Position numbers and translations under genes: made by a program
Assembly: GCA_029263335.1 (NCBI GenBank)
Contig: JAJCXS010000038.1
Coordinates: 5,823 to 69,822, forward strand
Direction: 5' to 3'
Length of the DNA stretch: 64,000 bases
DNA from: Acidobacteriota bacterium
Lineage (GTDB): Bacteria > Acidobacteriota > UBA890 > WLXD01
Part shown: piece after piece, positions 1-64,000 of the stretch
How positions within the stretch are numbered: the first letter of the stretch is position 1
How the letters are laid out: each line of letters begins with the position of its first letter
The notes under the pieces: model-generated
Databases searched by the model: none
The model's input: only the letters and a program-made list of their open reading frames with translations
Told to the model about the DNA's origin: nothing

Positions 1-1
1 C

Positions 2-1243
2 GGCTACACGCTGGCGCACGCCGGCTACGCGGTGCTGATGATCGACCTGCCTGGCCACGGCCGAAATCGGGCGCCTTTCGCCCGCGATGACAACGTCGCG
101 GCGATTGGCGAAGCCTACGAGCTTCTGCAGGGTCAGCCCGAAGTGGACATCACGCGCGTCGGGCTGCTGGGGCATTCGATGGGAGCGGCGGCAGTCTTGC
201 ACTCGGCATCGGAGTTCCCCGAGCGCTATCGTGCCACCGTTGCGATATCGCCTCTGTACACACCGGTCACGGCCGTCACCCCGCGCAACCTGCAACTGCA
301 GGCTGGTTCCTGGGAGCCAGGATATCTGGAGGCGGCGAGGCACATCCTGGCCGATGCGGGAGGTCCCTCTACGGACTACGCCAATGGTCGGGCGCGATCC
401 CTGGTCACGGTGCAGCGTGCGGAACATATTGGCATCCTGTTCCGCCATCGAAGTCACCGTGCGGCGCGCGAGTGGTTCGACCAGGCTTTCGACTATCGGG
501 CGGCGGGCAGCAACGACCACCACGACTGGCGGTTGCTGGGATGGTTGCTGCATGTGGCCGGATGGGCTCTCGTGGCCTCGGCCATCGTGCCGGCATATCG
601 GCGCCAGGCCAGTCTGGAGCGCGACCTCGTGCGCCGGCCGATGCAGTGGGTCGGAGTACTGGGCGCGCCGTTGTTCGCCACGGGAGCCGTGGTGGTGCTC
701 GACCGGCTCGTGGCTACAAGTCGCTTGGGCGGCGTGGTGGTGGGAGGGGCACTGGCGTTCTGGTTCCTGATCGCGGGCACGGTATTCCTGGTGATTGCTT
801 ACCGGCGCGGCCTGCCGAATGGCGACGACGTTGTTCGCGGTGTCGGCCTATTTGTCTTTCTCGCCGTCGCGGTGGGCGTCACCGGTCATCTGGCATGGGC
901 CAACTGGGTTCTGACCCCAGCTCGACTGATGCGCTGGCCGCTCTTCGCGATCGCCTGCATTCCATGGTTTGTGGCCACCGAGTTCGGCCAAGGCGACCCA
1001 CGGCGGGCCTCCCGCTGGCTGTGGTGGCTTGCCCAGGTCGCCTCGGTGCTGGCAGCTTTGCTGCTGCTCGCGCGCCTCGTTCCCGACATGGGAGTTGTGG
1101 CCCTGGTGTTGCCGCTGTTGCCGGCCTACTTCGCGCTTTTCGTGTATCTCGGAAGCAAGGTCAGGCGACCCTGGGCCTACGGGATAGGCTGCGGCCTTTT
1201 CTTCGGGTGGCTGCTCGCGGTCGCCTTCCCGATCTTGAGTTAG
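2..1243 (+). CDS. Alpha/beta-hydrolase with C-terminal multi-pass membrane domain (5'-truncated by window edge)
   Basis: The frame is open from base 2 (GYTLAHAGYAVLMIDLPGHG). It has a GHSMG nucleophile elbow and a candidate catalytic His in AEHIGILF, followed by several hydrophobic helices. Confidence 0.8.
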   Translation, partial: GYTLAHAGYAVLMIDLPGHGRNRAPFARDDNVAAIGEAYELLQGQPEVDITRVGLLGHSMGAAAVLHSASEFPERYRATVAISPLYTPVTAVTPRNLQLQAGSWEPGYLEAARHILADAGGPSTDYANGRARSLVTVQRAEHIGILFRHRSHRAAREWFDQAFDYRAAGSNDHHDWRLLGWLLHVAGWALVASAIVPAYRRQASLERDLVRRPMQWVGVLGAPLFATGAVVVLDRLVATSRLGGVVVGGALAFWFLIAGTVFLVIAYRRGLPNGDDVVRGVGLFVFLAVAVGVTGHLAWANWVLTPARLMRWPLFAIACIPWFVATEFGQGDPRRASRWLWWLAQVASVLAALLLLARLVPDMGVVALVLPLLPAYFALFVYLGSKVRRPWAYGIGCGLFFGWLLAVAFPILS

Positions 1244-1255
1244 CGGGCGTCGGTA

Positions 1256-2473
1256 ATGTACGGAACTTCCTTGTGCGCGGCGGGGAGGCGATACGGCCTA
1301 GTCGTCATCATCGCGGCGGTTGCGTCCTCCGCATGCGCCGGACATAGCCTGTATGTCCGTCCCGGCGTGAGTCCGCAATGCCCGAACTGCGCCGCCGGCC
1401 CCGAACAGCTGGACACGCGCGTGTTGTTGGTTGGCGACGCTGGCGAATTCGACCCGGACAATCCCGCGTTGCAGGTTCTTGCGAATGCCGCCGTGGGAGC
1501 AACCGATCGGAGCGTGGCGCTGTTTCTCGGCGACAATGCATATCCGCGCGGCCTGCCGGGAGCGAACGAAGCCGGCGTGGACGCCGAGCGCACCAACTCG
1601 GAGAAGATCCTGCAACTGCAGGTCGAGGCTGCTGGTCACGCCGGTATCCCGGCGGTATTCGTGGCCGGCAATCATGATTGGGACAAGTCAGGTCCCCGCG
1701 GACTGGAGCGACTGCAGGCGCAGGAAGCGTTTCTCGCCGAGACGACCGCGGCTGATGTGGTGTTGCATCCTACCGCCGGCTGTCCCGGGCCCACGGTGCT
1801 GGATCTGGGGGAGCGCGTGCGCCTGATCGTGGCCGACTCCGAGTGGCTGCTCCGCGCCGAGCATCCGAAGCTCACGGATTGCACCTGGGGCGCGCCGGGC
1901 GCGCTGTTGCCCCTGGCGAGCCACGACGCTGAAGGGTTCTACTCGGCGCTTGCCGAGGCGGTACGTAGCGCGGGCGATCGCAGGATTCTACTGGCGACCC
2001 ATCACCCCCTCAAGACCCGCGGTTCGCACGGCGGGTACTTCACCGCTAAGGAATTCTTTTTTCCGCTGACGCTGGCCAAGAGCTGGCTGTATCTGCCGAT
2101 ACCAGGGCTGTACCCGCTACTGCGTTATGGCATCGTGCGATCCGATCAGGATTTATACGGTTCACGCAATCGCGAGATGGTGCGCCGCATCGAAGAGGTT
2201 CTGGCCACGGCGGCCAGCGCCGCGATCGCGGCCGCCGGACATGAACACACGCTTCAGGTATTCGATGACCCGGCGCTGCCGATCTGGTATCTGGTCAGCG
2301 GATCGGCAGCCAAGCTAGGCGCGACGGGCAAGACCGACGACACCATCTTCAAGCACGCTGCTCCCGGCATCATGGTGGTCGACTTCTTTGTCGACGGTCG
2401 CGTGTCAGTACGCGTTGTCGAGGTCGACGCGGCAGGAGTGCACGAGGTCTTCGCGCTCTGGCTGGGCGAGTAG
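1256..2473 (+). CDS. Metallophosphoesterase, purple-acid-phosphatase type, probable lipoprotein
   Basis: Motifs GDAG, GDNAY, GNHD, HHP and GHEH occur in the canonical order. A hydrophobic N-terminal stretch ends in ASSAC (lipobox-like). Confidence 0.8.
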   Translation: MYGTSLCAAGRRYGLVVIIAAVASSACAGHSLYVRPGVSPQCPNCAAGPEQLDTRVLLVGDAGEFDPDNPALQVLANAAVGATDRSVALFLGDNAYPRGLPGANEAGVDAERTNSEKILQLQVEAAGHAGIPAVFVAGNHDWDKSGPRGLERLQAQEAFLAETTAADVVLHPTAGCPGPTVLDLGERVRLIVADSEWLLRAEHPKLTDCTWGAPGALLPLASHDAEGFYSALAEAVRSAGDRRILLATHHPLKTRGSHGGYFTAKEFFFPLTLAKSWLYLPIPGLYPLLRYGIVRSDQDLYGSRNREMVRRIEEVLATAASAAIAAAGHEHTLQVFDDPALPIWYLVSGSAAKLGATGKTDDTIFKHAAPGIMVVDFFVDGRVSVRVVEVDAAGVHEVFALWLGE

Positions 2474-2482
2474 TTCCTACAG

Positions 2483-3139
2483 CTACGCGGGCTTTGGGGT
2501 AGCTGTGGGCGCCGCCAGGCCGCGCCCCATCGTCCGCTGCAGGTCGCGCACGAACGCGCTGACTTCCGGAACGCTGGAGGGTAGTGGCGACCCTGCGAGC
2601 AACTCGCGCACCTGCTTGGTAGCGAAGAAGAACACCAGGCTCCCGAGCAGGCTCAGATGCGTGACGTACGAGTTGACGTTGGTGAACGTGCCCTCGCGAA
2701 CGCCCTGATCGATGATGCCCTGCACCAGTTTGAACAACTCGAGGAAGCGCGGCAGGAGATCCTCGTCGATGTGCAGCCCGCCCGACAGGACCTCGCGAAT
2801 GACCATTACCGGCAGCGCGGGTTGTGTTGCGGCGAGGTCGGCAAAAGCAAAGATGAAGTCGCGCAGACGATCGTCGGCCGGTGCGTCGGAATAGCGGATC
2901 TCGTGGAACCGGTCGTGCGCCTCGTTCAGGGTCGCCGCCAGGATCTCGTTATACAGACTCTTCTTGCCACCAAAGTGGTAGCTGATCATCGCCTTGTTGA
3001 CGCCGGCCGATTGCGCGATCTGGTCGACCCGCGTGCCATCGAAGCCGCGCTCGGCGAACAGTTCGGTGGCAGCGTCGATCAGAGCTCCACGAGTGGCCTC
3101 GGAGCTGCGGCGCCGCTTTTCGGAAATCCGATCATTCAT
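2483..3139 (-). CDS. TetR/AcrR family transcriptional regulator
   Basis: N-terminal HTH (LIDAATELFAERGFDGTRVDQIAQSAGVNKAMISYHFGGK). The ATG at 3139 was chosen over the upstream GTG at 3163. Confidence 0.9.
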   Translation of the reverse strand: MNDRISEKRRRSSEATRGALIDAATELFAERGFDGTRVDQIAQSAGVNKAMISYHFGGKKSLYNEILAATLNEAHDRFHEIRYSDAPADDRLRDFIFAFADLAATQPALPVMVIREVLSGGLHIDEDLLPRFLELFKLVQGIIDQGVREGTFTNVNSYVTHLSLLGSLVFFFATKQVRELLAGSPLPSSVPEVSAFVRDLQRTMGRGLAAPTATPKPA

Positions 3140-3169
3140 CACCAAATTGTACAACGTCGGCACAGATCA

Positions 3170-3198
3170 TTGAGCTAACTAAACATTTATTTGATAAT
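3170..3198 (+). promoter_or_regulatory. Sigma70-like promoter of HMG-CoA lyase containing a candidate TetR operator
   Basis: TTGAGC-N17-GATAAT. The spacer holds the imperfect palindrome AACTAAA-CA-TTTATTT (3177-3192). Confidence 0.55.
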
Positions 3199-3262
3199 AG
3201 GCTGAGCAAGGGAGCGGCAAGACGTATCGCATCCCGCAACCAGCTGGGATCGGTAGGAGTCC

Positions 3263-4183
3263 ATGGAACTGCCTGAGCAGGTGACCGTTTACGAGGTTGG
3301 GCCGCGCGACGGGTTTCAGAACCTGGCGCGGTTTGTGCCTACCGATAGCAAAGTAGCGTTCATCGATGCGCTATCGGCCGCAGGCCTGCCCGCTATTGAA
3401 GCCACCAGTTTCGTGTCGCCGCAGTGGGTGCCTCAGCTTGCCGACGCGCACGAGGTCATGCAACAGATCCGACGTCGGCCAGGGGTCCGTTATCCGGTAC
3501 TCGTACCGAATCTGACGGGCCTGGAGCGGGCCGTCGAGACTGGCGTACAGGAGATCGCGGTCTTTACTGCCGCCTCCGAGACCTTCAATCGCCGTAACAT
3601 CAACGCCTCGATTGCAGAGTCCATCGATCGCTTCCGCCCGGTGGCCGAGCGTGCACAGGAGCTGGGCCTGAACGTGCGCGGATATGTTTCGACTGCTTTC
3701 GGTTGTCCGTATCAGGGGAACGTCGAGGCGGAGTCTGTCGTCAGTGTTACGGGTCAGCTGCTCGAGCTCGGTTGCGCCGAGGTATCGATCGGCGACACCA
3801 TCGGGGTGGCGGATCCGGCGCAGGTCAGCGACGTGGTCGGTCGGCTGAACGACAGCTTCGGCCTGGACGGTATCGCCCTGCACCTGCACGACACGTATGG
3901 GCGCGGCCTGGCCAACGTGGTTGCCGGGCTCGACGCCGGGGTGCGTACCTTCGACGCTGCCGCCGGCGGGCTGGGCGGCTGTCCCTATGCGAAGGGTGCC
4001 AGCGGCAATCTCTCCACCGAGGATCTCGTCGCGATGCTGCACCACATGGGTATCGAAACTGGTGTGGACCTGGGGGCGTTGGTCGCGGCCACCAGCGCGC
4101 TGGCCGCCAGCACCGGATTACGGATGGCCTCGCGCGCGTTCGAGGCGCTGCGCTCGCGGCGGCGCGAACTGATTCCCGCCTAG
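3263..4183 (+). CDS. hmgL: Hydroxymethylglutaryl-CoA lyase
   Basis: EVGPRDGFQN, DTIG, HLHDTYG and GLGGCPYAKGASGN are all signature motifs. RBS AGGAG. Confidence 0.93.
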   Translation: MELPEQVTVYEVGPRDGFQNLARFVPTDSKVAFIDALSAAGLPAIEATSFVSPQWVPQLADAHEVMQQIRRRPGVRYPVLVPNLTGLERAVETGVQEIAVFTAASETFNRRNINASIAESIDRFRPVAERAQELGLNVRGYVSTAFGCPYQGNVEAESVVSVTGQLLELGCAEVSIGDTIGVADPAQVSDVVGRLNDSFGLDGIALHLHDTYGRGLANVVAGLDAGVRTFDAAAGGLGGCPYAKGASGNLSTEDLVAMLHHMGIETGVDLGALVAATSALAASTGLRMASRAFEALRSRRRELIPA

Positions 4184-4202
4184 CTTCGCCGGCCTCGATC
4201 CG

Positions 4203-5279
4203 TCAGCCGATCACGGTTGAGTAGAGGCGGTACAGGTTGGTACCCATGATGCGCTCGACATCGTTGCCCGAGTAGCCGCGCGCGACCAGACCGTTCCACA
4301 CGACCTCCATGCGGCCCGGGCCGTTGAGTTCGTCTATGAAGTAGGGCAGTTCGCTGTTGACGACCTGGCTGCCTTCCTCCGCGCGTAGCTCAGCCAGGTA
4401 GGCCTCGCTCATCTCGATGACGCGATGGTCGCGATCGCTGCCGATGCACACAGCCTCGACCCCGGCGACGTTCACCGCGTGGTCGATGTGATCGAAGTAC
4501 GCGTGCAGGTTGTCGCGTTTGGCGGAGGTCAGGAACGGACGCAGTTGGCAGATGCCCACCACTCCGCCTCGATCGGCGAGCGCCCGCAGATTCGCGTCCG
4601 AGGTATTGCGCTCGTGCGGGTACAGATCGTTGCACGCGGTGTGTGAGATGTGCACCGGCATGCTGGAGTGGTCGATCGTGTCGGCCATGGTCGGCATGTT
4701 GGCGTGAGACAGGTCCACCAGCATGCCGAGGTCGTTCATGCGATCGATGAGATCACGGCCGAAGTCGGTAAGACCGCCGTTGTCTCCTTCCTGGCGGCAG
4801 CCGACGCCGGCTAGGTTGCGCTCGTTGTACGTGATCTGGCAGCTGCGTAACCCCAGGTCGTAGAACATGTCCACGCGATCGAGCCCGGTGCCGAACTGCA
4901 CCGTGTTCTGGTACAGGTAGAAGACCGCCAGTCGCCCGGACTGTTGGGCCCTGTCGATGTCGGCGACCGACGTGGCCCTGAGCAACTGGGTCGGGTTGGC
5001 GGCGATGTATCTGTCGTGCTCGAGCAGCGAGTCGACGGCCAGTTCCAGGGCCGCCGCGCCGGTCGGCTTGGGGTCGCACAGAGTGATCGTGATCGAGTCC
5101 ATGCCGCTGTCGATCATCTGTTGCACGAGATCGGGCTCGTAGATGGTCCGTAGCTCGCCCATTGCGTCCATGACCAGAGCCGGCTGCGAGCCGCGTTGTT
5201 GCCTGGCGCGGAGCGGCTGCGGCGCCAACGGTAACGCTGCGGTGGCGGCGGCGGTCGTCAAGAAACGTCTGCGATTCAC
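4203..5279 (-). CDS. Membrane dipeptidase family (M19) protein with twin-arginine signal peptide
   Basis: GTG start with RBS AAGGAGG, then NRRRFL plus an Ala-rich helix. Motifs GLTDFG, LVDLSH, ISH, RGGVVG and IGSD; the N-terminal metal ligands are divergent. Confidence 0.8.
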   Translation of the reverse strand: MNRRRFLTTAAATAALPLAPQPLRARQQRGSQPALVMDAMGELRTIYEPDLVQQMIDSGMDSITITLCDPKPTGAAALELAVDSLLEHDRYIAANPTQLLRATSVADIDRAQQSGRLAVFYLYQNTVQFGTGLDRVDMFYDLGLRSCQITYNERNLAGVGCRQEGDNGGLTDFGRDLIDRMNDLGMLVDLSHANMPTMADTIDHSSMPVHISHTACNDLYPHERNTSDANLRALADRGGVVGICQLRPFLTSAKRDNLHAYFDHIDHAVNVAGVEAVCIGSDRDHRVIEMSEAYLAELRAEEGSQVVNSELPYFIDELNGPGRMEVVWNGLVARGYSGNDVERIMGTNLYRLYSTVIG

Positions 5280-5806
5280 TGCTGTTCCTCCTTCGCCGCG
5301 GGTGGATCCGATTCGGCAACCACGATGGTAAGCAGCTGCTGTCCGCCGTCGACCTGATCGCCGTCGGCCAGGTGCATATCGGCGACCGTGCCGGCGTGTG
5401 GTGCTCTGACTTCCAGCTGCATCTTCATGGCCGACAGCACCAGCATTACCTGTTCGGCATCGACGTCGTCGCCGTTGGCGACGAGCGTCTCGACGACGGT
5501 GGCCGGAATCGGGGCGGTCAGGCCGCCGGGTGCCACCCCGCCGCCGCCTCGTTCGAGTACTGCCTCGAAACGATGCGTCCGTCCGTCCAGATGAACCCAC
5601 CAGTTCGTGCGGTCGCGCACGGCGTGCACGGTATGCGTGCGTTGGTCGTCGCTTGCCGTTCGCGCTGCGAACTCTGCGGCGCCAACACGACGGACATGCC
5701 AGACGTGCTGTTCGCCATCGGGCATGTTGAGTGTCAGATGATCGCCATCACGCCGTGCAGCAACCTCGATCTCGTCACCGCGAATGCGGAAGGTGCGGGC
5801 CGTCAT
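5276..5806 (-). CDS. Biotin carboxyl carrier / BT-domain subunit of methylcrotonyl-CoA carboxylase
   Basis: LTAPIPATV...LSAMKMQ...VRAPHAG biotinyl domain. The ATG at 5806 overlaps the upstream stop (TGATG). Confidence 0.85.
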   Translation of the reverse strand: MTARTFRIRGDEIEVAARRDGDHLTLNMPDGEQHVWHVRRVGAAEFAARTASDDQRTHTVHAVRDRTNWWVHLDGRTHRFEAVLERGGGGVAPGGLTAPIPATVVETLVANGDDVDAEQVMLVLSAMKMQLEVRAPHAGTVADMHLADGDQVDGGQQLLTIVVAESDPPAAKEEQQ

Positions 5807-7302
5807 CAGGAGGTTTCCCCGTTGTCGCTCATGCGGAAGCGGCCGAGCGTTCGCCATGGATCGGCGGCGAGGGGATCGGCGGTGCCGGTCTCGCCGTGCC
5901 CCGCTCGGCCTGCGCCGTAGCGATCCGCCAACAAGGTTGCCGCCATGGCAAGGGGGGCGATCTCTTCGGATGCCGGCCAGTCGGCAAGGTGTTCGTCCAG
6001 GAAAGCGGTTGTCAGGTCCCCCTCGCGGAAGGCCGGGACGGCGAGGACATCCTGCAGATGATCGAGGTTCGTCTGCACGCCGAGCAGTACATAGCGACCC
6101 AACGCCTCGCGCATCCGGGCAATCGCCGCGTCGCGGTCGCGAGCCCAACACGAGAGCTTCGCCAGCATCGGGTCGAAATGTACGCCGATCTCCTGCCCTT
6201 CGACGAGCGCGGCGTCCACCCTCACTCCGGGGCCGGAAGGCTCACGCATCAACATCAGACGGCCGGCCTGCGGTAGATGGCCTGCCGCCGGATCCTCCGC
6301 GTAGACGCGGCACTCGATGGCGTGCCCGACGAATGAGGGATCGAGCGCCTCGGGCGGGAGCGTCGCTCCTCCCGCAACCTCGAGCTGCAGGCGAACCAGA
6401 TCAAGACCGGTGATCCACTCGGTTACCGGGTGTTCGACCTGCAGCCGCGTGTTCATCTCCAGAAAGTAGAAATCGCCGTTGCCGTCGAGCAGGAACTCCA
6501 CGGTGCCCGCGCCCACATAGCCGACGGCTTCGGCGGCGGCCACCGCCGCCGCGCTCATGCGCGCGCGTAGCTCGGCCGATACGGCCGGCGAGGGGGCCTC
6601 CTCGATGATCTTCTGGTGGCGGCGCTGAATGGAACATTCGCGCTCGCCGAGGGCCACGGTGTTGCCGTGCGTGTCGGCGAACACCTGGATCTCGATGTGG
6701 CGAGGTCGTTCGACGACTTTCTCCAGGTAGATGGCGCCATCGCCAAACGACTTGGCCGCCTCTTCGGACGCTTGCCGGTAGACGCGCTCCAGCTGTTCTG
6801 GGTCCGAGACGATCGACATGCCTTTGCCGCCGCCCCCGGCGACGGCCTTGAGAAAGACCGGATAACCGATGTCGGCCGCTGCTGGCAGAAGTTCGGTCGC
6901 GGTGCCGGGCTCGGTGCCGGGCACAACCGGGACGCCGGCCGAACGCATGGCTGCACGCGCCCGCGTCTTGCTGCCCATGACCTCCATGGCCGCGGCCGGT
7001 GGTCCGATGAATAGAAGGCCGGCGGCATCTACGGCGGTTACAAACGCCGGGTTCTCGGACAGGAAGCCGTATCCCGGATGCACGGCATCACAGCCGGACG
7101 AGCGGGCCGCCTCGCACAACCCCTGCGGGTCGACGTAGCTGTCCACCTGAATCGCGCGACCCGCCGCCAACGCGTGCGGCGAACCGGCGTCGAGTTCCGT
7201 ATATACAGCCACGACCTCCACGCCAGCGGCATGGCAGGTGCGGGCGATACGCACCGAGATCTCGCCGCGGTTGGCGATCAGGACCCGACGGGGCAGGCTC
7301 AC
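5806..7302 (-). CDS. Biotin carboxylase subunit of 3-methylcrotonyl-CoA carboxylase (alpha, lacking BCCP)
   Basis: VLIANRGEI, HPGYGFLSEN, GGGGKGM, ECSIQRRHQK and EMNTRLQVEHPVTE. The GTG start overlaps the upstream TGA. Confidence 0.9.
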   Translation of the reverse strand: MSLPRRVLIANRGEISVRIARTCHAAGVEVVAVYTELDAGSPHALAAGRAIQVDSYVDPQGLCEAARSSGCDAVHPGYGFLSENPAFVTAVDAAGLLFIGPPAAAMEVMGSKTRARAAMRSAGVPVVPGTEPGTATELLPAAADIGYPVFLKAVAGGGGKGMSIVSDPEQLERVYRQASEEAAKSFGDGAIYLEKVVERPRHIEIQVFADTHGNTVALGERECSIQRRHQKIIEEAPSPAVSAELRARMSAAAVAAAEAVGYVGAGTVEFLLDGNGDFYFLEMNTRLQVEHPVTEWITGLDLVRLQLEVAGGATLPPEALDPSFVGHAIECRVYAEDPAAGHLPQAGRLMLMREPSGPGVRVDAALVEGQEIGVHFDPMLAKLSCWARDRDAAIARMREALGRYVLLGVQTNLDHLQDVLAVPAFREGDLTTAFLDEHLADWPASEEIAPLAMAATLLADRYGAGRAGHGETGTADPLAADPWRTLGRFRMSDNGETS

Positions 7303-8096
7303 TCGCCCTCCTCGGCCCATGGCGGCTTCTGTTTGCTCAGGAATGCCGCCATGCCCGCCTTGCCGCCGTCGGTCGCGCGGGCCGCGGTGATCGACGCGAC
7401 CGTGAGCGTTGCTGCTTGCGGAAAGTCGAGGTGAGCGATCCGCGGGATGAGTTCCTTGATGCGCGCCTGCGAGTCGGGGCTGCACGCCAGCAGCTCGTCG
7501 ATGGTTCGCTGAACAGCCGTGTCGAGGTCTTCTTCGTCGACGACCTCAGCCACCAGACCGAGGCGCAGCGCCTTGTCGGCGCGGAAGCGTTCGCCGGTGA
7601 GGAAGAGCGCCTGCGCCTGGCCCCAGTGCAGCTTCTTCAGTACATACGGAGAAATTACCGCGGGCAGGATCCCCAACCGGGCCTCGGTGAATCCGAAACT
7701 GGCGCGGGTGGTGGCGATGGCGATGTCTGCCGTGGCTACCAGGCCCGAGCCGCCGCCGAGCGCGGCGCCCTGCACTCGCGCCACCACGGGCTTCGGGCAC
7801 GTGGCGATGGCGCGGAACATGCGCTCCAGCGTGCATGCGTCCTCGCGATTCTCCTCCTCGGAGTAGTCGGCAATACGTCGCATCCAATTGAGGTCCGCTC
7901 CGGCCGAGAAGTGCTTGCCGGTGGACCGCAGGAGAACCACGCGCGTTGCGCTGTCTTGGCCGAGTTGGGTGAATACCTGAGTCAGCTCCGTGATCGTTAC
8001 GTCGTCGAAGGCGTCGTGGATCTCGGGTCGGTTCAGGACGACGGCAGTCACGGCGCCGTGGTGCTCGAGTTTCAGGCGAGTGTATGAGTCGCTCAT
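7299..8096 (-). CDS. liuC: Enoyl-CoA hydratase, likely methylglutaconyl-CoA hydratase
   Basis: Crotonase motifs LNRPEIHDAF, FSAGADL, ALGGGSGL and EARLGILP. It lies between the MCC subunits. Confidence 0.8.
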   Translation of the reverse strand: MSDSYTRLKLEHHGAVTAVVLNRPEIHDAFDDVTITELTQVFTQLGQDSATRVVLLRSTGKHFSAGADLNWMRRIADYSEEENREDACTLERMFRAIATCPKPVVARVQGAALGGGSGLVATADIAIATTRASFGFTEARLGILPAVISPYVLKKLHWGQAQALFLTGERFRADKALRLGLVAEVVDEEDLDTAVQRTIDELLACSPDSQARIKELIPRIAHLDFPQAATLTVASITAARATDGGKAGMAAFLSKQKPPWAEEGE

Positions 8097-8182
8097 CCGT
8101 GTGCTTCGGTTCGGTTGGCAGTTCGTGGTCGAAGGGGCCGCCACGACGAGGGAGGGAACGATGCGGCTAGGTGCGGGTGTGG

Positions 8183-9790
8183 CTACATGCGAAACACGCC
8201 CATGCGTGGCTCGTGCATTGGTGCGTTGTAGGTCGCGGAGAGCGCCAGGCCAAGTACGTCGCGCGTCTGACCCGGCTCGATGATGCCGTCGTCCCAAAGG
8301 CGCGCGGTGGCGTAGTAGGGGCTTCCCTCGGTCTCGTACTTGTCCAGGATAGGCTGCTTGAAGGCCGCCTCCTCGTCATCGGACCAGTCCTCGCCATGAC
8401 GGGCGAGTTGGTCACGTTTGACCTGTGCCAGCACCATGGCGGCCTGTTCTCCGCCCATCACGGAGATGCGCGAGTTGGGCCAGCTGAAGAGGAAACGGGG
8501 ATCGTACCCGCGGCCGCACATGCCGTAGTTGCCGGCGCCGAAGGAGCCTCCCACGATCACCGTCAGCTTGGGGACCGTGGCGTTGGCGACGGCATGCACC
8601 ATCTTGGCGCCGTCCTTGGCGATACCACCGGATTCGTACTTTCCTCCCACCATGAAGCCGGTGATGTTCTGGAGGAAGAGAATCGGCACGCGCCGCAGGT
8701 CGCACATTTCGATGAAGTGAGTCGCCTTGAGGGCCGACTCCGAGAACAGCACGCCGTTGTTCGCGAGGATTCCAATCGGATACCCGTGCAGGCGGGCGAA
8801 GCCCGTAACCAGGGTGGTGCCGTAGGTGGCCTTGAACTCGTGAAAACGGGAGCCATCGACGATGCGCGCGATCAGTTCGCGAGAGTCGTAGGGCTTGCGC
8901 ATGTCGGCCGGTAGCACCGAGGCGATCTCCTCGGGCGGATACAGGGGCTCCTCGGGCTCGGTGAGGGCCGCGGCCACGGACTTCACCCGGTTGAGGTTCT
9001 CGATGATGTCGCGGGCCAGGCGCAGCGCGTGATGGTCGTCGTCCGCGAGGTGATCGGCCACACCGCTCTGGCGTGCATGGACATCGGCGCCGCCGAGATC
9101 CTCAGCGCTGATCTCCTCGCCGGTCGCCGCTTTTACCAGCGGCGGCCCTCCAAGAAAAATGGTGCCCTGATTACGCACGATGACCACCTCGTCGCTCATG
9201 GCGGGTACGTACGCGCCGCCGGCCGTGCAACTGCCCATGACGATGGCGATCTGAGGAATACGGGCGGCGCTCATGCGTGCCTGGTTGTAGAAGATCCGGC
9301 CGAAGTGCTCGCGGTCTGGAAAGACCTCGTCCTGCAGCGGCAGGAACGCGCCCCCCGAATCGACCAGATAGACGCACGGCAGCTGGTTCTCCAACGCAAT
9401 CGTCTGGGCACGCAGATGTTTCTTGACGGTCATCGGCAGGTAGGTGCCGCCTTTTACCGTGGCATCGTTGGCCACGATCATCACTTCGAGGCCGTGTACC
9501 CGCCCGATACCGGTGACCACTCCGGCCGAAGGGGCCGCGCCGCTATAGAGGCCATCGGCGGCCAGGGGCGACAGCTCCAGAAAAGGAGAGTCGTTGTCGA
9601 GCAGTTCGTCGATGCGGTCGCGCACGAACAGCTTGCCCTGCTCGCGGTGACGCTGCTGGTACTTCTCGCGACCGCCCTGACGGGTCGCCGCGAGGCGTTC
9701 GCGCAGTTCACTCGCGAGTCCCTGGTGGTGCTCGGCATTGGCCCGAGCTTCTTCGCTAGCTGGCTGCAGCTGCGAGCGAATCGGTTCCAT
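8183..9790 (-). CDS. liuB: 3-methylcrotonyl-CoA carboxylase beta (carboxyltransferase) subunit
   Basis: [41 protein letters not shown] and [11 protein letters not shown]; 535 aa. Confidence 0.92.
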
Positions 9791-9938
9791 GTCGCTCCCA
9801 AAACAGTAAAGAGGAGTCGAGTGTAGAATTTGATGGACGGCGGTCCAAGAATGCGGGCCGTCGCGTTGCCGAGATCCTACCGCAGGGCATCCGCGTGGGT
9901 GCGAGGAGGGTCACGGCGGTGATCGAACGGAGGTCGAT

Positions 9939-10367
9939 ATGAGGCGAATGCTGGTTCGGGACCTGATGACATCTGACGTTGAAACCGTTCGCCCTGAGAG
10001 TAAGCTCGCCGAGCTTCTCGGCTTGTTGCAGGAGAGCAACATCCGCCACGTGCCGGTCGTCGACGATGATGGCGACTTGGTGGGCCTGGTAACACAGCGC
10101 GACCTGCTACGCCGGTCTCTGGCCGCGCGCGGTGATCTCCCGCTGACGGTGCGCGAAGAGGTGATAACACACCGCACTGTCGACGAGTTCATGACGGCGG
10201 GGGTGATTACCATCGACCCCGACGCTCCGCTCGGCGATGCGGCCGAGCTGATCCTGGACAACAAGGTCGGCTGCTTGCCCGTCGTGGAAGGCCCTCATCT
10301 GGTGGGCATTATCACCGAATCGGACTTCGTCGCGCACGTGCTCGAGACCGTGCGGGCGACTCGCTAG
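9939..10367 (+). CDS. CBS domain-containing protein (one Bateman pair)
   Basis: IRHVPVVDDDGDLVGLVTQRDL and VGCLPVVEGPHLVGIITESDF. RBS GGAGG. Confidence 0.9.
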   Translation: MRRMLVRDLMTSDVETVRPESKLAELLGLLQESNIRHVPVVDDDGDLVGLVTQRDLLRRSLAARGDLPLTVREEVITHRTVDEFMTAGVITIDPDAPLGDAAELILDNKVGCLPVVEGPHLVGIITESDFVAHVLETVRATR

Positions 10368-10386
10368 CAGGGTCCGGCGGTAGTCG

Positions 10387-11034
10387 TTAGCGCAACTTGA
10401 CCGAGATCTCGCCGATACCTAGTTCGATGCGAATCTCGGAATCGCCGTTGCCCTCGGCCCAGGCAATCTCCCGTGTGAAGAGGCCCGCGCTGCTGCTGCG
10501 GCCACGGTGGGTCGAAAGCGAACTTTCGCCGATGCCGGTGTCGAGGCTGACACGCCCGACCATTTCCTCGGAGCTTTCCAGCGAAACCTCGCCGATGCTC
10601 ATGTCGACCTTCACATCGCCGAATAACTGCTTCAGCTCCAGTTCACCAATGCTCATGTCGATGCGGACATCGAGTGCCTCGGGCAGGAGCACGATCATCT
10701 CGACGTGCATGCCGCGGCTGCGCCATTTGCTGAAGCCTTCGATCCACAGCTCGATGCGGTCGTTGCGTTCGCGCGACTCGAGCGAGATGTCTTCGGCGCG
10801 ATCAATACACGCGTCGAGCGACCGACGGCTGGAACATTCGATCACGACCTCGACCATGATGCGCTCGCTGGAGGTTCCCTCGACCTTCAGCTCGCCGATG
10901 GGGAAGTCCACGTAGACCTCCTCGAGCGCTGCCGCGTCGAAGTTCTCCGTCAGCGTGCGGACTTCCTCGGGCGCGGCCGGCGGGCCCATAACGAGCGGCA
11001 GTGCCAGGGTCGCGATGGCGGTCAAGTTGCGCAT
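10387..11034 (-). CDS. Secreted DUF4097/LiaG-like beta-strand-repeat protein
   Basis: Signal peptide MRNLTAIATLALPLVMG; repeated x-D-(M/F/T)-x-I-G-E units (VDFPIGE, IDMSIGE, VDMSIGE, LDTGIGE, IELGIGE). Confidence 0.6.
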   Translation of the reverse strand: MRNLTAIATLALPLVMGPPAAPEEVRTLTENFDAAALEEVYVDFPIGELKVEGTSSERIMVEVVIECSSRRSLDACIDRAEDISLESRERNDRIELWIEGFSKWRSRGMHVEMIVLLPEALDVRIDMSIGELELKQLFGDVKVDMSIGEVSLESSEEMVGRVSLDTGIGESSLSTHRGRSSSAGLFTREIAWAEGNGDSEIRIELGIGEISVKLR

Positions 11035-11079
11035 GAGATCTCCGAGTTTGCGAGGGCCGAGCGGCGGCGCTCTACTTCC

Positions 11080-11108
11080 AATACGCGTGCCGCGACCCCG
11101 GAGTTTCA
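11080..11108 (-). promoter_or_regulatory. Candidate ECF sigma promoter (SigW/SigM-like)
   Basis: Minus strand TGAAACT-N16-CGTATT, about 45 nt upstream of the ATG at 11034. Confidence 0.65.
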
Positions 11109-11151
11109 CCACACCCGACGGATAACCGGGGAGCCTCGGGAGGCGCTGCCC

Positions 11152-13839
11152 TCAGAAGTCGAGTGCGTAGGCCAGGGTGGCGTTGATTCCCAGTCCGTCG
11201 AATCCGGACCCGTGCAGCCGGTAGTTCAGGTCGGTGAAGTTGTTGAGTGCGAAGGTGATGCTCTGGCTGGTGGTGAGCGCGTAGTTGCCGCGGATCCCCA
11301 GGGTGAGCCAACCGGGCGTGGCGGTGAATAGCGCCGCCCCGCTACCTCCGGGACCGAGCACACGCGCGATAACGTCGTCGAGCGTTTCGCCCGTTGCCAG
11401 CAGGATTCCGTTTTCCACGAGGCCCAGACGCGGCCCCTGATTGATGAAGAAATCGCTGATGTCGCCCGCGTCGCGAAAGGCGCCGATACGGGAATCGTCG
11501 AGGTCTGCGGGATTCAAACGACTCTGCCGGGCGGCACCTTTTACCACCCCTTCCAGCCACAGCCGGCCGGAGGCGCCCCGCCAGCGGAGGATCGCGGCGA
11601 GATTGTCCGGGGCGATCTTGCGAGCAAAGAAGCCCGTGTCGAGCTCGGTGCCGCGTTGCATTGATGCCTTCACGGTCGCCAGCCAACGGTCGCCGAACGA
11701 CCTCTGAGCGAGCACTTCGAGACCCCACACGCGCAGCCGGCTGACGTTGATCCGGGATACCACCGCGTTGGGCTCGCCAGCGACGAAGATCCGCCCTTGC
11801 TCGTCCTGCGCAACGATGGTCGCTCCGCCGATCTCTTCGCCGACGACATCTTGTCCGACAATCAAGGTGCGACGGTTGATGTTGTCCCCGAAGTTCGACA
11901 GGAAGCCAGTGAACTCGAAGCGCGTTTCGCGATTGAAGTAGCGAAGCCCGCCCTCGTAGCTCCAGACCTTTTCGGGAGTCAGCGCCTGCCATGGCGCACC
12001 TGCGCTGATGGCAGTAGAACTCGCGGAGTCGCCCACCAGGGCGCCGAAGGCCACGGCTTCGTCCGGCGCTACCTCGAAACCTCCTCCAGTGAGACCGATC
12101 TCGCCAAGATCGAAGATGGACGGAGCACGAAAGCCCCGCGCCACGCGACCCCATACATCCAGCGTGTCCGACAGGGTGTAGTTCGCGCCGAGGTTGAATG
12201 TCAGGTCGGTAAAATTGGCCTCGGTGTCGGGCACCAGCTCCAGGCCGGCGATGACGTTGTCCGCGGCACGCGCGCTGTATGCAAAAGTCGAGAACCGCAC
12301 ACCCCCGGACACGCGGAGCCGCCTGTTGATGGTGGTCCATTCGTCGAGCAGGAAGACACCGAACGACGTGTAGGTGGCGCCGTTCGGAACCCGCGGACGT
12401 ACCGCGTTCGTTACACCGCTGCTGGTTTCCGCGCGCACCGCATCGACCGTGTCGCGATAGACCTCGATGCCGCCCGTTACCAGATGAGTTTCGAGACTCT
12501 TGGAGCCGTTGACCTCGAGACCCCAGACGGTGTCGGAACTTTGCTCGACGCGCAGCGTGCTGGTCGGGCGGCGCTGGTCACGTCGGCCGTCCGTCTGTTG
12601 GTTGAGGGATATCTTGGCCTCGACAAAGGTGTCGGTGAAGAACCGCTCATAGCGGACATAGCCAAAGTTGAGGCGCTGCGGGACGAAGTCGGCGCGTACC
12701 CTGCCATCACCGCCGAGAAGCCGATCGTAGCGGCGCACATCGTTCTGTTGTGAGCTCGTGAAGAAGACGTCGATCGAGCTGCTGAAATCGGTGCGCAGGC
12801 TGCCCTTGGCGACTAGGCCGGTCTGGCCGTAGCCGGTGTCGGCGTAGCGGCTGCCGAACGCGGTGCGTACCTGTTCGTCGGTGAAACCGAGGAATCGGAT
12901 CGTCGCGTGGTGCGAGTCGCGGGCACCGCCGCCGCGAACCTCGCCGTGGCGGGTTGCCGAAGCAGCGAGGAACCCGGCGAGCTTGCCGCTGCTGCCGCCG
13001 ACGGTCGCGTGCAGGCCGCCGCCCACCGAGGCCGACTCGCCAAACGCACGCACGCTACCGCTCATGCGCGAGGTGTTGTCGTTGCTGAACGCGGGCGTGG
13101 GTTTGGTGAGAACGTTGATGGCGCCACCCAGCGCGTCGGAGCCGTAGTTGACTCCCGCGGGTCCGAGCAGTGTCTCGATGGATTCCACGCCAACATCCGG
13201 GATCCAGGCAAGGTACTGGGTGTTACCCGCTCGGTAGGTAGCGTTGTTGTAGCGCACACCATCGATCAGATAGAGCACCGCCTGGGCGCTCTGACCGCGC
13301 AGAATGGGCGACCCCTGACCCGGGGTAGTCTGCTGCGTGAGGATGCCGGGCTCTTCGTCGAGCATGCGTGGCAACAGGTCAACCGCGCGAGCCCGCAACT
13401 GCACCTCGTCGAGGGATCTCACGGTTGCCGGGATCTTGCTCTCGCGCTGTACCGTGCCGCGTGAAGCGGTTACCGTGACGCGCTCCTCGACGCCAATCGG
13501 GTACATCACCATCTCGATGGAGATCGCAGGCGAGCGCACCTCGACAACCTGGTAGACGTCGGTGTAGACATCGCTCAGCACGCGCAGCTCGTAGGTGCCG
13601 TATGGAACCTCATCGAGTACGGCCATGCCTGCCGCATCGCTTTCGGCCTGGCGCATGACCTGGCGGGTCGGGCCGAGAAGCTGCACGATCATCTCAGACA
13701 CGATGTGCCCGTCGCGATTGGTGACGCGAACGGCTACTGTGCCGCTATCAACCGATTGCTCCTGCTGCGCGGCTGTGCGAACCGCTGGCACTAGGGAGAG
13801 GAGCATGACGAGCGCGAACTGGGCAGTCTTGGGGCTCAT
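11152..13839 (-). CDS. TonB-dependent outer-membrane receptor with N-terminal carboxypeptidase-regulatory-like domain
   Basis: Signal peptide, TonB-box-like EERVTVTASR, plug motifs PILRG...LYLIDGVR and YGSDALGGAIN, and C-terminal NFTDLNY...LAYALDF ending in Phe. Confidence 0.9.
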   Translation of the reverse strand: MSPKTAQFALVMLLSLVPAVRTAAQQEQSVDSGTVAVRVTNRDGHIVSEMIVQLLGPTRQVMRQAESDAAGMAVLDEVPYGTYELRVLSDVYTDVYQVVEVRSPAISIEMVMYPIGVEERVTVTASRGTVQRESKIPATVRSLDEVQLRARAVDLLPRMLDEEPGILTQQTTPGQGSPILRGQSAQAVLYLIDGVRYNNATYRAGNTQYLAWIPDVGVESIETLLGPAGVNYGSDALGGAINVLTKPTPAFSNDNTSRMSGSVRAFGESASVGGGLHATVGGSSGKLAGFLAASATRHGEVRGGGARDSHHATIRFLGFTDEQVRTAFGSRYADTGYGQTGLVAKGSLRTDFSSSIDVFFTSSQQNDVRRYDRLLGGDGRVRADFVPQRLNFGYVRYERFFTDTFVEAKISLNQQTDGRRDQRRPTSTLRVEQSSDTVWGLEVNGSKSLETHLVTGGIEVYRDTVDAVRAETSSGVTNAVRPRVPNGATYTSFGVFLLDEWTTINRRLRVSGGVRFSTFAYSARAADNVIAGLELVPDTEANFTDLTFNLGANYTLSDTLDVWGRVARGFRAPSIFDLGEIGLTGGGFEVAPDEAVAFGALVGDSASSTAISAGAPWQALTPEKVWSYEGGLRYFNRETRFEFTGFLSNFGDNINRRTLIVGQDVVGEEIGGATIVAQDEQGRIFVAGEPNAVVSRINVSRLRVWGLEVLAQRSFGDRWLATVKASMQRGTELDTGFFARKIAPDNLAAILRWRGASGRLWLEGVVKGAARQSRLNPADLDDSRIGAFRDAGDISDFFINQGPRLGLVENGILLATGETLDDVIARVLGPGGSGAALFTATPGWLTLGIRGNYALTTSQSITFALNNFTDLNYRLHGSGFDGLGINATLAYALDF

Positions 13840-14015
13840 TGCAGCCAGCGAATGCAGAGTCAGCGGAAGTTGGAATGCCGGTTGGTGGGGCGCCGCCGGC
13901 GCGTCGACCGACGGTAGGGCCAACGCGTACACCTACAAAGCTAACATTTGGGCGCTGCGGCGGCGATGCCAAGAATGCCGGAGCAGCAGGACCTTTCTCA
14001 TCGGGAGTATGGAGA

Positions 14016-14942
14016 ATGACGAACAGAGGATTGCGCGCAGGCGGACGGCACCTGGTGCTGAGCTTGATGGCGTTGTTGCAGGTGTCCGCGGTCTCGGCGG
14101 TGCCGCAGGAGGGCCCCAAGATCTACATATCGGCCGATTTGGAGGGCGTGACCGGGGTTGTGACCGGCGAGCAACTTGGCCCGGGCGGTTTCGAGTACGA
14201 GCGCTTTCGCCGCTTCATGACCGAGGAGGTGCTGGCTGCAATCGAAGGTGCGCGTGCCGCGGGGGCCGGCGAGATCCTGGTGTCGGATTCGCACGGCAAC
14301 GGCCAGAACCTGGTGCTCGAGATGCTGCCCGACGACATCAAGGTCGTGCGCTCATGGCCGCGCGAACTGACGATGATGCACGGGTTGGACGCGAGCTTCG
14401 ACGGTGCCATCTTCATCGGCTACCACGCGGGCACCACCAATCTCGAAGGCGTGCGTGCGCACACGATGTCCAGCGCGTCGCTGACGGATGTGAGAATCAA
14501 CGACCGGTCGTCCAACGAGACGATCTGGAACGCCGCGGTGGCCGGAACCATGGGCGTGCCGGTGATCGCGATCTCTGGCGACGACGCCACCATCGCCGAG
14601 GCCCGGGCAACGCTCGGCACCGGCTTCGAGGCGGCCGTCGTGAAATGGGCTCACTCGTTCCATTCCGCCACGACGGTCACGCCGGCGCGCGGCCAACGGT
14701 TGATTCGTGCGGCGGCGGAGAAGGCTGTGCGCAGTCTTTCCGCGGTGGAGCCGTACGTGGTGAGCACGCCCGTCCGTATCACCGTGCGTTTCAAGAACTA
14801 CCAGCCGAGCATGATGCTGGCCTACTTGCCATGGTTCGACAGGGTCGACGCCCACGCGATCGAGTATGACGCCGACGACATGGTCGCGGCCGCTTCGATA
14901 CTGACTTTCCTGCGCAACTACCGTCCCGACATCACGCCGTGA
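14016..14942 (+). CDS. dppA: D-aminopeptidase DppA family (M55), with signal peptide
   Basis: KIYISADLEG, DSHG, FIGYHA, AHT and NE zinc/catalytic motifs. N-terminal Sec-type signal; RBS GGAG. Confidence 0.85.
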   Translation: MTNRGLRAGGRHLVLSLMALLQVSAVSAVPQEGPKIYISADLEGVTGVVTGEQLGPGGFEYERFRRFMTEEVLAAIEGARAAGAGEILVSDSHGNGQNLVLEMLPDDIKVVRSWPRELTMMHGLDASFDGAIFIGYHAGTTNLEGVRAHTMSSASLTDVRINDRSSNETIWNAAVAGTMGVPVIAISGDDATIAEARATLGTGFEAAVVKWAHSFHSATTVTPARGQRLIRAAAEKAVRSLSAVEPYVVSTPVRITVRFKNYQPSMMLAYLPWFDRVDAHAIEYDADDMVAAASILTFLRNYRPDITP

Positions 14943-14966
14943 GGCTGTCGGTCAGCCGGCGGGCGA

Positions 14967-17342
14967 TCAACATTCGACGTAGCCGAGGGCGCACAGCTGC
15001 GAGCGCAGCTCGGGGTCGATCTCGGCATCGGGGTCGGAGGCTTCGGCACCGGCGTTGAGCCTCCAGTTGGCCTGTTCCTGCAGAAAGAGCGCCTGCAACA
15101 GCCGCTGCGCCATCACCGGGTGGTCGACGACGATGTCGCGAGTCTCGCCGGGGTCGGCGGCAAGGTCGTAGAGTTCCACCCGGCCGTTCACCTTGTCGTG
15201 GATAACCTTGTACGGGTGCTCGATGAGGCTGCCCATGGGTTTGAGCGGTTCGTAGTCGTCGAGACCGTTGGCCACGCCCACCGTCGACGCGTAGACCGGC
15301 CGCGTCGGAAAAAAGCCGTCAAAGACGAGGGGCAGCAGGCTCTCTCCCTGGTGTCCTGGATCGTCGCCCTGGAATCCGATCGCATCCACGATGGTCGGCG
15401 CGATGTCGATGTTGGAGACCGCGCGATCGACAGAGCGCAGGAACGAAGTCGCACGGTTCGGCCATTTGATCACCAGCGGAATGTGCAACAGCTCGTTGTA
15501 GAGGGGCCACGTATGCAGGAAGGTGCCGTGGTCGTAGAACGCCTCTCCGTGATCGGACAGCACCATCAGCAGCGTGTTGTCATAGCGCCCGGCACGCTTG
15601 AGGCCTTCGACCACGCGCCGTACCAGTTCGTCGGCGTAGCGCACGTTGTCCTGATATCTCGCCGCTACATAACGGATGTCGTCGTCCGAGGGCGGGCTGT
15701 CGCCGACGCTGTGCGAGAAACTCTGCAGGTTTCTGGCATCCAGATCGAAGTCGGTTGAGAAATCCCGCATCATCGAGTTGGCCCACGGTGGCGGGGCTCC
15801 CACTCCCCTGGCTTCGTTCCACAGATAGGGGTCATGCGGCGGGATCAGATGAATTAGCGCGAATGTGGGTTTGTCGGGCCGGAAGATGTCGGGCCGGCTC
15901 AGTTGCGCCCGCATTGCCACGCGCTCACGGGGGCGCATGTCGATGTACTGGTCGACGTCATAGCGAAGCGCCTTCGTCGCTCGGTACAACGGGTGCTCGC
16001 TCCACAGCACGGTGTGGTAGCCGGCGGCGTAGGTGAGCTGGAAGAGCGACCGCAGGTCGCGCGGCGGCACATCGCGCCACGCCGCCACACCGTGGGCCTC
16101 CGGATAGCGGCCCGAGAGCAGCGAGTACATCGACTCGTTCGTCCACGGGGCCGCCGCGTAGGCGTGTTCGAAGCGTGTGCCCTCGCTGGCCAGCGCGTCG
16201 ATGGCCGGGGTCGGCACGACTCCCCGGTAGGTGGACATGAAGTCCGCGCGAGCCGCATCGAGCACGATGAGCACGATGTCGGGCTGGCCAAGTATCCCTG
16301 ACTTTCTGTTCACCGGCAGAGCTGGCGGCTCGAGTGCCTGGCGGTCGAATTCATGGTCCGGATCGCTGACGCCAAGGCCGTTCCAGACAACGGCGGTGCC
16401 ACGCGACCCGACGGTGCGCAAACGCAGGACAACCTCCTGCCCCGCGTATGAGCTCAGATCGGCGCTCAGGCGCCCGTTGCTGCCACGGCCCAGTTCGTGC
16501 GAGGCCTCGTTTGTGAGCACCTCGGCGATCCATTCGATGTTGCCTCCGGTTTCCGGCGCCGTGGCCGTGCCGTTGCCGACCAGGTGCGCGTCGCTCGGTA
16601 CGGTCAACGCGAGCTGGAGGATGCTGTCGGCTTCGACCACGAGCTGAAGGGGGCCGTCGACCTCCGCGGGTTCGAGGACGGCTGGGACCCAGGGATTGCC
16701 GGCTCGAACAGCAGGAGTCGTCGCCGGCAGCGGTTGATCGTGCGCCAGCAGAAGGTCGGGGTCGGTTTCGTCCCCCAACTCACGGTCGCTCCCCACCGCG
16801 ACCAGCTGGATAAAGCGGAAGCGCGCCGCCAGGGGCCGGTGATCGTCGGCGTCGCGGCCGCCCAGGTCGCTGGGCCGGATCACGTGACGGAAGCTGAACC
16901 GCACCTGGTTATAGCCGACCACCAACTCGTCGCTGGTGAGTCGCATGCGCCGCCGTGACCAGGCGTGGGTCAGTGTGACGGGCTCGCCCACCGGCGTGCC
17001 GTTGATACGGACACCGAGAAGCTGCTCGGGCATGCCGTCCGGCAGCATCGCATCGAACACCAGCTCGTGGACGCCGTCGCGAACGGCGATCAGATTGAAG
17101 TCTGCCTCCACACCCACTGCCCAGAACCCGCCGGCGAGGGGGGTGTCAGCGTCGGCCGACCAGCCCTTGCCGAGCGCCGAGAGCGAGTCCGGGGCAGCGC
17201 GGCTGATGAGGTCAGTGCCACGAAACGTTCGGGCAACCTTGCTCAGCTCCGCCCACGGAATGTCATCCTGTGGAGGAGCAGTGCAAGCGGCCAGAGCGCC
17301 AGCGAGCGTAAGCGCAAGGGCGACGTGAGATGAGCGCACCAT
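14967..17342 (-). CDS. Sulfatase/alkaline-phosphatase-superfamily lipoprotein with large N-terminal non-catalytic region
   Basis: Lipobox LAAC; LIVLDAARAD, APWTNES, PHDPY, SDHGE and LHIPL motifs. Confidence 0.8.
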   Translation of the reverse strand: MVRSSHVALALTLAGALAACTAPPQDDIPWAELSKVARTFRGTDLISRAAPDSLSALGKGWSADADTPLAGGFWAVGVEADFNLIAVRDGVHELVFDAMLPDGMPEQLLGVRINGTPVGEPVTLTHAWSRRRMRLTSDELVVGYNQVRFSFRHVIRPSDLGGRDADDHRPLAARFRFIQLVAVGSDRELGDETDPDLLLAHDQPLPATTPAVRAGNPWVPAVLEPAEVDGPLQLVVEADSILQLALTVPSDAHLVGNGTATAPETGGNIEWIAEVLTNEASHELGRGSNGRLSADLSSYAGQEVVLRLRTVGSRGTAVVWNGLGVSDPDHEFDRQALEPPALPVNRKSGILGQPDIVLIVLDAARADFMSTYRGVVPTPAIDALASEGTRFEHAYAAAPWTNESMYSLLSGRYPEAHGVAAWRDVPPRDLRSLFQLTYAAGYHTVLWSEHPLYRATKALRYDVDQYIDMRPRERVAMRAQLSRPDIFRPDKPTFALIHLIPPHDPYLWNEARGVGAPPPWANSMMRDFSTDFDLDARNLQSFSHSVGDSPPSDDDIRYVAARYQDNVRYADELVRRVVEGLKRAGRYDNTLLMVLSDHGEAFYDHGTFLHTWPLYNELLHIPLVIKWPNRATSFLRSVDRAVSNIDIAPTIVDAIGFQGDDPGHQGESLLPLVFDGFFPTRPVYASTVGVANGLDDYEPLKPMGSLIEHPYKVIHDKVNGRVELYDLAADPGETRDIVVDHPVMAQRLLQALFLQEQANWRLNAGAEASDPDAEIDPELRSQLCALGYVEC

Positions 17343-17549
17343 GGGCAGTCGGAACCTGTCTGGAGAAGGAACGAGGCACGGGAAAATGTGCCCCATTCGG
17401 CAGCGACCTGCAAACGCGATGCGGGTGACAGCGCGTGCGGGGCGACCCGTAGGAATGACCGGTCAGGCAGCGGTGATGACGTGATCAGGGGCGGACGCCT
17501 CGTTATGCTAGGGTAACGATTCTTTGTCGGTCCCTGTCCCGGAAGTCCT

Positions 17550-18862
17550 ATGTCCGTGCGACCTTCAGTGACCCCCTTGCTTCGCGCGCTGCAGGCGCGC
17601 GTGCGTAGCAATGTGCTGAGACAAGAGCTGGTCGATGTGCTGATGATCATCAGTGCGAGCGGACTGTTATTGGCGGGCTGGAACGCCACCATGCCGCTCT
17701 CCATGGGAGTGCATTGGGCGTGGTTGCTGCCGATCATTGCCATGGCTGGTGTGCGAGCGGCGACCCGTTTGCGAGTGGCTATCCCGCTGTGGAAGGCGGC
17801 GCGCAGCGCCGACGAGCACGACGCTCTTCAAGACGAAATCATCTCCGCCTACTGGTTCGAGCGGCATCCGCACGAGGACGGCACCTGGGTAGACCTGCAC
17901 GTGTCACGCGCCCAGCACACGGCGTCGGGCCTCGACCCGCAGCGAATCGTGCCCACAAAGAAGCCGAACCGCATGGGCGCGGCGGCAGGCTGCCTGCTGG
18001 GAGCCGTGGCCCTGGTACTGCTGCCGGTACCGCGGGTGTTCGAGCCCATGGTGGACCGCCTGGGCGAGCTGGCGGCCGAGTTCGCCCAGCCCGACAGCGA
18101 CGAACTGCTGGCCGAGTTGCAGGAAACGACGGAGCGCGAAGAGGACCCACTGGACGAGCTCGATCGCCAGGATCGGCTGATGCTGCCGGAGCCGGACGAA
18201 CAGGAATCGGGTGGCCAGAACGCTCTGGAGGAGCAAGAGCCCGCAGGCGAGGGCGAGGAGCCGCCGGAGGACCCCGAGGGGTCCTTCATGGAGGCCGAAG
18301 AGGGCGACGAGGGGGAGCAGGAAGGCGAGCCTCAGGAGATGCAGGTGGACAACCCCGAGGAGTTGCCTGAATCGGAGGGCGAACAGGAGCCCGATCCTAA
18401 CGAGAGTCAGCAGGATGGCCAGGGCGAGTCCACCGAAGAGAGCGGGCAGACGCTGCCTGCCGGCGAAGAAGTTTTCTTGCAGCAAGGCGGCGAAGAAATC
18501 GAACAGATGGAGCTCGGCGAGGAAGAAGTCGGGCATGCGACGCGTGAGGGTGGCGAGGAACTCGAACTCGAGTTGGGCGAACTCGAGACGTTGGAAGTAC
18601 AACTTCAGCGCGAGCTTCTGGCTGCCGAGGACCTCCCAGAGGATCCCGAGGACCCGGCGGAGGAGGAGAAGGAGGAGCTGGTCACCAAGGCCGAGGACTC
18701 TCGCATCGATTTTCGCGAGGTGAGTCGACCCAACGAGGCAGCGCTCCAGGACCTTCTGCAATCCGAGTCGGTGCCGTGGGAGTACCGACAGATCGTGCTG
18801 GCTTACTTCAAGGCCCTGCGCGAACGCGATAACCAGAAAGACGAAGAAGAAGGCAAACGCCC

Positions 18863-18866
<4 letters not shown>
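17550..18866 (+). CDS. Membrane-anchored hypothetical protein with long Glu/Asp-rich region; first gene of MoxR operon
   Basis: N-terminal hydrophobic helices and an acidic low-complexity C-terminal half. The stop overlaps the moxR start (ATGA). Confidence 0.65.
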
Positions 18867-19858
<992 letters not shown>

Positions 19859-19885
19859 CGCAGACGGGGTGACGGGGAGAAGAGG

Positions 19886-20791
19886 ATGAGTACTGCCGCC
19901 AACCTGTCGGCGGACGGCCGCGGGGCCGGACCTTTCGACGAGGAGTTCCTACGTAAGTTGGAACTCCTGAGCGTGGTTTCCAAGCGCCTGCTCGCCGGGC
20001 AGTTCAAGGCGGAGCGTCGCGCCAAGAAGGTGGGCTCCGGCATCGAGTTCGCCGACTACCGCGGCTACGTCCCGGGCGACGATTTTCGCGCCGTGGATTG
20101 GCGCGCCTATATGCGGCTGAATCGCCTGATATTGCGTCTGTTCGAGGAAGAGACCGATCTTCCCGTCTATATCTTCGTCGACGCCAGCAAATCGATGGGA
20201 AAGCGCAAGCTCGACTACGCCAAGCGGGTAGCTGCGGCGTTGGCCTACGTCGGGCTGTCGAATCTCGACAAGGTGCACATGATCGTGTACGCCGACGGCA
20301 TCATCGAGGAGCTGCCGGCGCAGCGGACCAAGAGCCAGATCTTCAACATCTTTCGCTTCCTCAATAGCGCGGAGCCGAGCCACGAGACCAACGCGGGTCG
20401 AGCGTTCCATCGCTTCTTCGGTGCCAGCAGACGCCGAGGCATCGTGGTCGTAGTATCGGATTTCTTCGATCCCAACGGGGTCGGACACGCCTTCGATGTC
20501 GTTCGCTACCAGCGGCAGGACCTGCTGGCGGTGCATGTCGTTACGCCGGAGGACAGCGCACCGCCGTTGAACGGTGAGATCACCCTGGTCGACAAGGAGA
20601 CCGACTGGAACCAGGACATCACGATCACGCCGAGCCTCCTGAGTGCCTACGAGGAGGTGTTCGAGGAGTACTGCGACGAGATCGAGCGCTACTGCACGCT
20701 CTACGGTTTCGGCTACATGCGCACGCACACCGATTTCCCCTTCGAGGATCTCATCATGCAGGTGATGCGCTCAGGGCGGTTCCTGTCGTGA
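19886..20791 (+). CDS. DUF58 domain protein (vWA-like)
   Basis: GIEFADYRGYVPGDDFRAVDW, IFVDASKSM and VVVSDF; position directly after moxR. Confidence 0.9.
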   Translation: MSTAANLSADGRGAGPFDEEFLRKLELLSVVSKRLLAGQFKAERRAKKVGSGIEFADYRGYVPGDDFRAVDWRAYMRLNRLILRLFEEETDLPVYIFVDASKSMGKRKLDYAKRVAAALAYVGLSNLDKVHMIVYADGIIEELPAQRTKSQIFNIFRFLNSAEPSHETNAGRAFHRFFGASRRRGIVVVVSDFFDPNGVGHAFDVVRYQRQDLLAVHVVTPEDSAPPLNGEITLVDKETDWNQDITITPSLLSAYEEVFEEYCDEIERYCTLYGFGYMRTHTDFPFEDLIMQVMRSGRFLS

Positions 20792-20798
20792 GGGCGCG

Positions 20799-22565
20799 AT
20801 GACGTTCCTCGGGCTGTCGCAGACGGCGGGCTGGCTCCTGGTTACCGGAACGGCCGCCGCCATCCTCGTGATCTTCTTTCTGCGGATTCAGCATCGGCGT
20901 GCGATGGTTTCTTCGTCGATCCTGTGGGAGCGCGTGCTCGAGCGAAAGAAGCGGCGGTCGTTGCTGGAGTGGTTGCGGCGCCTGATTTCGCTGCTTATCG
21001 CGCTCGCCATCGGCCTCTCACTGGCGATGGCCTTTGGCGAAGTCGAGTCGGGTCGGGCGGGTCGCGAACCGCGCGACGTTCGTCTGGTGGTGGACAACCG
21101 GCCGACGATGGCGTCGCTGATGAGTGATGGGCGTAGCCGCCTGGACCATGCCGTGGAGCAAGCCGGCGAACTGCTGGCGGGAGGCTCCTCGGCCGATCGG
21201 TTCACCGTCTACGATGCCGCCGGCGCGGTCGTGGCGGCGGCGACACGTGACCGCGATGCGGTACGTGAGTCGCTCGGTCAGCTGCGGCCTACGGCCCGTG
21301 CTCTGGTGCTGCCGCTGGTCGAACCGGGTACCGAGACGTGGCTGCTAACCGACGGCGTGGGAGCTGCGGAGGTGCCGGCAGATGTGCGCGTCGTGGCGCT
21401 CTACGAACCGGTGGTCAACGCGGGTGTTACCTCTTTCGAGATCAAGCCGCAGCCGACCGATCCGTACCGATACGAGGCGTTCCTGGAGGTCGGCAATTTC
21501 TCGGTCGATGCCCGAACGGTCTCGATTACTCTCCGAGATCAGGCGGGCGTGCAGTTTCGCCGCGCGATCGATCTCGATGCCGGAGGCTTGTACCGGAACA
21601 CATTTGACCTAGGGACTCTCGACGGCGGCGAACTGCGTGCCGAAGTTGCCCTGGACGGCGACGGCTACGCGCTCGACGACCGGGCGCATGTCTGGCTGCC
21701 ACGCACGGCGCCGGTGCGGCTCGCATACGTGACGCTATCGGGCGGGCTCGAATCTCTGCTGGGTTCCGTGCCGCATCTCGAGCTCACCGTCATGGAGCCG
21801 AGCGAGTACCGACCTCCAAGCGAGGACGACACATTCGATGCCTACCTGTTCGAGGGCTGGGCCCCTGCGGTCGCGCCGGCACGGCCGACGGTGTTGCTGG
21901 GTCCCCCCGCCGTGGACTGGTTGCCTCGGCATCTCGGCGTCCAACACGAGGTAGGCGTGTTTCCGTTTGACGCGGCGGCGCCGCTCTTGCGCCATGTCGA
22001 TCTGCATGATGTGGCCATCGCTCGGGCTAACATCGTAGATCCGCGCGACGCCGTCATCCTCGCCGGCGACGAGAGTTTGCCGCTGATCGTCAGTGGGCTG
22101 CGCCCCACTCGCTGGCTCATGTTGAACTTCGCGATCGCCGACACGGATCTCGAACAGGCCGTTGGCTTTCCGATCCTGGTGTCGAATCTGGTGGAATGGC
22201 TGCGCGGCGATGCGCCGGCCCGTCGCGTTTCTCTCGGCACGGTGGCGATCGATTTGCCCGATGCGCGCATTCGCGACCTGTCGACGGGTAACAATGTGGA
22301 GGCCCGCAGCGTGGGCGGGCGAACGGTGTTCCTTGCCAACGAGCCGGCGCTCTATCTGGCCACCGACGGTCGCCGTAGCGTGCATTTCGCGGCGCGTCTC
22401 GACGGCCGCGAACGCTCGATGGTCAACGCTTCGATCTTCGAGGTGCCCGATGCGGAACTCGAGTCGCCTCCGGAGGCCAGATCGCTGTGGCCAATCTTGC
22501 TCGGGGTGGCGGCAATCCTGCTCCTGCTCGAGGGGCTGACCTACCACCGGCGGATAACGGTGTGA
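20799..22565 (+). CDS. BatA-like N-terminal domain + vWA-like membrane protein
   Basis: BatA pattern (FFLR...VSSSILWERV...LRRLI), a degenerate MIDAS (VVDNRPTM), LLTDG and a C-terminal TM helix (LWPILLGVAAILLLLEG). Confidence 0.75.
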   Translation: MTFLGLSQTAGWLLVTGTAAAILVIFFLRIQHRRAMVSSSILWERVLERKKRRSLLEWLRRLISLLIALAIGLSLAMAFGEVESGRAGREPRDVRLVVDNRPTMASLMSDGRSRLDHAVEQAGELLAGGSSADRFTVYDAAGAVVAAATRDRDAVRESLGQLRPTARALVLPLVEPGTETWLLTDGVGAAEVPADVRVVALYEPVVNAGVTSFEIKPQPTDPYRYEAFLEVGNFSVDARTVSITLRDQAGVQFRRAIDLDAGGLYRNTFDLGTLDGGELRAEVALDGDGYALDDRAHVWLPRTAPVRLAYVTLSGGLESLLGSVPHLELTVMEPSEYRPPSEDDTFDAYLFEGWAPAVAPARPTVLLGPPAVDWLPRHLGVQHEVGVFPFDAAAPLLRHVDLHDVAIARANIVDPRDAVILAGDESLPLIVSGLRPTRWLMLNFAIADTDLEQAVGFPILVSNLVEWLRGDAPARRVSLGTVAIDLPDARIRDLSTGNNVEARSVGGRTVFLANEPALYLATDGRRSVHFAARLDGRERSMVNASIFEVPDAELESPPEARSLWPILLGVAAILLLLEGLTYHRRITV

Positions 22566-22572
22566 GGAATCG

Positions 22573-25128
22573 ATGAGCCTGTCGCTGACGCATTCCTGGC
22601 CGTTGCTGCTGTTGCCGGCGATCCTGCTCCTTTGGTGGGCGCGGCAAACCACGTTGATCGAGTTTCACCGGCGGCAGATCAACCTCATGGTCGGCGCTCG
22701 CATGCTGGCATTCGTTGCGGCGGTCCTGGCAATGACGCAGCCGGTTCTGCACCGGGACGGATCGTGGATGTCCGTAGCCTACGTTCTCGACGTGTCGCAG
22801 AGTGTCGACCCTCGTGCTATCGAGGACGGGATCGGATGGGTAGAAGGCGCGGTTGCGCAGGCGGAATCGCTCGGCGACGCCGAGGCCGTCCGGTTGGTTG
22901 CGTTCGGCGGTAATGCCGTGGGAGCAGCGGAGCCCGACGCGTTCCGTACGCTGCGCGTGGCCGATGGCCTGGTGGCGGGCGCGGTCGATCGGTCCGCGAC
23001 CGACCTTGCGGGTGCCCTGGATCGAGCCGTGGCGGCGCTGCCGCCTCACCACGTGCCGCGCATCGTGGTGCTCTCCGACGGTCGCGACAACGCTGGAGAT
23101 CTGGATGCTGCGGTCGAGCGCCTCGAACTGGACGGTGTGCGCGTTTACACACGACCGGCCGCCGCGCGGCGTGAAGATGGGGCCTGGATCGATCGTGTCA
23201 ACGCGCCCGACACGGTCAGGGCAGGCGCGCCGTTCGAGTTCGATGTCCGACTCTTCTCTCGTGTGGCTGCGGACGCCACCCTCCGGGTCACGTCGGGGAA
23301 CCTGATCCTGCTCGCCGAGGAGGTTCGGCTCGAGGGCGGGCTGCAGGAGATTCGCCTGCTTCCCATAGTCGACACCGCCGGGGTCGTCGATCTGCAGGTT
23401 GAGTTGCTGGTCGCGGACGATCCGGTCGTTGCCAACAACATCGGTCAGGTGAGCACCGTCGCTCAGGACAAGCTCCGTGTGCTCTACGTCGAAGGCGTGC
23501 CGGAGCGGTCCGGATACCTGCTCTCGGCCCTTACCGAGGGCGGCTTCGATGTGGAGGTGACGGCGCCGTTCAACCTGCCGGTCAGTGCCTTTGGCTACGA
23601 GCGCTTCGATGTCGTGATCCTCAGCGATGTCGATGCGCGGATGATCGACCGGGGCGCGATGATGTCTCTGGAAAGCTGGGTGTCTCTGTTCGGTGGCGGC
23701 CTTGTGGTTGTCGGTGGGGAGGCGGTATTTGGAGAGGACGGCTATCAGGACACGGCCATCGAACGAGCAATGCCGGTCTGGTTCAAGGCCGAACGCGAGC
23801 CCAAGGACCTGGCACTGGTGATTGCCCTCGACAAGTCGTACAGCATGGTCGGCGACAAGATGGCGATGGCGAAGGAGGCCAGCAAGGCGGCCGTCGAATT
23901 GCTCGAGGACGAGCAGCAATTCGGACTGCTTGCTTTCGACTATCACTTCTATTGGCCGGTGCCCGTGCAGTTGGCAAGCCGCCGCGACAGCATCGTCGAT
24001 CGTATCGCCAGCATCGAAGCCAGCTCGCCGACCAATATCTACCCGGCTCTCGAAGACGTGTACCTGGCACTTCAGGAGACTGATGCCGAGGTGAAGCACG
24101 TCATCTTGCTGTCCGACGGCAAGACCTACGAGGACGACTACGAGACTCTGGTTACGCAGATGCGCGACAACGAGATTACGGTGTCGGCGGTGGCGGTGGG
24201 GGACAAGGCGGACCGCGAGCTACTGAGCGCGATTGCCGAATGGGGTGGCGGCCGCTTCTACTTCATCGCCGACCCCACCCGTGTCCCGGAGATCTTCGTC
24301 GACGAGACTCAGATGGCTCAGGGAATCACGCTGGAGGAGGGCGAGCCGTTCGTGCCGCAGTGGATCAAGCCGGTTGAGGCGCTGGCCGGGATCGAGCCCG
24401 ACGACATGCCCGAACTCTCCGGGTATGTTCGCACGATGCCCAAGGACAACGCCGAGATCGTGCTCGATAGTGGCGGCGACGAGCCCGACCCCATTCTCGC
24501 GCGCTGGCAGTACGGACTGGGCAAGGCGGTATTTTTCGCCTCGGATGCCAAGAATCGCTGGGCCGCAGAGTGGTTGGAATGGGACGGATTCGGCAAGCTC
24601 TGGACGCAGCTCATTCGCGAGACGTCGCGCGCGGATGATTTCCGTCGGCCGGAATTTACCGTGCGCCGCGAGGACGGCAGGGCGTTCGTTACGCTCGGCC
24701 TGCTCGACGATCGCGGCAGGTTTCGCAACGCCGAGCGCCCGGTCGTTACCATCGACATCGGCGGTGAAGAGCGCGAGTTGAGTCTGCATCAAGTTGCCCC
24801 CGGCACCTATGAGGCGAGCACTCCGCTGGCCGCCGAGGACGAGATGTCCATCACATGGCGTGGTGACGAGGCGGCGATCGAACGGCATCTGCTGCGCGAT
24901 TCGAACGCCGAAGATCGGTACCTTCCGCCGGACACCGGGCGGCTGCGTTGGCTCGCCGAGACGACCGGCGGCGTGTTCGACCCATCGGTGCAGCAGCTGC
25001 TGGATCCGGCCGGACAGACGGTAGTGAGGCCAACGCGGCTATGGCCGTTCCTTGCGGCGCTGGCGTTGATGTCCTACCTGGTCAACATGCTGCTACGACG
25101 GGTTCGCATCATCCGCGCCGATACCTAG
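22573..25128 (+). CDS. Double-vWA membrane protein with glutamine-amidotransferase-like domain
   Basis: Two MIDAS motifs (LDVSQS with SDG; LDKSYS with SDG), RVLYVEG...GGGLVVVGG, ARWQYGLGK, and N- and C-terminal TM helices. Confidence 0.8.
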   Translation: MSLSLTHSWPLLLLPAILLLWWARQTTLIEFHRRQINLMVGARMLAFVAAVLAMTQPVLHRDGSWMSVAYVLDVSQSVDPRAIEDGIGWVEGAVAQAESLGDAEAVRLVAFGGNAVGAAEPDAFRTLRVADGLVAGAVDRSATDLAGALDRAVAALPPHHVPRIVVLSDGRDNAGDLDAAVERLELDGVRVYTRPAAARREDGAWIDRVNAPDTVRAGAPFEFDVRLFSRVAADATLRVTSGNLILLAEEVRLEGGLQEIRLLPIVDTAGVVDLQVELLVADDPVVANNIGQVSTVAQDKLRVLYVEGVPERSGYLLSALTEGGFDVEVTAPFNLPVSAFGYERFDVVILSDVDARMIDRGAMMSLESWVSLFGGGLVVVGGEAVFGEDGYQDTAIERAMPVWFKAEREPKDLALVIALDKSYSMVGDKMAMAKEASKAAVELLEDEQQFGLLAFDYHFYWPVPVQLASRRDSIVDRIASIEASSPTNIYPALEDVYLALQETDAEVKHVILLSDGKTYEDDYETLVTQMRDNEITVSAVAVGDKADRELLSAIAEWGGGRFYFIADPTRVPEIFVDETQMAQGITLEEGEPFVPQWIKPVEALAGIEPDDMPELSGYVRTMPKDNAEIVLDSGGDEPDPILARWQYGLGKAVFFASDAKNRWAAEWLEWDGFGKLWTQLIRETSRADDFRRPEFTVRREDGRAFVTLGLLDDRGRFRNAERPVVTIDIGGEERELSLHQVAPGTYEASTPLAAEDEMSITWRGDEAAIERHLLRDSNAEDRYLPPDTGRLRWLAETTGGVFDPSVQQLLDPAGQTVVRPTRLWPFLAALALMSYLVNMLLRRVRIIRADT

Positions 25129-25194
25129 GCATCTAGCCCGGCGAGAACGGTCAGACCAGCGGGGTATCGACGTCGGGCAGGTGAGCGCACGAGA

Positions 25195-25226
25195 AAGGGC
25201 CGGGAGCCACGTGGCCCCCGACCCTT
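25195..25226. terminator. Stem-loop between convergent genes
   Basis: AAGGG-C-CGGG-A-GCCAC/GTGGC-C-CCCG-A-CCCTT inverted repeat. Confidence 0.55.
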
Positions 25227-25247
25227 CGCCGCTAACGTAGGCAGGCG

Positions 25248-26084
25248 CTATCGCCTGCGGATCTGTACGGAGCCTTGCAGCGTCTCGATCTGGATCTCGG
25301 CCGACCCGGTGCCGGTGGTGAAGCGCAGTTCCTGCGACGGCAGCCAGCGGCTTTCGCGCCGCGGCTCCTGGCCGAACGCGTTGTCGATGTCGCCCATCAT
25401 GGTCTCGACGTAGAAGTTGGCGGAGATGTCTCCGGGCACGACCAGTTCGATCGAACCGTTGACGTTCTCGATGTCGATCTCGCCGCCATCGATAACGCCA
25501 CCTGTAAAGCTGATCGTGCCGTTCACGCTCTCCAGGTTGGCTTCGCTCACGTTGCCGGCGCTCGCGGTGATCGACCCGGTGACGTTCTCGATGTCGAGCC
25601 TCGTAGCATTGCCGGAATAGGTGATATCGCCGGTGACCGATTCGATCTCGATGACTCCGTCCACGCCCTCGACCTCGAACGTCGCGGTGACCCCTTCGAT
25701 CTCGAGGCTGGCTCCTGCCGGCAAGTGGATCTCGAGGTTCACATCGATATCGTTGTGGTCGCGCCGACGCCAGCGACGACGACCACGATCGTTGTCGTCG
25801 TCATCCCAGTCGCCGAGGTCTACGTAGATCTCCACCGAGTCGGGGCCACCGTCGATCCCAAACTCGTCGACGTCGTCGCCGATGGTGCCAGTGACCGTCA
25901 TCTCGTTGCCGGCGCCGCCGATGATGCGGATGTGCCCGACGATGATGTCCTCGATTTCCACCCGGACCGTGGGTGATACCACCCGCGTGTCGTCGATCTG
26001 CTGCTGGGCCATCGCCGCATTGGGGAGGGCGAGGAGCCCTACCGCGATGACCGCCGCGATGGATGTTCTCTGAACTGCTTTCAT
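25248..26084 (-). CDS. Secreted DUF4097 family beta-strand-repeat protein
   Basis: Signal peptide ending AMA-QQ; repeats IESVTGDI, IENVTGSI, LESVNGTI, IENVNGSI, VETMMGDI and IETLQGSV. Confidence 0.8.
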   Translation of the reverse strand: MKAVQRTSIAAVIAVGLLALPNAAMAQQQIDDTRVVSPTVRVEIEDIIVGHIRIIGGAGNEMTVTGTIGDDVDEFGIDGGPDSVEIYVDLGDWDDDDNDRGRRRWRRRDHNDIDVNLEIHLPAGASLEIEGVTATFEVEGVDGVIEIESVTGDITYSGNATRLDIENVTGSITASAGNVSEANLESVNGTISFTGGVIDGGEIDIENVNGSIELVVPGDISANFYVETMMGDIDNAFGQEPRRESRWLPSQELRFTTGTGSAEIQIETLQGSVQIRRR

Positions 26085-26127
26085 TGTCCGTCTCCGTTCA
26101 GTCGTTTGAGTGTCTGGCGATGAGCCC

Positions 26128-26721
26128 TTACAGGCGACTCATGCCTTCCAGAAAATTCACCCTCGTTCGGTACATATCGGTCAGCTTGCCGACCAGCTTG
26201 CGGTTTGCCGGATCTCTTTCCAGCGCAGCACGGGCTTCGGTGATCGCCTCGTCGATGAGGCGCAGGTTGGTCTCGACGATCTCGATGGTTTCCGGCGCCA
26301 GCTCGTCGCGCTGCGCGTCGAGGGAGGCCATCAGATCGTCGGTGATGTTCTGATAGGAACGTTCGGCCTGCAAAAAGCCGTTCCAGGCAACGGCCTCAAA
26401 TTCGGTAAGAGCCGGCGAGGAGGTTCCGTCGGCGGGTGCCGCCGGCGAGCGTACGAGATAGGCGGTAATACCCGAGGAGAACGCCACCAGGAGCATTGCC
26501 GCGGTGGAGATCAGACCCACGCGGCGCCAATTCACTCCGGCCGCTGCCGGTACGGGCTCATGGCGGTCCGCCGAGAAGTCTGGCCGCACGATCTTGGCAT
26601 CGCTGATGGCGCTTTCAATGCCTGCCCACAGGTCGCGTTCGGGCTGGATCTCGCGCGGCAGTGTCTCGATGCGGTTCTTCATTTCCTCACCCAGCTCTTC
26701 GTTCCGTTCGTCATGCGTCAT
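26128..26721 (-). CDS. Putative single-pass anti-sigma factor (no zinc motif)
   Basis: Overlaps the ECF gene. Has an N-terminal P-x-R-D-L-W-x-x-I segment, one TM helix and a helical periplasmic part. Confidence 0.65.
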   Translation of the reverse strand: MTHDERNEELGEEMKNRIETLPREIQPERDLWAGIESAISDAKIVRPDFSADRHEPVPAAAGVNWRRVGLISTAAMLLVAFSSGITAYLVRSPAAPADGTSSPALTEFEAVAWNGFLQAERSYQNITDDLMASLDAQRDELAPETIEIVETNLRLIDEAITEARAALERDPANRKLVGKLTDMYRTRVNFLEGMSRL

Positions 26722-27277
26722 GGCCTAGCGCCTCCCGCAGTAGTCGTCTTGCCCGGTGTAGTTGCGCCTTGCAGGTGCCTGGCGCGATGCCCATGAGATC
26801 GGCGATCTCTTGGTGCTGATATCCCTCGATGTCGTAGAGCACGAACACCTCGCGCGCCCGCTCCGGCAGCTGAGCGATGGCAGCATCGAGGTCGACGGTC
26901 GGCCCGCGGTTGGTGCGATCGCCGGTGGTGGCGTGATACGACATGTCATCCTGATGAACTGTGCGCTCGCGCTCGCGCGCCAGCTTGCGTCGGCGGCTGA
27001 GTACGACGTTGGCCGCGACCCGATGCATCCAGGTCGAGAAACTCGCTGCCCCGCGGAAGGTGTCGAGCTTCTGCCACGCCCGGATGAACGCCTCCTGGGT
27101 AAGCTCCTCCGCCTCGGCGACGTTGGCCGTCATACGGAGGCACAGGGCGTAGATGCGCCCGAGGTTGGCCGCGTAGAGGTCCTCGAAGGCGCTGGTATCG
27201 CCGCCAGCAGCGCGGGCGACGAGTTCGGCCGCTTCGTCGTTGTTCAACGCGATACTTCCGCTGGGCGATACCTGCAT
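26711..27277 (-). CDS. ECF RNA polymerase sigma factor (ECF1)
   Basis: AEELTQEAFIRAW, FSTWMHRVAAN, LPERAREVFVL, EIADLMG and KAQLHRAR. Confidence 0.93.
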   Translation of the reverse strand: MQVSPSGSIALNNDEAAELVARAAGGDTSAFEDLYAANLGRIYALCLRMTANVAEAEELTQEAFIRAWQKLDTFRGAASFSTWMHRVAANVVLSRRRKLARERERTVHQDDMSYHATTGDRTNRGPTVDLDAAIAQLPERAREVFVLYDIEGYQHQEIADLMGIAPGTCKAQLHRARRLLREALGHDA

Positions 27278-27313
27278 TGCGATCCCTGAAGAGTCATGTG
27301 GGGTTTCGCATAC

Positions 27314-27341
27314 TTAGATAGTGCCCAGGGCCTCAAGGTTT
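27314..27341 (-). promoter_or_regulatory. Candidate RpoE-like promoter of ECF1 operon
   Basis: Minus strand AAACCTT-N16-TCTAA, about 36 nt upstream of the ATG at 27277. Confidence 0.45.
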
Positions 27342-27412
27342 GAACGTCCGACGGTCTGGCCCGGGGGCGACCGTCGCGAGCCGGTGCCTGCGTGGACTCT
27401 TGCACCGCGCCG

Positions 27413-28318
27413 TCAGTCGATGAGATCAGCGAGCGCCGGCCGCAGTTCCGGGAATCGGAACTCGTAGCCGCTGGCACGCGTGGCCTCCGGCAGCACCTGT
27501 TTGCTCGAGAGTAGTTCGACGGCGAAGCCACCAAGCGCCAACTTCAGCGCGAAAGCGGGCGCTGGCACAAACGCGGGTCGGTGCAGAGCGCGCCCGAGTT
27601 CCCAGGCAAACTCCTTCTGCCGCACGGGCACCGGCGCCGTGTTGTTGAGGGCGGTGCTGGCTCTCAGTGTGAGCGCGTGTTCGATGACGCCGACGGCGTC
27701 GTGGAGATGAATCCACGACCACCACTGCTTGCCTGACCCAAGCGGCCCGCCGAGGCCCAGTTTCGCGGGTAGCAGCATCTCTTTGAGCGCTCCGCCGCCG
27801 CGTCCCAGGACAATTCCGGTGCGGAAGCGGACAACGGTGACACCGAGACCTTCGGCGTCTCGAGCCGCTGCCTCCCACTCCTGGCTGACCTGGGCCAGGA
27901 AATCGTCGCCGCCGCGCGATGCCTCCGTGAGAGGTTCGTCGCCGCGGTCGCCGTAATAGCCGATGGCGCTCGACGAAGCCATGATTCGGGGCCGTTCCGG
28001 CAGGTCGGCGAGCGCCGCCACAAGACTTGCGGTACCGACGACCCTGCTCTCCTCGATCGCCTGTCGCTTTTGCGTGGTCCAGCGCCCTGACACCGGCTCT
28101 CCCGCCAGATGTACCACCGCCTCCACCCCTTCGAACGCGGCCGCGGGCGGCGATTCACCGAGCGGATCCCAGGCAAAGGCGCGAGTGATAGCCGGAATAC
28201 TCTTGGTCGCAGCGCCTCCGCTACGGGAAAGCGCCCACACCTCGTGACCGTTCTGCTGCAGGCGATGACTGAGCGCCCGGCCGATGAAGCCGGTGGCGCC
28301 GGTGATCAGGGTGCGCAT
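27413..28318 (-). CDS. TIGR01777 family NAD-dependent epimerase/oxidoreductase
   Basis: LITGATGFIG, VVHLAGE, SSSAIGYYG, RTGIVL, GGPLGSGKQWWSWIH and GYEFRFP. Confidence 0.9.
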   Translation of the reverse strand: MRTLITGATGFIGRALSHRLQQNGHEVWALSRSGGAATKSIPAITRAFAWDPLGESPPAAAFEGVEAVVHLAGEPVSGRWTTQKRQAIEESRVVGTASLVAALADLPERPRIMASSSAIGYYGDRGDEPLTEASRGGDDFLAQVSQEWEAAARDAEGLGVTVVRFRTGIVLGRGGGALKEMLLPAKLGLGGPLGSGKQWWSWIHLHDAVGVIEHALTLRASTALNNTAPVPVRQKEFAWELGRALHRPAFVPAPAFALKLALGGFAVELLSSKQVLPEATRASGYEFRFPELRPALADLID

Positions 28319-28400
28319 GGAGCCCTCTTGTTGGGAAAATCAGGCGACGTGAGTTTATGGGCGTTTGACCTCGGGGGCGCTCCCGATCAATGGTAGGCGC

Positions 28401-28979
28401 ATGCCGGCCCCAATACAGCCCCACCAAGAAACCTTTGCGGCGGCGGTACGCGCGCTGGGCGGCAGCGTTCGGGCCGTCCAGGGCACGTCCGAGGTTGCGG
28501 CCGCTGTCGAGGCCATCGCCAGGGAACACTCGGAATCGGCCGCCGTCCTGTACGAGCCCGGCGCGCTGATCGATGATCTCGGGCTGCATCTGGCGCTGCG
28601 CGCACGCGGCGTTCAATTGGTGACCGTGGAGAGCTCGGCAGAGCGTACGGCAGCCTTCGAGGTCGGCCTGACATGCGCGGAAATGGCGATCGCGCAGTCC
28701 GGGACGGTGCTGGTTGGGGGCGATGTTGGCGGATGGGGCCTGGCTGCCGCCCTGCCGTGGGTCCATGTCGTCCTGCTGCGTTCTTCTGACATCGAGCCGG
28801 ACCTGGCCACCGCCTTCCCACGCTTCGAGCAGGCGTTTGCACGCGGGCGCCGCAACTGGGTGTGGGTGAGCGGTCCCTCGAAGACGGCTGATATCGGCAT
28901 GAAGCTCGTCACCGGCGTACACGGGCCCAACACGCTCGTGGTCCTGGTCGTCCAGGAACATGTCGGGGTGACCCCTTGA
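28401..28979 (+). CDS. lutC: LutC/YkgG family LUD-domain protein
   Basis: VGLTCAEMAIAQSGTV, LPWVHV and VSGPSKTADIG...GVHGP. Confidence 0.85.
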   Translation: MPAPIQPHQETFAAAVRALGGSVRAVQGTSEVAAAVEAIAREHSESAAVLYEPGALIDDLGLHLALRARGVQLVTVESSAERTAAFEVGLTCAEMAIAQSGTVLVGGDVGGWGLAAALPWVHVVLLRSSDIEPDLATAFPRFEQAFARGRRNWVWVSGPSKTADIGMKLVTGVHGPNTLVVLVVQEHVGVTP

Positions 28980-31153
28980 GCAGCCCCGGACGTGATCTCG
29001 AGAGCGAGATTCGGGCGGCGCTGACGGATCCTTCGATACAGCAGGCCGTTGGGCCGGCTACGCGCGCGGTCGCCACGGCGCGGCAAGCTGCTGTGGCGGA
29101 CTTCGCAGCTTACGATGCTGCCCGCGACAAGGCGCGCGCCATCAAGGAACGGGCGATCGAGCGGCTTCCGGAGCTCATTGCGATGGCAGAAGAGGCCGTG
29201 GGTCTCGCTGGCGGCACGGTGCATCACGCCGAAGATGCCGAAGCCGCGTGCCGGATCGTCGCCGACATTGCCCGCCAGGAGGACTGCCGTACGGCGGTGA
29301 AGTCGAAGTCGATGACCTCGGAGGAGGTGGGGCTGAACGCCGCGCTGGAGAGCGCCGGGATCGAGGTGCGGGAGACCGATCTGGGCGAATACATCGTGCA
29401 GCTCGATGGTGATCGCCCCTCACATATCGTCGCGCCGATCCTCCACAAGAGCGTCGAAGACGTGCGGCAGGCGTTTCGACGCGGGCTGGACCTTGACGAG
29501 GTGCCCGAGAGCGCCGCGGCACTGACCCAGCTGGCCCGGCGGCGCTTGCGTGACGAGTTTCTGGCCGCCGATCTCGGTATTACAGGCGCTAATTTCGTGA
29601 TCGCGGAGAGCGGCACGGTGGTTGTGGTGGAAAACGAGGGCAATGCGCGCCTTTGCACCCAGGTGCCGCGCGTACACGTTGCCCTGGCCGGTGTGGAGAA
29701 GCTGATCCCCGCGATGGCCGATCTGCAGCCGTTCCTCGAACTGCTGCCGCGTTCGGCAACGGGTCAGCTGCTGAGCGTGTACCTGTCGATCCTCACCGGC
29801 CCCGGCTGGGGGCGCTCGCCGCTGGTCGAAGGCGCCCGGAGCTTTCATCTGGTGCTGCTGGACAACGGTCGGATGGCGATGCGAGAGGACCCCGTACTGC
29901 GCGAGGCGCTCTACTGCATTCGCTGCGGGGCGTGCCTGAACGTCTGCGCTCCCTACCAGGCCGTCGGGGGACATGTGTACGGCGGCCCGACGTACCAGTC
30001 GGGCATCGGGGCAGCGTGGGAAGCGGGAGTGCGCGGTCTCGACACCGCGTCCGAGTTCGCGCACCTGTGCTCGGCGTGTACCCGCTGCCACGACGTCTGT
30101 CCGGTGCGGATCGATATCCCGTGGCTGAACTCTTCGCTGCGTGGTCGCATCGAGTTGAAGGCAGGAACCCGCGGCGGCAGACTCGGGGAGCTGCTGCGCG
30201 AGCCGCGACGCCTGTACGAGCGCATTCGTCGCACACCGGGGGCATCGTGGCTGGCCGAGTTTCCGCCCGTGCGGGCCTACCTGCAGAAGGCAGCCGACAT
30301 TGATCGTCGTCGACCACTTCCTGAGCTGGCCCCCCTGACGCTGACGGAGTGGTACGAGCAGCAGGGTGGGAGTGTCGTGCGCGAAGCCGAGGGCGGCTCC
30401 CGCGTGGATCCTGCCCCGGGCATGGCCGTTCTGTGGGCCGACTGCCACAGCGAACACATCGAGGTGGCGGCAGGGCGCGCCGCGGTGCGGGTATTGGAGC
30501 GGCTTGGTTACGATGTTGTCGTCGTCACGGGATCATGTTGCGGTCGCGCGGCGCTATCACAGGGCGATCTTCCGTCCGCCCAGCGACAGGCGGCGAGCTT
30601 GTTGGGACTTCTCGAGCCTTTCGCCGAGGCCGGTGTGCCCATCCTCGGACTGGAGCCGTCATGTGTATCGTGTGTGGTCTGTGAGCACGAGCACCTTCTT
30701 CCGGATGAGCCGAACGCCATGATTCTCGCGGTCCGCGTGCAGGAGATCTTCGAGTTTCTGCGCGACAATGCTGCCGCGCTCGACGATATTCTGAGCTGCG
30801 CGACGCCACAGGATCGTACGGTTCTCGTTCATGGGCATTGCCAGCAGAAGACCGCCGGGTGGTATCCCGCCCTGTTGGAGACCTTGGGGCGTGTGCCCGG
30901 TGCGAAGGTGCAGGGCACGGCGGCGGAATGCTGTGGCATGGCGGGCTCGTACGGCTACAAGACGGGCACCTATGAAATCAGCCGCGAGCTCGGCCGCCGA
31001 CTGGTCGGCGAGATCGACGATCTGGCAGCGGCAAGCGATCACGGTTCATGTGAGGTCGCAGCGTGCGGCACTTCGTGTCGCACCCAGCTGCGCGAACTCG
31101 GCGGGACGGCACCGCGCCATCCAATCGAACTAATCGAGGAGGCCAGCCGTTGA
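28976..31153 (+). CDS. lutB: LutB-type LUD/4Fe-4S protein fused to two CCG domains
   Basis: VKSKSMTSEE, ETDLGEYI, PSHIVAP, CIRCGACLNVC and CSACTRCHDVCP, followed by CCG, EPSC, HCQQ, CCGMAG and GTSCRTQ. Confidence 0.85.
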   Translation: MSSPGRDLESEIRAALTDPSIQQAVGPATRAVATARQAAVADFAAYDAARDKARAIKERAIERLPELIAMAEEAVGLAGGTVHHAEDAEAACRIVADIARQEDCRTAVKSKSMTSEEVGLNAALESAGIEVRETDLGEYIVQLDGDRPSHIVAPILHKSVEDVRQAFRRGLDLDEVPESAAALTQLARRRLRDEFLAADLGITGANFVIAESGTVVVVENEGNARLCTQVPRVHVALAGVEKLIPAMADLQPFLELLPRSATGQLLSVYLSILTGPGWGRSPLVEGARSFHLVLLDNGRMAMREDPVLREALYCIRCGACLNVCAPYQAVGGHVYGGPTYQSGIGAAWEAGVRGLDTASEFAHLCSACTRCHDVCPVRIDIPWLNSSLRGRIELKAGTRGGRLGELLREPRRLYERIRRTPGASWLAEFPPVRAYLQKAADIDRRRPLPELAPLTLTEWYEQQGGSVVREAEGGSRVDPAPGMAVLWADCHSEHIEVAAGRAAVRVLERLGYDVVVVTGSCCGRAALSQGDLPSAQRQAASLLGLLEPFAEAGVPILGLEPSCVSCVVCEHEHLLPDEPNAMILAVRVQEIFEFLRDNAAALDDILSCATPQDRTVLVHGHCQQKTAGWYPALLETLGRVPGAKVQGTAAECCGMAGSYGYKTGTYEISRELGRRLVGEIDDLAAASDHGSCEVAACGTSCRTQLRELGGTAPRHPIELIEEASR

Positions 31154-34100
31154 GTACGGCCAACGATGTGCGAGGCGAGGCCAGTGGCAGCGGCGAACGC
31201 GGTGACGCAGCGGCGATGAGGCCACTGCGCGCCCTGCTCGTAACGCAGTTCTTTGGCGCGTTCAACGACAACGCGTGGCGGTTGATCGTCACGTTTCTGG
31301 CCATTCGGGCCCTGGGCGCCGGTGCCGACGAGGCTGCCGCGCAGGGGCAGACGACGATGGCAACACTGGTGCTGACCGTGCCGCTGATCCTCTTTTCCAT
31401 TCCAGCTGGCGCGCTCTCGGACCGGCTGAGTAAGCGCACGGTGATCGTGTCGATGAAGCTGCTGGAGCTTGCTCTCATGGCGGCCGCGACGGTGGCTCTC
31501 GTGCGCGAGCCGAGTGGCGGAGTGCTGGCGTGGTGCGTGCTCGGCGCGATGGGAGCTCAGAGCGCCCTGTTCTCGCCAGCGAAGTACGGCATTCTGCCGG
31601 AGCTGCTGACCCATTCGAAATTGTCGATGGGTAACGGCATGCTCGAGATGTTCTCCACCCTGGCGATTATCGGCGGAACGGTCGCCGGTGGACTCCTGCT
31701 CGCGGCGTCGGGTGCCAACACCTGGATCGCAGCGGCAGTGCTGCTGGCGCTCGCGGTGGGGGGTGTGATGGCGGCCTTCCGGGTGCCCAAGGTCCCGGCG
31801 GCGCGCGCCGCCGGCGGGGTGTTCTCGACCCTTGCGGATGGCTGGCGCGCCGTCCGGGCGGACAGGGTGCTGTGGCTGTCGGTCGTAGGGTCTGCCGCCT
31901 TCTGGCTGGTGGCGAGCGTTCTTTTCCAGGTCGTTGTCGTGTACGTGACCACCGGTCTCGGGATGGGCGAGCGCATGGCGAGCGTCGCGCTGGGCGTGAT
32001 GATGGCCGGCATCGCCGCGGGGAGCGTCGCGGCCGGAAAGCTCTCACGCAATCGAGTGGAGTACGGACTCCTGCCACTCGGTGCTTTGATGATGGCCGTG
32101 CTCACCGTCGTGTTCGGCGTCATGGCGCCCGGCTTCGTCTGGACGGTCGTGCTGCTCGCCCTGCTCGGTTTTGCCTCCGGGTTGTTGAATGTGCCGCTCA
32201 ACGCGCTCAAGCAGTGGCACGCGCCAGCCGATCGCCGCGGCGCGGTCCTCGCGATCGGCAACATCATCAGCTACACGGGGATCTTGCTCGGGTCGCTCGG
32301 GGCGGGTGCGGCGGCCGCAGCGGGCCTGTCGAGTCAGGCGCTCGTGCTGATGGTGGCGGCAGCGGTGATCGCGGGAACGGCGTGGGCGATCTACCTGCTC
32401 CCCGATGCCCTGTTGCGCTTTGTGCTGCTGCTCTCGACCAACACGTTCTACCGGCTCACGGTCGTTGGCGGGGATCACGTTCCAGAGCACGGTGGCGCGC
32501 TGCTCGTTCCCAACCACGTCTCGTTCGTCGACGCGTTCCTGTTGCTTGCCTGCACCGATCGCCCGGTGAGGTTTCTCGCCGACGTGAGCTACTACCACCA
32601 CTGGCTGCTGCGGCCCTTCATGCGCTCGCTGGGAGCCATTCCGATCTCCTCTTCGGGTGGCCCCAAGCTCATTCTGAAGGCCATGCGCGACGCCGGAGAC
32701 GCGATCGATCGTGGCGAGATCGTGTGCATCTTCCCCGAGGGGCAAATCACGCGACTAGGAATGATGTTGCCTTTCCAGCGCGGTTTTGCGCGCATCGTCA
32801 AGGGTCGCGACGTGCCGATCGTGCCGGTCTATCTAGACCGCGTGTGGGGGAGCATTTTCTCGCGTGCCGGCGGCCGGTTCTTTACCAAGGTGCCGAGAAA
32901 ACTGCCGTATCCCGTGACCATTTCGGTGGGGGAGCCATTGCCCGCCGACACGCCGCTCCACGATGTGCGGCGCCACGTTCGCGAGCTCGGCACCGAGGCA
33001 TGGATCAATCGAGCGCACGAGAGCCTGCCACTGCATCACACGCTGGTGCGCCGCTTTCGCCGGCGTCCGTGGAGACTCGCTTTCGCCGACTCTGCCCGTG
33101 GCGAACTGAGCCGCTTCAAGGCGCTCGTTGGTGCCGTGGCCCTTGCCCGAGCTCTGCGACCTTACTGGCAAGGGCAGAAGAACGTCGGCATTCTGCTGCC
33201 CTCGACGGTGGTCGGAGCGTTGATGAACATCGCCACGGCGCTGGCGGGTCGCGTGGCCGTGAACCTGAACTTCACCACCGGCAAGCGTGGCATGGAGGCG
33301 GCGGCTCGCCAGGCCGGGCTGAAGACCGTGGTTACCAGCGGCCTGTTCGTCGCCAAAGCGGAGCTCGAACTGCCCGACGGCGTGGAGCCGATCTTTCTCG
33401 AGGAGTTGGCCAAGGAAATCGGTGCGGGCAGTCGTGTCGTCGCGATGCTGCTGGCGCTGCTGGCGCCCCTGCGATCGCTGGAGCGCGCCTGTGGCGCCGA
33501 CAAGCCGGTGTCCGCTGCCGATGTGGTGACGATTATCTTCTCGTCGGGGAGCACCGGGGAGCCCAAGGGAGTGCCGCTCACGCACTTCAACGTCGACGCC
33601 AACCTCCGCGCCTGTCTGCAGATCGTGCCGATTACCTCTCGGGATCGCCTGATGGGCATGCTGCCGTTCTTTCACTCGTTCGGATATACGGCGGCACTGT
33701 GGATGGTCGTGAGCGTTGGCGTGCCGGCCATCTACCACCCGAACCCACTCGACGCCGCCTCGATTGGCGAACTCGTGCGCAAGTACAGGGCGACGCTCAT
33801 GTTCGCCACGCCCACCTTGCTGCAGCTGTACATGCGACGGATCACCGCCGGCCAGTTCGGCTCGCTACGATTGGTCATCGCCGGTGCGGAGAAACTCCGC
33901 CGCCCTGTGGCCGATGCCTTTCGCGATCATTTCGGCGTCGATCCGATGGAGGGGTACGGGGTCACGGAGACCGCTCCGGTACTTGCCGTCAACGTTCCGG
34001 ATTTCCGTGCCGCGGGTCTCTATCAGCCCGGCTGGCGCCGCGGCACGGTCGGGCAGGTGCTACCCGGCGTGGCGGTGCGCACCGTGGACCCCGAGACCTA

Positions 34101-34620
34101 CGAAGTTCTTCCGCCGGGCGAGGAAGGGATGATCATCGTTCGCGGCCCCAACGTCATGGAGGCATATCTCGACCGGCCCGAACTTACGGAAGCCGCGTTC
34201 CATGACGGCTGGTACATCACCGGCGACATCGGCGTTTTCGACGAGGACGGCTTTCTCCGCATCACCGACCGCTACTCGCGTTTTTCCAAGATCGGCGGCG
34301 AGATGGTTCCGCACGGAGTGATCGAGGAGGCGTTGGAATGCAGCCATGCGGGAGAGGAGCGGACGTTCGCGGTTACTGCCGTGGAGGACGCCAAGAAAGG
34401 CGAGCGCATCGTGGTGATCACCACGCTGGGCCCGGAGGCGCTCCCGCCGATCCTCGAGGACCTGGCCAGGCAGGGACTGCCGAACCTGTTCATACCCCGC
34501 CGCGACGACTTTCTGCAGGTCGAGACGATTCCGTTGCTCGGAACCGGGAAGGTCGATCTGGGAGGGGTGAACCGGCTCGCTGCCGCGCATTTCGGCCCGG
34601 GTCGAACCGCGTCGGCATGA
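31150..34620 (+). CDS. aas: Aas-like trifunctional fusion: LplT-type MFS + PlsC-type acyltransferase + acyl-ACP synthetase
   Basis: TQFFGAFNDN (LplT-like), NHVSFVD and FPEG (acyltransferase), SSGSTGEPKG, GYGVTE and WYITGDIG (AMP-binding). The TTG start overlapping the lutB stop is uncertain. Confidence 0.9.
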   Translation: MSTANDVRGEASGSGERGDAAAMRPLRALLVTQFFGAFNDNAWRLIVTFLAIRALGAGADEAAAQGQTTMATLVLTVPLILFSIPAGALSDRLSKRTVIVSMKLLELALMAAATVALVREPSGGVLAWCVLGAMGAQSALFSPAKYGILPELLTHSKLSMGNGMLEMFSTLAIIGGTVAGGLLLAASGANTWIAAAVLLALAVGGVMAAFRVPKVPAARAAGGVFSTLADGWRAVRADRVLWLSVVGSAAFWLVASVLFQVVVVYVTTGLGMGERMASVALGVMMAGIAAGSVAAGKLSRNRVEYGLLPLGALMMAVLTVVFGVMAPGFVWTVVLLALLGFASGLLNVPLNALKQWHAPADRRGAVLAIGNIISYTGILLGSLGAGAAAAAGLSSQALVLMVAAAVIAGTAWAIYLLPDALLRFVLLLSTNTFYRLTVVGGDHVPEHGGALLVPNHVSFVDAFLLLACTDRPVRFLADVSYYHHWLLRPFMRSLGAIPISSSGGPKLILKAMRDAGDAIDRGEIVCIFPEGQITRLGMMLPFQRGFARIVKGRDVPIVPVYLDRVWGSIFSRAGGRFFTKVPRKLPYPVTISVGEPLPADTPLHDVRRHVRELGTEAWINRAHESLPLHHTLVRRFRRRPWRLAFADSARGELSRFKALVGAVALARALRPYWQGQKNVGILLPSTVVGALMNIATALAGRVAVNLNFTTGKRGMEAAARQAGLKTVVTSGLFVAKAELELPDGVEPIFLEELAKEIGAGSRVVAMLLALLAPLRSLERACGADKPVSAADVVTIIFSSGSTGEPKGVPLTHFNVDANLRACLQIVPITSRDRLMGMLPFFHSFGYTAALWMVVSVGVPAIYHPNPLDAASIGELVRKYRATLMFATPTLLQLYMRRITAGQFGSLRLVIAGAEKLRRPVADAFRDHFGVDPMEGYGVTETAPVLAVNVPDFRAAGLYQPGWRRGTVGQVLPGVAVRTVDPETYEVLPPGEEGMIIVRGPNVMEAYLDRPELTEAAFHDGWYITGDIGVFDEDGFLRITDRYSRFSKIGGEMVPHGVIEEALECSHAGEERTFAVTAVEDAKKGERIVVITTLGPEALPPILEDLARQGLPNLFIPRRDDFLQVETIPLLGTGKVDLGGVNRLAAAHFGPGRTASA

Positions 34621-34624
34621 CCTT

Positions 34625-34653
34625 GTAAGCGGCCCGTGCCGCGGCTACAGTTC
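34625..34653 (+). promoter_or_regulatory. Candidate sigma70 promoter
   Basis: TTGTAA-N17-TACAGT upstream of the ATG at 34697. Confidence 0.4.
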
Positions 34654-34696
34654 GGGACGCTCTTCGCATCGTCATGGATTCCAGTCAGGAGGTTGT

Positions 34697-35437
34697 ATGC
34701 GCCACCGTGTTCTAGTTCTCGCCGTCATGCTCGTCGCGCTGGTTGGCTTCGGGTGTTCCTCATATGACGACTCGCTCGAGGAGCCCGTCGCGGAAGCCGA
34801 TCACGAGGGTGGCGATACGGACGCCGATGACGGCGATCATGAGCACGGCGTCGAGGGCAACGAGCGTGATGGCTACTCGAAGCCCGATGAGGTGTATGCG
34901 TTTCTCGGCATCAACGAAGGCGATACGGTCGTGGATCTCATGGCGGGAGGCGGCTACAACGCCGAGCGGCTAGCCCCCCTGGTGGGTGCCGAGGGGGTCG
35001 TAGTCGTCGAGCGCGGCAGCGAAGATTTCCAGGAGCGGGCCGTGGGCGGCGATCTGTCGGACTACAGCTTCGCTTTTGTCGGAGATGTCGCTGAGATCGA
35101 GGACAGCACTGTCAACGCCGTGGTCGCCGTACGCGCCTACCACCTGTTCGCGGACGTGCCCGCCAAGCTCGCACAGCTACACCGTGCCATGGTTCCCGGC
35201 GGTGTCGTCGGTGTCGTGGAGGTGCGCTTGAACGAGACGGAAGGCCACAACATGGAGTCGCATCGTGTGGGCGAACAGACGGTGATCGGCGATTTCGAGG
35301 CGGCCGGCTTCGAGTACGTTGGCGAGTCGGACATCTTGCGCCGAGACGACGATGACTACGCCGTGTACGTGGTCGAGGGCAAGACCCGCTTTCACACGGA
35401 TCGCATGTTGCTGAAGTTCCGTAAACCCGCGAACTGA
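34697..35437 (+). CDS. Class I SAM-methyltransferase-like lipoprotein with His/Asp-rich linker
   Basis: Lipobox GFGC, VVDLMAGGGY glycine loop, YHLF and LKFRKP ending. RBS AGGAGG. Confidence 0.7.
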   Translation: MRHRVLVLAVMLVALVGFGCSSYDDSLEEPVAEADHEGGDTDADDGDHEHGVEGNERDGYSKPDEVYAFLGINEGDTVVDLMAGGGYNAERLAPLVGAEGVVVVERGSEDFQERAVGGDLSDYSFAFVGDVAEIEDSTVNAVVAVRAYHLFADVPAKLAQLHRAMVPGGVVGVVEVRLNETEGHNMESHRVGEQTVIGDFEAAGFEYVGESDILRRDDDDYAVYVVEGKTRFHTDRMLLKFRKPAN

Positions 35438-35452
35438 GCGCAGGCCAAGCGG

Positions 35453-36943
35453 CTACCGGCCTGCCGATCGTCCGGCGAGGGCACCCGCGACGGCCGCTAG
35501 CGAGCCCCAGAGGATGAACCCGAGCCCGGAGCCGGCCAGCCAGGCCGGCTCCAGCCCGGCGAGGGGACCGTACACCTCGAGGAAGTAGGCGCTTACTGTG
35601 CCCGTGAGCCCGGCGCCGGCCGACCAGCTCACCATGCGGGCAGTGGCCCAGGGCAGGAAAACCGCTGCGACGGGGAAGGCCACCGCCGTGGTCAGCACTC
35701 CCGATGACAGATAGAAGATGTCCCACAGGGATTCTGTGCCGAGCGCAAACAGGGCCGCGCCGGCGAGCGACGCGAGCGTGACACGGCGCGAGATACGCCG
35801 CCCAGCCGCAGCGTTCCGCTCGTGCGCGCGCAGCATGTCGTAGGCGATCGACAGCGCCATCACGTTGGCGCAGGTATCGATAGTGCTCATGGCCGCAGCC
35901 ACCAGTCCTACCGCCACCAGAACCGCCACCCAGGCGGGGGCAAATTGGCTCACGAGTGCGCTGAAGACACCGTCGGCCTCGTTGCCTATCGCGGCAGGAA
36001 AGACACCGTCCTGCATCGGGAACAGAACCAGCGCGGAGATGCCGATGAACGCCGGCAGCAGACCGATGAAGAGCACCGAGTTGGCTGCGGCGAACAACAA
36101 CCCCCGGCGCGCTGCTCGGGTATCGCGGGCGGCCTGCACGCGCAGCCACAGGTCGGTCTCGAACAGCCAGCCCGGCAGATAGGTGACGAACGTCAGCGCG
36201 ATGGTAGCGATGCCGCCTGCCAGCAGGTGAGTCCATGGCAGGTCGGACTTGGCGCCGTGCACCGGCGCCTCGACCAGCCTCCATAGGCCGGTGATCGCGG
36301 TCGGGTCGGGAGAGAGGCCGTTGCCGTTGCCGTTGGCGGTGAGCCCACGGTGGGTCAGCCACGCCATGGCCAGGATGTACAGCGCGACCACTCCATACTG
36401 GAGCTTGTCGGTATCGACGACCGCTCGGAACCCTCCCATGACCGAGTAGATACCGACGACGCCTGCGATCATCAGCACCAGCAGCCAGCGTGGGGCCGCC
36501 ATCTGCGGTGCCAGCAGGCTGGCTGCCACGTAGATCTCGGCCCCCGCCCATGCCAGGAAGACGAGCGCAAGGGCGAGCGCCACGACGGTGCGCGCACTCT
36601 GCCCGAACCGCTGGCCGACCATCTCGGGTTGGCTGAAGGCTTCGAGCCCGTGGTAACGACGGGCGAGCCAGTAAATTCCTCCCAGTGCGCATAACCACGG
36701 AATCGTCATCAGCCACAGAGCGCCCAGGCCGTACCAGTAGAAGAGCTGAACGGCGTACACGCACGACCAGGAAATCGACAGGAACCCGGCTGAGAGGGAG
36801 ACGCCCACCTCGAGGCCGGACAGTGACCGTCCGGCAGTCCAGAACTCGACACCGCTCGCCGACGTGGCGGTGGTGCGTGCCGCCCGGGCGCCCAGCCAGA
36901 TGGCCAGTGCCGAGTAACCGATGAAGGCGAACCAGATGCTCAT
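35453..36943 (-). CDS. Sodium:solute symporter (SSS) family transporter
   Basis: FWTAGRSL, YSVMGGFRAVVDTDKLQ and AAMSTIDT; about 13 hydrophobic segments. Confidence 0.85.
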   Translation of the reverse strand: MSIWFAFIGYSALAIWLGARAARTTATSASGVEFWTAGRSLSGLEVGVSLSAGFLSISWSCVYAVQLFYWYGLGALWLMTIPWLCALGGIYWLARRYHGLEAFSQPEMVGQRFGQSARTVVALALALVFLAWAGAEIYVAASLLAPQMAAPRWLLVLMIAGVVGIYSVMGGFRAVVDTDKLQYGVVALYILAMAWLTHRGLTANGNGNGLSPDPTAITGLWRLVEAPVHGAKSDLPWTHLLAGGIATIALTFVTYLPGWLFETDLWLRVQAARDTRAARRGLLFAAANSVLFIGLLPAFIGISALVLFPMQDGVFPAAIGNEADGVFSALVSQFAPAWVAVLVAVGLVAAAMSTIDTCANVMALSIAYDMLRAHERNAAAGRRISRRVTLASLAGAALFALGTESLWDIFYLSSGVLTTAVAFPVAAVFLPWATARMVSWSAGAGLTGTVSAYFLEVYGPLAGLEPAWLAGSGLGFILWGSLAAVAGALAGRSAGR

Positions 36944-37047
36944 GGCGGCCGATTCTCGCAGATCGGCAGGCTGGCTACCCGCCTCGCTGCTTTGCGATAC
37001 CTTTTTGCGGATCGCCCCGTGCTCCGCGATCCCAAAAGGTCTTGCCG

Positions 37048-39354
37048 ATGCTCCGACTCTCGAACTCCAGTCTGCGGTGTTCGTACGCCTTGCTGGTCTG
37101 CCTGCTGTGGGCCGCCTCGGTGGCGGGTGCGCAAGAAGCCACGGACGCCGCAGAGGCTGTGCCCGCCGACACCAGCCGGCGGGTCGACCTCGTCGCCCAG
37201 CACGCCGCGACTGATCCGGATCGCAACTACGTGGTGCGCGCCGTATTTACGGGCGTGGCGCCAGAGATCGACGGCCATCTCGACGACCCCGCATGGCGGA
37301 ACGCCGAGCCGATCGTGAATTTCACGCAATCGCAGCCCGACGAGGGCACGCCGTCCACCGAGCGAACCGAGGTGCGCGTTCTCTACGACGGCGAGTATCT
37401 CTATGTCTCGGCAATGATGTGGGATAGCCGTCCCGACCAGATGGTGGCAACGGTGCTGCGACGCGACGAGAGCCACAACGACAACGATGCCTTCGCGGTC
37501 ACGCTCGATACCTTCCATGACCATCGCAACGGGTTCTTCTTCGAAACCAACGCCCATGGCGCGTTGTTCGATGCTCAGATTATTGGGGAGGGCGGTACGT
37601 CCGGCCCTGGCGGAGGCTCGGGGTCGACTTTCAACGACGACTGGGACGCCGTCTGGTACGCCGCGGGGCAGACAAGAGAAGACGGTTGGTCGGTAGAGAT
37701 CGCCATCCCGTTCTGGGCCTTGCGATTTGATCGCTCGGCCACCGAGGCCTGGGGGATCAACTTTCGTCGGCAGATACGTCGCAAGACGGAATCCGCGTAC
37801 TGGGCACCCGTGCCGCGGCAGTTCAACGCCACGCGCCTGTCTCTCTCGGGCCTCCTTGTGGGAATGGACAATGTTGCGCGGCCGCGCAATCTGCAGATCA
37901 AACCGTTTGCGCTGGGCGATGTCGGGCAGTTCCCTGCCGGACCCGAGTCGATGCCGAACTCGGTCCATACCACCGAGTGGGGTGGTGACATCGGCGGCGA
38001 CATCAAGTGGTCGATCACACCGAACTGGACGTTGGACGGCACCGTCAACACAGACTTCGCTCAGGTTGAGGCGGACGATGTGCAGATCAACCTGACACGG
38101 TTTCCGCTGTTTTTCCCAGAGAAGCGCGAGTTCTTTCTGGAGAATGCCGGGTTGTTTCAGTTCGGGTCGTCATCCGGCCGGGGAGGGCCGCGGGTCATCG
38201 GTTTCCACTCGCGCCGCATCGGCGTCTTCTCCGGCGAGGAGGTCCCGATCCTGGCGGGCGCACGCGTTACCGGGAAATCCGGGGGGTGGAACCTCGGCGG
38301 TGTGACCATGCAGACGCGCAAACTCGACGATCTCGGGCTGCCCACGGAGAACCACAGCGTGCTTCGTGTTCGACGTGACGTGGGTAGTCGTTCCAGTGTC
38401 GGAGCGCTGTTCACCAACCGCCAGGCGAGTGGTTCCGACTACAACCGCACGATGGGATTCGACGGGCGGTGGGCGCTGAACGATCGGACCACGGTGGATG
38501 GATGGGTCATGAGGACCGCGACTCCAGGGATCGAAGCGGAGTCCGAGTGGGCGGGGGCCGTCTCGGCCAACTGGGCGAGCCCCGAGTGGCAGGTGACGGT
38601 CGCGGCGATGGACGTCGGCGACGGGTTCAACCCGGAACTCGGTTTCGTCAACCGCACTGGCCTCCGTTCGTTCAATCTCAACACCTTCTGGACTCCCTAT
38701 TTCCCGGATTCGACCTGGCTCCGGAATCTCGGCCCGCACGTCACCTTCCAGTACCTGACGGATCGCGATGGCCGCTTGCTGTCACGCTTTCTGCACATGG
38801 ACTACGACATGTTCCTCAAGCGGGGAGACAAGCTGTCGGTCGCGCACAACCGGCGTTTCGAGCAGCTCGACCTGCCGTTCGAGATCGTTCCGGGCGTGGT
38901 GATCCCGGCGGGGGCCTATGGCTTTGACGAGATCCAACTCGAGGCGCAGTCGGACCCGAGTCGCGTGGGATGGGTGCGAGCGCTCTACACCTGGGGCACG
39001 TTCTGGAACGGCCGCACGAAGAACTGGGATCTGAGCGCCGGTTTCCGCATGGGGGCTCGATTCAACGCCTCGGGGTCGGTGCGACTCAACGACGTTACCC
39101 TGGCCGGCGGCGATTTCAAGACGACCCTGGCGAGTTCGCGGATCGCCTACGACTTCAACACCCGCCTGTTCCTGTCGGCGCTGCTTCAGTACGACAGCCT
39201 CACCGACCGGTTCCTCTCGAACGTTCGGCTGCGCTACAACTATGAGCCGCTCTCGGACATCTTCCTTGTCTACAACGAGTCGCGGCTGACCGAGAACCCC
39301 GCATTGATCGACCGCTCGATCATCCTCAAGATCACCAAACTCCTAAGGCTCTAG
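37048..39354 (+). CDS. DUF5916 / CBM9-like domain outer-membrane protein
   Basis: Signal peptide, PEIDGHLDD..W, TFHDHRNGFFF, WSVEIAIPF, WGINF, NTDFAQVEAD and FFPEKREFFLE; beta-strand-rich C-terminus. Confidence 0.8.
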   Translation: MLRLSNSSLRCSYALLVCLLWAASVAGAQEATDAAEAVPADTSRRVDLVAQHAATDPDRNYVVRAVFTGVAPEIDGHLDDPAWRNAEPIVNFTQSQPDEGTPSTERTEVRVLYDGEYLYVSAMMWDSRPDQMVATVLRRDESHNDNDAFAVTLDTFHDHRNGFFFETNAHGALFDAQIIGEGGTSGPGGGSGSTFNDDWDAVWYAAGQTREDGWSVEIAIPFWALRFDRSATEAWGINFRRQIRRKTESAYWAPVPRQFNATRLSLSGLLVGMDNVARPRNLQIKPFALGDVGQFPAGPESMPNSVHTTEWGGDIGGDIKWSITPNWTLDGTVNTDFAQVEADDVQINLTRFPLFFPEKREFFLENAGLFQFGSSSGRGGPRVIGFHSRRIGVFSGEEVPILAGARVTGKSGGWNLGGVTMQTRKLDDLGLPTENHSVLRVRRDVGSRSSVGALFTNRQASGSDYNRTMGFDGRWALNDRTTVDGWVMRTATPGIEAESEWAGAVSANWASPEWQVTVAAMDVGDGFNPELGFVNRTGLRSFNLNTFWTPYFPDSTWLRNLGPHVTFQYLTDRDGRLLSRFLHMDYDMFLKRGDKLSVAHNRRFEQLDLPFEIVPGVVIPAGAYGFDEIQLEAQSDPSRVGWVRALYTWGTFWNGRTKNWDLSAGFRMGARFNASGSVRLNDVTLAGGDFKTTLASSRIAYDFNTRLFLSALLQYDSLTDRFLSNVRLRYNYEPLSDIFLVYNESRLTENPALIDRSIILKITKLLRL

Positions 39355-39431
39355 CGTCTCGTCCGGTGCGCTGCCGGTTGGTCAGGAGATGCGAGCACGA
39401 AACGGTTCGGGTCTGTTTCGGCGCAAAAGTC

Positions 39432-39465
39432 GAGGGCCCGGAAAACCGAAGTTCTCCGGGCCCTC
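39432..39465 (-). terminator. Intrinsic terminator-like hairpin between convergent genes
   Basis: GAGGGCCCGGA...TCCGGGCCCTC with a short T-run on the minus-strand 3' side. Confidence 0.65.
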
Positions 39466-39519
39466 TATACCCCAGCCGTGGGGTGCCTGAAGTCTAGCAC
39501 CCTCGGCGCGTTCAGCGCT

Positions 39520-40047
39520 CTACCACATGCGGATGTGGACTTCCTCGTCGCCGTCGATTACGTGCACGAGATCGCCGCTAGGCGCCGCGCGGAGCGCGCC
39601 CACCAGGCGTGAAGCGCGGAACATGTTCTCTTCCTCATCGTAGGCATCGACCATGGCGGCGAGGGACGCCAACGGAATGCGAACATTCACTTTGGTTCCG
39701 TGTCCCTCGTCCACCTGGACCCGCATCACGTCGTCTTCCTTGAAGACACGGACGTGGTCGCTGCCGTCGATCACCTCGACCAGCATCGCGTCAGCCGGAA
39801 TCGCTCTCAGCTCGTCGACGAACCGTGCCAGGTACGGCAGGTACTCGCCGACCTCGCTGTCCATCTGGATGTACTTGGCTTCGTCGGGCGCAAATGCCAC
39901 AGCCACCTGGGCCAGCGACAGCGGCACCGGGACGATGATATGAACATCGTCGGCGTCGACCTCGACGATCATCACCGAGGAGTTGGCTACCACGCCGCCC
40001 ACGAGGGCGACCGGCAGCATGGTCAGTGCGGCGAGCTTGATGAACAT
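39520..40047 (-). CDS. Exported/membrane-anchored hypothetical protein with internal two-fold repeat
   Basis: N-terminal hydrophobic segment; starts 3 nt after the upstream gene's stop; sequence similarity to 40051-40632. Confidence 0.7.
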   Translation of the reverse strand: MFIKLAALTMLPVALVGGVVANSSVMIVEVDADDVHIIVPVPLSLAQVAVAFAPDEAKYIQMDSEVGEYLPYLARFVDELRAIPADAMLVEVIDGSDHVRVFKEDDVMRVQVDEGHGTKVNVRIPLASLAAMVDAYDEEENMFRASRLVGALRAAPSGDLVHVIDGDEEVHIRMW

Positions 40048-40050
40048 GAC

Positions 40051-40632
40051 TTAGCCCTGCGGGTTGGCGTCGATCCAGATGCGCACGGTGGTGTCGCCAT
40101 CGTTGACCTGGAGGATTTCACCGTTGTTGGTGTTGGCCATCTCGGTCAGGGCGCCGACGAGGTTGAGTTCGTTGTCCTCGCCTTCCAGCAGTACATCGAC
40201 GACCGAGAAGGGTACCTGCAGGCGCACCTTATCATCGCCGTCTTCGTCGACCTCGATGAACACGGTATCTTCGCGGCGATAGATGTTGACGGTCTCGTCG
40301 TCGCCCTGAACCTGGACGTAGTCGGCGTCACCGGCGTCGCGGAGTTCGGCCCACATGCGGCGCAGGTCATCGATCTCGACATCGTGTCTGCCGCCGAACC
40401 GAACGTGCCCGTCGAACTCGTCGCCGAAGTCCATGTCGCCATCAAAGGCGTGCTTCTGGGCGAGTTCCATGGCTACCGAGATCAGCGACATCGGCAGGTT
40501 GACGTTTACGCTGGTGCCTTCGTCTTCCATGACGCGGATGTGAATCCAGCCGGCATCTTGGGCCTGCGCGGTCGCGCCCACGGCCAGGAGCATGGCGGCT
40601 CCGATGGCGAGAGAGAGTAGCTTGCGGTTCAT
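40051..40632 (-). CDS. Secreted hypothetical protein with internal two-fold repeat
   Basis: Signal peptide ending AQA-QD; RBS GGAGG; paralog of the downstream gene. Confidence 0.75.
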   Translation of the reverse strand: MNRKLLSLAIGAAMLLAVGATAQAQDAGWIHIRVMEDEGTSVNVNLPMSLISVAMELAQKHAFDGDMDFGDEFDGHVRFGGRHDVEIDDLRRMWAELRDAGDADYVQVQGDDETVNIYRREDTVFIEVDEDGDDKVRLQVPFSVVDVLLEGEDNELNLVGALTEMANTNNGEILQVNDGDTTVRIWIDANPQG

Positions 40633-40684
40633 AGTGTCCTCCGCATGGTCACTGGTGTTGATGGAAGCATGGTGCTTATCTGGC

Positions 40685-40713
40685 TCTACGGCCGCCCGGC
40701 CGCCCAAGTTTCG
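40685..40713 (-). promoter_or_regulatory. Candidate ECF promoter (proximal)
   Basis: Minus strand CGAAACT-N16-CGTAGA. Confidence 0.65.
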
Positions 40714-40726
40714 CCATTGGAGAGAA

Positions 40727-40755
40727 CAGACGCCGAAACGCGGCCGGAAGTTTCA
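40727..40755 (-). promoter_or_regulatory. Candidate ECF promoter (distal)
   Basis: Minus strand TGAAACT-N16-CGTCTG. Confidence 0.65.
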
Positions 40756-40825
40756 TCCGGCGGGTCAATAGGTCGTGACCGAGTGCGCCGGAATCTTGTC
40801 TCGATCGCCTAACCGACGGTGCCGT

Positions 40826-41419
40826 ATGCCCGTCTTACACACAGACATGGACAACAGCCTTCCCGAAGTCATAGCCCGCGCACAGGCGGGAGAAGAAGAG
40901 GCCTTCCGCATGCTCGTAGAGCAGCACAGTCGCAATGTGTTCAACGTGGCCTACCGCATTGTAGGTAACTCCGCAGACGCCGAAGAGGCAGTGCAGGAGA
41001 CGTTCCTGAAGGTCTTCAAGCGTCTGGGCAGCTTCGAAGAGCGCGCACGTTTTACGACATGGCTGTACCGCGTGGCGGCCAACGCCGCGATGGATGTTGT
41101 TCGCAGGCGGCAGCGGCACGCCACCCGCGAGGCTGTCCTCGAGGATCAGGAGGGGCAGCTCCTCCCGTTCGCGGCGGAGGCGCCCGGGCCCGAGCGCGAA
41201 GCAGAGGGTGGAGAGATTTCGGACCACATCTCGGCGGCGATGGATCGACTGACCCCGGGGGAGCGCGCGGCCTTCACGTTGCGCCATCTGCAAGGGCTGT
41301 CGATCAGGGAGATCGGCGAGGCGCTCGACATGCAGAGCAACGCCGTGAAGAACTCGATTTTCCGAGCAGTTCAAAAGATGCGGCGCGAACTCGCGCCGTT
41401 TGCGAGAGAGACGTCATGA
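40826..41419 (+). CDS. ECF RNA polymerase sigma factor (ECF2)
   Basis: AEEAVQETFLKVF, FTTWLYRVAANAAMD, LTPGERAAFTLR and VKNSIFRA. Confidence 0.93.
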   Translation: MPVLHTDMDNSLPEVIARAQAGEEEAFRMLVEQHSRNVFNVAYRIVGNSADAEEAVQETFLKVFKRLGSFEERARFTTWLYRVAANAAMDVVRRRQRHATREAVLEDQEGQLLPFAAEAPGPEREAEGGEISDHISAAMDRLTPGERAAFTLRHLQGLSIREIGEALDMQSNAVKNSIFRAVQKMRRELAPFARETS

Positions 41420-42195
41420 AGCATCCGAACGAACAGGAAATAGTCATGTCGATGCTCGGCGACGGGGATGACGCCGGGGGCATCCAGGCCCATCTGGAGG
41501 AGTGCGCCGAGTGTCGTGCGCAGGTAGCCGACATTGAACGGCTCCTGGCCGTCACGGCGGAGCTGGAGGTGCCCGAGCCCGATGCCGGCTTCGAGGCGCG
41601 CATCTGGGAGCGGCAGCAGGTACAGCTGCGGCAGGCAGCGCGCCAAGAGCGCGAAGCTCAGGTGGAATCGGCGACGGTGATCCCCTTCTGGACGTTGCGG
41701 CGCCTGGCCCCGGTTGGTGCCATGGCAGCGATGTTGTTGGTCGCGTTCATGGTCGGTCTCTACAGTTCGCCACCGGGGACGGAAATCGTGCCTGAAGGCA
41801 GCGCCCCGAGCGGTGACAGGGTGCTCTTCGTCGCCGTCGGTGACCATCTGCAGAGCGCCCGCATGGTGTTGGTCGAATTGGTCAACGCCGAGGGTAACGA
41901 GAGCGTGGACATCTCGGCCCAGCAGGAGCGCGCGCAGACGTTGTTGGCCAACAATCGACTCTATCGCCAGACCGCCCAGCTGAACGGGCAGGCCAGCGTG
42001 GCCGATGTGCTGGGAGATCTGGAGAGAGTTCTTCTCGAGGTCGCGCGAACCTCGGGGGAGGTGCCGGCCGAGGAACTCGACTGGCTGCGTGAGCGGATCG
42101 CATCCCGCGATCTGCTGTTCAAAGTAAGTGTGATTGAAGGACAGACCCGACGAGCCGCGACCGCGGACGCCGGTGACCCAACGGCAACGTTGTGA
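41416..42195 (+). CDS. Zinc-binding (ZAS) anti-sigma factor, single TM helix
   Basis: ATGA overlap with the ECF2 stop. N-terminal His plus HLEECAEC (HxxxCxxC), then one TM helix. Confidence 0.85.
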   Translation: MKHPNEQEIVMSMLGDGDDAGGIQAHLEECAECRAQVADIERLLAVTAELEVPEPDAGFEARIWERQQVQLRQAARQEREAQVESATVIPFWTLRRLAPVGAMAAMLLVAFMVGLYSSPPGTEIVPEGSAPSGDRVLFVAVGDHLQSARMVLVELVNAEGNESVDISAQQERAQTLLANNRLYRQTAQLNGQASVADVLGDLERVLLEVARTSGEVPAEELDWLRERIASRDLLFKVSVIEGQTRRAATADAGDPTATL

Positions 42196-42206
42196 GGAGA
42201 AACGAA

Positions 42207-43481
42207 ATGCGAATCGAACGAGTTCTGCGAATCGGCATCGTGGTAATCGGCGCCGTCGTGGCGCTGCCCCTGGCCGCCCAGCAACGCACCGCGGTGCCGA
42301 CGTCGGAAGCCAGGGCACCGCTGCCCCCTGTGTCCGGGCAGGTCAATGAGGCTTACGACGAGGCCACCGTGGCTTTGGACCGCGGCGACTATGCGCGCGC
42401 CATCGCACTGTTCTCCGAAATCGCCAACGGGCAGGGCGATCGTGCCGACGCCGCTCTGTATTGGGTCGCGTATGCGCAGCAACGACAGGGCGACCGCGCC
42501 GGAGCCGTGAACACGCTCGGCATTCTGCGTCGGGAGTTTCCCGACAGTGCATGGCTGGATGATGCCGACCATCTGGTAGCCGAGATTCAGGGTGCCAGCG
42601 GCCGCGTGCGGGGCGCTCCTCGTGCCGACGAAGACAAGGCCGAGGACATTCGGCTCTATGCGCTCAACGCGCTCATGCACGTCGACGCCGAGAGGGCCGT
42701 GCCGCTGCTCGAGCGCATGATTCGCAGCGATGAGCCGGCGAAGATTCGCCAACGTGCCCTGTTTGTCCTGCTGCAGGCGCACGGCGACGAGGCCTTCGAA
42801 TTGATCGCCGACGTGGCCCGGGACGATTCCGAGCCGGAGATGCGGACCTATGCGCTGCGACATCTGGGGATGTTCGGCGGAGAGAGGGCCGCTGCGCTCA
42901 TGGATGAGATCTACCGGCAGTCGGACGATACCGAGGTCAAGCAGGCCATCATCGCCGGCTACATGATGAACGGCGGCACCAAGAAGCTCTACGAGATTGC
43001 CAAGAGCGAGCCGGTGCAAGAGCTTCGTGTCGTCGCTATTCGTCATCTCGCGATGTCGGGTGGTGCGGACGAGCTCTGGGAGCTGTACGAGAGTGAGAGC
43101 TCCGTCGAGGCGCGAAAAGCGATCCTGGGAGCGGTCTTCATGACCGGAGACTCCTCGCGCTTGCTCCAGGTGGCACAGACCGAGTCCGACATCGAGCTGC
43201 GACGGGCCGCGATCCGCGGTCTGGGCATGGTTCGTCACCGAGGCGAGGGGTCGGGGGGCGATTTGGCGATGGCGCTGCTCGATCTGTATCGCACCAATGA
43301 CGATGTCGAGCTTCGCGAGGCCGTGCTGAACGCGCTGTGGATGCGCGGCGAGGCACGTCCATTGATCGGACTCTACGAAGAGACCGACGATCCGGATCTC
43401 CGGCGACGTATCGTTCAGGCACTATCGATGGTGAATGACGAGGAGGCGGTCGCCTTCCTCATTCGCATCATCGAGCAGTAG
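42207..43481 (+). CDS. Secreted TPR + HEAT-repeat protein
   Basis: Signal peptide; TPR-like GDYARAIALF...ALYWVAYAQ...FPDSAW; about seven HEAT-like units. RBS GAGGAG. Confidence 0.75.
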   Translation: MRIERVLRIGIVVIGAVVALPLAAQQRTAVPTSEARAPLPPVSGQVNEAYDEATVALDRGDYARAIALFSEIANGQGDRADAALYWVAYAQQRQGDRAGAVNTLGILRREFPDSAWLDDADHLVAEIQGASGRVRGAPRADEDKAEDIRLYALNALMHVDAERAVPLLERMIRSDEPAKIRQRALFVLLQAHGDEAFELIADVARDDSEPEMRTYALRHLGMFGGERAAALMDEIYRQSDDTEVKQAIIAGYMMNGGTKKLYEIAKSEPVQELRVVAIRHLAMSGGADELWELYESESSVEARKAILGAVFMTGDSSRLLQVAQTESDIELRRAAIRGLGMVRHRGEGSGGDLAMALLDLYRTNDDVELREAVLNALWMRGEARPLIGLYEETDDPDLRRRIVQALSMVNDEEAVAFLIRIIEQ

Positions 43482-43485
43482 GGAA

Positions 43486-44631
43486 ATGCTGTCGAAGTAC
43501 GCCAGGGTGGCAGTCGCCAGCCTGGTCCTGGGAATCAGCCTCGCGGTTTCGGCCACGACACCTCAGCAGCAGGTTGGGCAGGGCCGAGAAGGCGGGGAAC
43601 CGCGTGGAGTCAAGCACGCCGACCTCGAGCAGCGCGCCTTGTCGGGTGACCTGGGCGCGACGATTGGTGACGCCGGCGGCAGCGCGGGCGTCGCATGGGT
43701 CGGGTACAGCGTACCGGCGGTACACGACGGCGGGTCCATGTGCTGCCACTGGAGGGATGACGAGGGCAGCGACCGTTGCGGAGTCTGTCGACTCGGACGG
43801 CGTGGCGCCTACTCCGATGACGAGGGCTCCGATCACGTGGGCGATGATCACGACGACGGGGTCCTCCTCGACGAGGATGGGCGCGTTCGCGTCTTCGTGC
43901 GCGTCGAAGACGGGAAGATCAGTCGCATCCAGTCGTTCTCGTCGCGCTGCGTGATCGACGCCGGCGGCGCACGAGTTGCCTGGCTGCGGGAGGTGAGCGG
44001 AGCGGCGAGCGCCGAGTGGTTGGCCACGATCGTAGAAGACCGCTTCGGCGGCGAGCGCTCCGACAAGGCGGTCGAAGGTGCGCTCTCGGCGCTGGCGATG
44101 CACGATGGCACCGCCGCTCTCAGTCTGCTCGAGGAGTGGGCGACGGGGCGTCACCCGCGCAAGCTCCGGGAACAGGCGATCTTCTGGCTCGGCGCGGCAC
44201 GTGGGGCCGAGTCATGGACAACGCTGGTGCAGCTCGTGACCGACGCGCCCGACCGGGCGATTCGCGCCCGCGCCGTGTTCGCCTCCTATGTTGCGAAGCA
44301 GCCGGGGACCGTGGACCTGCTGATCGGCGTGGCGCGGAACGACGATGCCACGTCGGTGCGGCGCTCGGCCTTGATGTGGCTCGCACAGCTTGCCGGAGAG
44401 CGCGCGATCGAGGCGATTCAGGCTGCGCTCGATGATCCCGACACCGACGTCAAGCGGCATGCCGTGTTTGCGCTCAGTCAGCTCCCAGCCGATCGAGGCG
44501 TGCCGTTGCTGATCGCCATCGTGCGCGAGAACCCGAACCCGGAGGTTCGCAAGCAGGCGCTGTTCTGGCTCGGACAAACAGGGGATGAGCGGGCGCTCGA
44601 ACTCATCGAGGAGTTGCTGGTCGGGGCCTGA
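43486..44631 (+). CDS. Secreted HEAT-repeat protein with Cys-containing N-terminal domain
   Basis: Signal peptide; CCHW...C..C...C; HEAT units LREQAIFWLG, VRRSALMWLA, VKRHAVFALSQ and VRKQALFWLG. Confidence 0.75.
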   Translation: MLSKYARVAVASLVLGISLAVSATTPQQQVGQGREGGEPRGVKHADLEQRALSGDLGATIGDAGGSAGVAWVGYSVPAVHDGGSMCCHWRDDEGSDRCGVCRLGRRGAYSDDEGSDHVGDDHDDGVLLDEDGRVRVFVRVEDGKISRIQSFSSRCVIDAGGARVAWLREVSGAASAEWLATIVEDRFGGERSDKAVEGALSALAMHDGTAALSLLEEWATGRHPRKLREQAIFWLGAARGAESWTTLVQLVTDAPDRAIRARAVFASYVAKQPGTVDLLIGVARNDDATSVRRSALMWLAQLAGERAIEAIQAALDDPDTDVKRHAVFALSQLPADRGVPLLIAIVRENPNPEVRKQALFWLGQTGDERALELIEELLVGA

Positions 44632-44660
44632 CGATGGTCACCGGTATCGCGACGAGAAGA

Positions 44661-44695
44661 AAAAGCCCCGCCCGGGTTTTCCGGGCGGGGCTTTT
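44661..44695. terminator. Bidirectional intrinsic terminator
   Basis: AAAAGCCCCGCCCGG-GTTTT-CCGGGCGGGGCTTTT, between convergent genes. Confidence 0.85.
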
Positions 44696-44718
44696 CCTTG
44701 GAGAGCGGTCTCTGCTGC

Positions 44719-45072
44719 TTAAGCTACGAGCTCGCGGGCCAGCGCGGCGTCCTCGTTCTCGAGGTTCTCGCGGATGAGCTGCGGCGTGACGCCCACATAG
44801 TTGCAGACTTCCTCGAACCAGCTGCTCTCGAAGAACTCGCGAGGATCTCCGTCCTCGGTCATCTGGCGCAGCTTCTTGCGGTCGTACCGCGACTTGCGCT
44901 CCTGGCCAGCCATACGCTGCAGGAAGCGGTAGTCGTTGACCGCCAGCTCGATGATCGACAGATACATCTGACGGCAAGACTCGACGTCGTGCTGTTCGAT
45001 GCTCTCGGTTACCCGGCCGGGGATTTCCACATCGGAATAGAGTTCGAAGAACTCTTGAGTTGCTGTGGCCAT
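44719..45072 (-). CDS. Small acidic cytoplasmic hypothetical protein
   Basis: 117-aa ORF with plausible codon use and a purine-rich RBS region, ending at a strong terminator. Pattern IIELAVNDY...FFESSWFEEVCNYVGVTPQLIR. Confidence 0.7.
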   Translation of the reverse strand: MATATQEFFELYSDVEIPGRVTESIEQHDVESCRQMYLSIIELAVNDYRFLQRMAGQERKSRYDRKKLRQMTEDGDPREFFESSWFEEVCNYVGVTPQLIRENLENEDAALARELVA

Positions 45073-45132
45073 TGCTCTTACTCGCTTGTGCGGTTGTTGT
45101 CCAAAGTCTATGGCGTAGTTATACAAAACTTC

Positions 45133-45175
45133 TGGATAAGAAAACAACCCCGTTGCACAATATTTGGATAAGAAA
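45133..45175. repeat. Exact 11-bp direct repeat TGGATAAGAAA x2 (candidate operator sites)
   Basis: Copies at 45133-45143 and 45165-45175 (32-bp period) in an AT-rich divergent intergenic region. Confidence 0.7.
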
Positions 45176-45181
45176 TATATT
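45153..45181 (+). promoter_or_regulatory. Sigma70-like, probably leaderless promoter of the MerR regulator
   Basis: TTGCAC-N17-TATATT; the ATG follows 7 nt later and there is no RBS. Confidence 0.6.
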
Positions 45182-45188
45182 TTGAGCC

Positions 45189-46070
45189 ATGCAGTACTCG
45201 ATCAAGGCCGCTGCGATGGCCACAGGAGTCTCCGAGGGGCGCCTCAGAACCTGGGAAAGACGGTACGGAATCCCGCAGCCGAACCGCTCCGCCAGCGGCC
45301 ATCGCAAGTTCAATGACGACGATCTCTATGTGATCCGTCGCATGGCGGCCCTCATCGATTCGGGCATGGGTGCGGCCGAGGCCGCAGACGCGGCGAGCAA
45401 TGAGAGCGGCGACGAAAGACCCGAGCCCGTAACTCCACAGCGCGCCAATCCGCTCGTGGATCTGTTTGTCCAGAAGGCTCACGACCTGGACGAGGGTTGG
45501 ATGGTGCGGATCGTCCGAGACTCGGTCTTCTCCAGTGGCTGGGCGCCGACCATGGAGCGAGTGGTTTTCCCCAGTCTTCGTCGCCTGGCGCAGGACTGGG
45601 GTGAAGCCCGGATCTCGATGGCGCACAACCGCTACGCGATGGAGACGGTGCGCACCCTGCTGTCGGCAGAGCTGGTGAAGCTAGGTCCGGTTGAAGATGC
45701 GCGCGGCACGGTACTGCTGGCTGCTGCCGAGGACGACGAGTACGACCTGGCGGCGCTGGCGCTCAGCCTGCTGCTCCGCCTCGTGGAGCTGAAGGTGTAT
45801 TTCGTTGGACGCTCTGTCAGCTGCCAGTGCCTGATCGAGACCGCCAGACAGCTCAACCCGAGCGCGCTGGTGATTGTGGGGACGCGCCGGGCGAGCCCCG
45901 GCAGACTCAACCGGTGCGCGCGGGCGATCGTTGCGAGCCGGCTGTCGACGCCGCTTCTGGTAGGCGGCTCGATATTGACGCGTCGTGACGCGCCGCAGAT
46001 CCCCGGTGTGCACCTGCCGCAGTCGCTGGTGGCCTCGGCCGAGCGCATTCAGCAGGCCGCCGAGGGCTAG
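45189..46070 (+). CDS. MerR-family HTH regulator with CarH/LitR-like cobalamin-binding-fold C-terminus (ligands not conserved)
   Basis: YSIKAAAMATGVSEGRLRTWERRYGIPQPNRSASGHRKF, followed by a four-helix cap and a Rossmann-like domain. Confidence 0.85.
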   Translation: MQYSIKAAAMATGVSEGRLRTWERRYGIPQPNRSASGHRKFNDDDLYVIRRMAALIDSGMGAAEAADAASNESGDERPEPVTPQRANPLVDLFVQKAHDLDEGWMVRIVRDSVFSSGWAPTMERVVFPSLRRLAQDWGEARISMAHNRYAMETVRTLLSAELVKLGPVEDARGTVLLAAAEDDEYDLAALALSLLLRLVELKVYFVGRSVSCQCLIETARQLNPSALVIVGTRRASPGRLNRCARAIVASRLSTPLLVGGSILTRRDAPQIPGVHLPQSLVASAERIQQAAEG

Positions 46071-48493
46071 TGCTCGTCACCTGATTGACGCGGCGTCGGC
46101 AACAGGTGCAGCGTTGAGACCGCCGCATCGGTAGCCGCCGCGGTGCTCCAATGCACGCCGTGTAGCAGCCCGTCGCGGTACATGGACAGCTGATCGTCGT
46201 AGTGTTCGTCGTAGGGGTGTCCGGACTGGCCCCCGGGCAGCACGCTCAGTGCCAGGTCGGGATCGGTCGGGTCGGAGATCCAGCGCATGGAGGGGCCGTA
46301 GGCGATTCGCTCTCGGTTGCCGCCCGAGAACGTGCCGAAGGCCGCCACCGTGGTATCGGACCCTGGCCAGGGCGTCGGCCCGCGGTTGAACGTTGCACCG
46401 AGCAGCGGCACCGAGCCGAGCGGGTTCTCGAGATGTAGTTGGTGGAGCGTTCCATAGCCCCACTCGTCGGGCGCGGGTCCCCAGCGGTCAACGGCGCTGC
46501 TCCAGGAAGAAGCCAGAACCGAACTCAGCACTTCGCTGCGAGTTTCCACCGCCGCGGTGCCGGCGTTGTCGAACCAGTCGAGCCGTGCCTGACCCCTCAT
46601 GATTCGAAGCAGGCGCTTGCGTAGGTCGATGCGCCCGACCCTGTGCCCGTTGGTCTCATCGAAGATGGCCGCAGGCAGGGCACGCTCGACGAGGGCAAAG
46701 AGCGCGGCCGCCCCGCTTCCGCCCATGGTTCCGTCCCAATCCGCCAACAGGGCCCAGGCTTCCGCCGCCTCGCCTTGCCAAGGTCCGGGGCCGATCAAGG
46801 CGACCAGCTGCAGGGCGTACAGCGAACGGACGTCCATCTGGACCTGGGCCATTTCCTCGAGGGCCCAGTCGGCGCGGCTATCGAGGATCGCCGTGATCCG
46901 GTCGGCGCGGTGCCCCGTATCGAAGTCGGCGCTGGGGTGTGCCTGTCGACCCATTCCCACGGCGCCATCGATGGCAGCGTTCGCAGTGACGATGCGGTCG
47001 ATCTCAGGCCGCATCACGGTGCGGTTCGAATGCTGCGGGTACAGCCCGAGCCAGTGCGCTGCGCTGTCCCAGGCGGGCGATGGCAGCCGGCCGGTCGCGT
47101 TTCGACGCTGTGGCACCCGCCCTATGGCCGTGAACAGGAGTGAGCCGGTTCGATCTGCGGCCACGAGGTTCTGCGCTGGCGCCACCCACTGTTCCAGCTG
47201 GCCGACGAGATCCTCCACCCGCCGTGCGCGGGCCAGGGCGAGTGCCGGCGCCGGCAGGTCGCCGGGAGTGGCTCCGGTCCAGGCCAGCGAGCGAGCGGGG
47301 AGGCCTTGCTCCGCATCCGCGGGCAGCAATACTCCGATGTCGGTGAATCGCACCGTGGCGATCTCGGACGACCCGTCGCCGTGGATGATCTCCTCGGCGT
47401 CCACCGTGACATCAAGCCAGCCGCCGGCTCTTTGAACCCGACGGAGGTCATCACTGGCGCGTTCGAAGAAGACGTCGTGATCGTCGAGCATGACGTTGGT
47501 AAAGGCCCAAGCGAGGTCTGGCCCCTGGCCCAGGACCACGAACGGAAAGCCGGGAAGGGTCATGCCCGCGGCGGAGTACCCGGGCGCGTGGAGCGAGGCC
47601 TGATACCAGATCGACGGCAAGCGCAGGGGCAGATGGGGGTCGTTCGCGACAATGGGGTGGCCGCTGGCGGTGAACGATCCACCCAGCGCCCAGTTGTTGG
47701 AACCGGGGCTCTGCAGCGGCGGAAACAGCGGCGCGGCGGCCAGCTGTCCATCGCGGGTCGACTCGCTAATGCGGGTGGCCAGTGGCGGTGCGGCCGCGAG
47801 TTCGACGATCTGAGGGGGGAGATCGCGTTCGGCAAGATCGGTGAGGTCGGAGAACCGAGCTACTCCGAGGTCGCGCAGCGCGATGAAGCGGTCCTCCTCG
47901 GGTCGTCCCTGGAAGAACGAGAGATCGTGGGCCATCTGTAGCTGGAAGTACGCGCTGTCGAGCACGGTCCACGGCGCGGGCACCACGCGCAGCAGCCGCA
48001 GCTCCGGCGGCAGATCGCCGCCACGCTCCGCCAGCCAGGCATTCACGCCCTCGGCGTAGGCCTCCAGTAGGAGGCGGGATTCGGGGCCGAGCGCGGCTAC
48101 GCTGGCACGCGCGTAGCGCCGCATGCCGAGCTGCACGAAGTAACGATCCGACGGCAGAGCCAGGTCGCCAACGACCTCGGCGAGACGGCCTGCTGCCATC
48201 CTGCGACCGAGTTCGAGCTGCGTCATGCGATCGTTGGCGTGCAGGTAGCCAACGGCTCTCGCCATGTCGGACACACTGTCCGCCTGGACATGGGGAACTC
48301 CCCATCCGTCGAAATGCACCGAGACCGGAGCATCAAGGCCGTTCAACACGGCGTCGCCGGATCGGCGCGGCAGGCCTGTTGTCGCGAGCACCCACCAGCC
48401 GGCGATCGCCACGATGAGAGCGCCTGCGGCAGCAATCGCCAGAGCCGCAAGCACCTGCCGACCGGGTCGGCGAGGGGAGGCGACGTCGCTCAC
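46067..48493 (-). CDS. Penicillin acylase family (Ntn-hydrolase, S45), membrane anchored
   Basis: FDGWGVPH, GYLHANDR, GSNNWAL (catalytic Ser), ANDPHL and PGGQSGHP. The GTG start overlaps the upstream TGA. Confidence 0.9.
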   Translation of the reverse strand: MSDVASPRRPGRQVLAALAIAAAGALIVAIAGWWVLATTGLPRRSGDAVLNGLDAPVSVHFDGWGVPHVQADSVSDMARAVGYLHANDRMTQLELGRRMAAGRLAEVVGDLALPSDRYFVQLGMRRYARASVAALGPESRLLLEAYAEGVNAWLAERGGDLPPELRLLRVVPAPWTVLDSAYFQLQMAHDLSFFQGRPEEDRFIALRDLGVARFSDLTDLAERDLPPQIVELAAAPPLATRISESTRDGQLAAAPLFPPLQSPGSNNWALGGSFTASGHPIVANDPHLPLRLPSIWYQASLHAPGYSAAGMTLPGFPFVVLGQGPDLAWAFTNVMLDDHDVFFERASDDLRRVQRAGGWLDVTVDAEEIIHGDGSSEIATVRFTDIGVLLPADAEQGLPARSLAWTGATPGDLPAPALALARARRVEDLVGQLEQWVAPAQNLVAADRTGSLLFTAIGRVPQRRNATGRLPSPAWDSAAHWLGLYPQHSNRTVMRPEIDRIVTANAAIDGAVGMGRQAHPSADFDTGHRADRITAILDSRADWALEEMAQVQMDVRSLYALQLVALIGPGPWQGEAAEAWALLADWDGTMGGSGAAALFALVERALPAAIFDETNGHRVGRIDLRKRLLRIMRGQARLDWFDNAGTAAVETRSEVLSSVLASSWSSAVDRWGPAPDEWGYGTLHQLHLENPLGSVPLLGATFNRGPTPWPGSDTTVAAFGTFSGGNRERIAYGPSMRWISDPTDPDLALSVLPGGQSGHPYDEHYDDQLSMYRDGLLHGVHWSTAAATDAAVSTLHLLPTPRQSGDEH

Positions 48494-49059
48494 GGCCGGC
48501 GCAGGGGCGCGGCCGCGATGCGTCCCGGGCCGTGTCCGAGCTTGAGACTGGCGACGCACCGTTCGATCAGCGCGGTGACCTCCGAGTAGCGCTCGGCGTA
48601 GTGGGCCCACACGAGAATGTAGGGCACGCCCCGGTGTACCAGCACGACCCGCCGTCGCTGAATTCTGCCCGCGACGGAACCGCGAACGGCCAGCGAGGAG
48701 TGCACCTCGATGCCGTTGATTACCGTCCAGCCCTCCTCGATGATCTCGTCGTCGGCGCTGATCGTGGCGAACAGGTCGTTGATGGCATTGTGGGCCTGAC
48801 TGGCAGGCGCGTCCGGGTCGAGCGCCGATTCCCGGTCACTCATTACGGTGAAATGCGGAAACCCGTCGTTGGCCCCGATGAAGTACAGCAGGATGGTGGG
48901 GCCGCGCATGAAGCCGATCTTCCAGAGGCTCGGCCGGTCGACCACGAGGCCGTCCTCGCCGATCTCGACAGCTACGGTCGGTTCCTCCGAGCCGTCCTGG
49001 GCAGGCACCGGAACAGCCCAGCAGAGCAGGGCGACGAGGACGAACATTCTCAACTTCAT
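48490..49059 (-). CDS. Secreted hypothetical protein
   Basis: Signal peptide ending VPA-QD; coupled to the acylase by a GTGA overlap; TATCCT lies 6 nt before the ATG. Confidence 0.65.
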   Translation of the reverse strand: MKLRMFVLVALLCWAVPVPAQDGSEEPTVAVEIGEDGLVVDRPSLWKIGFMRGPTILLYFIGANDGFPHFTVMSDRESALDPDAPASQAHNAINDLFATISADDEIIEEGWTVINGIEVHSSLAVRGSVAGRIQRRRVVLVHRGVPYILVWAHYAERYSEVTALIERCVASLKLGHGPGRIAAAPLRRP

Positions 49060-49071
49060 GGGCCGAGGATA

Positions 49072-49099
49072 CGACTTTTCCGGTTGACCGGGACTCTAA
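49072..49099 (+). promoter_or_regulatory. Candidate RpoE-like promoter of Spy-like gene
   Basis: CGACTTT-N16-TCTAA, about 50 nt upstream of the ATG at 49149. Confidence 0.4.
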
Positions 49100-49148
49100 T
49101 TGCTTAAGAGAAGGCCGAGTTCCCAACCTGACCTGGAGGTCGTTGCTC

Positions 49149-50144
49149 ATGTTGTCGAAAACCATCGGAAGTCGTCTGGCCCTTGCCGCCGTTGTCTCGG
49201 TGGCGGTTGTGGCCCTGATGGCGGCGTCGGTCGGGACGGTGCAGGCCGTCGCCGCGCAGGATCAGCAGGAAGACGAGAAAGCGAGTCAGAGCGAACAGGA
49301 GCGAGAGCTGCGTAGCAAGCACCGCGAGCGGCGCGCGCGCGGAGAGCTGGAGCTTCACGTTGCCCGCGAGGCGTTACAGAGAGCGCGCGAGATGGGCGGA
49401 CAGGGAAGGCTCCGCATGGTGCAGGAGCTGCGCCAGCGCGATTGGGCGCCAGGCGTCGAATACCGCCGGTTGGGTTCCCGTTTTGGTGGCGGCATGGCCG
49501 ATCGCGTGCTCGCCCGGGCCGAGGAAATCGAGCTCACCGACCAGCAGGAAACGCAGATCCGCGACGCGCGACGCGCCCAGCGACGGGCCGAGATCGAGCG
49601 TGATGCGCAGATCGAAGTGCTCGACCTCGATTTGGAGGAACTGCTCGAGGACCGTCACACGGCGGACCTCAACGCCGTCGAGGCCGTCATGCAGCAGCGC
49701 GCCAGCCTGCGTGTGCAGGGGCAGGTCGCAGACATGCGTGCCTCGCAGGGCGTCTGGAACGTTCTCACCAGCGAGCAGCAGAAGGATTTCGAGGAAGGAC
49801 GCCACAGCTTCTTCGTGCGCCGAGGTGACCGACCGCACGCCATGTTCTTTGACGGCGAAGGAGGGGACATCGTCTTCGATGGCGGGGATTTCGAAGTCGG
49901 CGATTTCGAGTTCGGTGAGCTGTTCAACGATCTCCACCTCGAGGGTCTGGAAGGGCTCGATGGCCTCAAGGGGCTCTTGGAGCTGAAGTCGGAGGGCGGC
50001 GGCCCGTTCATGTTTCGCTACAAGATGAAGCCGGACGAGGATGCCGACGAGGATGCAGAAAAGAAGAAAAAGGAAAAGGGCAGCACCGAGGGCACGGCAG
50101 TCGGTGTTTCCTGGGCGGGACAATCGACGCGCACGATGAAGTGA
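49149..50144 (+). CDS. Spy/CpxP-like (LTXXQ motif) periplasmic protein with extensions
   Basis: Signal peptide; IELTDQQ and VLTSEQQ motifs flank a helical hairpin. RBS GGAGG. Confidence 0.7.
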   Translation: MLSKTIGSRLALAAVVSVAVVALMAASVGTVQAVAAQDQQEDEKASQSEQERELRSKHRERRARGELELHVAREALQRAREMGGQGRLRMVQELRQRDWAPGVEYRRLGSRFGGGMADRVLARAEEIELTDQQETQIRDARRAQRRAEIERDAQIEVLDLDLEELLEDRHTADLNAVEAVMQQRASLRVQGQVADMRASQGVWNVLTSEQQKDFEEGRHSFFVRRGDRPHAMFFDGEGGDIVFDGGDFEVGDFEFGELFNDLHLEGLEGLDGLKGLLELKSEGGGPFMFRYKMKPDEDADEDAEKKKKEKGSTEGTAVGVSWAGQSTRTMK

Positions 50145-50175
50145 GCGCAGCCGCATAGCGACGAAGCAGTCGCTG

Positions 50176-50216
50176 ACGGCCCGGGTCGCAATCCTCCGCA
50201 GACCCGGGCCGTTTTC
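50176..50216 (+). terminator. Intrinsic terminator
   Basis: ACGGCCCGGGTC...GACCCGGGCCGT followed by TTT. Confidence 0.8.
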
Positions 50217-50259
50217 TGTTGCGCCGACGGAGGCCGCGCCGCTGGTGTATACCCCGAGC

Positions 50260-51582
50260 ATGAGCAGTGCCGAGTTGCCGCTAGGTCGCCGTTTCGCGCG
50301 GCTGGCCGTCCCCAACATCATCTCCAACGTCACGGTCCCGCTCGTCGGTCTGGTGGACACGGCGATGCTGGGCCACTTGCCTGATATCTCGTTTCTGGCG
50401 GGTGTGGCACTGGGCGCGGTGATCTTCGACTACGCCTACTGGTCATTTGGCTTCTTGCGCATGGGTACGACCGGGGTGACGGCCCAGGCGGTGGGTCGGG
50501 ATGACCACGCCGAGGTATGGCAGATCCTGTACCGGTCGCTGCTGGTCGCGCTGGCGATCGCCGCGCTCCTGCTGATCAGCCAACGGCTGATCGCCTACCT
50601 GGGATTCTCGGTGCTGGCAGGGCAGGGCAGCGTGGAGGCTGCTGGTCGCGACTATTTCTTCGGCCGCATCTGGGGTGCTCCCGCTACCCTCTCCAACTAC
50701 GTACTACTCGGATGGCTGCTGGGCCGGGAACGCGCGCGTGAGGCGCTCATCATCACGGTGGTTGGCAATCTCGCGAATGTCGGACTGGACTATCTGTTCA
50801 TCATGCGACTCGGCATGGCCGCGGCTGGTGCCGGCGTGGCCACGGCGCTTAGTCAGTACTTGATGCTGGCGACAGCCGTGGCCCTCATCCTGCGCGAAGG
50901 AGGGCCGGCGCCCTTCAGGTCGCAGGCGGTCTTCGATCGGGCCCGGCTCGGCGAGTTGTTCCGTCTCAACCGCGACATCCTGGTGCGGACCGTCATGTTG
51001 ATGACGACGTTCGCCGTATTCACGAACTTCAGCGCGATCATCGGGACCGGGATCCTTGCCGCGAACACGATTCTTTTCCGCTTCCAGATGCTGGGCTCAT
51101 ACCTGATCGATGGAGCGGCCTTTGCCACCGAGAGCCTGGCCGGCATCTACAAGGGGCGGGGCGACGTTGCCGGCCTGCGGCGACTGCTGCGGCTGGCCAT
51201 GTTTACCGGTGTGGCGTTCGCATTGCCCGTGCTGGCTCTCATGTTCGGCGTGCCCGACTGGCTGTACGGCACGATGACCTCGCATGCTGACGTCGCGGCG
51301 CTGGCGTGGCGTTACAGTTGGTGGATGATCCCGGTCGTCCTGCTGGGCGCCGTCGCCTTTATCTACGACGGCTTCTTCATCGGCCTCACGGAGGGCAGAG
51401 TGCTGCGCAACCAGATGCTGATCAGCGCCTTGCTGTTCTATTTGCCGCTGGCGACGCTGGGTCTGTGGCAGGGCAACAACGACGTTCTCTGGCTGGCCAT
51501 GGCGATATTCATGGCGGGCCGCTGTCTGACGATGTGGCTCGCCGAGCGGCGTGTTCTGGTGGAATTGGAGCAGGCGAGATGA
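50260..51582 (+). CDS. dinF: MATE family efflux transporter (DinF-like)
   Basis: LAVPNIISNVTVPLVGLVDTAMLGHL, FLRMGTTG and DILVRT; about 12 TM helices. Confidence 0.9.
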   Translation: MSSAELPLGRRFARLAVPNIISNVTVPLVGLVDTAMLGHLPDISFLAGVALGAVIFDYAYWSFGFLRMGTTGVTAQAVGRDDHAEVWQILYRSLLVALAIAALLLISQRLIAYLGFSVLAGQGSVEAAGRDYFFGRIWGAPATLSNYVLLGWLLGRERAREALIITVVGNLANVGLDYLFIMRLGMAAAGAGVATALSQYLMLATAVALILREGGPAPFRSQAVFDRARLGELFRLNRDILVRTVMLMTTFAVFTNFSAIIGTGILAANTILFRFQMLGSYLIDGAAFATESLAGIYKGRGDVAGLRRLLRLAMFTGVAFALPVLALMFGVPDWLYGTMTSHADVAALAWRYSWWMIPVVLLGAVAFIYDGFFIGLTEGRVLRNQMLISALLFYLPLATLGLWQGNNDVLWLAMAIFMAGRCLTMWLAERRVLVELEQAR

Positions 51583-52088
51583 GCAACCGGCGGCTGCATG
51601 TGGTTCTGGTGGAGCCGGAGATCCATGGCAACACGGGTAATGCGGGCCGCACCTGTCTGGCGACGGGTGCGCAGCTACATCTGGTGGAGCCCCTGGGCTT
51701 CGAGTTGACCGATTCGCGGGTGAAGCGCGCCGGACTCGATTATTGGCCGCGTGTCGATCCGCGGGTGTGGCCGAGCTGGGGGGAGTTCGCACCGCGAATT
51801 CATGAGTTCGGTGAACCGTGGTTCTTCACGGCCGAGGCCGAGCGCGAGTATTGGGATGTGGAGTATCCGGACGATACAGTCCTGGTCTTTGGCAAGGAGT
51901 CGGTGGGCCTGGATTCCCGCATTCGCGACGCTCACCGCGACCGACGGGTGCGGTTTCCCATTCACGATCCGTCGGTCCGTTCGCTGAATCTCGCCAACTG
52001 TGTAGCCCTGGCCTGCTACGAAGTTCTGCGGCAGCGAACCCTGCCAGCTACTGGATTTGCGACAAGGCCTGTTCGAGGTCGGCGATGA
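51579..52088 (+). CDS. trmL: tRNA (cytidine/uridine-34-2'-O)-methyltransferase
   Basis: EPEIHGNTGN, LVEPLGF, KRAGLDYW, FGKESVGL and RSLNLAN. ATGA overlap with the MATE stop. Confidence 0.92.
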   Translation: MSNRRLHVVLVEPEIHGNTGNAGRTCLATGAQLHLVEPLGFELTDSRVKRAGLDYWPRVDPRVWPSWGEFAPRIHEFGEPWFFTAEAEREYWDVEYPDDTVLVFGKESVGLDSRIRDAHRDRRVRFPIHDPSVRSLNLANCVALACYEVLRQRTLPATGFATRPVRGRR

Positions 52089-53211
52089 GATCTTCCGCCG
52101 CTTCCACGCCGACGGACATGCGAATCAGGCCGTCGGTCACGCCTGCCGCCGCGCGCTCTTCGGCGCTCATGCCGACATGTGAGGTTTCGGCGGGGATGGT
52201 CATCAGCGTCTCGAGCCCGCCCAGGCTGGGCGCTACGAGAGGAATGCGAACGAGGTCCTGCACCCGGTGAGCGGCTTCTCGGCCACCCTCCACCTCGAAG
52301 CTCAACATGCCGCTGAAGCCATCGAGCAGGCGGCTCGCGGTGGCGTGATACACGCTCGAATCGAGACCCGGGTAGTGGACCGCGACGACCCGTGGGTGCT
52401 GTTCGAGAGCCTCCGCGATGCGGATGGCGTTGCTGTTGTGCCGCTCCATGCGCAGCGGCAACGTCTTGATGCCGCGGTGCAGCAAGAAACACGCGTGCGC
52501 GTCGAGCGAGCCGCCGAGGTGGTTGACGCGATGGCGGACGGCCTCGATCCGGTCGACGCTACCGATGACCGCGCCGGCGATCAGATCGGTGTGGCCATTC
52601 AGGTACTTCGTGGCCGAGTGTAGCGACAGGTCGAAACCGTGCTCGATAGGTCGGAAGTTCACCGGCGAGGCGAAGGTGTTGTCAATCATCGAAACGAGAC
52701 CGTGTTCGCTCGCGAACGCCGCGAGCGCGTCGAGTTCGCCGACCTTGACGAGCGGGTTGGTGAGAGTCTCGGCGTAAAGCACCTTGGTGTTCGGGCGCAG
52801 CAGTGCTTTCCAGTGGTCGGGCTGCGCGGCGTCGAAAACAGACACCTCGACGCCGAGGGCGGGCAGGTCGCGGTGCACCACCATGTGGGTGCCGCCGTAC
52901 AGCGAATCCTGTACCAACACATGGTCGCCCTGTTGGAGGAAGGTCAGGAGACTGCTGGAGATCGCCGCCATGCCGCTCGCGGTCACCAACGCGTCCGCCG
53001 CGTTTTCGAGGGCGGCCAACTTGCCGTGGATAACGTCGTGAGTCGGTGTGTTGCTGAGTCGCGCGTAGTGAACGTCGTCGTAGGCGGAATCCCCTTCGAA
53101 CAGGAACGTCGACGACTGATAGATCGGTGCAACGGCCGCTCCCGCAGGGCGCGGGTCGGGTTCGCCGGCGTGGATCGCCTTGGTCTGCATGCTGGCACTG
53201 TGGTCGGCCAC
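52048..53211 (-). CDS. PLP-dependent Cys/Met metabolism enzyme (cystathionine gamma-synthase/lyase or methionine gamma-lyase family)
   Basis: PIYQSSTF, YARLSNTP, ASGMAAI, DNTFASP, HSATKYLNGH (PLP Lys) and SLGGLETL. Confidence 0.9.
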   Translation of the reverse strand: MADHSASMQTKAIHAGEPDPRPAGAAVAPIYQSSTFLFEGDSAYDDVHYARLSNTPTHDVIHGKLAALENAADALVTASGMAAISSSLLTFLQQGDHVLVQDSLYGGTHMVVHRDLPALGVEVSVFDAAQPDHWKALLRPNTKVLYAETLTNPLVKVGELDALAAFASEHGLVSMIDNTFASPVNFRPIEHGFDLSLHSATKYLNGHTDLIAGAVIGSVDRIEAVRHRVNHLGGSLDAHACFLLHRGIKTLPLRMERHNSNAIRIAEALEQHPRVVAVHYPGLDSSVYHATASRLLDGFSGMLSFEVEGGREAAHRVQDLVRIPLVAPSLGGLETLMTIPAETSHVGMSAEERAAAGVTDGLIRMSVGVEAAEDLIADLEQALSQIQ

Positions 53212-53221
53212 GATCTTCTCC

Positions 53222-53689
53222 TCAGCCCTGCAGGGCGGTCAGGCGCTTGTGGACGTGGGCGGCGTGGCCCTTGGCGTTGGCGCGCTTCCAGCGATGGGCA
53301 ACCACGCCATCCGGTCCGATGATCACCGTCGATCGGGTTACGCCGATCATCTTTCGTCCGTAAAGGGTCTTTTCGCCCCAGGCACCGTAGGCTTCCATCA
53401 CCGAGTGGTCTTGGTCAGCCAGGAGGCCGACCTCCAAGGCGTACTTGGCGATGAACTGGCGATGCGACTCTGGGGAGTCGGGGCTGCAGCCGTATACGAC
53501 GGCGCCCATGCCTACGAAGTCTTTGATCGAGTCGGTGAACTCGCACGCTTCGATGGTGCAGCCCGGCGTGTCATCGGCCGGGTAGAAGTACAGGACGACC
53601 CATCTCCCCGCCAGATCGTCCAGGCTCACCGGGGTGCCGTCCTGGTCAGGGAGCGTGAAGGACGGTGCCATGCTGCCAATCTCGATCAA
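53222..53689 (-). CDS. bcp: Peroxiredoxin Q / bacterioferritin comigratory protein
   Basis: YFYPADDTPGCTIEAC (CxxxxC), GCSPD and YGAWGEK. Confidence 0.92.
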   Translation of the reverse strand: MIEIGSMAPSFTLPDQDGTPVSLDDLAGRWVVLYFYPADDTPGCTIEACEFTDSIKDFVGMGAVVYGCSPDSPESHRQFIAKYALEVGLLADQDHSVMEAYGAWGEKTLYGRKMIGVTRSTVIIGPDGVVAHRWKRANAKGHAAHVHKRLTALQG

Positions 53690-53743
53690 CCTGTTGCTCC
53701 TGTCTTTGACTACAATTCTGGTCGCCGGGCCGCCACGACCGAT

Positions 53744-53772
53744 TGAAACCCCGGGACCGTTCAGGGCGTCTC
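53744..53772 (+). promoter_or_regulatory. Candidate ECF promoter
   Basis: TGAAACC-N16-CGTCTC, about 41 nt upstream of the ATG at 53814. Confidence 0.65.
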
Positions 53773-53813
53773 ATTGAGTGGCCCGGAGACTCCAACTCGT
53801 CAGGAATCAACCC

Positions 53814-56264
53814 ATGTCGGATTTCGCCCAGGATTTGAAGTTCGCTGTCCGCTCGTTAACGCAGATGCCCGGATTTGCGCTGATCGCGATTCTAACTCTC
53901 GCGCTGGGTATCGGTGCGAACTCGGCGATCTTCTCGGTCGTCAATGGAGTCCTGCTCAAGCAGCTTCCGTACGCTGAGCCGGAATCGCTGGTTTACGTCA
54001 ATGGCGCGTTCCCCACGATGGGCTTCACGGATTTCTGGATGTCGCAGCCCGAGTACCAGGAGTATGGCGAGTGGGCCGACCAACTCGAAGATCTCGGCGG
54101 CTTCCGAGCGGATGAGGCGAGCATCGCGACGACGGCCCAGCCGCTGCGAGTTCGCAGCGTCTATGTGACGCGGAGTTTCTTTGCCGCGCTGGGCGTCGAG
54201 CCGGTCCTGGGCCGGATCTTCACCGACCAGGAGGACGCCCCCGGCGGCGAGCCCACCGCGTTGCTGTCGAGCGAACTCTGGCAGCGCGCCTTCGGTGGTG
54301 TCGAGAGCATCGTCGGCGAGAGCGTCGAGGTGGATGGGGCGCAGACGCGAATCGTCGGCATCATGCCGCCGGGCTTCGACATTCAGGATAACGGCACGGA
54401 AGTCTGGCAGCCGATGCAGCTGGACGTGGTCAATCCCAGGAATCGATCGAACCACTTCATGCTGGCCGTGGGCCGGCTTGCTCCGGGGGCAACGGTCGAT
54501 TCTGTACGTGCGCAGCTGGCGGGCCTGCATGCGCAGTGGCGCGATCGCGTGCCCGAGGGGCACGTTCCGAACGGAGAAACTCACTACCTGCAGGTTCGCG
54601 GGCTGCGAGAGGAGGCCATCGGCGATGTGCGTCCGGCGCTGCTGCTGCTGCTCGGCGCTGTTGGCTTTGTGCTGCTGATCGCCTGCGCCAACGTCGGCAA
54701 CCTGCTGCTGGCCAGAGCCGAGACCCGCCAGAAGGAGATTGCCATTCGCACCGCGCTGGGGGCGGGGCATGGGCGCTTGATGCGGCAATTCCTCACCGAG
54801 AGCGTGCTATTGAGCCTGCTCGGTGGTGCGGCCGGGCTGCTGCTGGGTACGTTTGGGCTGCGTGCCCTCCTGGCCACGAGCCCTGACTCGATACCCCGAG
54901 TCGCCGAGGTCGGCATGGACGCTCGTGTGATGGGCTTCACGCTGGCCGTTTCGATCGTTACGGGTTTGCTCTTTGGCATGGCGCCGATGCTGCACATGGG
55001 CCTCAAGAATCTGGCGAACTCACTGCGCGAGGGAGGCGATCGTTCGACTAGCGGCTCGGCCCGGCAGCGGCTGCGACGTGGATTGGTGGTGGCGGAGGTG
55101 GCGCTGGCCGTCGTCCTGGTCGTCTTAGCGGGCCTGATGATCCGCAGCTTCGCGGCGCTGCAGGACGTTGATAGCGGGTTTGACCCGACGGGGTTGTTGA
55201 CCTTCCGGTTGTACCTGTCGCCTGCCGACTATCCCGATGCCGCAGCGCAGATGGCGTTCTTCGACCAACTGACCGAGCGTGTGCGGACGGTCCCCGGGGT
55301 GACCTCGGCAACCGCCATGGAAGGGCTGCCGCCGCAGCGCCCGGTGAATGCCAACGACACCGAGTTCGAAGGCCTAGAACGGAACGAAGATGGCCCGCCC
55401 CACAGCGTCGACTACTACCAGTGGGTAACGGCCGGTTACTTCGAAACGATGGGGATCGAGACCGTCGAGGGCCGCTTCTTCGGCCCGCAAGACATGGGGC
55501 CTGAGGCGCAGGGGGTGACGATCGTCAATCGCAAGCTGGCCGACGTCTTCTACCCGGGCGAGAGCCCGATCGGTCGGCGCCTCCGGTCAGGTGGCTCCCA
55601 GTTTCCGTGGCTCACCATCGTCGGCGTTGTTGCCGATGTGAAACAGGGGGGGCTCGCCAGCGATACCGGCACCGAGCTGTACTTCTACACGCCGCAGGTT
55701 GCCGCTGTCGCCGGGTTTGCGCCGCGGGCGATGAACGTGGCCGTGCGCACCAGTGTGCCGCCCGCTAGCGTCGCCGGCCAGATGCGCGAGGCGGTGTGGT
55801 CGCTCGATCCAGGGCTGCCGCTCGGCGACCTGCAGACCATGAGCGCGGTCCTGCACTCCTCGGTGGCGCGGCCAAGATTCCTCACCATGCTTCTGGGCGT
55901 GTTCGGGGCCGCGGCGTTGCTGCTGGCGGCGGTCGGGACCTATGGCGTGATGTCGTACACGGTCGCTGAACGCGGCCGCGAGCTGGGTATTCGCATGGCC
56001 CTCGGGGCGGCGCGGTCCAGCGCGCTGCGCATGGTGCTTTCGCAGGGCATGAAGCTTGCGGGAGTCGGGCTGGGAGTAGGGCTCTTGGCGGCGATCGGCC
56101 TCTCACGCTTCATGGCTTCGATGCTTTTCGGCGTGGGAGTCATGGACCCGGTGACCTTCACGGCGGTGCCGCTCTTGCTGGCCGCCGTGGCCGTTCTGGC
56201 TTGTGTGATTCCAGCACGCCGGGCTACTCGCGTCGACCCGATGGTGGCGCTGCGAGACGGTTGA
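53814..56264 (+). CDS. Duplicated MacB/FtsX-type ABC permease (ADOP-like) no. 1
   Basis: QDLKFAVRSL, TLALGIGANSAIFS, LLIACANVGNLLLAR, ELGIRMALGA and IPARRATRVDPMVALR. Confidence 0.92.
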   Translation: MSDFAQDLKFAVRSLTQMPGFALIAILTLALGIGANSAIFSVVNGVLLKQLPYAEPESLVYVNGAFPTMGFTDFWMSQPEYQEYGEWADQLEDLGGFRADEASIATTAQPLRVRSVYVTRSFFAALGVEPVLGRIFTDQEDAPGGEPTALLSSELWQRAFGGVESIVGESVEVDGAQTRIVGIMPPGFDIQDNGTEVWQPMQLDVVNPRNRSNHFMLAVGRLAPGATVDSVRAQLAGLHAQWRDRVPEGHVPNGETHYLQVRGLREEAIGDVRPALLLLLGAVGFVLLIACANVGNLLLARAETRQKEIAIRTALGAGHGRLMRQFLTESVLLSLLGGAAGLLLGTFGLRALLATSPDSIPRVAEVGMDARVMGFTLAVSIVTGLLFGMAPMLHMGLKNLANSLREGGDRSTSGSARQRLRRGLVVAEVALAVVLVVLAGLMIRSFAALQDVDSGFDPTGLLTFRLYLSPADYPDAAAQMAFFDQLTERVRTVPGVTSATAMEGLPPQRPVNANDTEFEGLERNEDGPPHSVDYYQWVTAGYFETMGIETVEGRFFGPQDMGPEAQGVTIVNRKLADVFYPGESPIGRRLRSGGSQFPWLTIVGVVADVKQGGLASDTGTELYFYTPQVAAVAGFAPRAMNVAVRTSVPPASVAGQMREAVWSLDPGLPLGDLQTMSAVLHSSVARPRFLTMLLGVFGAAALLLAAVGTYGVMSYTVAERGRELGIRMALGAARSSALRMVLSQGMKLAGVGLGVGLLAAIGLSRFMASMLFGVGVMDPVTFTAVPLLLAAVAVLACVIPARRATRVDPMVALRDG

Positions 56265-56574
56265 TGGGGTGAGACGCGGCTCACAGTTGCCGAATCGTCA
56301 TGGCAACCGCGGGAGGGGGTCTGGCAAAGTGCTGGTAGGCGTACCCGGCGCCTGCCGCGCCCGCCGTCATCATCCCCGACTCTATGGAGAGTGCGCCATG
56401 CTCAGCAGCATCGATCGGATCGAGGCTCTGCCGTTCGTTGTCCTGGTCTCGCCGCTGGTGCTACGATCGCGGTTCTGCTCAAGGCAATGTTGATCGGTTA
56501 GGGACGCGGCGCGGAAGAGGTCGCAATGACTCGGGATTGGCCCTCCCGCGCCTGTCGTCATCGGCGCCCAGACG

Positions 56575-59376
56575 CTAGTCCTCGCGAAGCGCCGCCACCG
56601 GCTCAACACGGGTGGCGCCGGTCGCGGGAACCAGACAGGCGGCGGCAGCGACAGCCGCCAGGAGCACCGCCACTGATACATACGTAGTGGGATCGGTGGC
56701 GGTGACGTCGTAGAGCATGGTCGTGATCAGGCGCGTCAGGCCGATGGCGGCGGCAAGGCCGATACCGAGGCCGATCATGACGGCGAGCATGCCCTGGCGC
56801 AGGACCATCGTTCGTACCCGCTGTGGCGAGGCGCCCAGGGCCATCCGAACGCCGATCTCGGCCGTGCGCTGGCCAACCGAGAAGGCAACCACCCCGTAGA
56901 TCCCGAGCGCTGCCAGGATCACGGCCACTAGCGCGAACGATCCGAGTAACAACGAGTTGAAACGTGGGGTGGCCACTGCCGCCGCCACGCGGTCGCTCAT
57001 GGTAGCGATGTCTGAAACTGGCTGCTCGGGGTCGAGGTCTGCAACGACCGCGCGTATCGCAGTGGTCAAGGCCGTGGGCTCCATCTCGGTCCTGATCGCC
57101 AGATGCATGCCGAACGGCGGGCGCTGGGTCGCGGGCGCGTAGAACTGCTCTCGTCCATTCACGGAGAGGTTACGAGTTCGCGCGTGGCGGACGATGCCAA
57201 CAACCTCGCGCCAGTCGACGCTGCTGAACCCGTCGCCGTCCGGGTCGGAGGTCCAGTTCGCGGCAACCCGCTTGCCCACAGGATTCTCATCGCCCCAGAA
57301 GCGCCGCGCAAAGCTCTCGTCCACGATCGCGACCGGGAGCGTGTTCTCGCCGTCGGCCTCATTGAAGAACCTGCCGGCAACAAGTTCGACCCCCATTGTC
57401 TCGAAGTAGCCCGCACTGATGCTGCGCCGGTCCGCTTCGATGTACTTGTAGTCGCGCCACGTGTCGACGTCGTCGGCGTCGCTGTATTCAGCGAGAGTCT
57501 TCCCGGAGCCACCAGTGTTCGACAGTGGCAGCGCGCTGATAGCGCCCGCCCCGATCACTCCTGGTAGTCGGCTGACCCTGTCGAGCAGTTCGCGGTGGAA
57601 CAGCGTTGCGGTGTCCGTGTTGTACTTCGGCTGCGGCAAAGTCACTCGTGCGGTGAGTAGTGACTCGGTCCGATACCCGGGGTTGGTGTTCAGGAGGCCG
57701 TTGAAAGAACGAAGGAGGAGGCCAGCGCCGACCAGGAGTACGAGCGCCAGCGCGACCTCGGCCACTACCAGCGTGTTGCGCATGCGGGCGCCAGCGACGC
57801 CGGCGGAGACGGTGCGCCCGGCGTCTTTGAGAGTCTCGGCGAGGTTGGTGCGGGTGGCCACGATGCCGGGAAGGACTCCGAATAGCACCACCGTGAATAA
57901 GGCCGCAGCAGCGGCGAAACTCATGACGGTCGTGTCCAGGGCTATCGAATCAGCGCGCGGGAGTCCGGCCGGCACCACCGCTTGCAGCGCCTCGATGATC
58001 CAGTAGGCGAGCCCGACCCCAGCGATTGCGCCGGCGCCCGCCAGAACGGCGGACTCTGTTAGTAGCTGGCGAACCAAGCGGCTGCGGCCGGCGCCGACCG
58101 CCGTGCGCAGCGCGATCTCACGGGAGCGCTCCGCAGCGCGCGTTAGTTGGAGGTTGGCAACGTTCAGACAGGCGATCAGCAGCACGAACGCCACGGCACC
58201 CAGCAAGATGACCAATGCCCCCTCGACGTTTTCGACGAGGTCATCGTGGAGCGCATAGACGGTCAGGCCCCATCCTTCGAAGTCGTACCCGGCGGTTTCG
58301 ATCATCCGTACTGCGACCGAATCCATGTCTGCCTGTGCCTGCTGCAACGTGATGCCGTCTTGGCCACGGGCAAACCCGAGGAGGAAGTGACTGCCACCTG
58401 GCATCTCGGCGTACCGCGTCCGGAACGCTGGCTGGAAGGGAGCGTACACACCCAGTCCGTCCGGATTGGGCACGTTCGGATGGTGTACCCGGAAGTGCTC
58501 GGGCAACACACCGATAACCTCGAAGCTGTCACCGTCGAGCGTCACCCTGCTGCCCACGATGTCTTCCCGACCTCCCATCTGAGCTCGCCAGAAAGCATCG
58601 GAGACCACGACGACGAGCTGATCGCCCTCGTCCTCGGCAGCACCGAATAGCCGACCTCGCGCGGCCTCTGCCCCGAGAACGTCGAAGAACGTGCCCGAGA
58701 CGGCGGCACCGTCGATCCTGCTCGGCTCATTGCCGCCGCCGGTCATCGACCAGGTCGATGTCGTGAAGACGGCGAAGTCTTCGAAGGTGGTGTTCATCTC
58801 GGTGATTTCGACGAACTCGGGGCCCGAGAGCCAGTTCTGTGGCAGGTCGCGGCCGAAGTTGGTCCAGACCACGAACAACTCTTCGGGGTCTTCGTAGGGC
58901 AGAGGCCGGAGCAGAACCGAATTCACGACGGAGAAGACCGCCGCGTTGGCGCCGATCCCCAGACCTAGCGTAGCGATCGCGACCAAAGCGAAGACGGGGC
59001 CCTTGCGCAGTGTGCGTACGGCAAAGCGAATGTCGTGCAGTACCGAGTCGATCATGTTGGTCGCAACCAGGAGGGGATGGGTATGGGTGCGATGGACACG
59101 AGCAGAGGTGCGCGGGCGTGCACCTAGGGTCAGCAGTGCCTCGCGATCCCTGCGGGTCGCTCGGCGCTCTGCAATGGCGGTGCTGAGCAAACAGAAGATC
59201 TCGCGACCAACCATGCGGATCGGTTCAACCCGGTCGGCCTCGGCGGTGGCCTCCGCGTATAGGTCGTAGAAGGCCTCGTTGATATCGCGACCGTGGTCCA
59301 GCCAAAGCTCACGCGGTAGTATGCGGCGGCTGAGACTGCAGTACAGCCGAACGACCCAAGGCAGTCGCGAACTCAA
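56575..59376 (-). CDS. Duplicated MacB/FtsX-type ABC permease (ADOP-like) no. 2 with N-terminal extension
   Basis: Same signatures as no. 1. The TTG start with RBS GGAGG sits 1 nt after the PadR stop; about 100 aa of prefix precede HDIRFAVRTL. Confidence 0.9.
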   Translation of the reverse strand: MSSRLPWVVRLYCSLSRRILPRELWLDHGRDINEAFYDLYAEATAEADRVEPIRMVGREIFCLLSTAIAERRATRRDREALLTLGARPRTSARVHRTHTHPLLVATNMIDSVLHDIRFAVRTLRKGPVFALVAIATLGLGIGANAAVFSVVNSVLLRPLPYEDPEELFVVWTNFGRDLPQNWLSGPEFVEITEMNTTFEDFAVFTTSTWSMTGGGNEPSRIDGAAVSGTFFDVLGAEAARGRLFGAAEDEGDQLVVVVSDAFWRAQMGGREDIVGSRVTLDGDSFEVIGVLPEHFRVHHPNVPNPDGLGVYAPFQPAFRTRYAEMPGGSHFLLGFARGQDGITLQQAQADMDSVAVRMIETAGYDFEGWGLTVYALHDDLVENVEGALVILLGAVAFVLLIACLNVANLQLTRAAERSREIALRTAVGAGRSRLVRQLLTESAVLAGAGAIAGVGLAYWIIEALQAVVPAGLPRADSIALDTTVMSFAAAAALFTVVLFGVLPGIVATRTNLAETLKDAGRTVSAGVAGARMRNTLVVAEVALALVLLVGAGLLLRSFNGLLNTNPGYRTESLLTARVTLPQPKYNTDTATLFHRELLDRVSRLPGVIGAGAISALPLSNTGGSGKTLAEYSDADDVDTWRDYKYIEADRRSISAGYFETMGVELVAGRFFNEADGENTLPVAIVDESFARRFWGDENPVGKRVAANWTSDPDGDGFSSVDWREVVGIVRHARTRNLSVNGREQFYAPATQRPPFGMHLAIRTEMEPTALTTAIRAVVADLDPEQPVSDIATMSDRVAAAVATPRFNSLLLGSFALVAVILAALGIYGVVAFSVGQRTAEIGVRMALGASPQRVRTMVLRQGMLAVMIGLGIGLAAAIGLTRLITTMLYDVTATDPTTYVSVAVLLAAVAAAACLVPATGATRVEPVAALRED

Positions 59377-59377
59377 G

Positions 59378-59740
59378 TTACCTCCTCGCGCGGGCCGGAG
59401 ACTCGCCGAGTAGGGCGTCGGCAGCCGCCGAGGTGCGACGCAGGCGTTCGGCTTCCATGCGTACGACGCTGCTGCCGAGGTCCGTGATTCGCCAGTAGCG
59501 GCGCGGCGGGCCATGCGATTCGCTTGGAGGGTTGCGGTCCTCGTCGATGAGTTCCGCTCGACGCAATCTGCGAACCGCGGCATACAGCGTGCTCGTGCCC
59601 AGCACCATGTCGCCGCCAGTGCGCTCGCGGATGTCAGCGATGGCCGCGTAGCCGTGGAGCGCGGCGCGACTTAACGACAACAGAATCTCGAAGTCGTGCG
59701 GTGCCAGGGGCAGGTGCTGCCGGGGATCGTTCTCTTGCAT
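59378..59740 (-). CDS. PadR family transcriptional regulator
   Basis: FEILLSL...LHGYAAI...GTSTLYAAVRRL...RRYWRITDLG. Confidence 0.88.
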   Translation of the reverse strand: MQENDPRQHLPLAPHDFEILLSLSRAALHGYAAIADIRERTGGDMVLGTSTLYAAVRRLRRAELIDEDRNPPSESHGPPRRYWRITDLGSSVVRMEAERLRRTSAAADALLGESPARARR

Positions 59741-59829
59741 GGGACGGTTCCTTTCATCTATTCCAAATCGCGCTATAGCGCACCGTACACTAGATACTCG
59801 AATTTCGCTAGAGTCCTGCAAACGATTCC

Positions 59830-59858
59830 TTGCGTCCCCAGGACGTAATGTTTAGCAT
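59830..59858 (+). promoter_or_regulatory. Sigma70-like promoter of the rightward PadR, flanked by repeats
   Basis: TTGCGT-N17-TAGCAT. The inverted repeat ATTCCTTGC (59825-59833) / GCAAGGAAT (59860-59868) brackets it. Confidence 0.55.
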
Positions 59859-59896
59859 TGCAAGGAATTCAATACTGGCTTTGCAAGGGAAAAGAT

Positions 59897-60223
59897 ATGG
59901 GACGCGATTCACTGGGCGATTTTGAACAACTCGTGCTGCTTGCTGTGGCGCGCCTCGGCGAGCAGGCATACGTGGTGCCGATTCTCGAGGAGATCGCAAC
60001 GCGCACCGGCCGTGAGGCGAGCCATGCGGCTGTTTACGTCGCTCTGCGCCGCTTGGAAGCTAAGAACCTCGTCGCCTCGCGCCTTGGCGAGCCCACCTCC
60101 GAACGGGGCGGCCGTGCCAAGCGGTTCTTCCGGCTGGAGCCCGATGCGATCGAGCGGCTACGTGAATCCCGTGATGCGTTGCTGTCGATGTGGGACGGAG
60201 TGGAAGAGGGGTTGCCGCGGTGA
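59897..60223 (+). CDS. PadR family transcriptional regulator
   Basis: LGDFEQLVLLAV...AYVVPI...AVYVALRRLEAK...RGGRAKRFF. Confidence 0.88.
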   Translation: MGRDSLGDFEQLVLLAVARLGEQAYVVPILEEIATRTGREASHAAVYVALRRLEAKNLVASRLGEPTSERGGRAKRFFRLEPDAIERLRESRDALLSMWDGVEEGLPR

Positions 60224-62961
60224 GCGGGCCCGTTCGTCGTTCGCGTCCGCGCGTGCCGCTCACAGCAGCCGCACTGATCACGCGCGTGCTGCCGCCGGGT
60301 TTTCGCCGCGACGTCCTGGGTGACCTCGAGGAGAACTTCCATATGACCCGGCGTGAGCGCGGCGGATGGCGCGCGCGGGCCTGGTACTGGCGCCAAGCTG
60401 CCGATTTTGTCTGGAAACTACGGACCGCAGGGTTCTCCGGCGGACTACCGAACGATCCCCATCGTGAGCACAAAGTGATCAGAACGATTCTCTCCGATGC
60501 TCGTTATGCTGTTCGCGGGCTCTTGGCCGAGCCGATGTTCACGCTCATCGTCGTCGGAACTCTGGCGCTGGCGATCGGAGCCAACACGGCTATCTTCTCG
60601 GTGGTCAACGGCCTGCTGCTGAGTCCGCTCAACTACCCCGATCCCGATCGACTGGTACGAGTGCACCAGTACTACGCGGAGGCTACGCACCCGAAGGGCG
60701 ACCCACAGAGCTACGACGTCGTGTCGCCGATCGACTATCTCGACTACCGCGAACGTGAGCAGATCTTCTCCTCGCTCGTCGCGTTCGGGAACTACAGCCC
60801 GACCGGGTATGACCTGAGTGGCGACGGGCCGGCACGACGCCTCACATCATTACCCGTGACTGCCGACTATTTCGAAGTGTTCGGAACACGACCGATCATG
60901 GGCCGGGTGTTCGAGCGCGAGGAAGAAAACGGCGAGTCCCGAGTGGTGTTGCTCTCGGCGGCTTTGTGGCAGAACGTCTTCGATTCGGATCCCGACATCG
61001 TCGGCCAGATCATCCAGATGGACGGTGGAGGTTGGGAGGTCATCGGCGTGATGCCGCCGGAATTTATGGATCTCGTCGGAGGGCGAACCGACGTCTGGGT
61101 GCCACAGAATATGACCCCGGGCGGGTTCAACGTTCGCGACAACCACTACATGAACGTGGTTGGAAGGCTCTCGCCGGGAGTGAGCCTCGATGAGGCGCAG
61201 CAGCGGCTGGACGTCTACGCGGAGGAGCTGGCGCAGCAGTACCCAGACTCCAACGAGGGGCGCTGGGCATTCCTGGTGCCGCTGCACCAGGACTCGTTAG
61301 GAAACGCCGACACGATGTTGTGGGTTCTTCTTGCATCGACGGGCGTGGTGTTGATGATTGGCTGCGTAAACGTGGCGAATCTGTTGATCGGCCGTGGCAT
61401 CCGGCGGCGGAAGGAGTTCGCGGTGCGGGCAGCGCTCGGCTCCGGCCGATTGCGGCTGATCGCCCAGCTGCTTACCGAGAGTGCGCTGCTTGCGCTCATG
61501 GGCGGCGTGGTCGGCGTGGGCCTGGCCATGGCCCTCACGGGTGCGCTCCTGCGGGGTGCCCCGGAGGAGCTGACGATCATCAACCCGGTGAGCTTCGACC
61601 TGCGCGTGCTCGGGTTTTCACTCGTGGTATCGCTGGTCACGGCTGTCTTCTTCGGTGCCGTTCCTGCGTTCCGGAGTGTCGGCGCACGGCTCGAAACGAC
61701 CTTGAGAGAAGGCGATCGCGGCAATACGGGGGCAGCCGGCACGCAGCGGATGCGTGCAGCGCTGGTGGTGAGTGAGGTCGCGCTGGCGCTCGTCTTGCTC
61801 GTGGCCGCGGGGCTGATGATGCGCAGCTTCTGGCTGTTGCAGAACCAGGACCTGGGCGTCTCGCCCGAGAACGTCCTGACGTACGAACTGCGCCTACCGG
61901 CTGCCCGGTACGCGACTGGCGAAGAGCGTGAGGCGTTCTATCAGCGCCTCCACGATCGCGTCGCGACCATTCCCGGAGTGCAAGCCACGGGTGGAGTCCA
62001 ATGGCTGCCGATAACGGGCAGTTTCAACATGTGGGGCTTTGGCGTTGCCGATCCACAAGACGAGGATGGCTGGGAGTTCCACTCTGCGAACGTCCGTACG
62101 ATTTCCGGCGACTACCTCGAGACGGTAGGTATCCCTCTGCTCGCGGGACGGCCCTGGGGGCCGGAGCACTTGCTGGCCGGCCCGATAGATCGTGCCAACG
62201 AGGGAGAGGAAGAAGGCGCCGAGCGTCCACTGTATGCGGGCTACGTGAACCAGGCGACGGTGCGCGAGGGGTGGGGCGAAGGTGCTACGCCGATCGGCGA
62301 GGTCATCATAGCCGGAGGCCGCGACTTCGAGATCATCGGAATCGTGGGGGACACTCTCTTACGTCACCATGCGCCAGCGGTGCCGAAGGTGTACTTCTCT
62401 CACACCCAGTTCTCGACCAACCGACGCTGGGACATGTTTCAGCTGGTTAGGAGTGACGGCGAGGTGCCTGAGCTGATGTCGATGGTTCGCGCCGAGATCG
62501 CGGAGATCGACCCCGAGTTGGTTGCTTACAACGTGCGAGGACTCGAGCAAGCAATTGGCACCGGGATTGCCAGCACGAAGTTCGCCATGTCGGTACTCAT
62601 CGGATTTGCGGCGTTGGCCGCCGTGCTCGCGGCGCTGGGCACCTACGGCGTTTTGGCCTACACCGTGGGGCAGCGCCAGCACGAGATCGGTATCCGAATG
62701 GCGCTCGGTGCGCGTGCCGTCCAGGTCCAGGCAATGATCCTGCGCCAGGGTCTGCTGTTCGCTCTGGTCGGCACAGCAGTTGGTCTCGGGAGCGCCTACG
62801 GGGCGACCCGGGTGATGAGTTCACTGCTCTACGGCGTTTCGGCGACCGACCCTGCAGTGTTCGCCGCCGTTGGCCTGGTTGTGGTTGCGCTAGCGTTAGT
62901 CGCTGCATGGATCCCCGCGCGTCGCGCGACGCGCGTGAATCCGGTTCGCGTATTGCGGTGA
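60220..62961 (+). CDS. Duplicated MacB/FtsX-type ABC permease (ADOP-like) no. 3 with N-terminal extension
   Basis: The GTG start overlaps the PadR stop (GTGA). Prefix GDLEENF...WYWRQ precedes SDARYAVRGL; IPARRATRVNP ending. Confidence 0.9.
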   Translation: MSGPVRRSRPRVPLTAAALITRVLPPGFRRDVLGDLEENFHMTRRERGGWRARAWYWRQAADFVWKLRTAGFSGGLPNDPHREHKVIRTILSDARYAVRGLLAEPMFTLIVVGTLALAIGANTAIFSVVNGLLLSPLNYPDPDRLVRVHQYYAEATHPKGDPQSYDVVSPIDYLDYREREQIFSSLVAFGNYSPTGYDLSGDGPARRLTSLPVTADYFEVFGTRPIMGRVFEREEENGESRVVLLSAALWQNVFDSDPDIVGQIIQMDGGGWEVIGVMPPEFMDLVGGRTDVWVPQNMTPGGFNVRDNHYMNVVGRLSPGVSLDEAQQRLDVYAEELAQQYPDSNEGRWAFLVPLHQDSLGNADTMLWVLLASTGVVLMIGCVNVANLLIGRGIRRRKEFAVRAALGSGRLRLIAQLLTESALLALMGGVVGVGLAMALTGALLRGAPEELTIINPVSFDLRVLGFSLVVSLVTAVFFGAVPAFRSVGARLETTLREGDRGNTGAAGTQRMRAALVVSEVALALVLLVAAGLMMRSFWLLQNQDLGVSPENVLTYELRLPAARYATGEEREAFYQRLHDRVATIPGVQATGGVQWLPITGSFNMWGFGVADPQDEDGWEFHSANVRTISGDYLETVGIPLLAGRPWGPEHLLAGPIDRANEGEEEGAERPLYAGYVNQATVREGWGEGATPIGEVIIAGGRDFEIIGIVGDTLLRHHAPAVPKVYFSHTQFSTNRRWDMFQLVRSDGEVPELMSMVRAEIAEIDPELVAYNVRGLEQAIGTGIASTKFAMSVLIGFAALAAVLAALGTYGVLAYTVGQRQHEIGIRMALGARAVQVQAMILRQGLLFALVGTAVGLGSAYGATRVMSSLLYGVSATDPAVFAAVGLVVVALALVAAWIPARRATRVNPVRVLR

Positions 62962-62993
62962 AGGGTTAGGGCCCGTCCGCGAGTCGCGCTGAA

Positions 62994-64000
62994 TCAGCCT
63001 TCGCGGAGCGTTTCGGCGGGGTCGATACGCGCGGCTCGCCGTGCCGGAAGATATGCCGCTGTAGCCGCCGCTAGCAGGATCGCTGCCACCACCGTGACCA
63101 AGGTCACCGGGTCGAGGGGAGATACCCCCACCAGGAACGAGCCCAGCAGCGGGCCGAGAGCCGCACTGATCCCCAGTCCTGCCGTGGCGCCGGCGATGGT
63201 GAGGGCCAGTGCCGAGCGCAGCAGGAGTTTTACCGATTGCTCGGGGGGAGCGCCAAGTGCCAGACGGATGCCCAGCTCGCGCCTACGCGATGCCGCGGTG
63301 AACGACACCATGCCGTAGATTCCCGTGAGCGCCAGCACCAGGCCGATGATGCCAAGCCCGCCAGCGACCCGGCTGGTGATCTCCTGTGGCAGCAGGAACG
63401 AATCGAGAAGGTCTTGCTGTGGGCGAACGTCGCGCAGGCGGGCCGTTGAGTCGACGTCTTCGACATGGGCGCGCAGTCGTCGGGCGACTGCGGAGGGGGC
63501 AAGCTCGGTACGCATGACCAGCGTCATCGCGTGGCGAGGATTCTGCGCCAGCGGAAGATAGAGAAGAGGGCCGGGTCGTCGATTCTGCACCAGGTGCAAG
63601 GTGTCGCGCGCTACCCCGACGACGGTGGTCTCTCGGCCTCGGAGCATCAGCTGCTCACCCACGGCGCTGCGGCTGGCCCAGAGCTGGCGCGCGAGCGTCT
63701 CGCTCACGACCGCCACGGCGAGGGTGCCGTCGCGATCTGCAGGACCGAGAGCACGGCCAGCGACGATCGCGATACCCGTTGCCGCAAGGTACTGGGGGCC
63801 GATGATGTGGGCATCGACAAAGAAGGCATTCTGCCCATCGGGTGGCGCGATGCCGAGCACGCTCACCGGCACGGGGCTGCTGGCTACCCCCACGGGGGTT
63901 GACGAGCCGAGTCCCACGGCCTCCATTCCCGGGGTGAGGCGCAGCGTCGCGGCGAGCTGTTCAAGCACCAGCGCGGCTTCGGCAGGAGTGTAGGCATCGG
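62994..64000 (-). CDS. MacB/FtsX-type ABC permease no. 4 (C-terminal half; 5' part outside window)
   Basis: GIYGMVSF...RELGIRLALGA...LPARRAARIDPAETLR; the frame stays open to the window edge. Confidence 0.85.
   Translation of the reverse strand, partial: DAYTPAEAALVLEQLAATLRLTPGMEAVGLGSSTPVGVASSPVPVSVLGIAPPDGQNAFFVDAHIIGPQYLAATGIAIVAGRALGPADRDGTLAVAVVSETLARQLWASRSAVGEQLMLRGRETTVVGVARDTLHLVQNRRPGPLLYLPLAQNPRHAMTLVMRTELAPSAVARRLRAHVEDVDSTARLRDVRPQQDLLDSFLLPQEITSRVAGGLGIIGLVLALTGIYGMVSFTAASRRRELGIRLALGAPPEQSVKLLLRSALALTIAGATAGLGISAALGPLLGSFLVGVSPLDPVTLVTVVAAILLAAATAAYLPARRAARIDPAETLREG

Follow-up and report, generated by a model that had tools for sequence, protein, structure and literature searches.

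A conserved set of SigW-like candidate ECF promoters before three envelope-related loci of an uncultured Acidobacteriota bacterium

Four copies of the bipartite motif YGAAACY-N16-CGTM, situated upstream of three transcription units in a 64,000-nt genomic stretch of an Acidobacteriota bacterium (hereafter the window), are on sequence grounds almost certainly ECF sigma factor promoters that constitute a small conserved envelope regulon. In the more specific reading, which is very probable, they would be functional promoters of a group 4 ECF sigma factor with SigW-like specificity and define a small conserved regulon of three units. The motif matches the experimentally defined promoters of Bacillus subtilis SigW, SigX, SigM and SigV, in which a 16-nt spacer separates TGAAAC from CGTA or CGTC (PMC5758882), and the likeness to the SigW-type consensus pointed out in an earlier note on this DNA is thereby borne out.

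In the proposed mechanism, an anti-sigma factor would release its cognate sigma factor, and RNA polymerase carrying this sigma factor, with a specificity for -35 GAAAC(T/C), a spacer of 15-16 nt and -10 CGT(A/C), would start transcription about 10 nt past the last -10 base, giving rise to 5' UTRs of roughly 35-90 nt. Three units would be expressed: the gene of an exported protein of toastrack/DUF4097-like type, two acidic exported paralogs forming one bicistronic unit behind a tandem of two promoters, and an orphan permease of the MacB/FtsX type (ADOP). The regulon appears to be shared by uncultured Acidobacteriota of a family-level clade. Three uncharacterised envelope components may in this way be linked to one stress response. 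Biologically such a regulon is ordinary, being a small ECF regulon.

Placement and conservation of the sites

The four sites were found at the positions and with the N16 spacing reported in the earlier note, and all four are intergenic and correctly oriented as it had described (Table 1). YGAAACY-N16-CGTM has four matches in the window versus 0.33 expected, a number reached in none of 100 shuffles. As this pattern had been fitted to the sites post hoc, the plain core GAAAC-N17-CGT was tested as well. The core has five matches in the window, a total not above that of other spacings; four of the five fall into the class of correctly oriented intergenic positions at most 150 nt from a start codon, which makes up 2.5% of the strand-positions of the window (binomial P about 2e-6). 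With any other spacing of GAAAC and CGT from 10 to 25, zero matches of this class are present in the window.

Table 1. Coordinates of putative promoters, target genes and ECF operons in the window
Feature	Position	Strand	Description	CGT to start codon (nt)	Predicted TSS
P(toastrack)	11082..11108	-	TGAAACT-N16-CGTA; -10 flipped base predicted at 11082	48	about 11072-11073
Target gene 1 (P0001, 215 aa)	10387..11034	-	exported toastrack/DUF4097-like beta-solenoid protein; two invariant Cys; monocistronic		
Distal tandem promoter, paralog pair	40729..40755	-	TGAAACT-N16-CGTC	about 97	about 40719
Proximal tandem promoter, paralog pair	40687..40713	-	CGAAACT-N16-CGTA(G)	55	about 40677
Target gene 2a (P0002, 193 aa)	40051..40632	-	acidic exported protein; signal peptide end ...AQAQ		
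Target gene 2b (P0003, 175 aa)	39520..40047	-	P0002 paralog, 26% identity; 4 nt downstream of P0002		
P(ADOP1)	53744..53770	+	TGAAACC-N16-CGTC	44	about 53780
Target gene 3 (ADOP1, 816 aa)	53814..56264	+	duplicated MacB_PCD/FtsX orphan permease (Pfam); monocistronic		
ECF2 own promoter	40809..40837	+	CTAACC-N16-CGTCTTA; motif class differs from four sites		
ECF2 operon	40847..44631	+	ECF sigma, anti-sigma, TPR/HEAT protein, HEAT protein (Pfam, translation)		
ECF2 sigma	40847-41419	+			
ECF2 anti-sigma	about 41419-42195	+	HxxxCxxC, single-TM		
TPR/HEAT protein, ECF2 operon	42192-43481	+			
HEAT protein, ECF2 operon	43435-44631	+			
ECF1 operon	25248..27340	-	sigma 26711-27277, anti-sigma 26128-26721, DUF4097 25248-26084		
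ECF1 own promoter	27314-27340	-	RpoE-like AACCTT-N16-TCTAA		

The fifth match to the core (4055, plus strand) and a GAAC-N17-CGTC match (5689, minus strand) are located inside coding sequences and were dropped, and a GAAAC...GTTTC inverted repeat within the distal site was rejected as an operator since it is not kept in relatives. The window region is present in four DNA metagenome runs and in no RNA run, the organism being uncultured and derived from a biofilm metagenome.

Conservation upstream of orthologous genes, on which the earlier note had made its proposal depend, was found at all three loci. The motif precedes the P0002 orthologues in 7/7 genomes (protein identity 50-84%; in tandem in six), the P0001 orthologues in 6/6 independent cases (L008-L014; 43-77%) and the syntenic ADOP1 orthologues in 3/3 (L015-L017; 70-79%, as (T/C)GAAACC-N16-CGTC), supporting the view that three loci spread over 43 kb belong to one conserved set. 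P0001 orthologues carry it as (T/C)GAAAC(T/C)-N15/16-CGTA, and in L008, where a DUF481 gene has been inserted upstream, the promoter nevertheless stays with the P0001 orthologue. Before the paralog pair, the distal promoter is kept as TGAAAC(T/C)-N15/16-CGT(C/T) in 7/7 relatives and the proximal one as (C/T/G)GAAAC(T/C)-N15/16-CGTAG in six of seven, being degenerate in L007. The motif is missing at the non-syntenic, IS-disrupted ADOP1-like gene of L018.

At orthologous sites the pairwise identity of spacer and flank is only 0.24-0.42, and that of the spacers by themselves 0.30-0.35, with an invariant motif; as the alignments were anchored on the motif, its 100% identity is partly circular and the counts of presence and absence constitute the real test. 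Outside the known sites, the background amounts to about 10 matches in ~230 kb of related loci, or ~3e-3 per 150-nt region. Judged by these counts, the four sites are under selection. The fourth base of the -10 element is moreover fixed per locus, with CGTA in 7/7 P0001 sites (window included) and in every proximal site found (seven genomes, window included), CGTC in the ADOP1 sites (4/4), and either CGTC or CGTT in the distal ones (8/8). No further regulon member or sigma factor gene with the motif was found in L001-L019 or L099-L100.

That the sites are not promoters at all, and represent transcription factor binding sites or a chance or repeat element instead, is highly improbable considering their bipartite build with a fixed gap of 16-17 nt, a free spacer, strict orientation and a distance of 36-110 nt from the start codon across genomes. 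They possess no dyad symmetry and belong to no repeat family, are conserved across genomes and are identical to a well-characterised promoter class; no terminator, Rfam family or repeat element accounts for the four sites, and the three target upstream regions contain no sigma-70-like promoter. From the motif with its placement, orientation and conservation we infer promoter function and a role in envelope stress.

Products of the three target units

The designation of target gene 1 as DUF4097-like in the earlier note holds for the fold and not for the Pfam family, as P0001 matches no Pfam family at E<=0.01, DUF4097 (PF13349) included. A faint match to the NCBIfam LiaG model (E 0.009) was obtained. 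The AlphaFold model (AF2; pLDDT 87.7) matches best the PDB entry 4qrk, a DUF4097-type 'putative adhesin' (E 2.2e-13, TM 0.53), followed by 3pet, 3jx8, 3lyc and 4opw, and for this reason the modelled protein is considered DUF4097-like at the fold level. The YvlB/LiaG class consists of DUF4097 proteins (PMC9239133).

The acidic exported paralogs form a family with no detectable fold relatives. P0002 has 57 homologues, none with a name, its AF2 model reaches a pLDDT of only 65.6, a Foldseek search against the PDB gave no significant match with nothing below E 0.04, and the Pfam DUF7545 match is below threshold. P0003, syntenic in 7/7 relatives, is probably co-transcribed with P0002. The promoter of the third unit, P(ADOP1), is divergent from a bcp (AhpC/TSA) gene; regulation of the ADOP permease family is otherwise ascribed to PadR.

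The sigma factor reading the sites

The earlier note had considered ECF2, encoded divergently from the paralog pair, the most plausible regulator, which is not supported in this form, as in 8/8 orthologues, between which the spacers vary freely, the promoter of ECF2 itself reads CCTAACC-N16-CGTC(Y)(W)A, and the targets carry GAAAC. That a promoter set adjoins an ECF gene is consequently insufficient ground for assigning it to the sigma factor encoded there, a caution that follows from the different class of ECF2's own footprinted promoter. Located 30 kb from P0001 and 13 kb from ADOP1, ECF2 nevertheless stays a candidate regulator of the four sites because of its conserved divergent synteny and the matching -10 element (CGT, Asp84), with a further ECF sigma factor encoded outside the window being about equally likely as the reader.

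The ECF2 operon appears to be self-activating. Its promoter has a -10 element ending 13 nt before the ATG, so that the mRNA would be almost leaderless. ECF2-like operons at 45-48% identity (L020-L025) possess CCTAACC-N16-(G/A)TCTAAT, in which the -35 element is retained.

Tentatively, ECF2 might read all four promoters, in which case its own would be an autoregulatory variant that is deliberately different and highly selective. The six-gene synteny around ECF2 is found in 7/7 relatives and the divergent arrangement with the paralog pair in 8/8 close genomes, the two motif classes share the AAC-N17-CGT geometry, and CGTC is common to two of the four sites. ECF2 has in 8/8 genomes an Asp at the RpoE-Asn84 position, which reads -13/-12 (PMC7776599), as do SigW and other ECFs, and this Asp goes with CG at -13/-12. 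The relation of residue 84 to base -12 behaved well (D with G; A/E with A in L020-L025). As a predictor of -34, the residue at the RpoE-Ser172 position was too noisy among ~50 metagenome ECFs (Thr occurring with G, T or A) and is given little weight. A divergence of autoregulatory from regulon promoters also exists in B. subtilis, where it is mainly the -10 element that distinguishes the promoters of SigX (TGTAAC) from those of SigW (TGAAAC) (PMC5758882). The SigW model PRK09641 is among the best NCBIfam models of ECF2, although at 126.5 bits it is, like ECF1 with 106.6 bits, below the cutoff of 209; both are generic ECFs, and the main text of Casas-Pastor et al. (2021) gives no motif or HEAT-context detail for ECF group assignment.

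On the other hand, no crossover between the two classes occurs: TAAC is present in 14/14 own promoters of the ECF2 family and absent from all of the about 27 orthologous target sites, which have GAAAC, found in turn in 0/14 own promoters. The difference affects -35/-34, of which -34 has been published as a specificity position of ECFs, and ECFs are reported to respond very sensitively to the change of a single base (PMC7776599). CGTA never occurs in the promoter of ECF2, the -10 of which is always CGTC, and its extended motif with up to two mismatches matches in the whole window only itself and none of the four sites. In two distant cases the paralog pair and an ECF are also unlinked, the distant ECF2 operon L023 lacking the pair and the distant P0002 homologue (L100; 43% identity) having no adjoining ECF and only a loose TGAACC-N18-CGTA.

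A SigW-like ECF encoded outside the window, for which the adjacency of ECF2 would reflect functional coupling and not direct control, is equally a possibility to be held with reserve. It would agree with each ECF of the window already having a distinct motif of its own that is conserved or recurs, and with the ADOP1-like gene of L018 adjoining an IS-disrupted ECF (Ala172/Asp84), an anti-sigma factor and a PDZ protease. However, it leaves the conserved back-to-back placement with ECF2 without explanation, and neither the window nor ~230 kb of related loci contained an ECF gene with an autoregulatory GAAAC-N16-CGT, an observation that also counts against the preferred assignment of the four sites to a SigW-like ECF.

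Rather unlikely is a division of labour between two sigma factors, with the CGTC sites (ADOP1, distal) read by ECF2 or by both and the CGTA sites (toastrack, proximal) by a SigW-like ECF. The locus-specific, conserved fourth -10 base and the invariable CGTC of ECF2 would fit, as would the tandem promoters, 42 nt apart and both kept in 6/7 relatives; CGTA is selective for SigW in B. subtilis and CGTC is shared (PMC5758882). If true, the tandem promoters would act as an OR gate for a HEAT-sensor ECF2 pathway and a SigW-like envelope-stress pathway, a Bacillus-style overlapping-ECF network independently evolved in Acidobacteriota. The sequence pattern is, however, the sole basis of this division, one sigma factor with tuned promoter strengths fits the same data, and the -35 mismatch of ECF2 holds for the CGTC sites too.

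That ECF1 reads the four sites is very improbable. The -10 of its own promoter is TATCTAA and not CGT, and ECF1 has Ser instead of Asp at the RpoE-Asn84 position that reads -13/-12 (PMC7776599). In favour of ECF1, the -35 of its promoter (CAAACC) has AAACC in common with the sites, the A at -34 among these bases, and its operon contains a DUF4097 protein, target gene 1 being toastrack-like, but the ECF1 motif recurs before an LTXXQ gene instead.

Relation to known ECF systems

The B. subtilis yvlABCD operon is SigW-dependent. The SigW regulon, with which those of SigX, SigM and SigV overlap, and the set described here have in common the consensus, envelope targets including a DUF4097 protein, and autoregulatory promoters that differ from those of the regulon. 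Unlike SigW of B. subtilis, the regulon is found in a diderm phylum, Acidobacteriota, with ECF2 scoring 126 versus the cutoff of 209 in the SigW model, and the ADOP permease and the acidic paralog pair are without Bacillus counterpart.

With respect to prediction, an ECF specificity code combined with phylogenetic footprinting has been used to predict regulons, and regulons that are small and 'local', their targets lying close to the sigma factor gene, are common (Todor et al., 2020; PMC7776599). The same logic was applied here, but in this case the target motif mismatches the autoregulatory motif of the adjacent sigma factor. For predicting regulons in this uncultured Acidobacteriota lineage, a seed motif that has been checked and is backed by conservation is now available.

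Escherichia coli RpoE (sigmaE) promoters read GGAACTT-N16-TCTAA/TCAAA. The four sites share with them the AAC-N17/19 bipartite architecture, but have GAAAC and CGT(A/C) and no TCnAA extension; closer to RpoE promoters are the own promoter of ECF1 (AACCTT-N16-TCTAA) and, in part, that of ECF2 (CGTC-Y-W-A).

Placement and conservation of the four sites

The earlier note had placed four YGAAACY-N16-CGTM signals before three gene units, and all four are found where it located them. Its degenerate pattern, which is fitted to the four sites themselves, gives 4 matches in the window versus 0.33 expected, while the unfitted core GAAAC-N17-CGT gives 5, a total no higher than at other spacings. The non-random feature of the core motif is its placement. 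On a gene map built from ORFs and Pfam, 4/5 core matches lie in intergenic, correctly oriented DNA at most 150 nt from a start codon, which makes up 2.5% of strand-positions (binomial P ~2e-6); at spacings 10-25 other than 17, zero core matches fall into oriented upstream intergenic DNA of the window. Among the six GAAAC pentamers in oriented upstream positions, four are combined with CGT at exactly N17. None of the four sites is explained by a sigma-70-like promoter, a terminator, an Rfam family or a repeat.

Features of the window (strand given where assigned)
Feature	Position	Strand	Description
Site 1	11082-11108	-	before toastrack gene
Site 2	40687-40713	-	proximal paralog promoter, before paralog pair
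Site 3	40729-40755	-	distal paralog promoter, before paralog pair
Site 4	53744-53770	+	before ADOP1
Toastrack gene (P0001)	10387-11034		monocistronic, exported, 215 aa; downstream of site 1
Acidic exported paralog pair	40051-40632 and 39520-40047		bicistronic; downstream of sites 2 and 3
ADOP1	53814-56264		duplicated MacB_PCD/FtsX orphan permease, 816 aa; downstream of site 4
ECF1 operon	27277-25248	-	ECF1 - anti-sigma - DUF4097
ECF2 operon	40847-44631	+	ECF2 - HxxxCxxC anti-sigma - TPR/HEAT - HEAT
ECF2 own promoter	40809-40837	+	CTAACC-N16-CGTC(Y)(W)A, ends 13 nt before ECF2 ATG
ECF1 motif	27314-27340	-	AACCTT-N16-TCTAA, before ECF1 operon
ECF1 motif, one-mismatch copy	49073-49099	+	GACTTT-N16-TCTAA, before LTXXQ/Spy-like gene
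LTXXQ/Spy-like gene	49143-50144		

Conservation upstream of orthologues, proposed earlier as a check, holds in uncultured Acidobacteriota relatives at 7/7, 6/6 and 3/3 syntenic loci. A six-gene module is syntenic in seven genomes, where the orthologues of the first paralog are 50-84% identical; all of them have the motif before the paralog pair, and 6/7 have it twice in tandem, with ~97 nt between the distal copy and the ATG and ~55 nt for the proximal one. Orthologues of the toastrack protein (43-77% identity) carry (T/C)GAAAC(T/C)-N15/16-CGTA at 40-78 nt in each of the six independent loci. At one of these (L008), the TonB receptor and toastrack genes are parted by an inserted DUF481 gene, with the motif still directly before the toastrack gene; the insertion of this outer-membrane gene (L008:2011-2922) is confined to one relative. 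The syntenic ADOP1 orthologues (70-79%) are all three preceded by (T/C)GAAACC-N16-CGTC, and the sole orthologue without the motif (L018) is out of synteny, has a truncated N-terminus and borders a transposase gene. Since the motif is kept while spacers and flanks are near-random (pairwise identity 0.24-0.42) and its background in ~230 kb of related loci is ~3e-3 per 150-nt region, the comparison indicates that purifying selection acts on the sites as oriented two-part elements with a fixed spacing.

The locus in L018 (900-2500, a 4.36-Mb relative) consists of the truncated ADOP1-like permease (68% identity) next to a DDE transposase, followed by a fragment of an ECF1-like sigma (Ala172/Asp84) and by genes for an anti-sigma and a PDZ protease; it has the appearance of a divergent ECF/permease locus broken up by an IS.

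Promoter class and downstream genes

The sequence of the four sites equals the consensus of the experimentally defined B. subtilis SigW-type promoters, TGAAAC with CGTA or CGTC (PMC5758882), which bears out the match proposed in the earlier note. We infer promoter function and regard the sites as very probably ECF-dependent promoters; their transcription starts are predicted at ~11072, 40677, 40719 and 53780. In its mode of action the set would resemble a SigW-type envelope-stress regulon, but as the scores of the SigW models stay below cutoff, it does not qualify as the regulon of a SigW orthologue. The set is well supported, though of an ordinary ECF kind, and would tie an ADOP permease and an exported protein family of no named kin to ECF control in an uncultured lineage.

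The protein encoded by the toastrack gene has no Pfam match, and the label 'DUF4097-like' is right at the fold level because a search with its structure model (pLDDT 87.7) finds 4qrk, a DUF4097-type structure, at E 2e-13. The two members of the paralog pair are 26% identical; a homologue search gave none with a name and structure comparison found no detectable fold relative. The pair is divergent from the ECF2 operon, and ADOP1 from a bcp gene. Elsewhere in the window, no ORF with a Pfam match is present in 13933-14966, a stretch of ~1 kb that separates the gene of the TonB-dependent receptor from the sulfatase gene, and the 424-aa ORF at 13595-14869 (+) yielded nothing.

A feature absent from the earlier note is that each locus keeps its own fourth -10 base from genome to genome, with CGTA at 7/7 toastrack promoters and all proximal paralog promoters identified (seven genomes, window included), CGTC at 4/4 ADOP1 promoters, and CGTC or CGTT at 8/8 distal paralog promoters. 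Because CGTA is selective for SigW in B. subtilis and CGTC is common to several ECFs there (PMC5758882), the tandem paralog promoters, 42 nt apart, could integrate two sigma factors. A division of the set between two sigmas, a reading drawn from the sequence pattern, is unlikely.

The promoter of ECF2

A useful twist is that the own promoter of the adjacent sigma factor belongs to another class. It is the strongest footprint of the intergenic region between ECF2 and the paralog pair, on the strand opposite to the paralog sites, and 8/8 genomes have it unchanged around unrelated spacers. Six metagenome loci with ECF2-like operons (L020-L025, 45-48% identical) keep CCTAACC-N16-(G/A)TCTAAT; one of them (L023) has the complete sigma - anti-sigma - TPR/HEAT - HEAT layout without the paralog pair. 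The position of E. coli RpoE Asn84 reads -13/-12 (Todor et al., PMC7776599), and in the six loci the aligned residue co-varies with base -12, with Asp84 accompanying TGTCTAA (L020, L021, L025) and Ala or Glu TATCTAA (L022-L024), the behaviour expected of an autoregulatory promoter. Since the footprint is conserved and co-varies with a residue of the sigma factor, CCTAACC is the predicted cognate -35 of the ECF2 family. Seen within one ECF2-like clade, in promoters ~40 nt ahead of the ECF genes, this co-variation also illustrates the published ECF specificity code in nature on a small scale.

The -10 CGTC of this promoter is at 40830-40833, its end 13 nt from the ATG, and no Shine-Dalgarno sequence precedes the ATG. 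Because the -10-to-ATG distance is short and constant (11-14 nt in all ECF2 orthologues and the 45%-identical relatives), the ECF2 mRNA probably has no leader, or almost none. In L003, L005 and L007 (~7846-7885), the -35s of the ECF2 and distal paralog promoters stand back to back, ~4-5 nt apart (GGTTAGGCACGTGAAACC), and two holoenzymes would need directly adjacent positions. In a long-read MAG (L006:7263-7824), the ECF2 orthologue is frameshifted after ~60 residues with both promoters intact; the gene is a pseudogene or else misassembled.

Candidate sigma factors for the four sites

The earlier assignment of the set to ECF2 agrees in part with synteny, ECF2 being the conserved neighbour of the paralog pair, and agrees with the -10, as its own promoter and two of the four sites have CGTC in common and ECF2 possesses Asp at position 84 like SigW (elsewhere, ECFs with Asp84 have CGT and those with Met84 have CAT). 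On motif identity the assignment to an 'ECF2 regulon' fails: GAAAC occurs in 0/14 ECF2-family own promoters and TAAC in 0/~27 orthologous target sites, and the sole match of the extended ECF2 motif in the window with up to two mismatches is itself. Own and target motifs differ at -35/-34, of which -34 is a published specificity position read by RpoE Ser172 (PMC7776599). In B. subtilis, on the other hand, autoregulatory promoters differ from regulon promoters, and SigX (TGTAAC) and SigW (TGAAAC) promoters are distinguished mainly by the -10 (PMC5758882). That ECF2 reads all four sites is a tentative reading. The residue aligned with Ser172 is Asn in ECF2, Gln in its distant relatives, Thr in SigW and Ala in ECF1 (RpoE and SigW references checked against 1or7 and 5wuq); among ~50 metagenome ECFs, a residue-172 rule for the -34 base proved too noisy for use, a further point in favour of retaining ECF2 as a candidate.

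An ECF encoded outside the window, for which the ADOP1-like gene abutting an IS-disrupted ECF with Ala172/Asp84 in one relative speaks, is a possible reader that we would name with the same reserve as ECF2. For ECF1 this role is very improbable, as it has Ser at position 84 and its own promoter is AACCTT-N16-TCTAA with a TATCTAA -10, a motif that recurs before the LTXXQ gene instead. This RpoE-like motif has 2 matches in the window versus 0.14 expected.

Follow-up and report, generated by a model that had tools for sequence, protein, structure and literature searches.

Organization of the locus

The window analysed here, a 64,000-nucleotide stretch of DNA from an Acidobacteriota bacterium (GCA_029263335.1 JAJCXS010000038.1:5823-69822), harbors the following genes and features, with coordinates counted from its first letter:

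37042-39354, plus strand: gene for a CBM9+DUF5916 protein of 770 aa with a signal peptide (Pfam DUF5916 and CBM9_1)
39432-39464, unstranded: GC-rich hairpin separating P1 from the convergent DUF5916 gene (z = -4.0 and -5.1)
39520-40047, minus strand: P1, a P2 paralogue whose N-terminus is hydrophobic (175 aa, pI 4.4)
40051-40632, minus strand: P2, an acidic, predicted exported protein (193 aa, pI 4.1)
40688-40712, minus strand: proximal ECF-type promoter of P2-P1, CGAAACTT-N15-CGTA
40730-40754, minus strand: distal ECF-type promoter of P2-P1, TGAAACTT-N15-CGTC
40810-40834, plus strand: the operon's own ECF-type promoter, TAACC-N16-CGTC
40847-41419, plus strand: ECF sigma factor gene (190 aa from the conserved ATG)
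41416-42195, plus strand: anti-sigma factor gene, encoding a membrane protein with HxxxCxxC
42192-43481, plus strand: P5, gene for a predicted exported TPR+HEAT protein (429 aa)
43486-44631, plus strand: P6, gene for a predicted exported Cys-domain+HEAT protein
44661-44695, unstranded: bidirectional intrinsic terminator hairpin (perfect 15-bp stem, 5-nt loop)

The four tightly packed plus-strand genes described in an earlier, sequence-only reading (ECF, HxxxCxxC anti-sigma, TPR+HEAT and Cys-domain+HEAT) are all present in the sequence and are coupled through ATGA and GTGA stop/start overlaps and one 4-nt gap. For the ECF gene, the start was moved to the ATG at 40847, which the orthologues keep and which lies 12 nt beyond the end of the operon's own promoter; for the P6 gene, it was moved to the ATG at 43486. 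The strong bidirectional terminator at which the core was said to close is likewise borne out by the hairpin at 44661-44695, which has an A-tract and a T-tract at its opposite ends, folds with minimum free energies of -40.6 and -42.8 kcal/mol (z = -3.2 on the plus and -5.4 on the minus strand), and is located between convergent genes, being common to the core operon and the minus-strand gene at 44719-45147. Because of the start/stop overlaps, the one upstream promoter and the one terminator after the last gene, the four genes can be considered a single transcription unit, and we read positions 40810-44695 as an autoregulated four-gene envelope-signalling operon.

[quoted passage not shown]

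The translated product of the first gene matches Sigma70_r2 (E = 6e-21) and Sigma70_r4_2 (E = 5e-14) in Pfam and scores 128 bits against the sigma70-ECF model TIGR02937 (cut-off: 42.9). Over its 190 aa it comprises sigma-2 and sigma-4 domains only, without region 3 or 1.1, which is the architecture of the ECF (group 4) sigma factors. None of the NCBIfam equivalogs searched reaches its cut-off with this protein, and its nearest solved relatives are SigE of M. tuberculosis, SigW of B. subtilis and RpoE of E. coli.

The anti-sigma factor carries the class I ZAS motif as HLEECAEC (residues 26-33; H26-x3-C30-x2-C33) in its N-terminal helical anti-sigma domain, with H26, C30 and C33 at least 90% conserved in an alignment of 68 sequences. 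A single transmembrane helix (residues 94-116) is followed by a periplasmic helical bundle (residues 133-250), in which conservation within the same alignment is highest, and the AF2 model has a pLDDT of 87, exceeding 90 in the N-terminal helices. No Pfam family, zf-HC2 (PF13490) included, is matched at E <= 0.01, the curated model NF052375 is matched with 27.5 bits (cut-off: 100), and a fold search of the PDB with the model yielded no significant match. PF13490 is carried by only one of the listed relatives, some of which are labelled "anti-sigma factor RsiW" by their sources. The protein is predicted to be an anti-sigma factor of the class I type, whose zinc-finger-like HxxxCxxC would bind zinc and which would bind and inhibit the sigma factor. 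The ZAS motif is absent from the gammaproteobacterial members and from locus L063, where the rest of the module is kept, and the mechanism may therefore vary between lineages.

The HEAT proteins and their predicted export

Both P5 and P6 contain HEAT-like repeats of the PBS-lyase/alphaRep type, i.e. tandem 31-residue helix-turn-helix units. P5 matches HEAT_2 (E = 3e-24) and TPR_6, its TPR part weakly resembling the TPR regions of YbgF/CpoB and BamD, while P6 matches HEAT_2 with an E-value of 1.6e-20, and a HEAT_PBS match (E = 3.5e-13) was also obtained in the Pfam search of the two proteins. HEAT and TPR families are the only ones matched, and neither the fold nor the Pfam family of MucB_RseB was found. 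P6 is predicted to consist of a Cys-containing beta domain (approximately residues 42-170) and a HEAT solenoid (residues 172-379; AF2, pLDDT 87), with four cysteines that are at least 90% conserved (C86, C87, C101 and C155) all located in the beta domain, which is predicted to be exported. The solenoid matches alphaRep structures (E = 4e-32) and PBS-lyase-type HEAT proteins, with 7q1f and 3ltj as fold matches; HEAT arrays of this type are a fold used for protein binding.

The proposal that both HEAT proteins carry signal peptides agrees with a hydrophobicity heuristic, by which signal-peptide-like N-termini are recognised on P5 and P6, as well as on P1 and P2. Within the P6 family such N-termini occur in 63 of 68 proteins; in a control set of cytoplasmic anti-sigma N-termini the count was 0/26.

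Conservation of the four-gene operon and its promoter

A same-strand ECF gene is located upstream of the P6 homologue in 57/59 loci whose upstream DNA extends to 3.8 kb or more, and related loci have a P5 homologue between their anti-sigma gene and the P6 homologue. Furthermore, all four contexts retrieved via the anti-sigma factor contain the ECF, anti-sigma, TPR/HEAT and HEAT genes amid unrelated flanking genes. The four plus-strand genes thus hold as the conserved unit they were taken to be. Judging by record titles, at least seven phylum-level labels are represented among the core loci, although the taxon labels of metagenome-assembled genomes (MAGs) can be wrong. The operon family is large, with 2950 anti-sigma clusters at 90% identity and at least 1055 homologous P6 clusters, and spans phyla of soils and sediments that are hard to culture.

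The operon's own promoter is conserved with it. In Acidobacteriota, Zixibacteria, Ignavibacteria and Gammaproteobacteria, the motif cTAACC-N15/16-(C/T)GTCTAA is kept approximately 35-40 nt upstream of the ECF start, with CAACC or AAACC variants in other phyla, such that the base before AACC may be T, C or A, and Gemmatimonadota have a promoter of the same kind (GCAACC...TGTC). Overall, the motif occurs in 48 of 66 loci, compared with 0.9% of random segments. This conservation in both position and sequence marks the operon, as far as promoter motifs predict, as autoregulatory and self-activating, and can be exploited directly in reporter assays and regulon prediction.

The divergent P2-P1 pair and neighboring genes

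Two exported-type proteins encoded divergently behind tandem ECF-type promoters (GAAAC-N17-CGT) are present upstream of the operon, as had been described. P1 and P2 share 28% amino acid identity (E = 5e-12), and a signal peptide (MNRKLLSLAIGAAMLLAVGATAQAQ) is predicted for P2. Their differences from orthologues fall mainly at third codon positions (e.g. 17/11/73), and since substitutions favor these positions, both can be regarded as real coding genes. In Pfam, P2 gives only a sub-threshold match to DUF7545, and the P2/P1 family comprises 2027 representatives of approximately 185 aa that lack annotation. The P1-like gene follows the P2-like gene in every context seen, indicating a two-gene unit, which in the window is likely closed by the hairpin at 39432-39464 acting as a bidirectional terminator. 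The -35 and -10 elements of the distal promoter are kept in L001, L003 and L081 amid varying surrounding bases, and those of the proximal promoter are likewise kept in the orthologous intergenic regions. More distant genomes encode P2/P1 pairs with no adjacent module, as in L084/L085, where TGAAACT-N16-CGTA precedes the P2 homologue. An ECF-type promoter is found wherever upstream DNA is readable, module-free sites included, and as such a promoter occurs in every lineage examined, the P2/P1 family is likely an envelope-stress product.

DUF5916 genes occur near the module in 6/78 non-syntenic loci and, in L031 and L033, are preceded by near-copies of its extended own promoter; no such motif was found upstream of the DUF5916 gene of the window. 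The locus contains neither FecR nor TonB-receptor domains, which would point to cell-surface signalling of the FecI-FecR-FecA type. Elsewhere in the window there is a second ECF gene, and a TGAAACC-N16-CGTC site precedes an unrelated permease gene at 53745.

The sequence-only reading had joined the pair and the operon into one six-gene module, in which the ECF sigma factor would directly drive P2-P1 as its dedicated output. The promoters are indeed back-to-back, with -35 elements approximately 55 bp apart. The AAC-N17-CGT(C) core and its spacing are common to the own and the P2-P1 promoters, as is the -10 CGTCT of the distal one, and in the wider family the base before AACC varies between phyla. 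This arrangement holds, however, in four related lineages only (the window, L001, L003 and L081), and a family profile detected no P1/P2 member within approximately 10 kb of the other 78 modules. Lack of co-conservation in a gene-neighborhood comparison had been named beforehand as evidence against the six-gene module, and for the divergent pair this is what was found. Furthermore, the -35 elements differ stably in the four syntenic lineages (own CTAACC versus (T/C)GAAAC for the pair) and, as TGAAAC-type versus CTAACC, in every lineage examined, whereas the DUF5916 promoters of L031 and L033 copy the own motif instead. The TGAAAC-type promoter is also kept without an adjacent module in L084/L085 and L082, and the permease-associated site and the second ECF gene of the window also count against this version. 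Direct control of the pair is thus possible, with the evidence leaning against it, and P2-P1 is, as judged from promoters and gene context, a separate and widespread two-gene unit, predicted to be ECF-dependent, that adjoins the operon only in this lineage.

Proposed mechanism of the operon

We suggest that the ECF sigma factor would be kept at the membrane by the class-I-type anti-sigma factor, and that the co-transcribed P5 and P6 would most likely bind the periplasmic helical bundle of the latter. Once bound, they would set its stability or conformation, either protecting it from proteolysis until they are displaced by an envelope cue or acting as co-sensors. The freed sigma factor would transcribe its own operon from cTAACC-N16-CGTC, and its regulon may also take in DUF5916 outer-membrane proteins in some lineages. 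The HEAT proteins would thereby plausibly play an RseB/MucB-like role with an unrelated fold, which fits their strict co-occurrence with the conserved periplasmic domain of the anti-sigma factor. That domain is shared with the anti-sigma family of Gemmatimonadota (hhalign, 98.7%, E = 1.7e-16), in which the cytoplasmic part differs, and such constancy is expected if it is the partner of the HEAT proteins. The contact, the direction of control and the signal are inferred, and we consider this explanation as a whole slightly better than an even proposition.

As far as co-transcription goes, the HEAT proteins could equally well be response products rather than regulators. They would then be the output of the system, namely stress-induced periplasmic scaffolds or chaperone-like proteins, with P5 for example serving in outer-membrane or cell-wall assembly, and would not act on the anti-sigma factor. 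Being encoded behind an autoregulated promoter, their levels would rise with sigma activity; in L024 the P6 homologue has a further copy of the own promoter immediately before it, an ECF-type motif lies upstream of a HEAT-only relative (L045) for which no ECF gene is present within 10 kb, and the likeness of the P5 TPR part to CpoB/YbgF and BamD, albeit weak, would suit such a function. We nevertheless regard this reading as rather unlikely, since across phyla the HEAT proteins are strictly tied to one periplasmic anti-sigma domain, including cases in which the cytoplasmic part has been exchanged, pure effectors of an ECF regulon seldom stay in the operon over distances of this order, and the unit encodes no other candidate partner for the conserved domain. 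A thiol/redox or metal sensor, with the anti-sigma HxxxCxxC or the four P6 cysteines as the sensing site in the manner of RsrA-type ZAS proteins, would account for the high conservation of these residues but is improbable, given that the motif is dispensed with in the gammaproteobacterial members and L063, that cysteines in an exported domain most simply form disulfides, and that in many membrane anti-sigma factors with a ZAS motif, RsiW among them, the zinc is structural and control is exerted by proteolysis.

Should the HEAT proteins gate the anti-sigma factor as we propose, this would represent a new input design for regulated proteolysis and provide a function for an unannotated periplasmic domain. 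A broader and fairly doubtful extension is that the helical bundle, P5 and P6 form an undescribed periplasmic receptor complex gating anti-sigma proteolysis, which would serve Acidobacteriota, Gemmatimonadota and several neighboring phyla as their main envelope-stress input, with a regulon of DUF5916 proteins and, here, P2-P1. Three large families of unknown function would then share one physiological context.

Comparison with characterized systems

ECF sigma factors are a main route of bacterial envelope sensing and, to our knowledge, their mechanisms have been worked out almost entirely in Proteobacteria, Firmicutes and Actinobacteria. A published description of an operon with ECF, anti-sigma and two HEAT genes was sought in the literature and none was found. 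The closest parallels are rpoE-rseA-rseB-rseC of E. coli and algU-mucA-mucB of Pseudomonas, which are likewise autoregulated and in which, as in the window, an RpoE/SigW-like ECF gene comes first, followed by the gene for a single-pass anti-sigma factor and then by one or more for exported accessory proteins. By binding to the periplasmic domain of RseA, RseB prevents RseA from being cleaved. Exported alpha-solenoid proteins thus occupy the RseB/MucB position of a textbook system. However, P5 and P6 are TPR/HEAT solenoids without a Pfam match to the MucB_RseB fold of RseB and MucB, there are two accessory proteins rather than one, the anti-sigma factor carries the HxxxCxxC that RseA lacks, and its periplasmic domain is a helical bundle that belongs to no Pfam family and matches no PDB fold.

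SigW-RsiW of Bacillus subtilis is similar in other respects. SigW ranks among the nearest solved relatives of the sigma factor (E = 1e-23), and the N-terminus of the anti-sigma factor weakly matches RsiW (E = 0.13), both being membrane anti-sigma factors with HxxxCxxC. The extracytoplasmic domains of the two are unrelated, however, and we know of no HEAT partners of RsiW. The SigW consensus is TGAAAC-N16-CGTA, which the P2 promoters (TGAAAC-N17-CGTA/CGTC) resemble, whereas the operon's own -35 element, CTAACC, does not. A further detectable relative of the sigma factor is CnrH of Cupriavidus (E = 8e-13), which is encoded with the anti-sigma factor CnrY and with CnrX, a separate extracytoplasmic all-helical protein that signals to the anti-sigma factor. 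The two systems are alike in encoding separate extracytoplasmic helical protein(s) with a sigma/anti-sigma pair, but CnrX is small, anchored in the membrane and senses metal, CnrY is a minimal anti-sigma factor, HEAT and TPR repeats are lacking, and the gene order differs from that in the window.

The cassettes of Gemmatimonadota have a gene order like that of the window, in which the operon represents a short Acidobacteriota form, with a P6 of approximately 380 aa as against approximately 550 aa. The N-terminus of the window anti-sigma factor carries the ZAS motif, while the cytoplasmic anti-sigma part of Gemmatimonadota differs. As in the wider operon family of the window, these cassettes are occasionally linked to DUF5916 genes.

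Architecture and boundaries of the ECF operon

ORF listing and domain scans revealed four tightly coupled genes on the forward strand, encoding an ECF sigma factor, an anti-sigma factor, a TPR- and HEAT-repeat protein (P5) and a cysteine-containing HEAT-repeat protein (P6), with a divergent pair of genes (P2 and P1) on the reverse strand.

Features of the ECF operon and the divergent gene pair
39520-40047, -: P1, pI 4.4, hydrophobic N-terminus
40051-40632, -: P2, pI 4.1, hydrophobic N-terminus
40688-40712, -: proximal P2 promoter, CGAAACTT-N15-CGTA
40730-40754, -: distal P2 promoter, TGAAACTT-N15-CGTC
40810-40834, +: own promoter of the ECF operon, CGTC ending 12 nt before the ECF ATG
40847 (ATG) into the overlap with the next gene (ATGA, 41416-41419), +: ECF sigma factor gene, Sigma70_r2 and Sigma70_r4_2 domains
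From that overlap into the next (GTGA, 42192-42195), +: anti-sigma factor, 259 aa, N-terminal HLEECAEC (HxxxCxxC), one transmembrane helix
42192-43481, +: P5, TPR and HEAT repeats, 429 aa
43486-44631, +: P6, 381 aa, five cysteines in the N-terminal part, the remainder HEAT repeats
44661-44695: terminator hairpin between convergent genes, perfect 15-bp stem flanked by an A-tract and a T-tract

The first three genes are joined by stop/start overlaps and the last gap measures 4 nt. When the intergenic region is aligned against two orthologous loci, ATG 40847 emerges as the conserved start of the sigma gene; P6 likely starts at ATG 43486, directly past the P5 stop. The features described in the sequence-only reading are all present, with two start codons requiring a small correction. 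The region is represented in four sequencing runs of a biofilm metagenome, all of DNA and none of RNA.

Conservation of the four-gene core across phyla

Eighty loci encoding P6 relatives were fetched from one-genome-per-species contigs and all window proteins were compared with them, the taxon labels of metagenome-assembled genome (MAG) loci being those of the record titles. These titles include Acidobacteriota (among them Aminicenantes, Vicinamibacterales and Thermoanaerobaculia), Gemmatimonadota, Zixibacteria, Ignavibacteria, Bacteroidota/Rhodothermales, Calditrichia, KSB1, Zhuqueibacterota and Gammaproteobacteria (Lysobacterales and Woeseiaceae), and a few (Eubacteriales, Actinomycetes and Patescibacteria) which look like binning errors. 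A same-strand ECF gene is located within 5 kb upstream in 57/59 loci having at least 3.8 kb of upstream DNA, and in 51 of those 59 a clear TPR/HEAT homolog lies between the ECF gene and the P6 relative. All-against-all ORF clustering of the 80-locus set placed an ECF gene in 70 loci, a window-type anti-sigma gene in 39, and a second anti-sigma cluster in 29, all of the latter within the Gemmatimonadota-labelled part of the set. No further neighbor families common across phyla were recovered by this clustering, the rest being lineage-specific housekeeping or two-component genes. Furthermore, the order ECF, anti-sigma, TPR/HEAT and HEAT is found in 4/4 contexts retrieved with distant anti-sigma homologs, where the flanks are unrelated. 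The upstream ECF genes and these anti-sigma contexts together indicate that the four-gene core is a single unit. Co-conservation of a six-gene module, as proposed in the sequence-only reading, thus holds for this core, but not for the P2-P1 pair, which adjoins it only in syntenic relatives.

The sigma and anti-sigma factors

The closest solved structures to the sigma factor are Mycobacterium tuberculosis SigE, Bacillus subtilis SigW, AlgU and RpoE, and no curated equivalog was found at or above cut-off. The anti-sigma family comprises 2950 clusters (E <= 1e-5, full length), almost all without a Pfam domain. Residues H26, C30 and C33 are at least 90% conserved. The HxxxCxxC motif is absent from the L063 protein and from the gammaproteobacterial anti-sigma factors (loci L024, L030 and L035; e.g. 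VAEDPALRAR), in all of which the remaining protein and the four-gene order are kept. Conservation peaks in the extracytoplasmic stretch R135...V239, where R135, H144, E154, N157, N180-R184 and E203 of the bundle are invariant. The AF2 model (pLDDT 87) predicts an N-terminal helical domain, a transmembrane helix at residues 94-116 and a helical bundle at 133-250, for which Foldseek comparison of the model returned generic four-helix bundles only (best E = 0.11), while the periplasmic domain has no match in Pfam, NCBIfam or PDB sequence searches. Profile comparison showed that the Gemmatimonadota anti-sigma cluster has the transmembrane helix and bundle in common with the window-type protein (98.7%, E = 1.7e-16); the similarity does not extend to the cytoplasmic part.

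The HEAT-repeat proteins

The P6 family contains at least 1055 clusters, labelled only as "HEAT repeat protein" or hypothetical. The P6 model (pLDDT 87) predicts a beta domain at residues 42-170, in which C86, C87, C101 and C155 are at least 90% conserved, followed by a HEAT solenoid at 172-379, which resembles alphaRep and PBS-lyase-type repeats and dominates the fold search of the whole model. P5 consists of TPR repeats weakly similar to CpoB/YbgF and BamD, followed by a HEAT region paralogous to that of P6. Judged by hydrophobicity, signal-peptide-like N-termini occur in 63/68 P6-family members versus 0/26 anti-sigma N-termini, in agreement with the earlier proposal that the HEAT proteins are exported. 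Both P5 and P6 were tested for membership of the RseB/MucB family and are not members. L045, a Rhodothermales MAG locus, encodes at 9835-10636 (+) a HEAT-only protein of 235 aa that lacks the beta domain and whose N-terminus resembles a membrane anchor or a signal sequence.

The own promoter of the ECF operon

A shared motif lies at a fixed distance ahead of the ECF gene in related loci. It takes the form cTAACC-N15/16-(C/T)GTCTAA, about 35-40 nt 5′ of the ATG, in Acidobacteriota, Zixibacteria, Ignavibacteria and Gammaproteobacteria, with variants in Aminicenantes (GTCAACC...CCGTCAAAG), Gemmatimonadota (GCGCAACC...TGTC) and Bacteroidota and Calditrichia (TGTAAACC...TGTCT). Using a loose pattern, the motif was detected within 130 nt upstream in 48/66 loci, compared to 0.9% of random 130-nt segments. 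The -10 to ATG offset (window 40831-40849) is 11-12 nt in many orthologs too. With CGTC so close to the ATG, the sigma mRNA would be leaderless or nearly so, lacking a Shine-Dalgarno sequence. Such a motif ahead of the ECF gene is a hallmark of positive autoregulation. In L024, a Lysobacterales MAG locus, a second copy (GGCTAACC-N16-CGTCCAAC) is located at 3484 (+), between the TPR/HEAT and Cys/HEAT genes, and would drive the last gene from within the operon. In L050 and L058, a divergent own-type motif points towards gyrA over a distance of more than 400 nt and was not considered meaningful.

A putative envelope-signalling system

The reading with the best support is an autoregulated operon for envelope signalling; in it, the exported solenoids P5 and P6 would work on the periplasmic bundle of the anti-sigma factor, as RseB and MucB do on RseA and MucA. 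In the main alternative, the HEAT proteins would be induced effectors. This would be consistent with the own-type promoter directly ahead of the P6 homolog in L024, as well as with the HEAT-only gene of L045, which has an ECF-type motif (TGTAAACC-N16-TGTCTTGT) about 90 nt upstream and no ECF gene within 10 kb. The RseB-like role is favored because the three periplasm-facing components are strictly linked across phyla, because the bundle is retained where the cytoplasmic part of the anti-sigma factor has been exchanged and because no other partner is encoded. The data establish the conservation, coupling, promoter and architecture of the operon; a contact between the HEAT proteins and the anti-sigma factor, the sign of its effect and the signal are inferred. 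Redox or metal sensing by the module is improbable, as the ZAS motif has been lost in members with an otherwise intact module.

Among known systems, rpoE-rseABC and algU-mucAB are the closest by function, SigW-RsiW by sequence and CnrH-CnrY-CnrX by logic. The novelty lies in an ECF/anti-sigma operon whose accessory periplasmic proteins have a new fold. In approximately 8.4 million full texts, no publication connecting HEAT-repeat proteins to ECF or anti-sigma systems was found. HEAT repeats are not mentioned in the main text of the ECF classification paper, and the gene context may be listed, without study, in its supplementary group catalogue.

The P2-P1 pair as an independent unit

P1 and P2 are paralogs (28% identity, E = 5e-12). 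Relative to their orthologs, substitutions fall at third codon positions (e.g. 17/11/73), and these are therefore real genes; antisense shadow ORFs were ruled out by the GC3 values together with these counts. In Pfam, NCBIfam and PDB sequence searches P1 has no match and P2 only a sub-threshold match to DUF7545. Internally, P1 and P2 each follow a two-fold pattern, with xIxVxVxE...VxVxLPxSL and ...VxVxDGDxxVxIW each occurring twice.

Among the module loci, tblastn and HMMs built from six and 26 sequences detected P1/P2 only in the window, L001 and L003, the latter two also sharing the DUF5916, 142-aa and MerR neighbors of the window. In L081 a P2 homolog with 60% identity is still located beside the module in window-like synteny, while homologs with 41-43% identity (L082/L083 and L084/L085) are not beside it. 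That of L082/L083 is flanked by an HpcH-type lyase gene on one side and a PqqD-like gene on the other, and a DUF5916 gene occurs some 1.3 kb downstream; the L084/L085 pair (7279-9114 in L084) follows an LTXXQ (Spy/CpxP-type) gene. A P1-sized gene follows the P2-like gene within a few bases in all retrieved contexts except L082/L083. Searched with a profile, 1.84 billion representatives yielded 2027 members (E <= 1e-3). The family, which has no Pfam entry and whose members almost all measure about 180-195 aa, is much bigger than a word-index search had indicated. Its size and the contexts without the module indicate that the P2-P1 pair is a widespread independent unit, and among the loci compared it adjoins the ECF operon only in the lineage of the window.

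Promoters of the P2-P1 pair and their candidate sigma factor

Tandem ECF-type promoters ahead of the divergent pair, as first read from the window, are borne out by the orthologous spacers, in which both hexamer-like elements are kept and the surrounding bases vary. They have an AAC-N17-CGT(C/A) core in common with the own promoter, with equal spacing, but in the window, L001, L003, L081 and L084 their -35 element is (T/C)GAAAC[T/C], whereas the own -35 element there is CTAACC. An xAAC-N16-18-CGT motif is present 50-125 nt upstream of 8/8 P2-family genes from different lineages, suggesting that the family is generally ECF-dependent. A further site of the TGAAACC-N16-CGTC type (TTGAAACC-N16-CGTCTCAT; 53743-53774, +) occurs just 5′ of a permease gene starting at 53778; as it belongs to the distal-P2 class, the genome may well contain a broader regulon with TGAAAC...CGTC promoters. 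That the adjacent ECF sigma factor reads the P2-P1 promoters is possible, at somewhat less than even odds. The window encodes a second ECF system:

25248-27277, -: second ECF operon, encoding the sigma factor, a 197-aa protein and a 278-aa DUF4097 (toastrack) protein
26711-27277, -: second ECF gene, 188 aa

The 197-aa protein has no Pfam match and is likely an anti-sigma factor. The upstream region of this operon contains CAAACC-N18-TCTAAG, unlike both promoter classes at 40.7-40.8 kb, and as it does not conform to TGAAAC...CGT, this sigma factor is no obvious driver of P2-P1.

Neighboring genes

One neighbor, convergent with P1, encodes a DUF5916 protein:

37042-39354, +: CBM9 and DUF5916 protein, 770 aa

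In 6/78 non-syntenic loci a DUF5916 gene lies no further than 10 kb from the ECF-HEAT module, and in two loci the adjacent DUF5916 gene has a near-copy of the extended own motif ahead of it. In L031 the own promoter is TGTAAACC-N16-GTGTCTTG; both 8-mers are found again at 543, ahead of a 912-aa DUF5916 gene (region 543-3507). In L033 it is GCGAACCTTTT...CGTCTTA, with TGGCAACCTTTT...TGTCTTA at 10578 ahead of an 882-aa DUF5916 gene (region 10578-13390). No own-type promoter was found in the region upstream of the window DUF5916 gene. This region contains a conserved GATCGC...GCGATC palindrome, which is also present in L001, with only the GATCGCCCC half in L003. DUF5916 was not found mentioned in the approximately 8.4 million full texts.

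Downstream, a 142-aa gene (44719-45147, -) without a family match shares the terminator of the operon. In L001, L003 and L081 it adjoins a MerR/CarH-like regulator gene (45189-46070, +, in the window) and a penicillin-amidase gene, and these genes form a separate syntenic block outside the ECF unit.

Follow-up and report, generated by a model that had tools for sequence, protein, structure and literature searches.

A CarH/LitR-type MerR regulator without its B12 motifs, a putative local repressor paired with a divergent small gene in one Acidobacteriota family

The window, the whole 64,000-nucleotide stretch of Acidobacteriota DNA analyzed here, contains a gene at positions 45189-46070 (forward strand) for a MerR-type regulator of 293 amino acids (plus stop codon) that has the fold of CarH/LitR and lacks its B12 motifs. 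Judged from its sequence, this protein is very probably not an AdoCbl photoreceptor; the first-pass annotation had come to the same view, and every published sequence criterion supports it. Given its strong conservation and constant pairing with a small gene, the protein has probably been repurposed for local regulation instead of sensing light. We consider it likely that it acts locally on the divergent gene pair, and we lean towards repression rather than activation as its mode of action. The reading that we moderately favor is that of a B12-independent local repressor working in the manner of CarA, which would have descended from an AdoCbl-dependent CarH/LitR photoreceptor-repressor, keeping its DNA-binding domain and the fold of the cap and Rossmann domains and dropping the B12 photochemistry.

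The regulator consists of a MerR-type winged-helix DNA-binding domain (DBD; residues 1-70, positions 45189-45398), a four-helix cap (residues 89-165, 45453-45683) and a Rossmann-like domain (residues 170-285, 45696-46043), all encoded on the forward strand. This MerR HTH, cap and Rossmann architecture, which had been noticed in the first-pass annotation, was recovered by Pfam (MerR_1, residues 3-69, E 4.5e-13), AlphaFold and Foldseek. The recognition helix R-x-W-E-R-R-Y (R20, W22, E23, R25 and Y26) is invariant across 113 homologs, and the best PDB sequence matches are CarH/LitR of T. thermophilus (5c8d and 3whp, E 2e-12). The AlphaFold model (pLDDT 92.4) has a full predicted Rossmann domain; its top Foldseek matches are all TtCarH (5c8f/5c8d/5c8e), with a TM of ~0.8 and an rmsd of about 3.4 Å to the TtCarH cobalamin-binding domain. 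Family models placed the protein below their cut-offs: B12-binding PF02310 reached just 18 bits over residues 174-264 (cut-off 32.1), PF02607 gave no match in the Pfam search, the NCBIfam CarH equivalog scored 78.8 bits (cut-off 400), and the NCBIfam MlrA model NF011617 scored 40.9 bits against 417, covering DBD residues 3-77 only. A PADLOC mad1 match to residues 1-49 was set aside as generic HTH similarity.

CarH homologs are defined by two motifs (PMC8156234), both of which fail in the regulator, as the first-pass annotation had stated. The adenosyl-capping motif W-x9-E-H is not intact, W137 being kept and EH gone, and the longer form G-x-x-W-x9-E-H reads A134-x-x-W137-x8-H146-N147-R148. The classic motif D/E-x-H-x2-G-x41-S-x-T/V-x22-27-G-G, in which the His is the lower axial ligand, is replaced by D183-E-Y185-D-L-A188...V230-G-T232...G259-G260. 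Mapping of TtCarH residues onto the regulator gave W131=W137, H132=G138, E141=N147, H142=R148 and H177=Y185, with an identical register in HMMER, in MAFFT with TtCarH added, and in Foldseek. The alignment to TtCarH confirmed the reading W-GEARISMAH-NR in place of W-x9-EH and the Tyr where the lower-ligand His is expected (EDDEYD). Further B12 residues are lost beyond those listed earlier: GxxW and ExHxxG are each without their Gly, SxT without its Ser and GxxxP without its Pro. Such an alignment had been proposed as a check that might place other His residues at the ligand positions; none was found there in the TtCarH alignments, and an alternative ligand gained by better alignment is ruled out by the agreement of the three methods. 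The dimer and tetramer contacts of the CarH type, namely the R176-D201 salt bridge and G192, are replaced as well. What is retained comprises the GG motif, T232, W137 and the invariant His146 (27 of 27 members of the clade described below). CtMerR (8JBS) was considered as a His-less precedent and rejected; it is canonical, because it uses His204.

The light-responsive signature of cobalamin-binding domains has been given as GxxW/EH/GxxH/GxxxP (SignatureFinder, PMC11796333). Two of its eight residues are kept in the regulator (W137 and G207), and the replacements are A134 for the Gly, N147-R148 for EH, D182 and Y185 in GxxH, and S211 for the Pro. At the codons of Asn147-Arg148 (45627-45632, forward strand), which correspond to Glu141-His142 of TtCarH, the clade has V, L, N or M followed by Arg (25 sequences), Lys (1) or Gln (1), and its cap consensus is W-x8-A-H-x-R-[FY]; EH and the GxxW Gly are each present in 80/80 canonical relatives. 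The codon of Tyr185 (45741-45743, forward strand), at the site of the lower axial ligand His177, specifies Tyr in most clade members (21), Phe in four and His in two.

Loss of the lower-ligand His does not exclude every corrinoid, because the cobalamin-binding domain of HaAI-2E, in which Arg takes the place of H177, bound OHCbl, although not AdoCbl or MeCbl, and was shown to be light-independent (PMC11796333). Like the regulator, HaAI-2E is without the light-responsive signature and has its lower-ligand His substituted; it differs in carrying Arg instead of Tyr and in being part of a transporter-diguanylate cyclase protein rather than a MerR regulator. On this precedent, the regulator might still be a corrinoid sensor of a non-canonical kind, binding hydroxo- or aquo-cobalamin rather than AdoCbl, either base-on or through an upper-face protein ligand from the cap helix such as His146, and reporting B12 status or photolysed B12 instead of light directly. 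The conservation of His146 with GG, T232 and W137 would fit, as would the use and sensing of B12 by this genome, in which there are B12-binding ORFs of the size of MetH and of a mutase as well as two cobalamin riboswitches. Nevertheless, we regard corrinoid sensing as quite unlikely. The nucleotide-tail pocket is changed (G188A, S230V), the lost Gly of GxxW contacts the corrin and is a Gly in 80/80 canonical sequences, four invariant Arg and a DDE-x-D loop line the site, and Phe185 in four orthologs offers no ligand. Sister lineages without EH also erode other B12 residues, L029 being an example, and such divergent erosion among them is the expected product of relaxed selection on B12 binding.

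A motif survey of 120 homologs identified 81 canonical sequences and a Tyr/Phe clade. This clade of 27 sequences has 100% support, the substitutions are fixed within it, and it is found in one Acidobacteriota family; clade-wide substitutions of this kind are not due to chance. In the tree, the regulator branches among CarH-like sequences of Acidobacteriota and Dehalococcoidia. The 27 sequences sit inside a clade of 31 (support 99), in which the basal P0030 and P0031 are canonical and P0028 and P0029 are without EH and retain the His and Gly, and the sister lineage L029, also without EH, has lost S, T and GG and kept the His, a third pattern of erosion. The B12 motifs were thus lost in steps, as derived changes. 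EH disappeared first; in one Acidobacteriota family the lower His, the Ser of SxT and the Gly of both ExHxxG and GxxW followed.

The missing motifs could also mark a decaying relic, a former photoreceptor drifting to loss of function where a light response is no longer needed. Besides the loss of several B12 motifs, the scarcity of photolyases speaks for decay: the genome has no photolyase match, and across the order such a match was obtained in just 4 of 26 genomes. The sequence of the sensor domain contradicts it. Pairwise identities of DBD, cap and Rossmann domain are 0.74, 0.66 and 0.66 in the clade versus 0.70, 0.38 and 0.48 in 62 canonical relatives, and dN/dS is 0.02-0.14 in all three domains, the cap and Rossmann values being obtained at unsaturated dS. 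Thus, the sensor domain is under strong purifying selection and is not decaying. The ORF is intact and single-copy in 11/11 genomes of the family, which together with the dN/dS values rules out drift or pseudogenisation, and the clade has new invariant motifs and a conserved core of promoters and repeats, both described below. The survey of orthologs, which the first-pass annotation had recommended, accordingly found conserved substitutions and not unconserved drift, and we consider decay hardly credible.

Two ideas of the first-pass annotation about a replacement chemistry fared less well in the same comparison. It had suggested that Tyr185 could ligate haem, or that a CxC in the Rossmann domain could be redox- or metal-sensitive. 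Tyr is known as a ligand of haem iron in other proteins, and the protein in the window does carry the SCQC that had been pointed out (C212-Q-C214, 45822-45830, forward strand). However, the site of Tyr185 is Phe in 4/27 and His in 2/27 clade members, these being nested inside the Tyr group of the tree; ligation of a metal by Tyr185 is unsupported, because the Phe of four orthologs cannot ligate one. C214 is limited to the six closest sequences (CHC/CQC), all at >=83% identity, and is absent from orthologs below 83%, and C212 is found in 15/27, so that a redox or metal function of the CxC is likewise unsupported. Both proposals appear very improbable.

In place of the B12 residues the clade has gained two basic loops, G-T-R-R..P and S-x-L-T-R-R-D-A-P. 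The first (G231-T-R233-R234-A-S-P237, 45879-45899, forward strand) follows strand 3; its G231, R233, R234 and P237 do not vary within the clade, and canonical relatives are variable there (A-T-x-x-x-x-L). The second (S261-I-L-T-R265-R266-D-A-P269, 45969-45995, forward strand) lies directly after GG and is invariant in the clade except for position 262 (V/I), whereas canonical relatives vary. These loops face the acidic D-D-E-[YF]-D loop at the former site of the corrin and its nucleotide tail. Under the reading we favor, the charged loops and the aromatic residue 185 would fill or re-line the old corrin pocket, and the remodelled domain would take a holo-like, assembly-competent shape without cobalamin, like CarA in Myxococcus.

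The same features could instead reflect a corrin pocket rebuilt for a new non-corrinoid small molecule that switches oligomerisation or DNA binding, most plausibly an anionic and perhaps aromatic one, for which nucleotides, flavins and phosphorylated metabolites are examples. Relative to the DBD, the sensor domain is more constrained than in canonical relatives, dN/dS is about 0.05, and residue 185 is always aromatic (Y, F or H). By the general layout of the fold, moreover, the invariant Arg-rich loops follow strands 3 and 4 at their C-terminal ends, the side on which flavodoxin-like folds bind their ligands. Yet no adjacent metabolic or transport gene hints at the identity of a ligand, and the Arg-rich and aromatic features would also suit an interface between proteins or a network of internal salt bridges. 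We think a dedicated small-molecule pocket unlikely, and it overlaps with the favored reading, in which the input is left unspecified.

A bolder version, which we hold to be fairly unlikely, joins pocket and partner: a CarH photoreceptor domain would have been converted to a non-cobalamin sensor in a two-gene switch confined to one Acidobacteriota family. Its pocket would be made of the four invariant Arg, the DDE-x-D loop and the obligatory aromatic residue, and would accommodate either a new anionic ligand or, as a built-in antirepressor, the protein of the divergent small gene. Pairing would then have preceded the shedding of the B12 motifs, because the partner gene also adjoins cousins that still bear them. 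If true, the change of input in a photoreceptor could here be traced step by step.

The divergent small gene, a possible partner or target, lies at 45072-44719 (reverse strand, 44719..45072) and encodes 117 amino acids. Its true start is the ATG at 45072 (MATATQ...) rather than the upstream TTG at 45147. The protein is acidic (pI 4.6) and all-helical with two invariant Cys; it had no match in Pfam, NCBIfam or PADLOC, no significant fold match in the PDB or BFVD, and only a weak match to phrog_7024, whose function is unknown. It is divergent from the regulator at every locus examined, and the regulator and the orthologous small gene occur together in 11/11 genomes of the family and in 0/15 genomes of the sister family. 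Both are held by one syntenic block that was gained once, so their co-occurrence counts as a single evolutionary event. The genome has four further paralogs of the small protein, none with a MerR neighbor, which weakens a family-wide antirepressor role, and the copies in the sister family are all without such a neighbor; a general function of this protein family as MerR partners is ruled out by these two observations.

Between the two genes lies a conserved core of ~65 bp (45116-45181, no strand assigned; TAcTTATACAaannntnTGcanAagAAAAcAacCCCCgTTGCncAAtTTtTGnnnAaGAAnTAnnnT), which is kept in 17 distinct orthologous loci, those with canonical regulators included. It contains two direct repeats of 20 nt on the forward strand, 32 bp apart: CAAAACTTCTGGATAAGAAA (45124-45143) in the spacer of the leftward promoter and CACAATATTTGGATAAGAAA (45156-45175) in that of the rightward promoter. 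Copies of TGGATAAGAAA are found within the 45073-45188 fragment. The promoter-like site of the regulator, TTGCAC-N17-TATATT (45153-45181, forward strand), has the same geometry in 20/20 loci and ends 7 nt before the ATG; the regulator mRNA is thus probably leaderless. This site and both repeats were detected computationally. For the small gene, a promoter-like site on the reverse strand (45118-45147) consists of TTGTTT (45147-45142), an 18-nt spacer and TATAAC (45123-45118). It was read from sequence and conservation and not called by the consensus scan, and both hexamers are conserved across loci. A search for expression or transcription-start data found the sequence only in DNA runs from a biofilm metagenome.

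Neither the repeat nor the promoter patterns recur in the 4.07-Mb assembly. With the element at a single locus a wider regulon is ruled out, and the regulator appears to be local, because the genome has only one such site. We propose that an oligomer of the regulator binds the two repeats, one in each spacer of the back-to-back promoters, and that binding would repress both its own leaderless gene and the gene of the 117-aa protein. The repeats are assigned as putative operators from their conservation and position, and every conserved base might instead belong to the promoters. The signal that lifts repression would probably be something other than a corrinoid, received by the remodelled pocket or by the DBD. 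Candidates are a small anionic molecule and a partner protein, among them the acidic 117-aa protein itself, by analogy with CarS, LOV and BluF.

The genomic surroundings contain HEAT-repeat proteins, the small gene without a known family and a penicillin amidase. Annotation of these neighbors agreed with the earlier statement that no carotenoid or photolyase gene is adjacent; no LOV gene was found among them and no BLUF gene adjoins the regulator. Canonical relatives adjoin heliorhodopsin, pyrimidine-dimer excision or photolyase genes, whereas the 27-member clade does not. A second, canonical CarH paralog that would make the regulator redundant was searched for in the genome and none was found.

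CarH is the model B12 photoreceptor and an optogenetic tool, and one B12-independent offshoot, CarA, is known in detail. The 27-member clade represents an independent and more radical offshoot, in which surviving intermediates order the steps: gain of the partner gene and loss of interface residues, then loss of EH, later loss of the lower-ligand His, Gly and Ser, and last the fixation of the new Arg-rich loops. Should the domain assemble cofactor-free or bind a new ligand, the clade would illustrate the conversion of a cofactor-dependent light switch into a switch of another kind, and would supply a CarH scaffold without cofactor to compare with. In annotations of such genes, a label like 'MerR family / B12-binding' or 'light-induced regulator' is no evidence of B12 or light sensing.

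Compared with known systems, the regulator shares its three-part architecture and fold with CarH and class I LitR (TtCarH 5C8D/5C8E/5C8F; Bacillus megaterium; Myxococcus xanthus), as well as the conserved RxWERRY helix and the Trp of Wx9EH; in both, the DNA site (putative here) overlaps the protein's own promoter and contains direct repeats. In contrast to CarH, it has N-R for EH and Tyr for the lower His, it is without the Gly of ExHxxG and GxxW, the Ser of SxT and the Pro of GxxxP, its R176-D201 and G192 contacts are replaced, and carotenoid and photolyase neighbors are absent. The repeats also differ, being 20 nt long and 32 bp apart instead of the tandem 11-bp TnnACA units of CarH.

LitR/CarH-family MerR regulators without B12 binding include class II LitR (PmlR2/PplR of Pseudomonas), BluR-BluF and MlrA (E. 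coli). Class II LitR is the effector of an adjacent LOV protein (PMC9758184), and the signal of the regulator would similarly come from an adjacent, separately encoded small protein. However, class II LitR has a four-helix bundle with an unrelated, non-Rossmann C-terminus next to a short-LOV gene, whereas the regulator keeps the whole Rossmann domain. It does not group with MlrA/BluR either, as the MlrA equivalog model gave no full-length match.

CarA of Myxococcus xanthus became B12-independent once Wx9EH was lost, and it is relieved by the acidic CarS (PMC8156234, PMC9304148). Both CarA and the regulator are derived from CarH, with a damaged Wx9EH and a DBD of the CarH type, and both have a small acidic protein as partner or possible partner, CarS being acidic and 111 aa long. 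The 117-aa protein is all-helical and not SH3-like, and is no CarS homolog. CarA keeps ExHxxG..SxT..GG and EH and is without the Trp, whereas the regulator keeps the Trp and is without EH, His, Gly and Ser. The apparent resemblance to CarA lies in function only. CarA is restricted to Cystobacterineae with CarS, and the lineage of the regulator belongs to the Acidobacteriota and had an independent origin.

The gene at 45189..46070 (+) encodes a protein of 293 aa, in which Pfam detects a MerR_1 HTH at residues 3-69. The B12-binding family PF02310 scores below threshold (18 bits versus a cut-off of 32.1), the cap domain family PF02607 gives no Pfam match in this protein, and the NCBIfam CarH equivalog reaches 78.8 bits versus a cut-off of 400. 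Top PDB sequence matches are CarH/LitR of Thermus thermophilus (5c8d, 3whp; E 2e-12). An AlphaFold model built with 113 homologs as input has a mean pLDDT of 92.4, its 12 best Foldseek matches are TtCarH chains throughout, and the TtCarH cobalamin-binding domain alone matches it with a TM of about 0.8. The MerR_1 match and the top rank of CarH among PDB sequences and Foldseek matches bear out the HTH, cap and Rossmann architecture proposed by the first-pass annotation.

The register to TtCarH is the same in the printed PDB-match alignment and in a MAFFT alignment that includes the TtCarH fragment. W131 corresponds to W137, H132 to G138, E141 to N147, H142 to R148 and H177 to Y185; the two substitutions initially claimed, EH to N-R and the lower-ligand His to Tyr, are thus present in both alignments. 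The classic motif D/E-x-H-x2-G...S-x-T/V...G-G reads D183-E-Y185-D-L-A188 ... V230-G-T232 ... G259-G260, with His, Gly and Ser gone and Thr and GG retained. The experimentally derived light-responsive signature comprises GxxW, EH, GxxH and GxxxP (PMC11796333), and only two of its eight residues, W137 and G207, are left. The Gly of GxxW is A134 here, is N, T, S or A across the clade of 27 sequences containing the regulator, and is Gly in 80/80 canonical relatives examined (those keeping EH and the lower-ligand His). In TtCarH, R176, D201 and G192 build the head-to-tail dimer and the dimer of dimers (PMC9304148, PMC8156234); the regulator has E184, S209 and E200 at these positions, which in 62 canonical relatives are occupied by R (56/62), D (57/62) and G (50/62). 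Replacement of TtCarH H142 by Arg also arose independently in three homologs outside the clade, P0074 (G-E-R), P0080 (G-A-R) and P0098 (H-E-R), and evolution may have discarded the adenosyl cap through this change more than once.

A search of 5.8 billion proteins yielded 126 homologs, 113 of which were aligned; EH and His are carried by 81 of the 113. In the maximum-likelihood tree the regulator sits in the 27-sequence clade (SH-aLRT 100), which has W-x8-A-H-x-R-[FY], D-[DE]-x-[YFH]-D-x-A-A and the Gly-to-Ala change in common and is nested within a clade of 31 sequences (support 99). The basal pair of the latter (P0030 and P0031) is canonical throughout; in the pair that follows (P0028 and P0029), EH is lost (P-I-Q) but His and Gly are kept. 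An ortholog with 47% identity (locus L029, about 1952-2821, -, genome G153) carries N-I in place of EH, His and Ala in place of the Ser and Thr of SxT, and Y-A in place of GG; it keeps the lower His and Gly, and its small-gene neighbour and conserved promoter core (both described below) are still in place. Judged from these sequences, the losses of the B12 motifs are derived, stepwise and fixed. Once EH was lost, separate daughter lineages eroded different B12 residues, as one would expect had selection for B12 binding ceased at that point.

The sensor domain is constrained and not decaying. Mean pairwise identities of DNA-binding domain, cap and Rossmann domain are 0.74/0.66/0.66 in the clade versus 0.70/0.38/0.48 in 62 canonical relatives with similar divergence of the DNA-binding domain. 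Nei-Gojobori dN/dS values between orthologs, taken at unsaturated dS (0.2-0.9), are 0.02-0.14 in cap and Rossmann domains, the same range as in the DNA-binding domain. Two new loops are found: one, G231-T-R233-R234-x-x-P237, immediately follows strand 3, and the other, S261-x-L-T-R-R-D-A-P269, immediately follows the GG motif. The equivalent loops of B12-binding Rossmann domains accommodate the corrin and its nucleotide tail. G231, R233, R234, P237, S261 and L263-P269 are identical in 27/27 clade members, H146 is invariant and R141 is present in 24/27; all these positions are variable among canonical relatives. The new Arg-rich loops and conserved positions face the acidic loop D182-D183-E184-Y-D186, and the loops may be tied together internally by salt bridges, serve as an interface or create a new ligand site. 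We consider it improbable that the regulator binds a corrinoid in a non-canonical mode. In favour of such binding, another cobalamin-binding domain was able to bind OHCbl despite an Arg at the H177 position (PMC11796333), and the regulator retains His146, GG and Trp.

At position 185, 21 of the 27 clade members have Tyr, four have Phe and two have His, both His sequences being nested among Phe and Tyr ones. An aromatic side chain is therefore required here, not a hydroxyl or a metal ligand, and the presence of Phe or His in six sequences argues against the earlier suggestion that Tyr could ligate haem. The SCQC motif is present as reported; C214 is restricted to the six closest sequences and C212 occurs in 15/27 clade members.

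Every clade member with enough flanking DNA is surrounded by the same gene block: ECF sigma, anti-sigma, TPR/HEAT and HEAT genes, a divergent gene for 113-130 aa, the regulator and a convergent penicillin amidase. The upstream ECF sigma, anti-sigma and two HEAT/TPR-repeat genes (40775-44631) are syntenic in all relatives. The regulator stop overlaps the 3' end of the penicillin-amidase gene (46067-48610, -) by 4 nt (46067-46070), and this convergence is kept across the clade with overlap or a short gap only. The divergent small gene (44719-45072, -; start MATATQ) encodes a 117-aa acidic protein (pI 4.3-5.0) that is more conserved than the regulator, with 46/117 columns invariant and two invariant Cys. 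It is predicted to be all-helical (pLDDT 75.6). It belongs to no Pfam, NCBIfam or PADLOC family, has no significant fold match in PDB or BFVD, and matches phrog_7024, a family without assigned function, only weakly. The gap separating the small gene from the HEAT-repeat gene contains a GC-rich hairpin, AAAAAGCCCCGCCCGG-GTTTTCC-GGGCGGGGCTTTT (about 44659-44697), which resembles a bidirectional terminator and was not called by the consensus terminator scan.

An exhaustive profile search found 96 representative relatives of the small protein (about 90-145 aa); fusions with HTH or PilZ domains are rare. In this phylum the family is confined to the one order (all 26 of its genomes, 0/375 others; 26/401 in total), with 1-8 copies per genome and at least two save in one incomplete assembly. 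The four other copies in this genome (contigs C170:18317-18586, C19:6341-6613, C209:11726-11995 and C209:13712-13939) lie in unrelated contexts. Among the 26 genomes surveyed, the regulator is single-copy in 11/11 genomes of its own family and was found in 0/15 sister-family genomes. Small genes adjacent to it share at least 65% identity with the window copy over almost full length; the remaining copies match in the core only (at most 58% identity) and have no regulator nearby. Regulator and dedicated small gene are both present or both absent in these genomes, a co-occurrence that is suggestive and not statistical because it reflects a single gain. Canonical P0031 also has the small gene, with different genes downstream, and P0030 has a neighbour matching it in size and position. 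It is missing beside canonical relatives outside the 31-member clade, where heliorhodopsin or pyrimidine-dimer excision genes are the neighbours.

The intergenic region between regulator and small gene is AT-rich and 116 bp long, and 17 distinct loci, among them those whose regulator is canonical, share a conserved core of ~65 bp. From its sequence, this core reads as two back-to-back promoters, a rightward one from the scan (45153-45181, +; TTGCAC-N17-TATATT) and a leftward one recognized by eye (-; TTGTTT-N18-TATAAC). The -10 of the regulator ends 7 nt before the ATG, no Shine-Dalgarno precedes the start (45176-45191), and the distance to the start codon is 7-10 nt in 20/20 loci; the regulator mRNA is therefore probably leaderless. 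A 20-nt direct repeat is present once in each promoter spacer (45124-45143 and 45156-45175); its two copies show 80% identity, are 32 bp apart and share the exact 11-mer TGGATAAGAAA. This 11-mer is absent from the rest of the window, two matches were reached in 0/100 shuffles, and the combined repeat/promoter patterns have no second site in the 4.07-Mb assembly. A protein on both repeats would occlude both promoters, and we regard the repeats as a putative operator. Characterised CarH operators, in contrast, consist of tandem 11-bp TnnACA units (PMC9304148).

This genome has B12-binding-domain ORFs of MetH size (1216 aa) and mutase size (699 and 1161 aa), two cobalamin riboswitches, one SQS_PSY gene and no photolyase match. 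B12 is available in the cell, but the usual light-response gene was not found in this genome. Remote CarH-like genes (24-29% identity) that are canonical throughout (W-x9-EH, E-x-H-E-x-G) occur in the sister family. Two of them, L072 (G225:C473, 1249-2199) and L073 (G245:C393, 3-938), lie directly beside photolyase-like genes; this order therefore does have the classic B12 light regulon, with a different paralog.

The evidence best supports a local repressor, derived from CarH and independent of B12, that acts on its own gene and on the dedicated small gene. Its input could be a new kind of ligand in the remodelled pocket or a partner protein, for which the small acidic protein would be the obvious candidate. 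CarA offers an analogue: its independence from B12 has been ascribed to the loss of Wx9EH, and the acidic 111-aa CarS relieves repression by it (PMC8156234). Class II LitR, effector of an adjacent LOV protein (PMC9758184), is a second analogue of the proposed mechanism. B12-independent regulators of the LitR/CarH family are already known (CarA, LitR classes II-V, MlrA/BluR); the novelty here lies in the particular route, which gave up EH, His, Gly and Ser but not Trp and whose intermediates survive, in the invariant Arg-rich loops gained under strong constraint, and in a dedicated partner gene together with the conserved double promoter.
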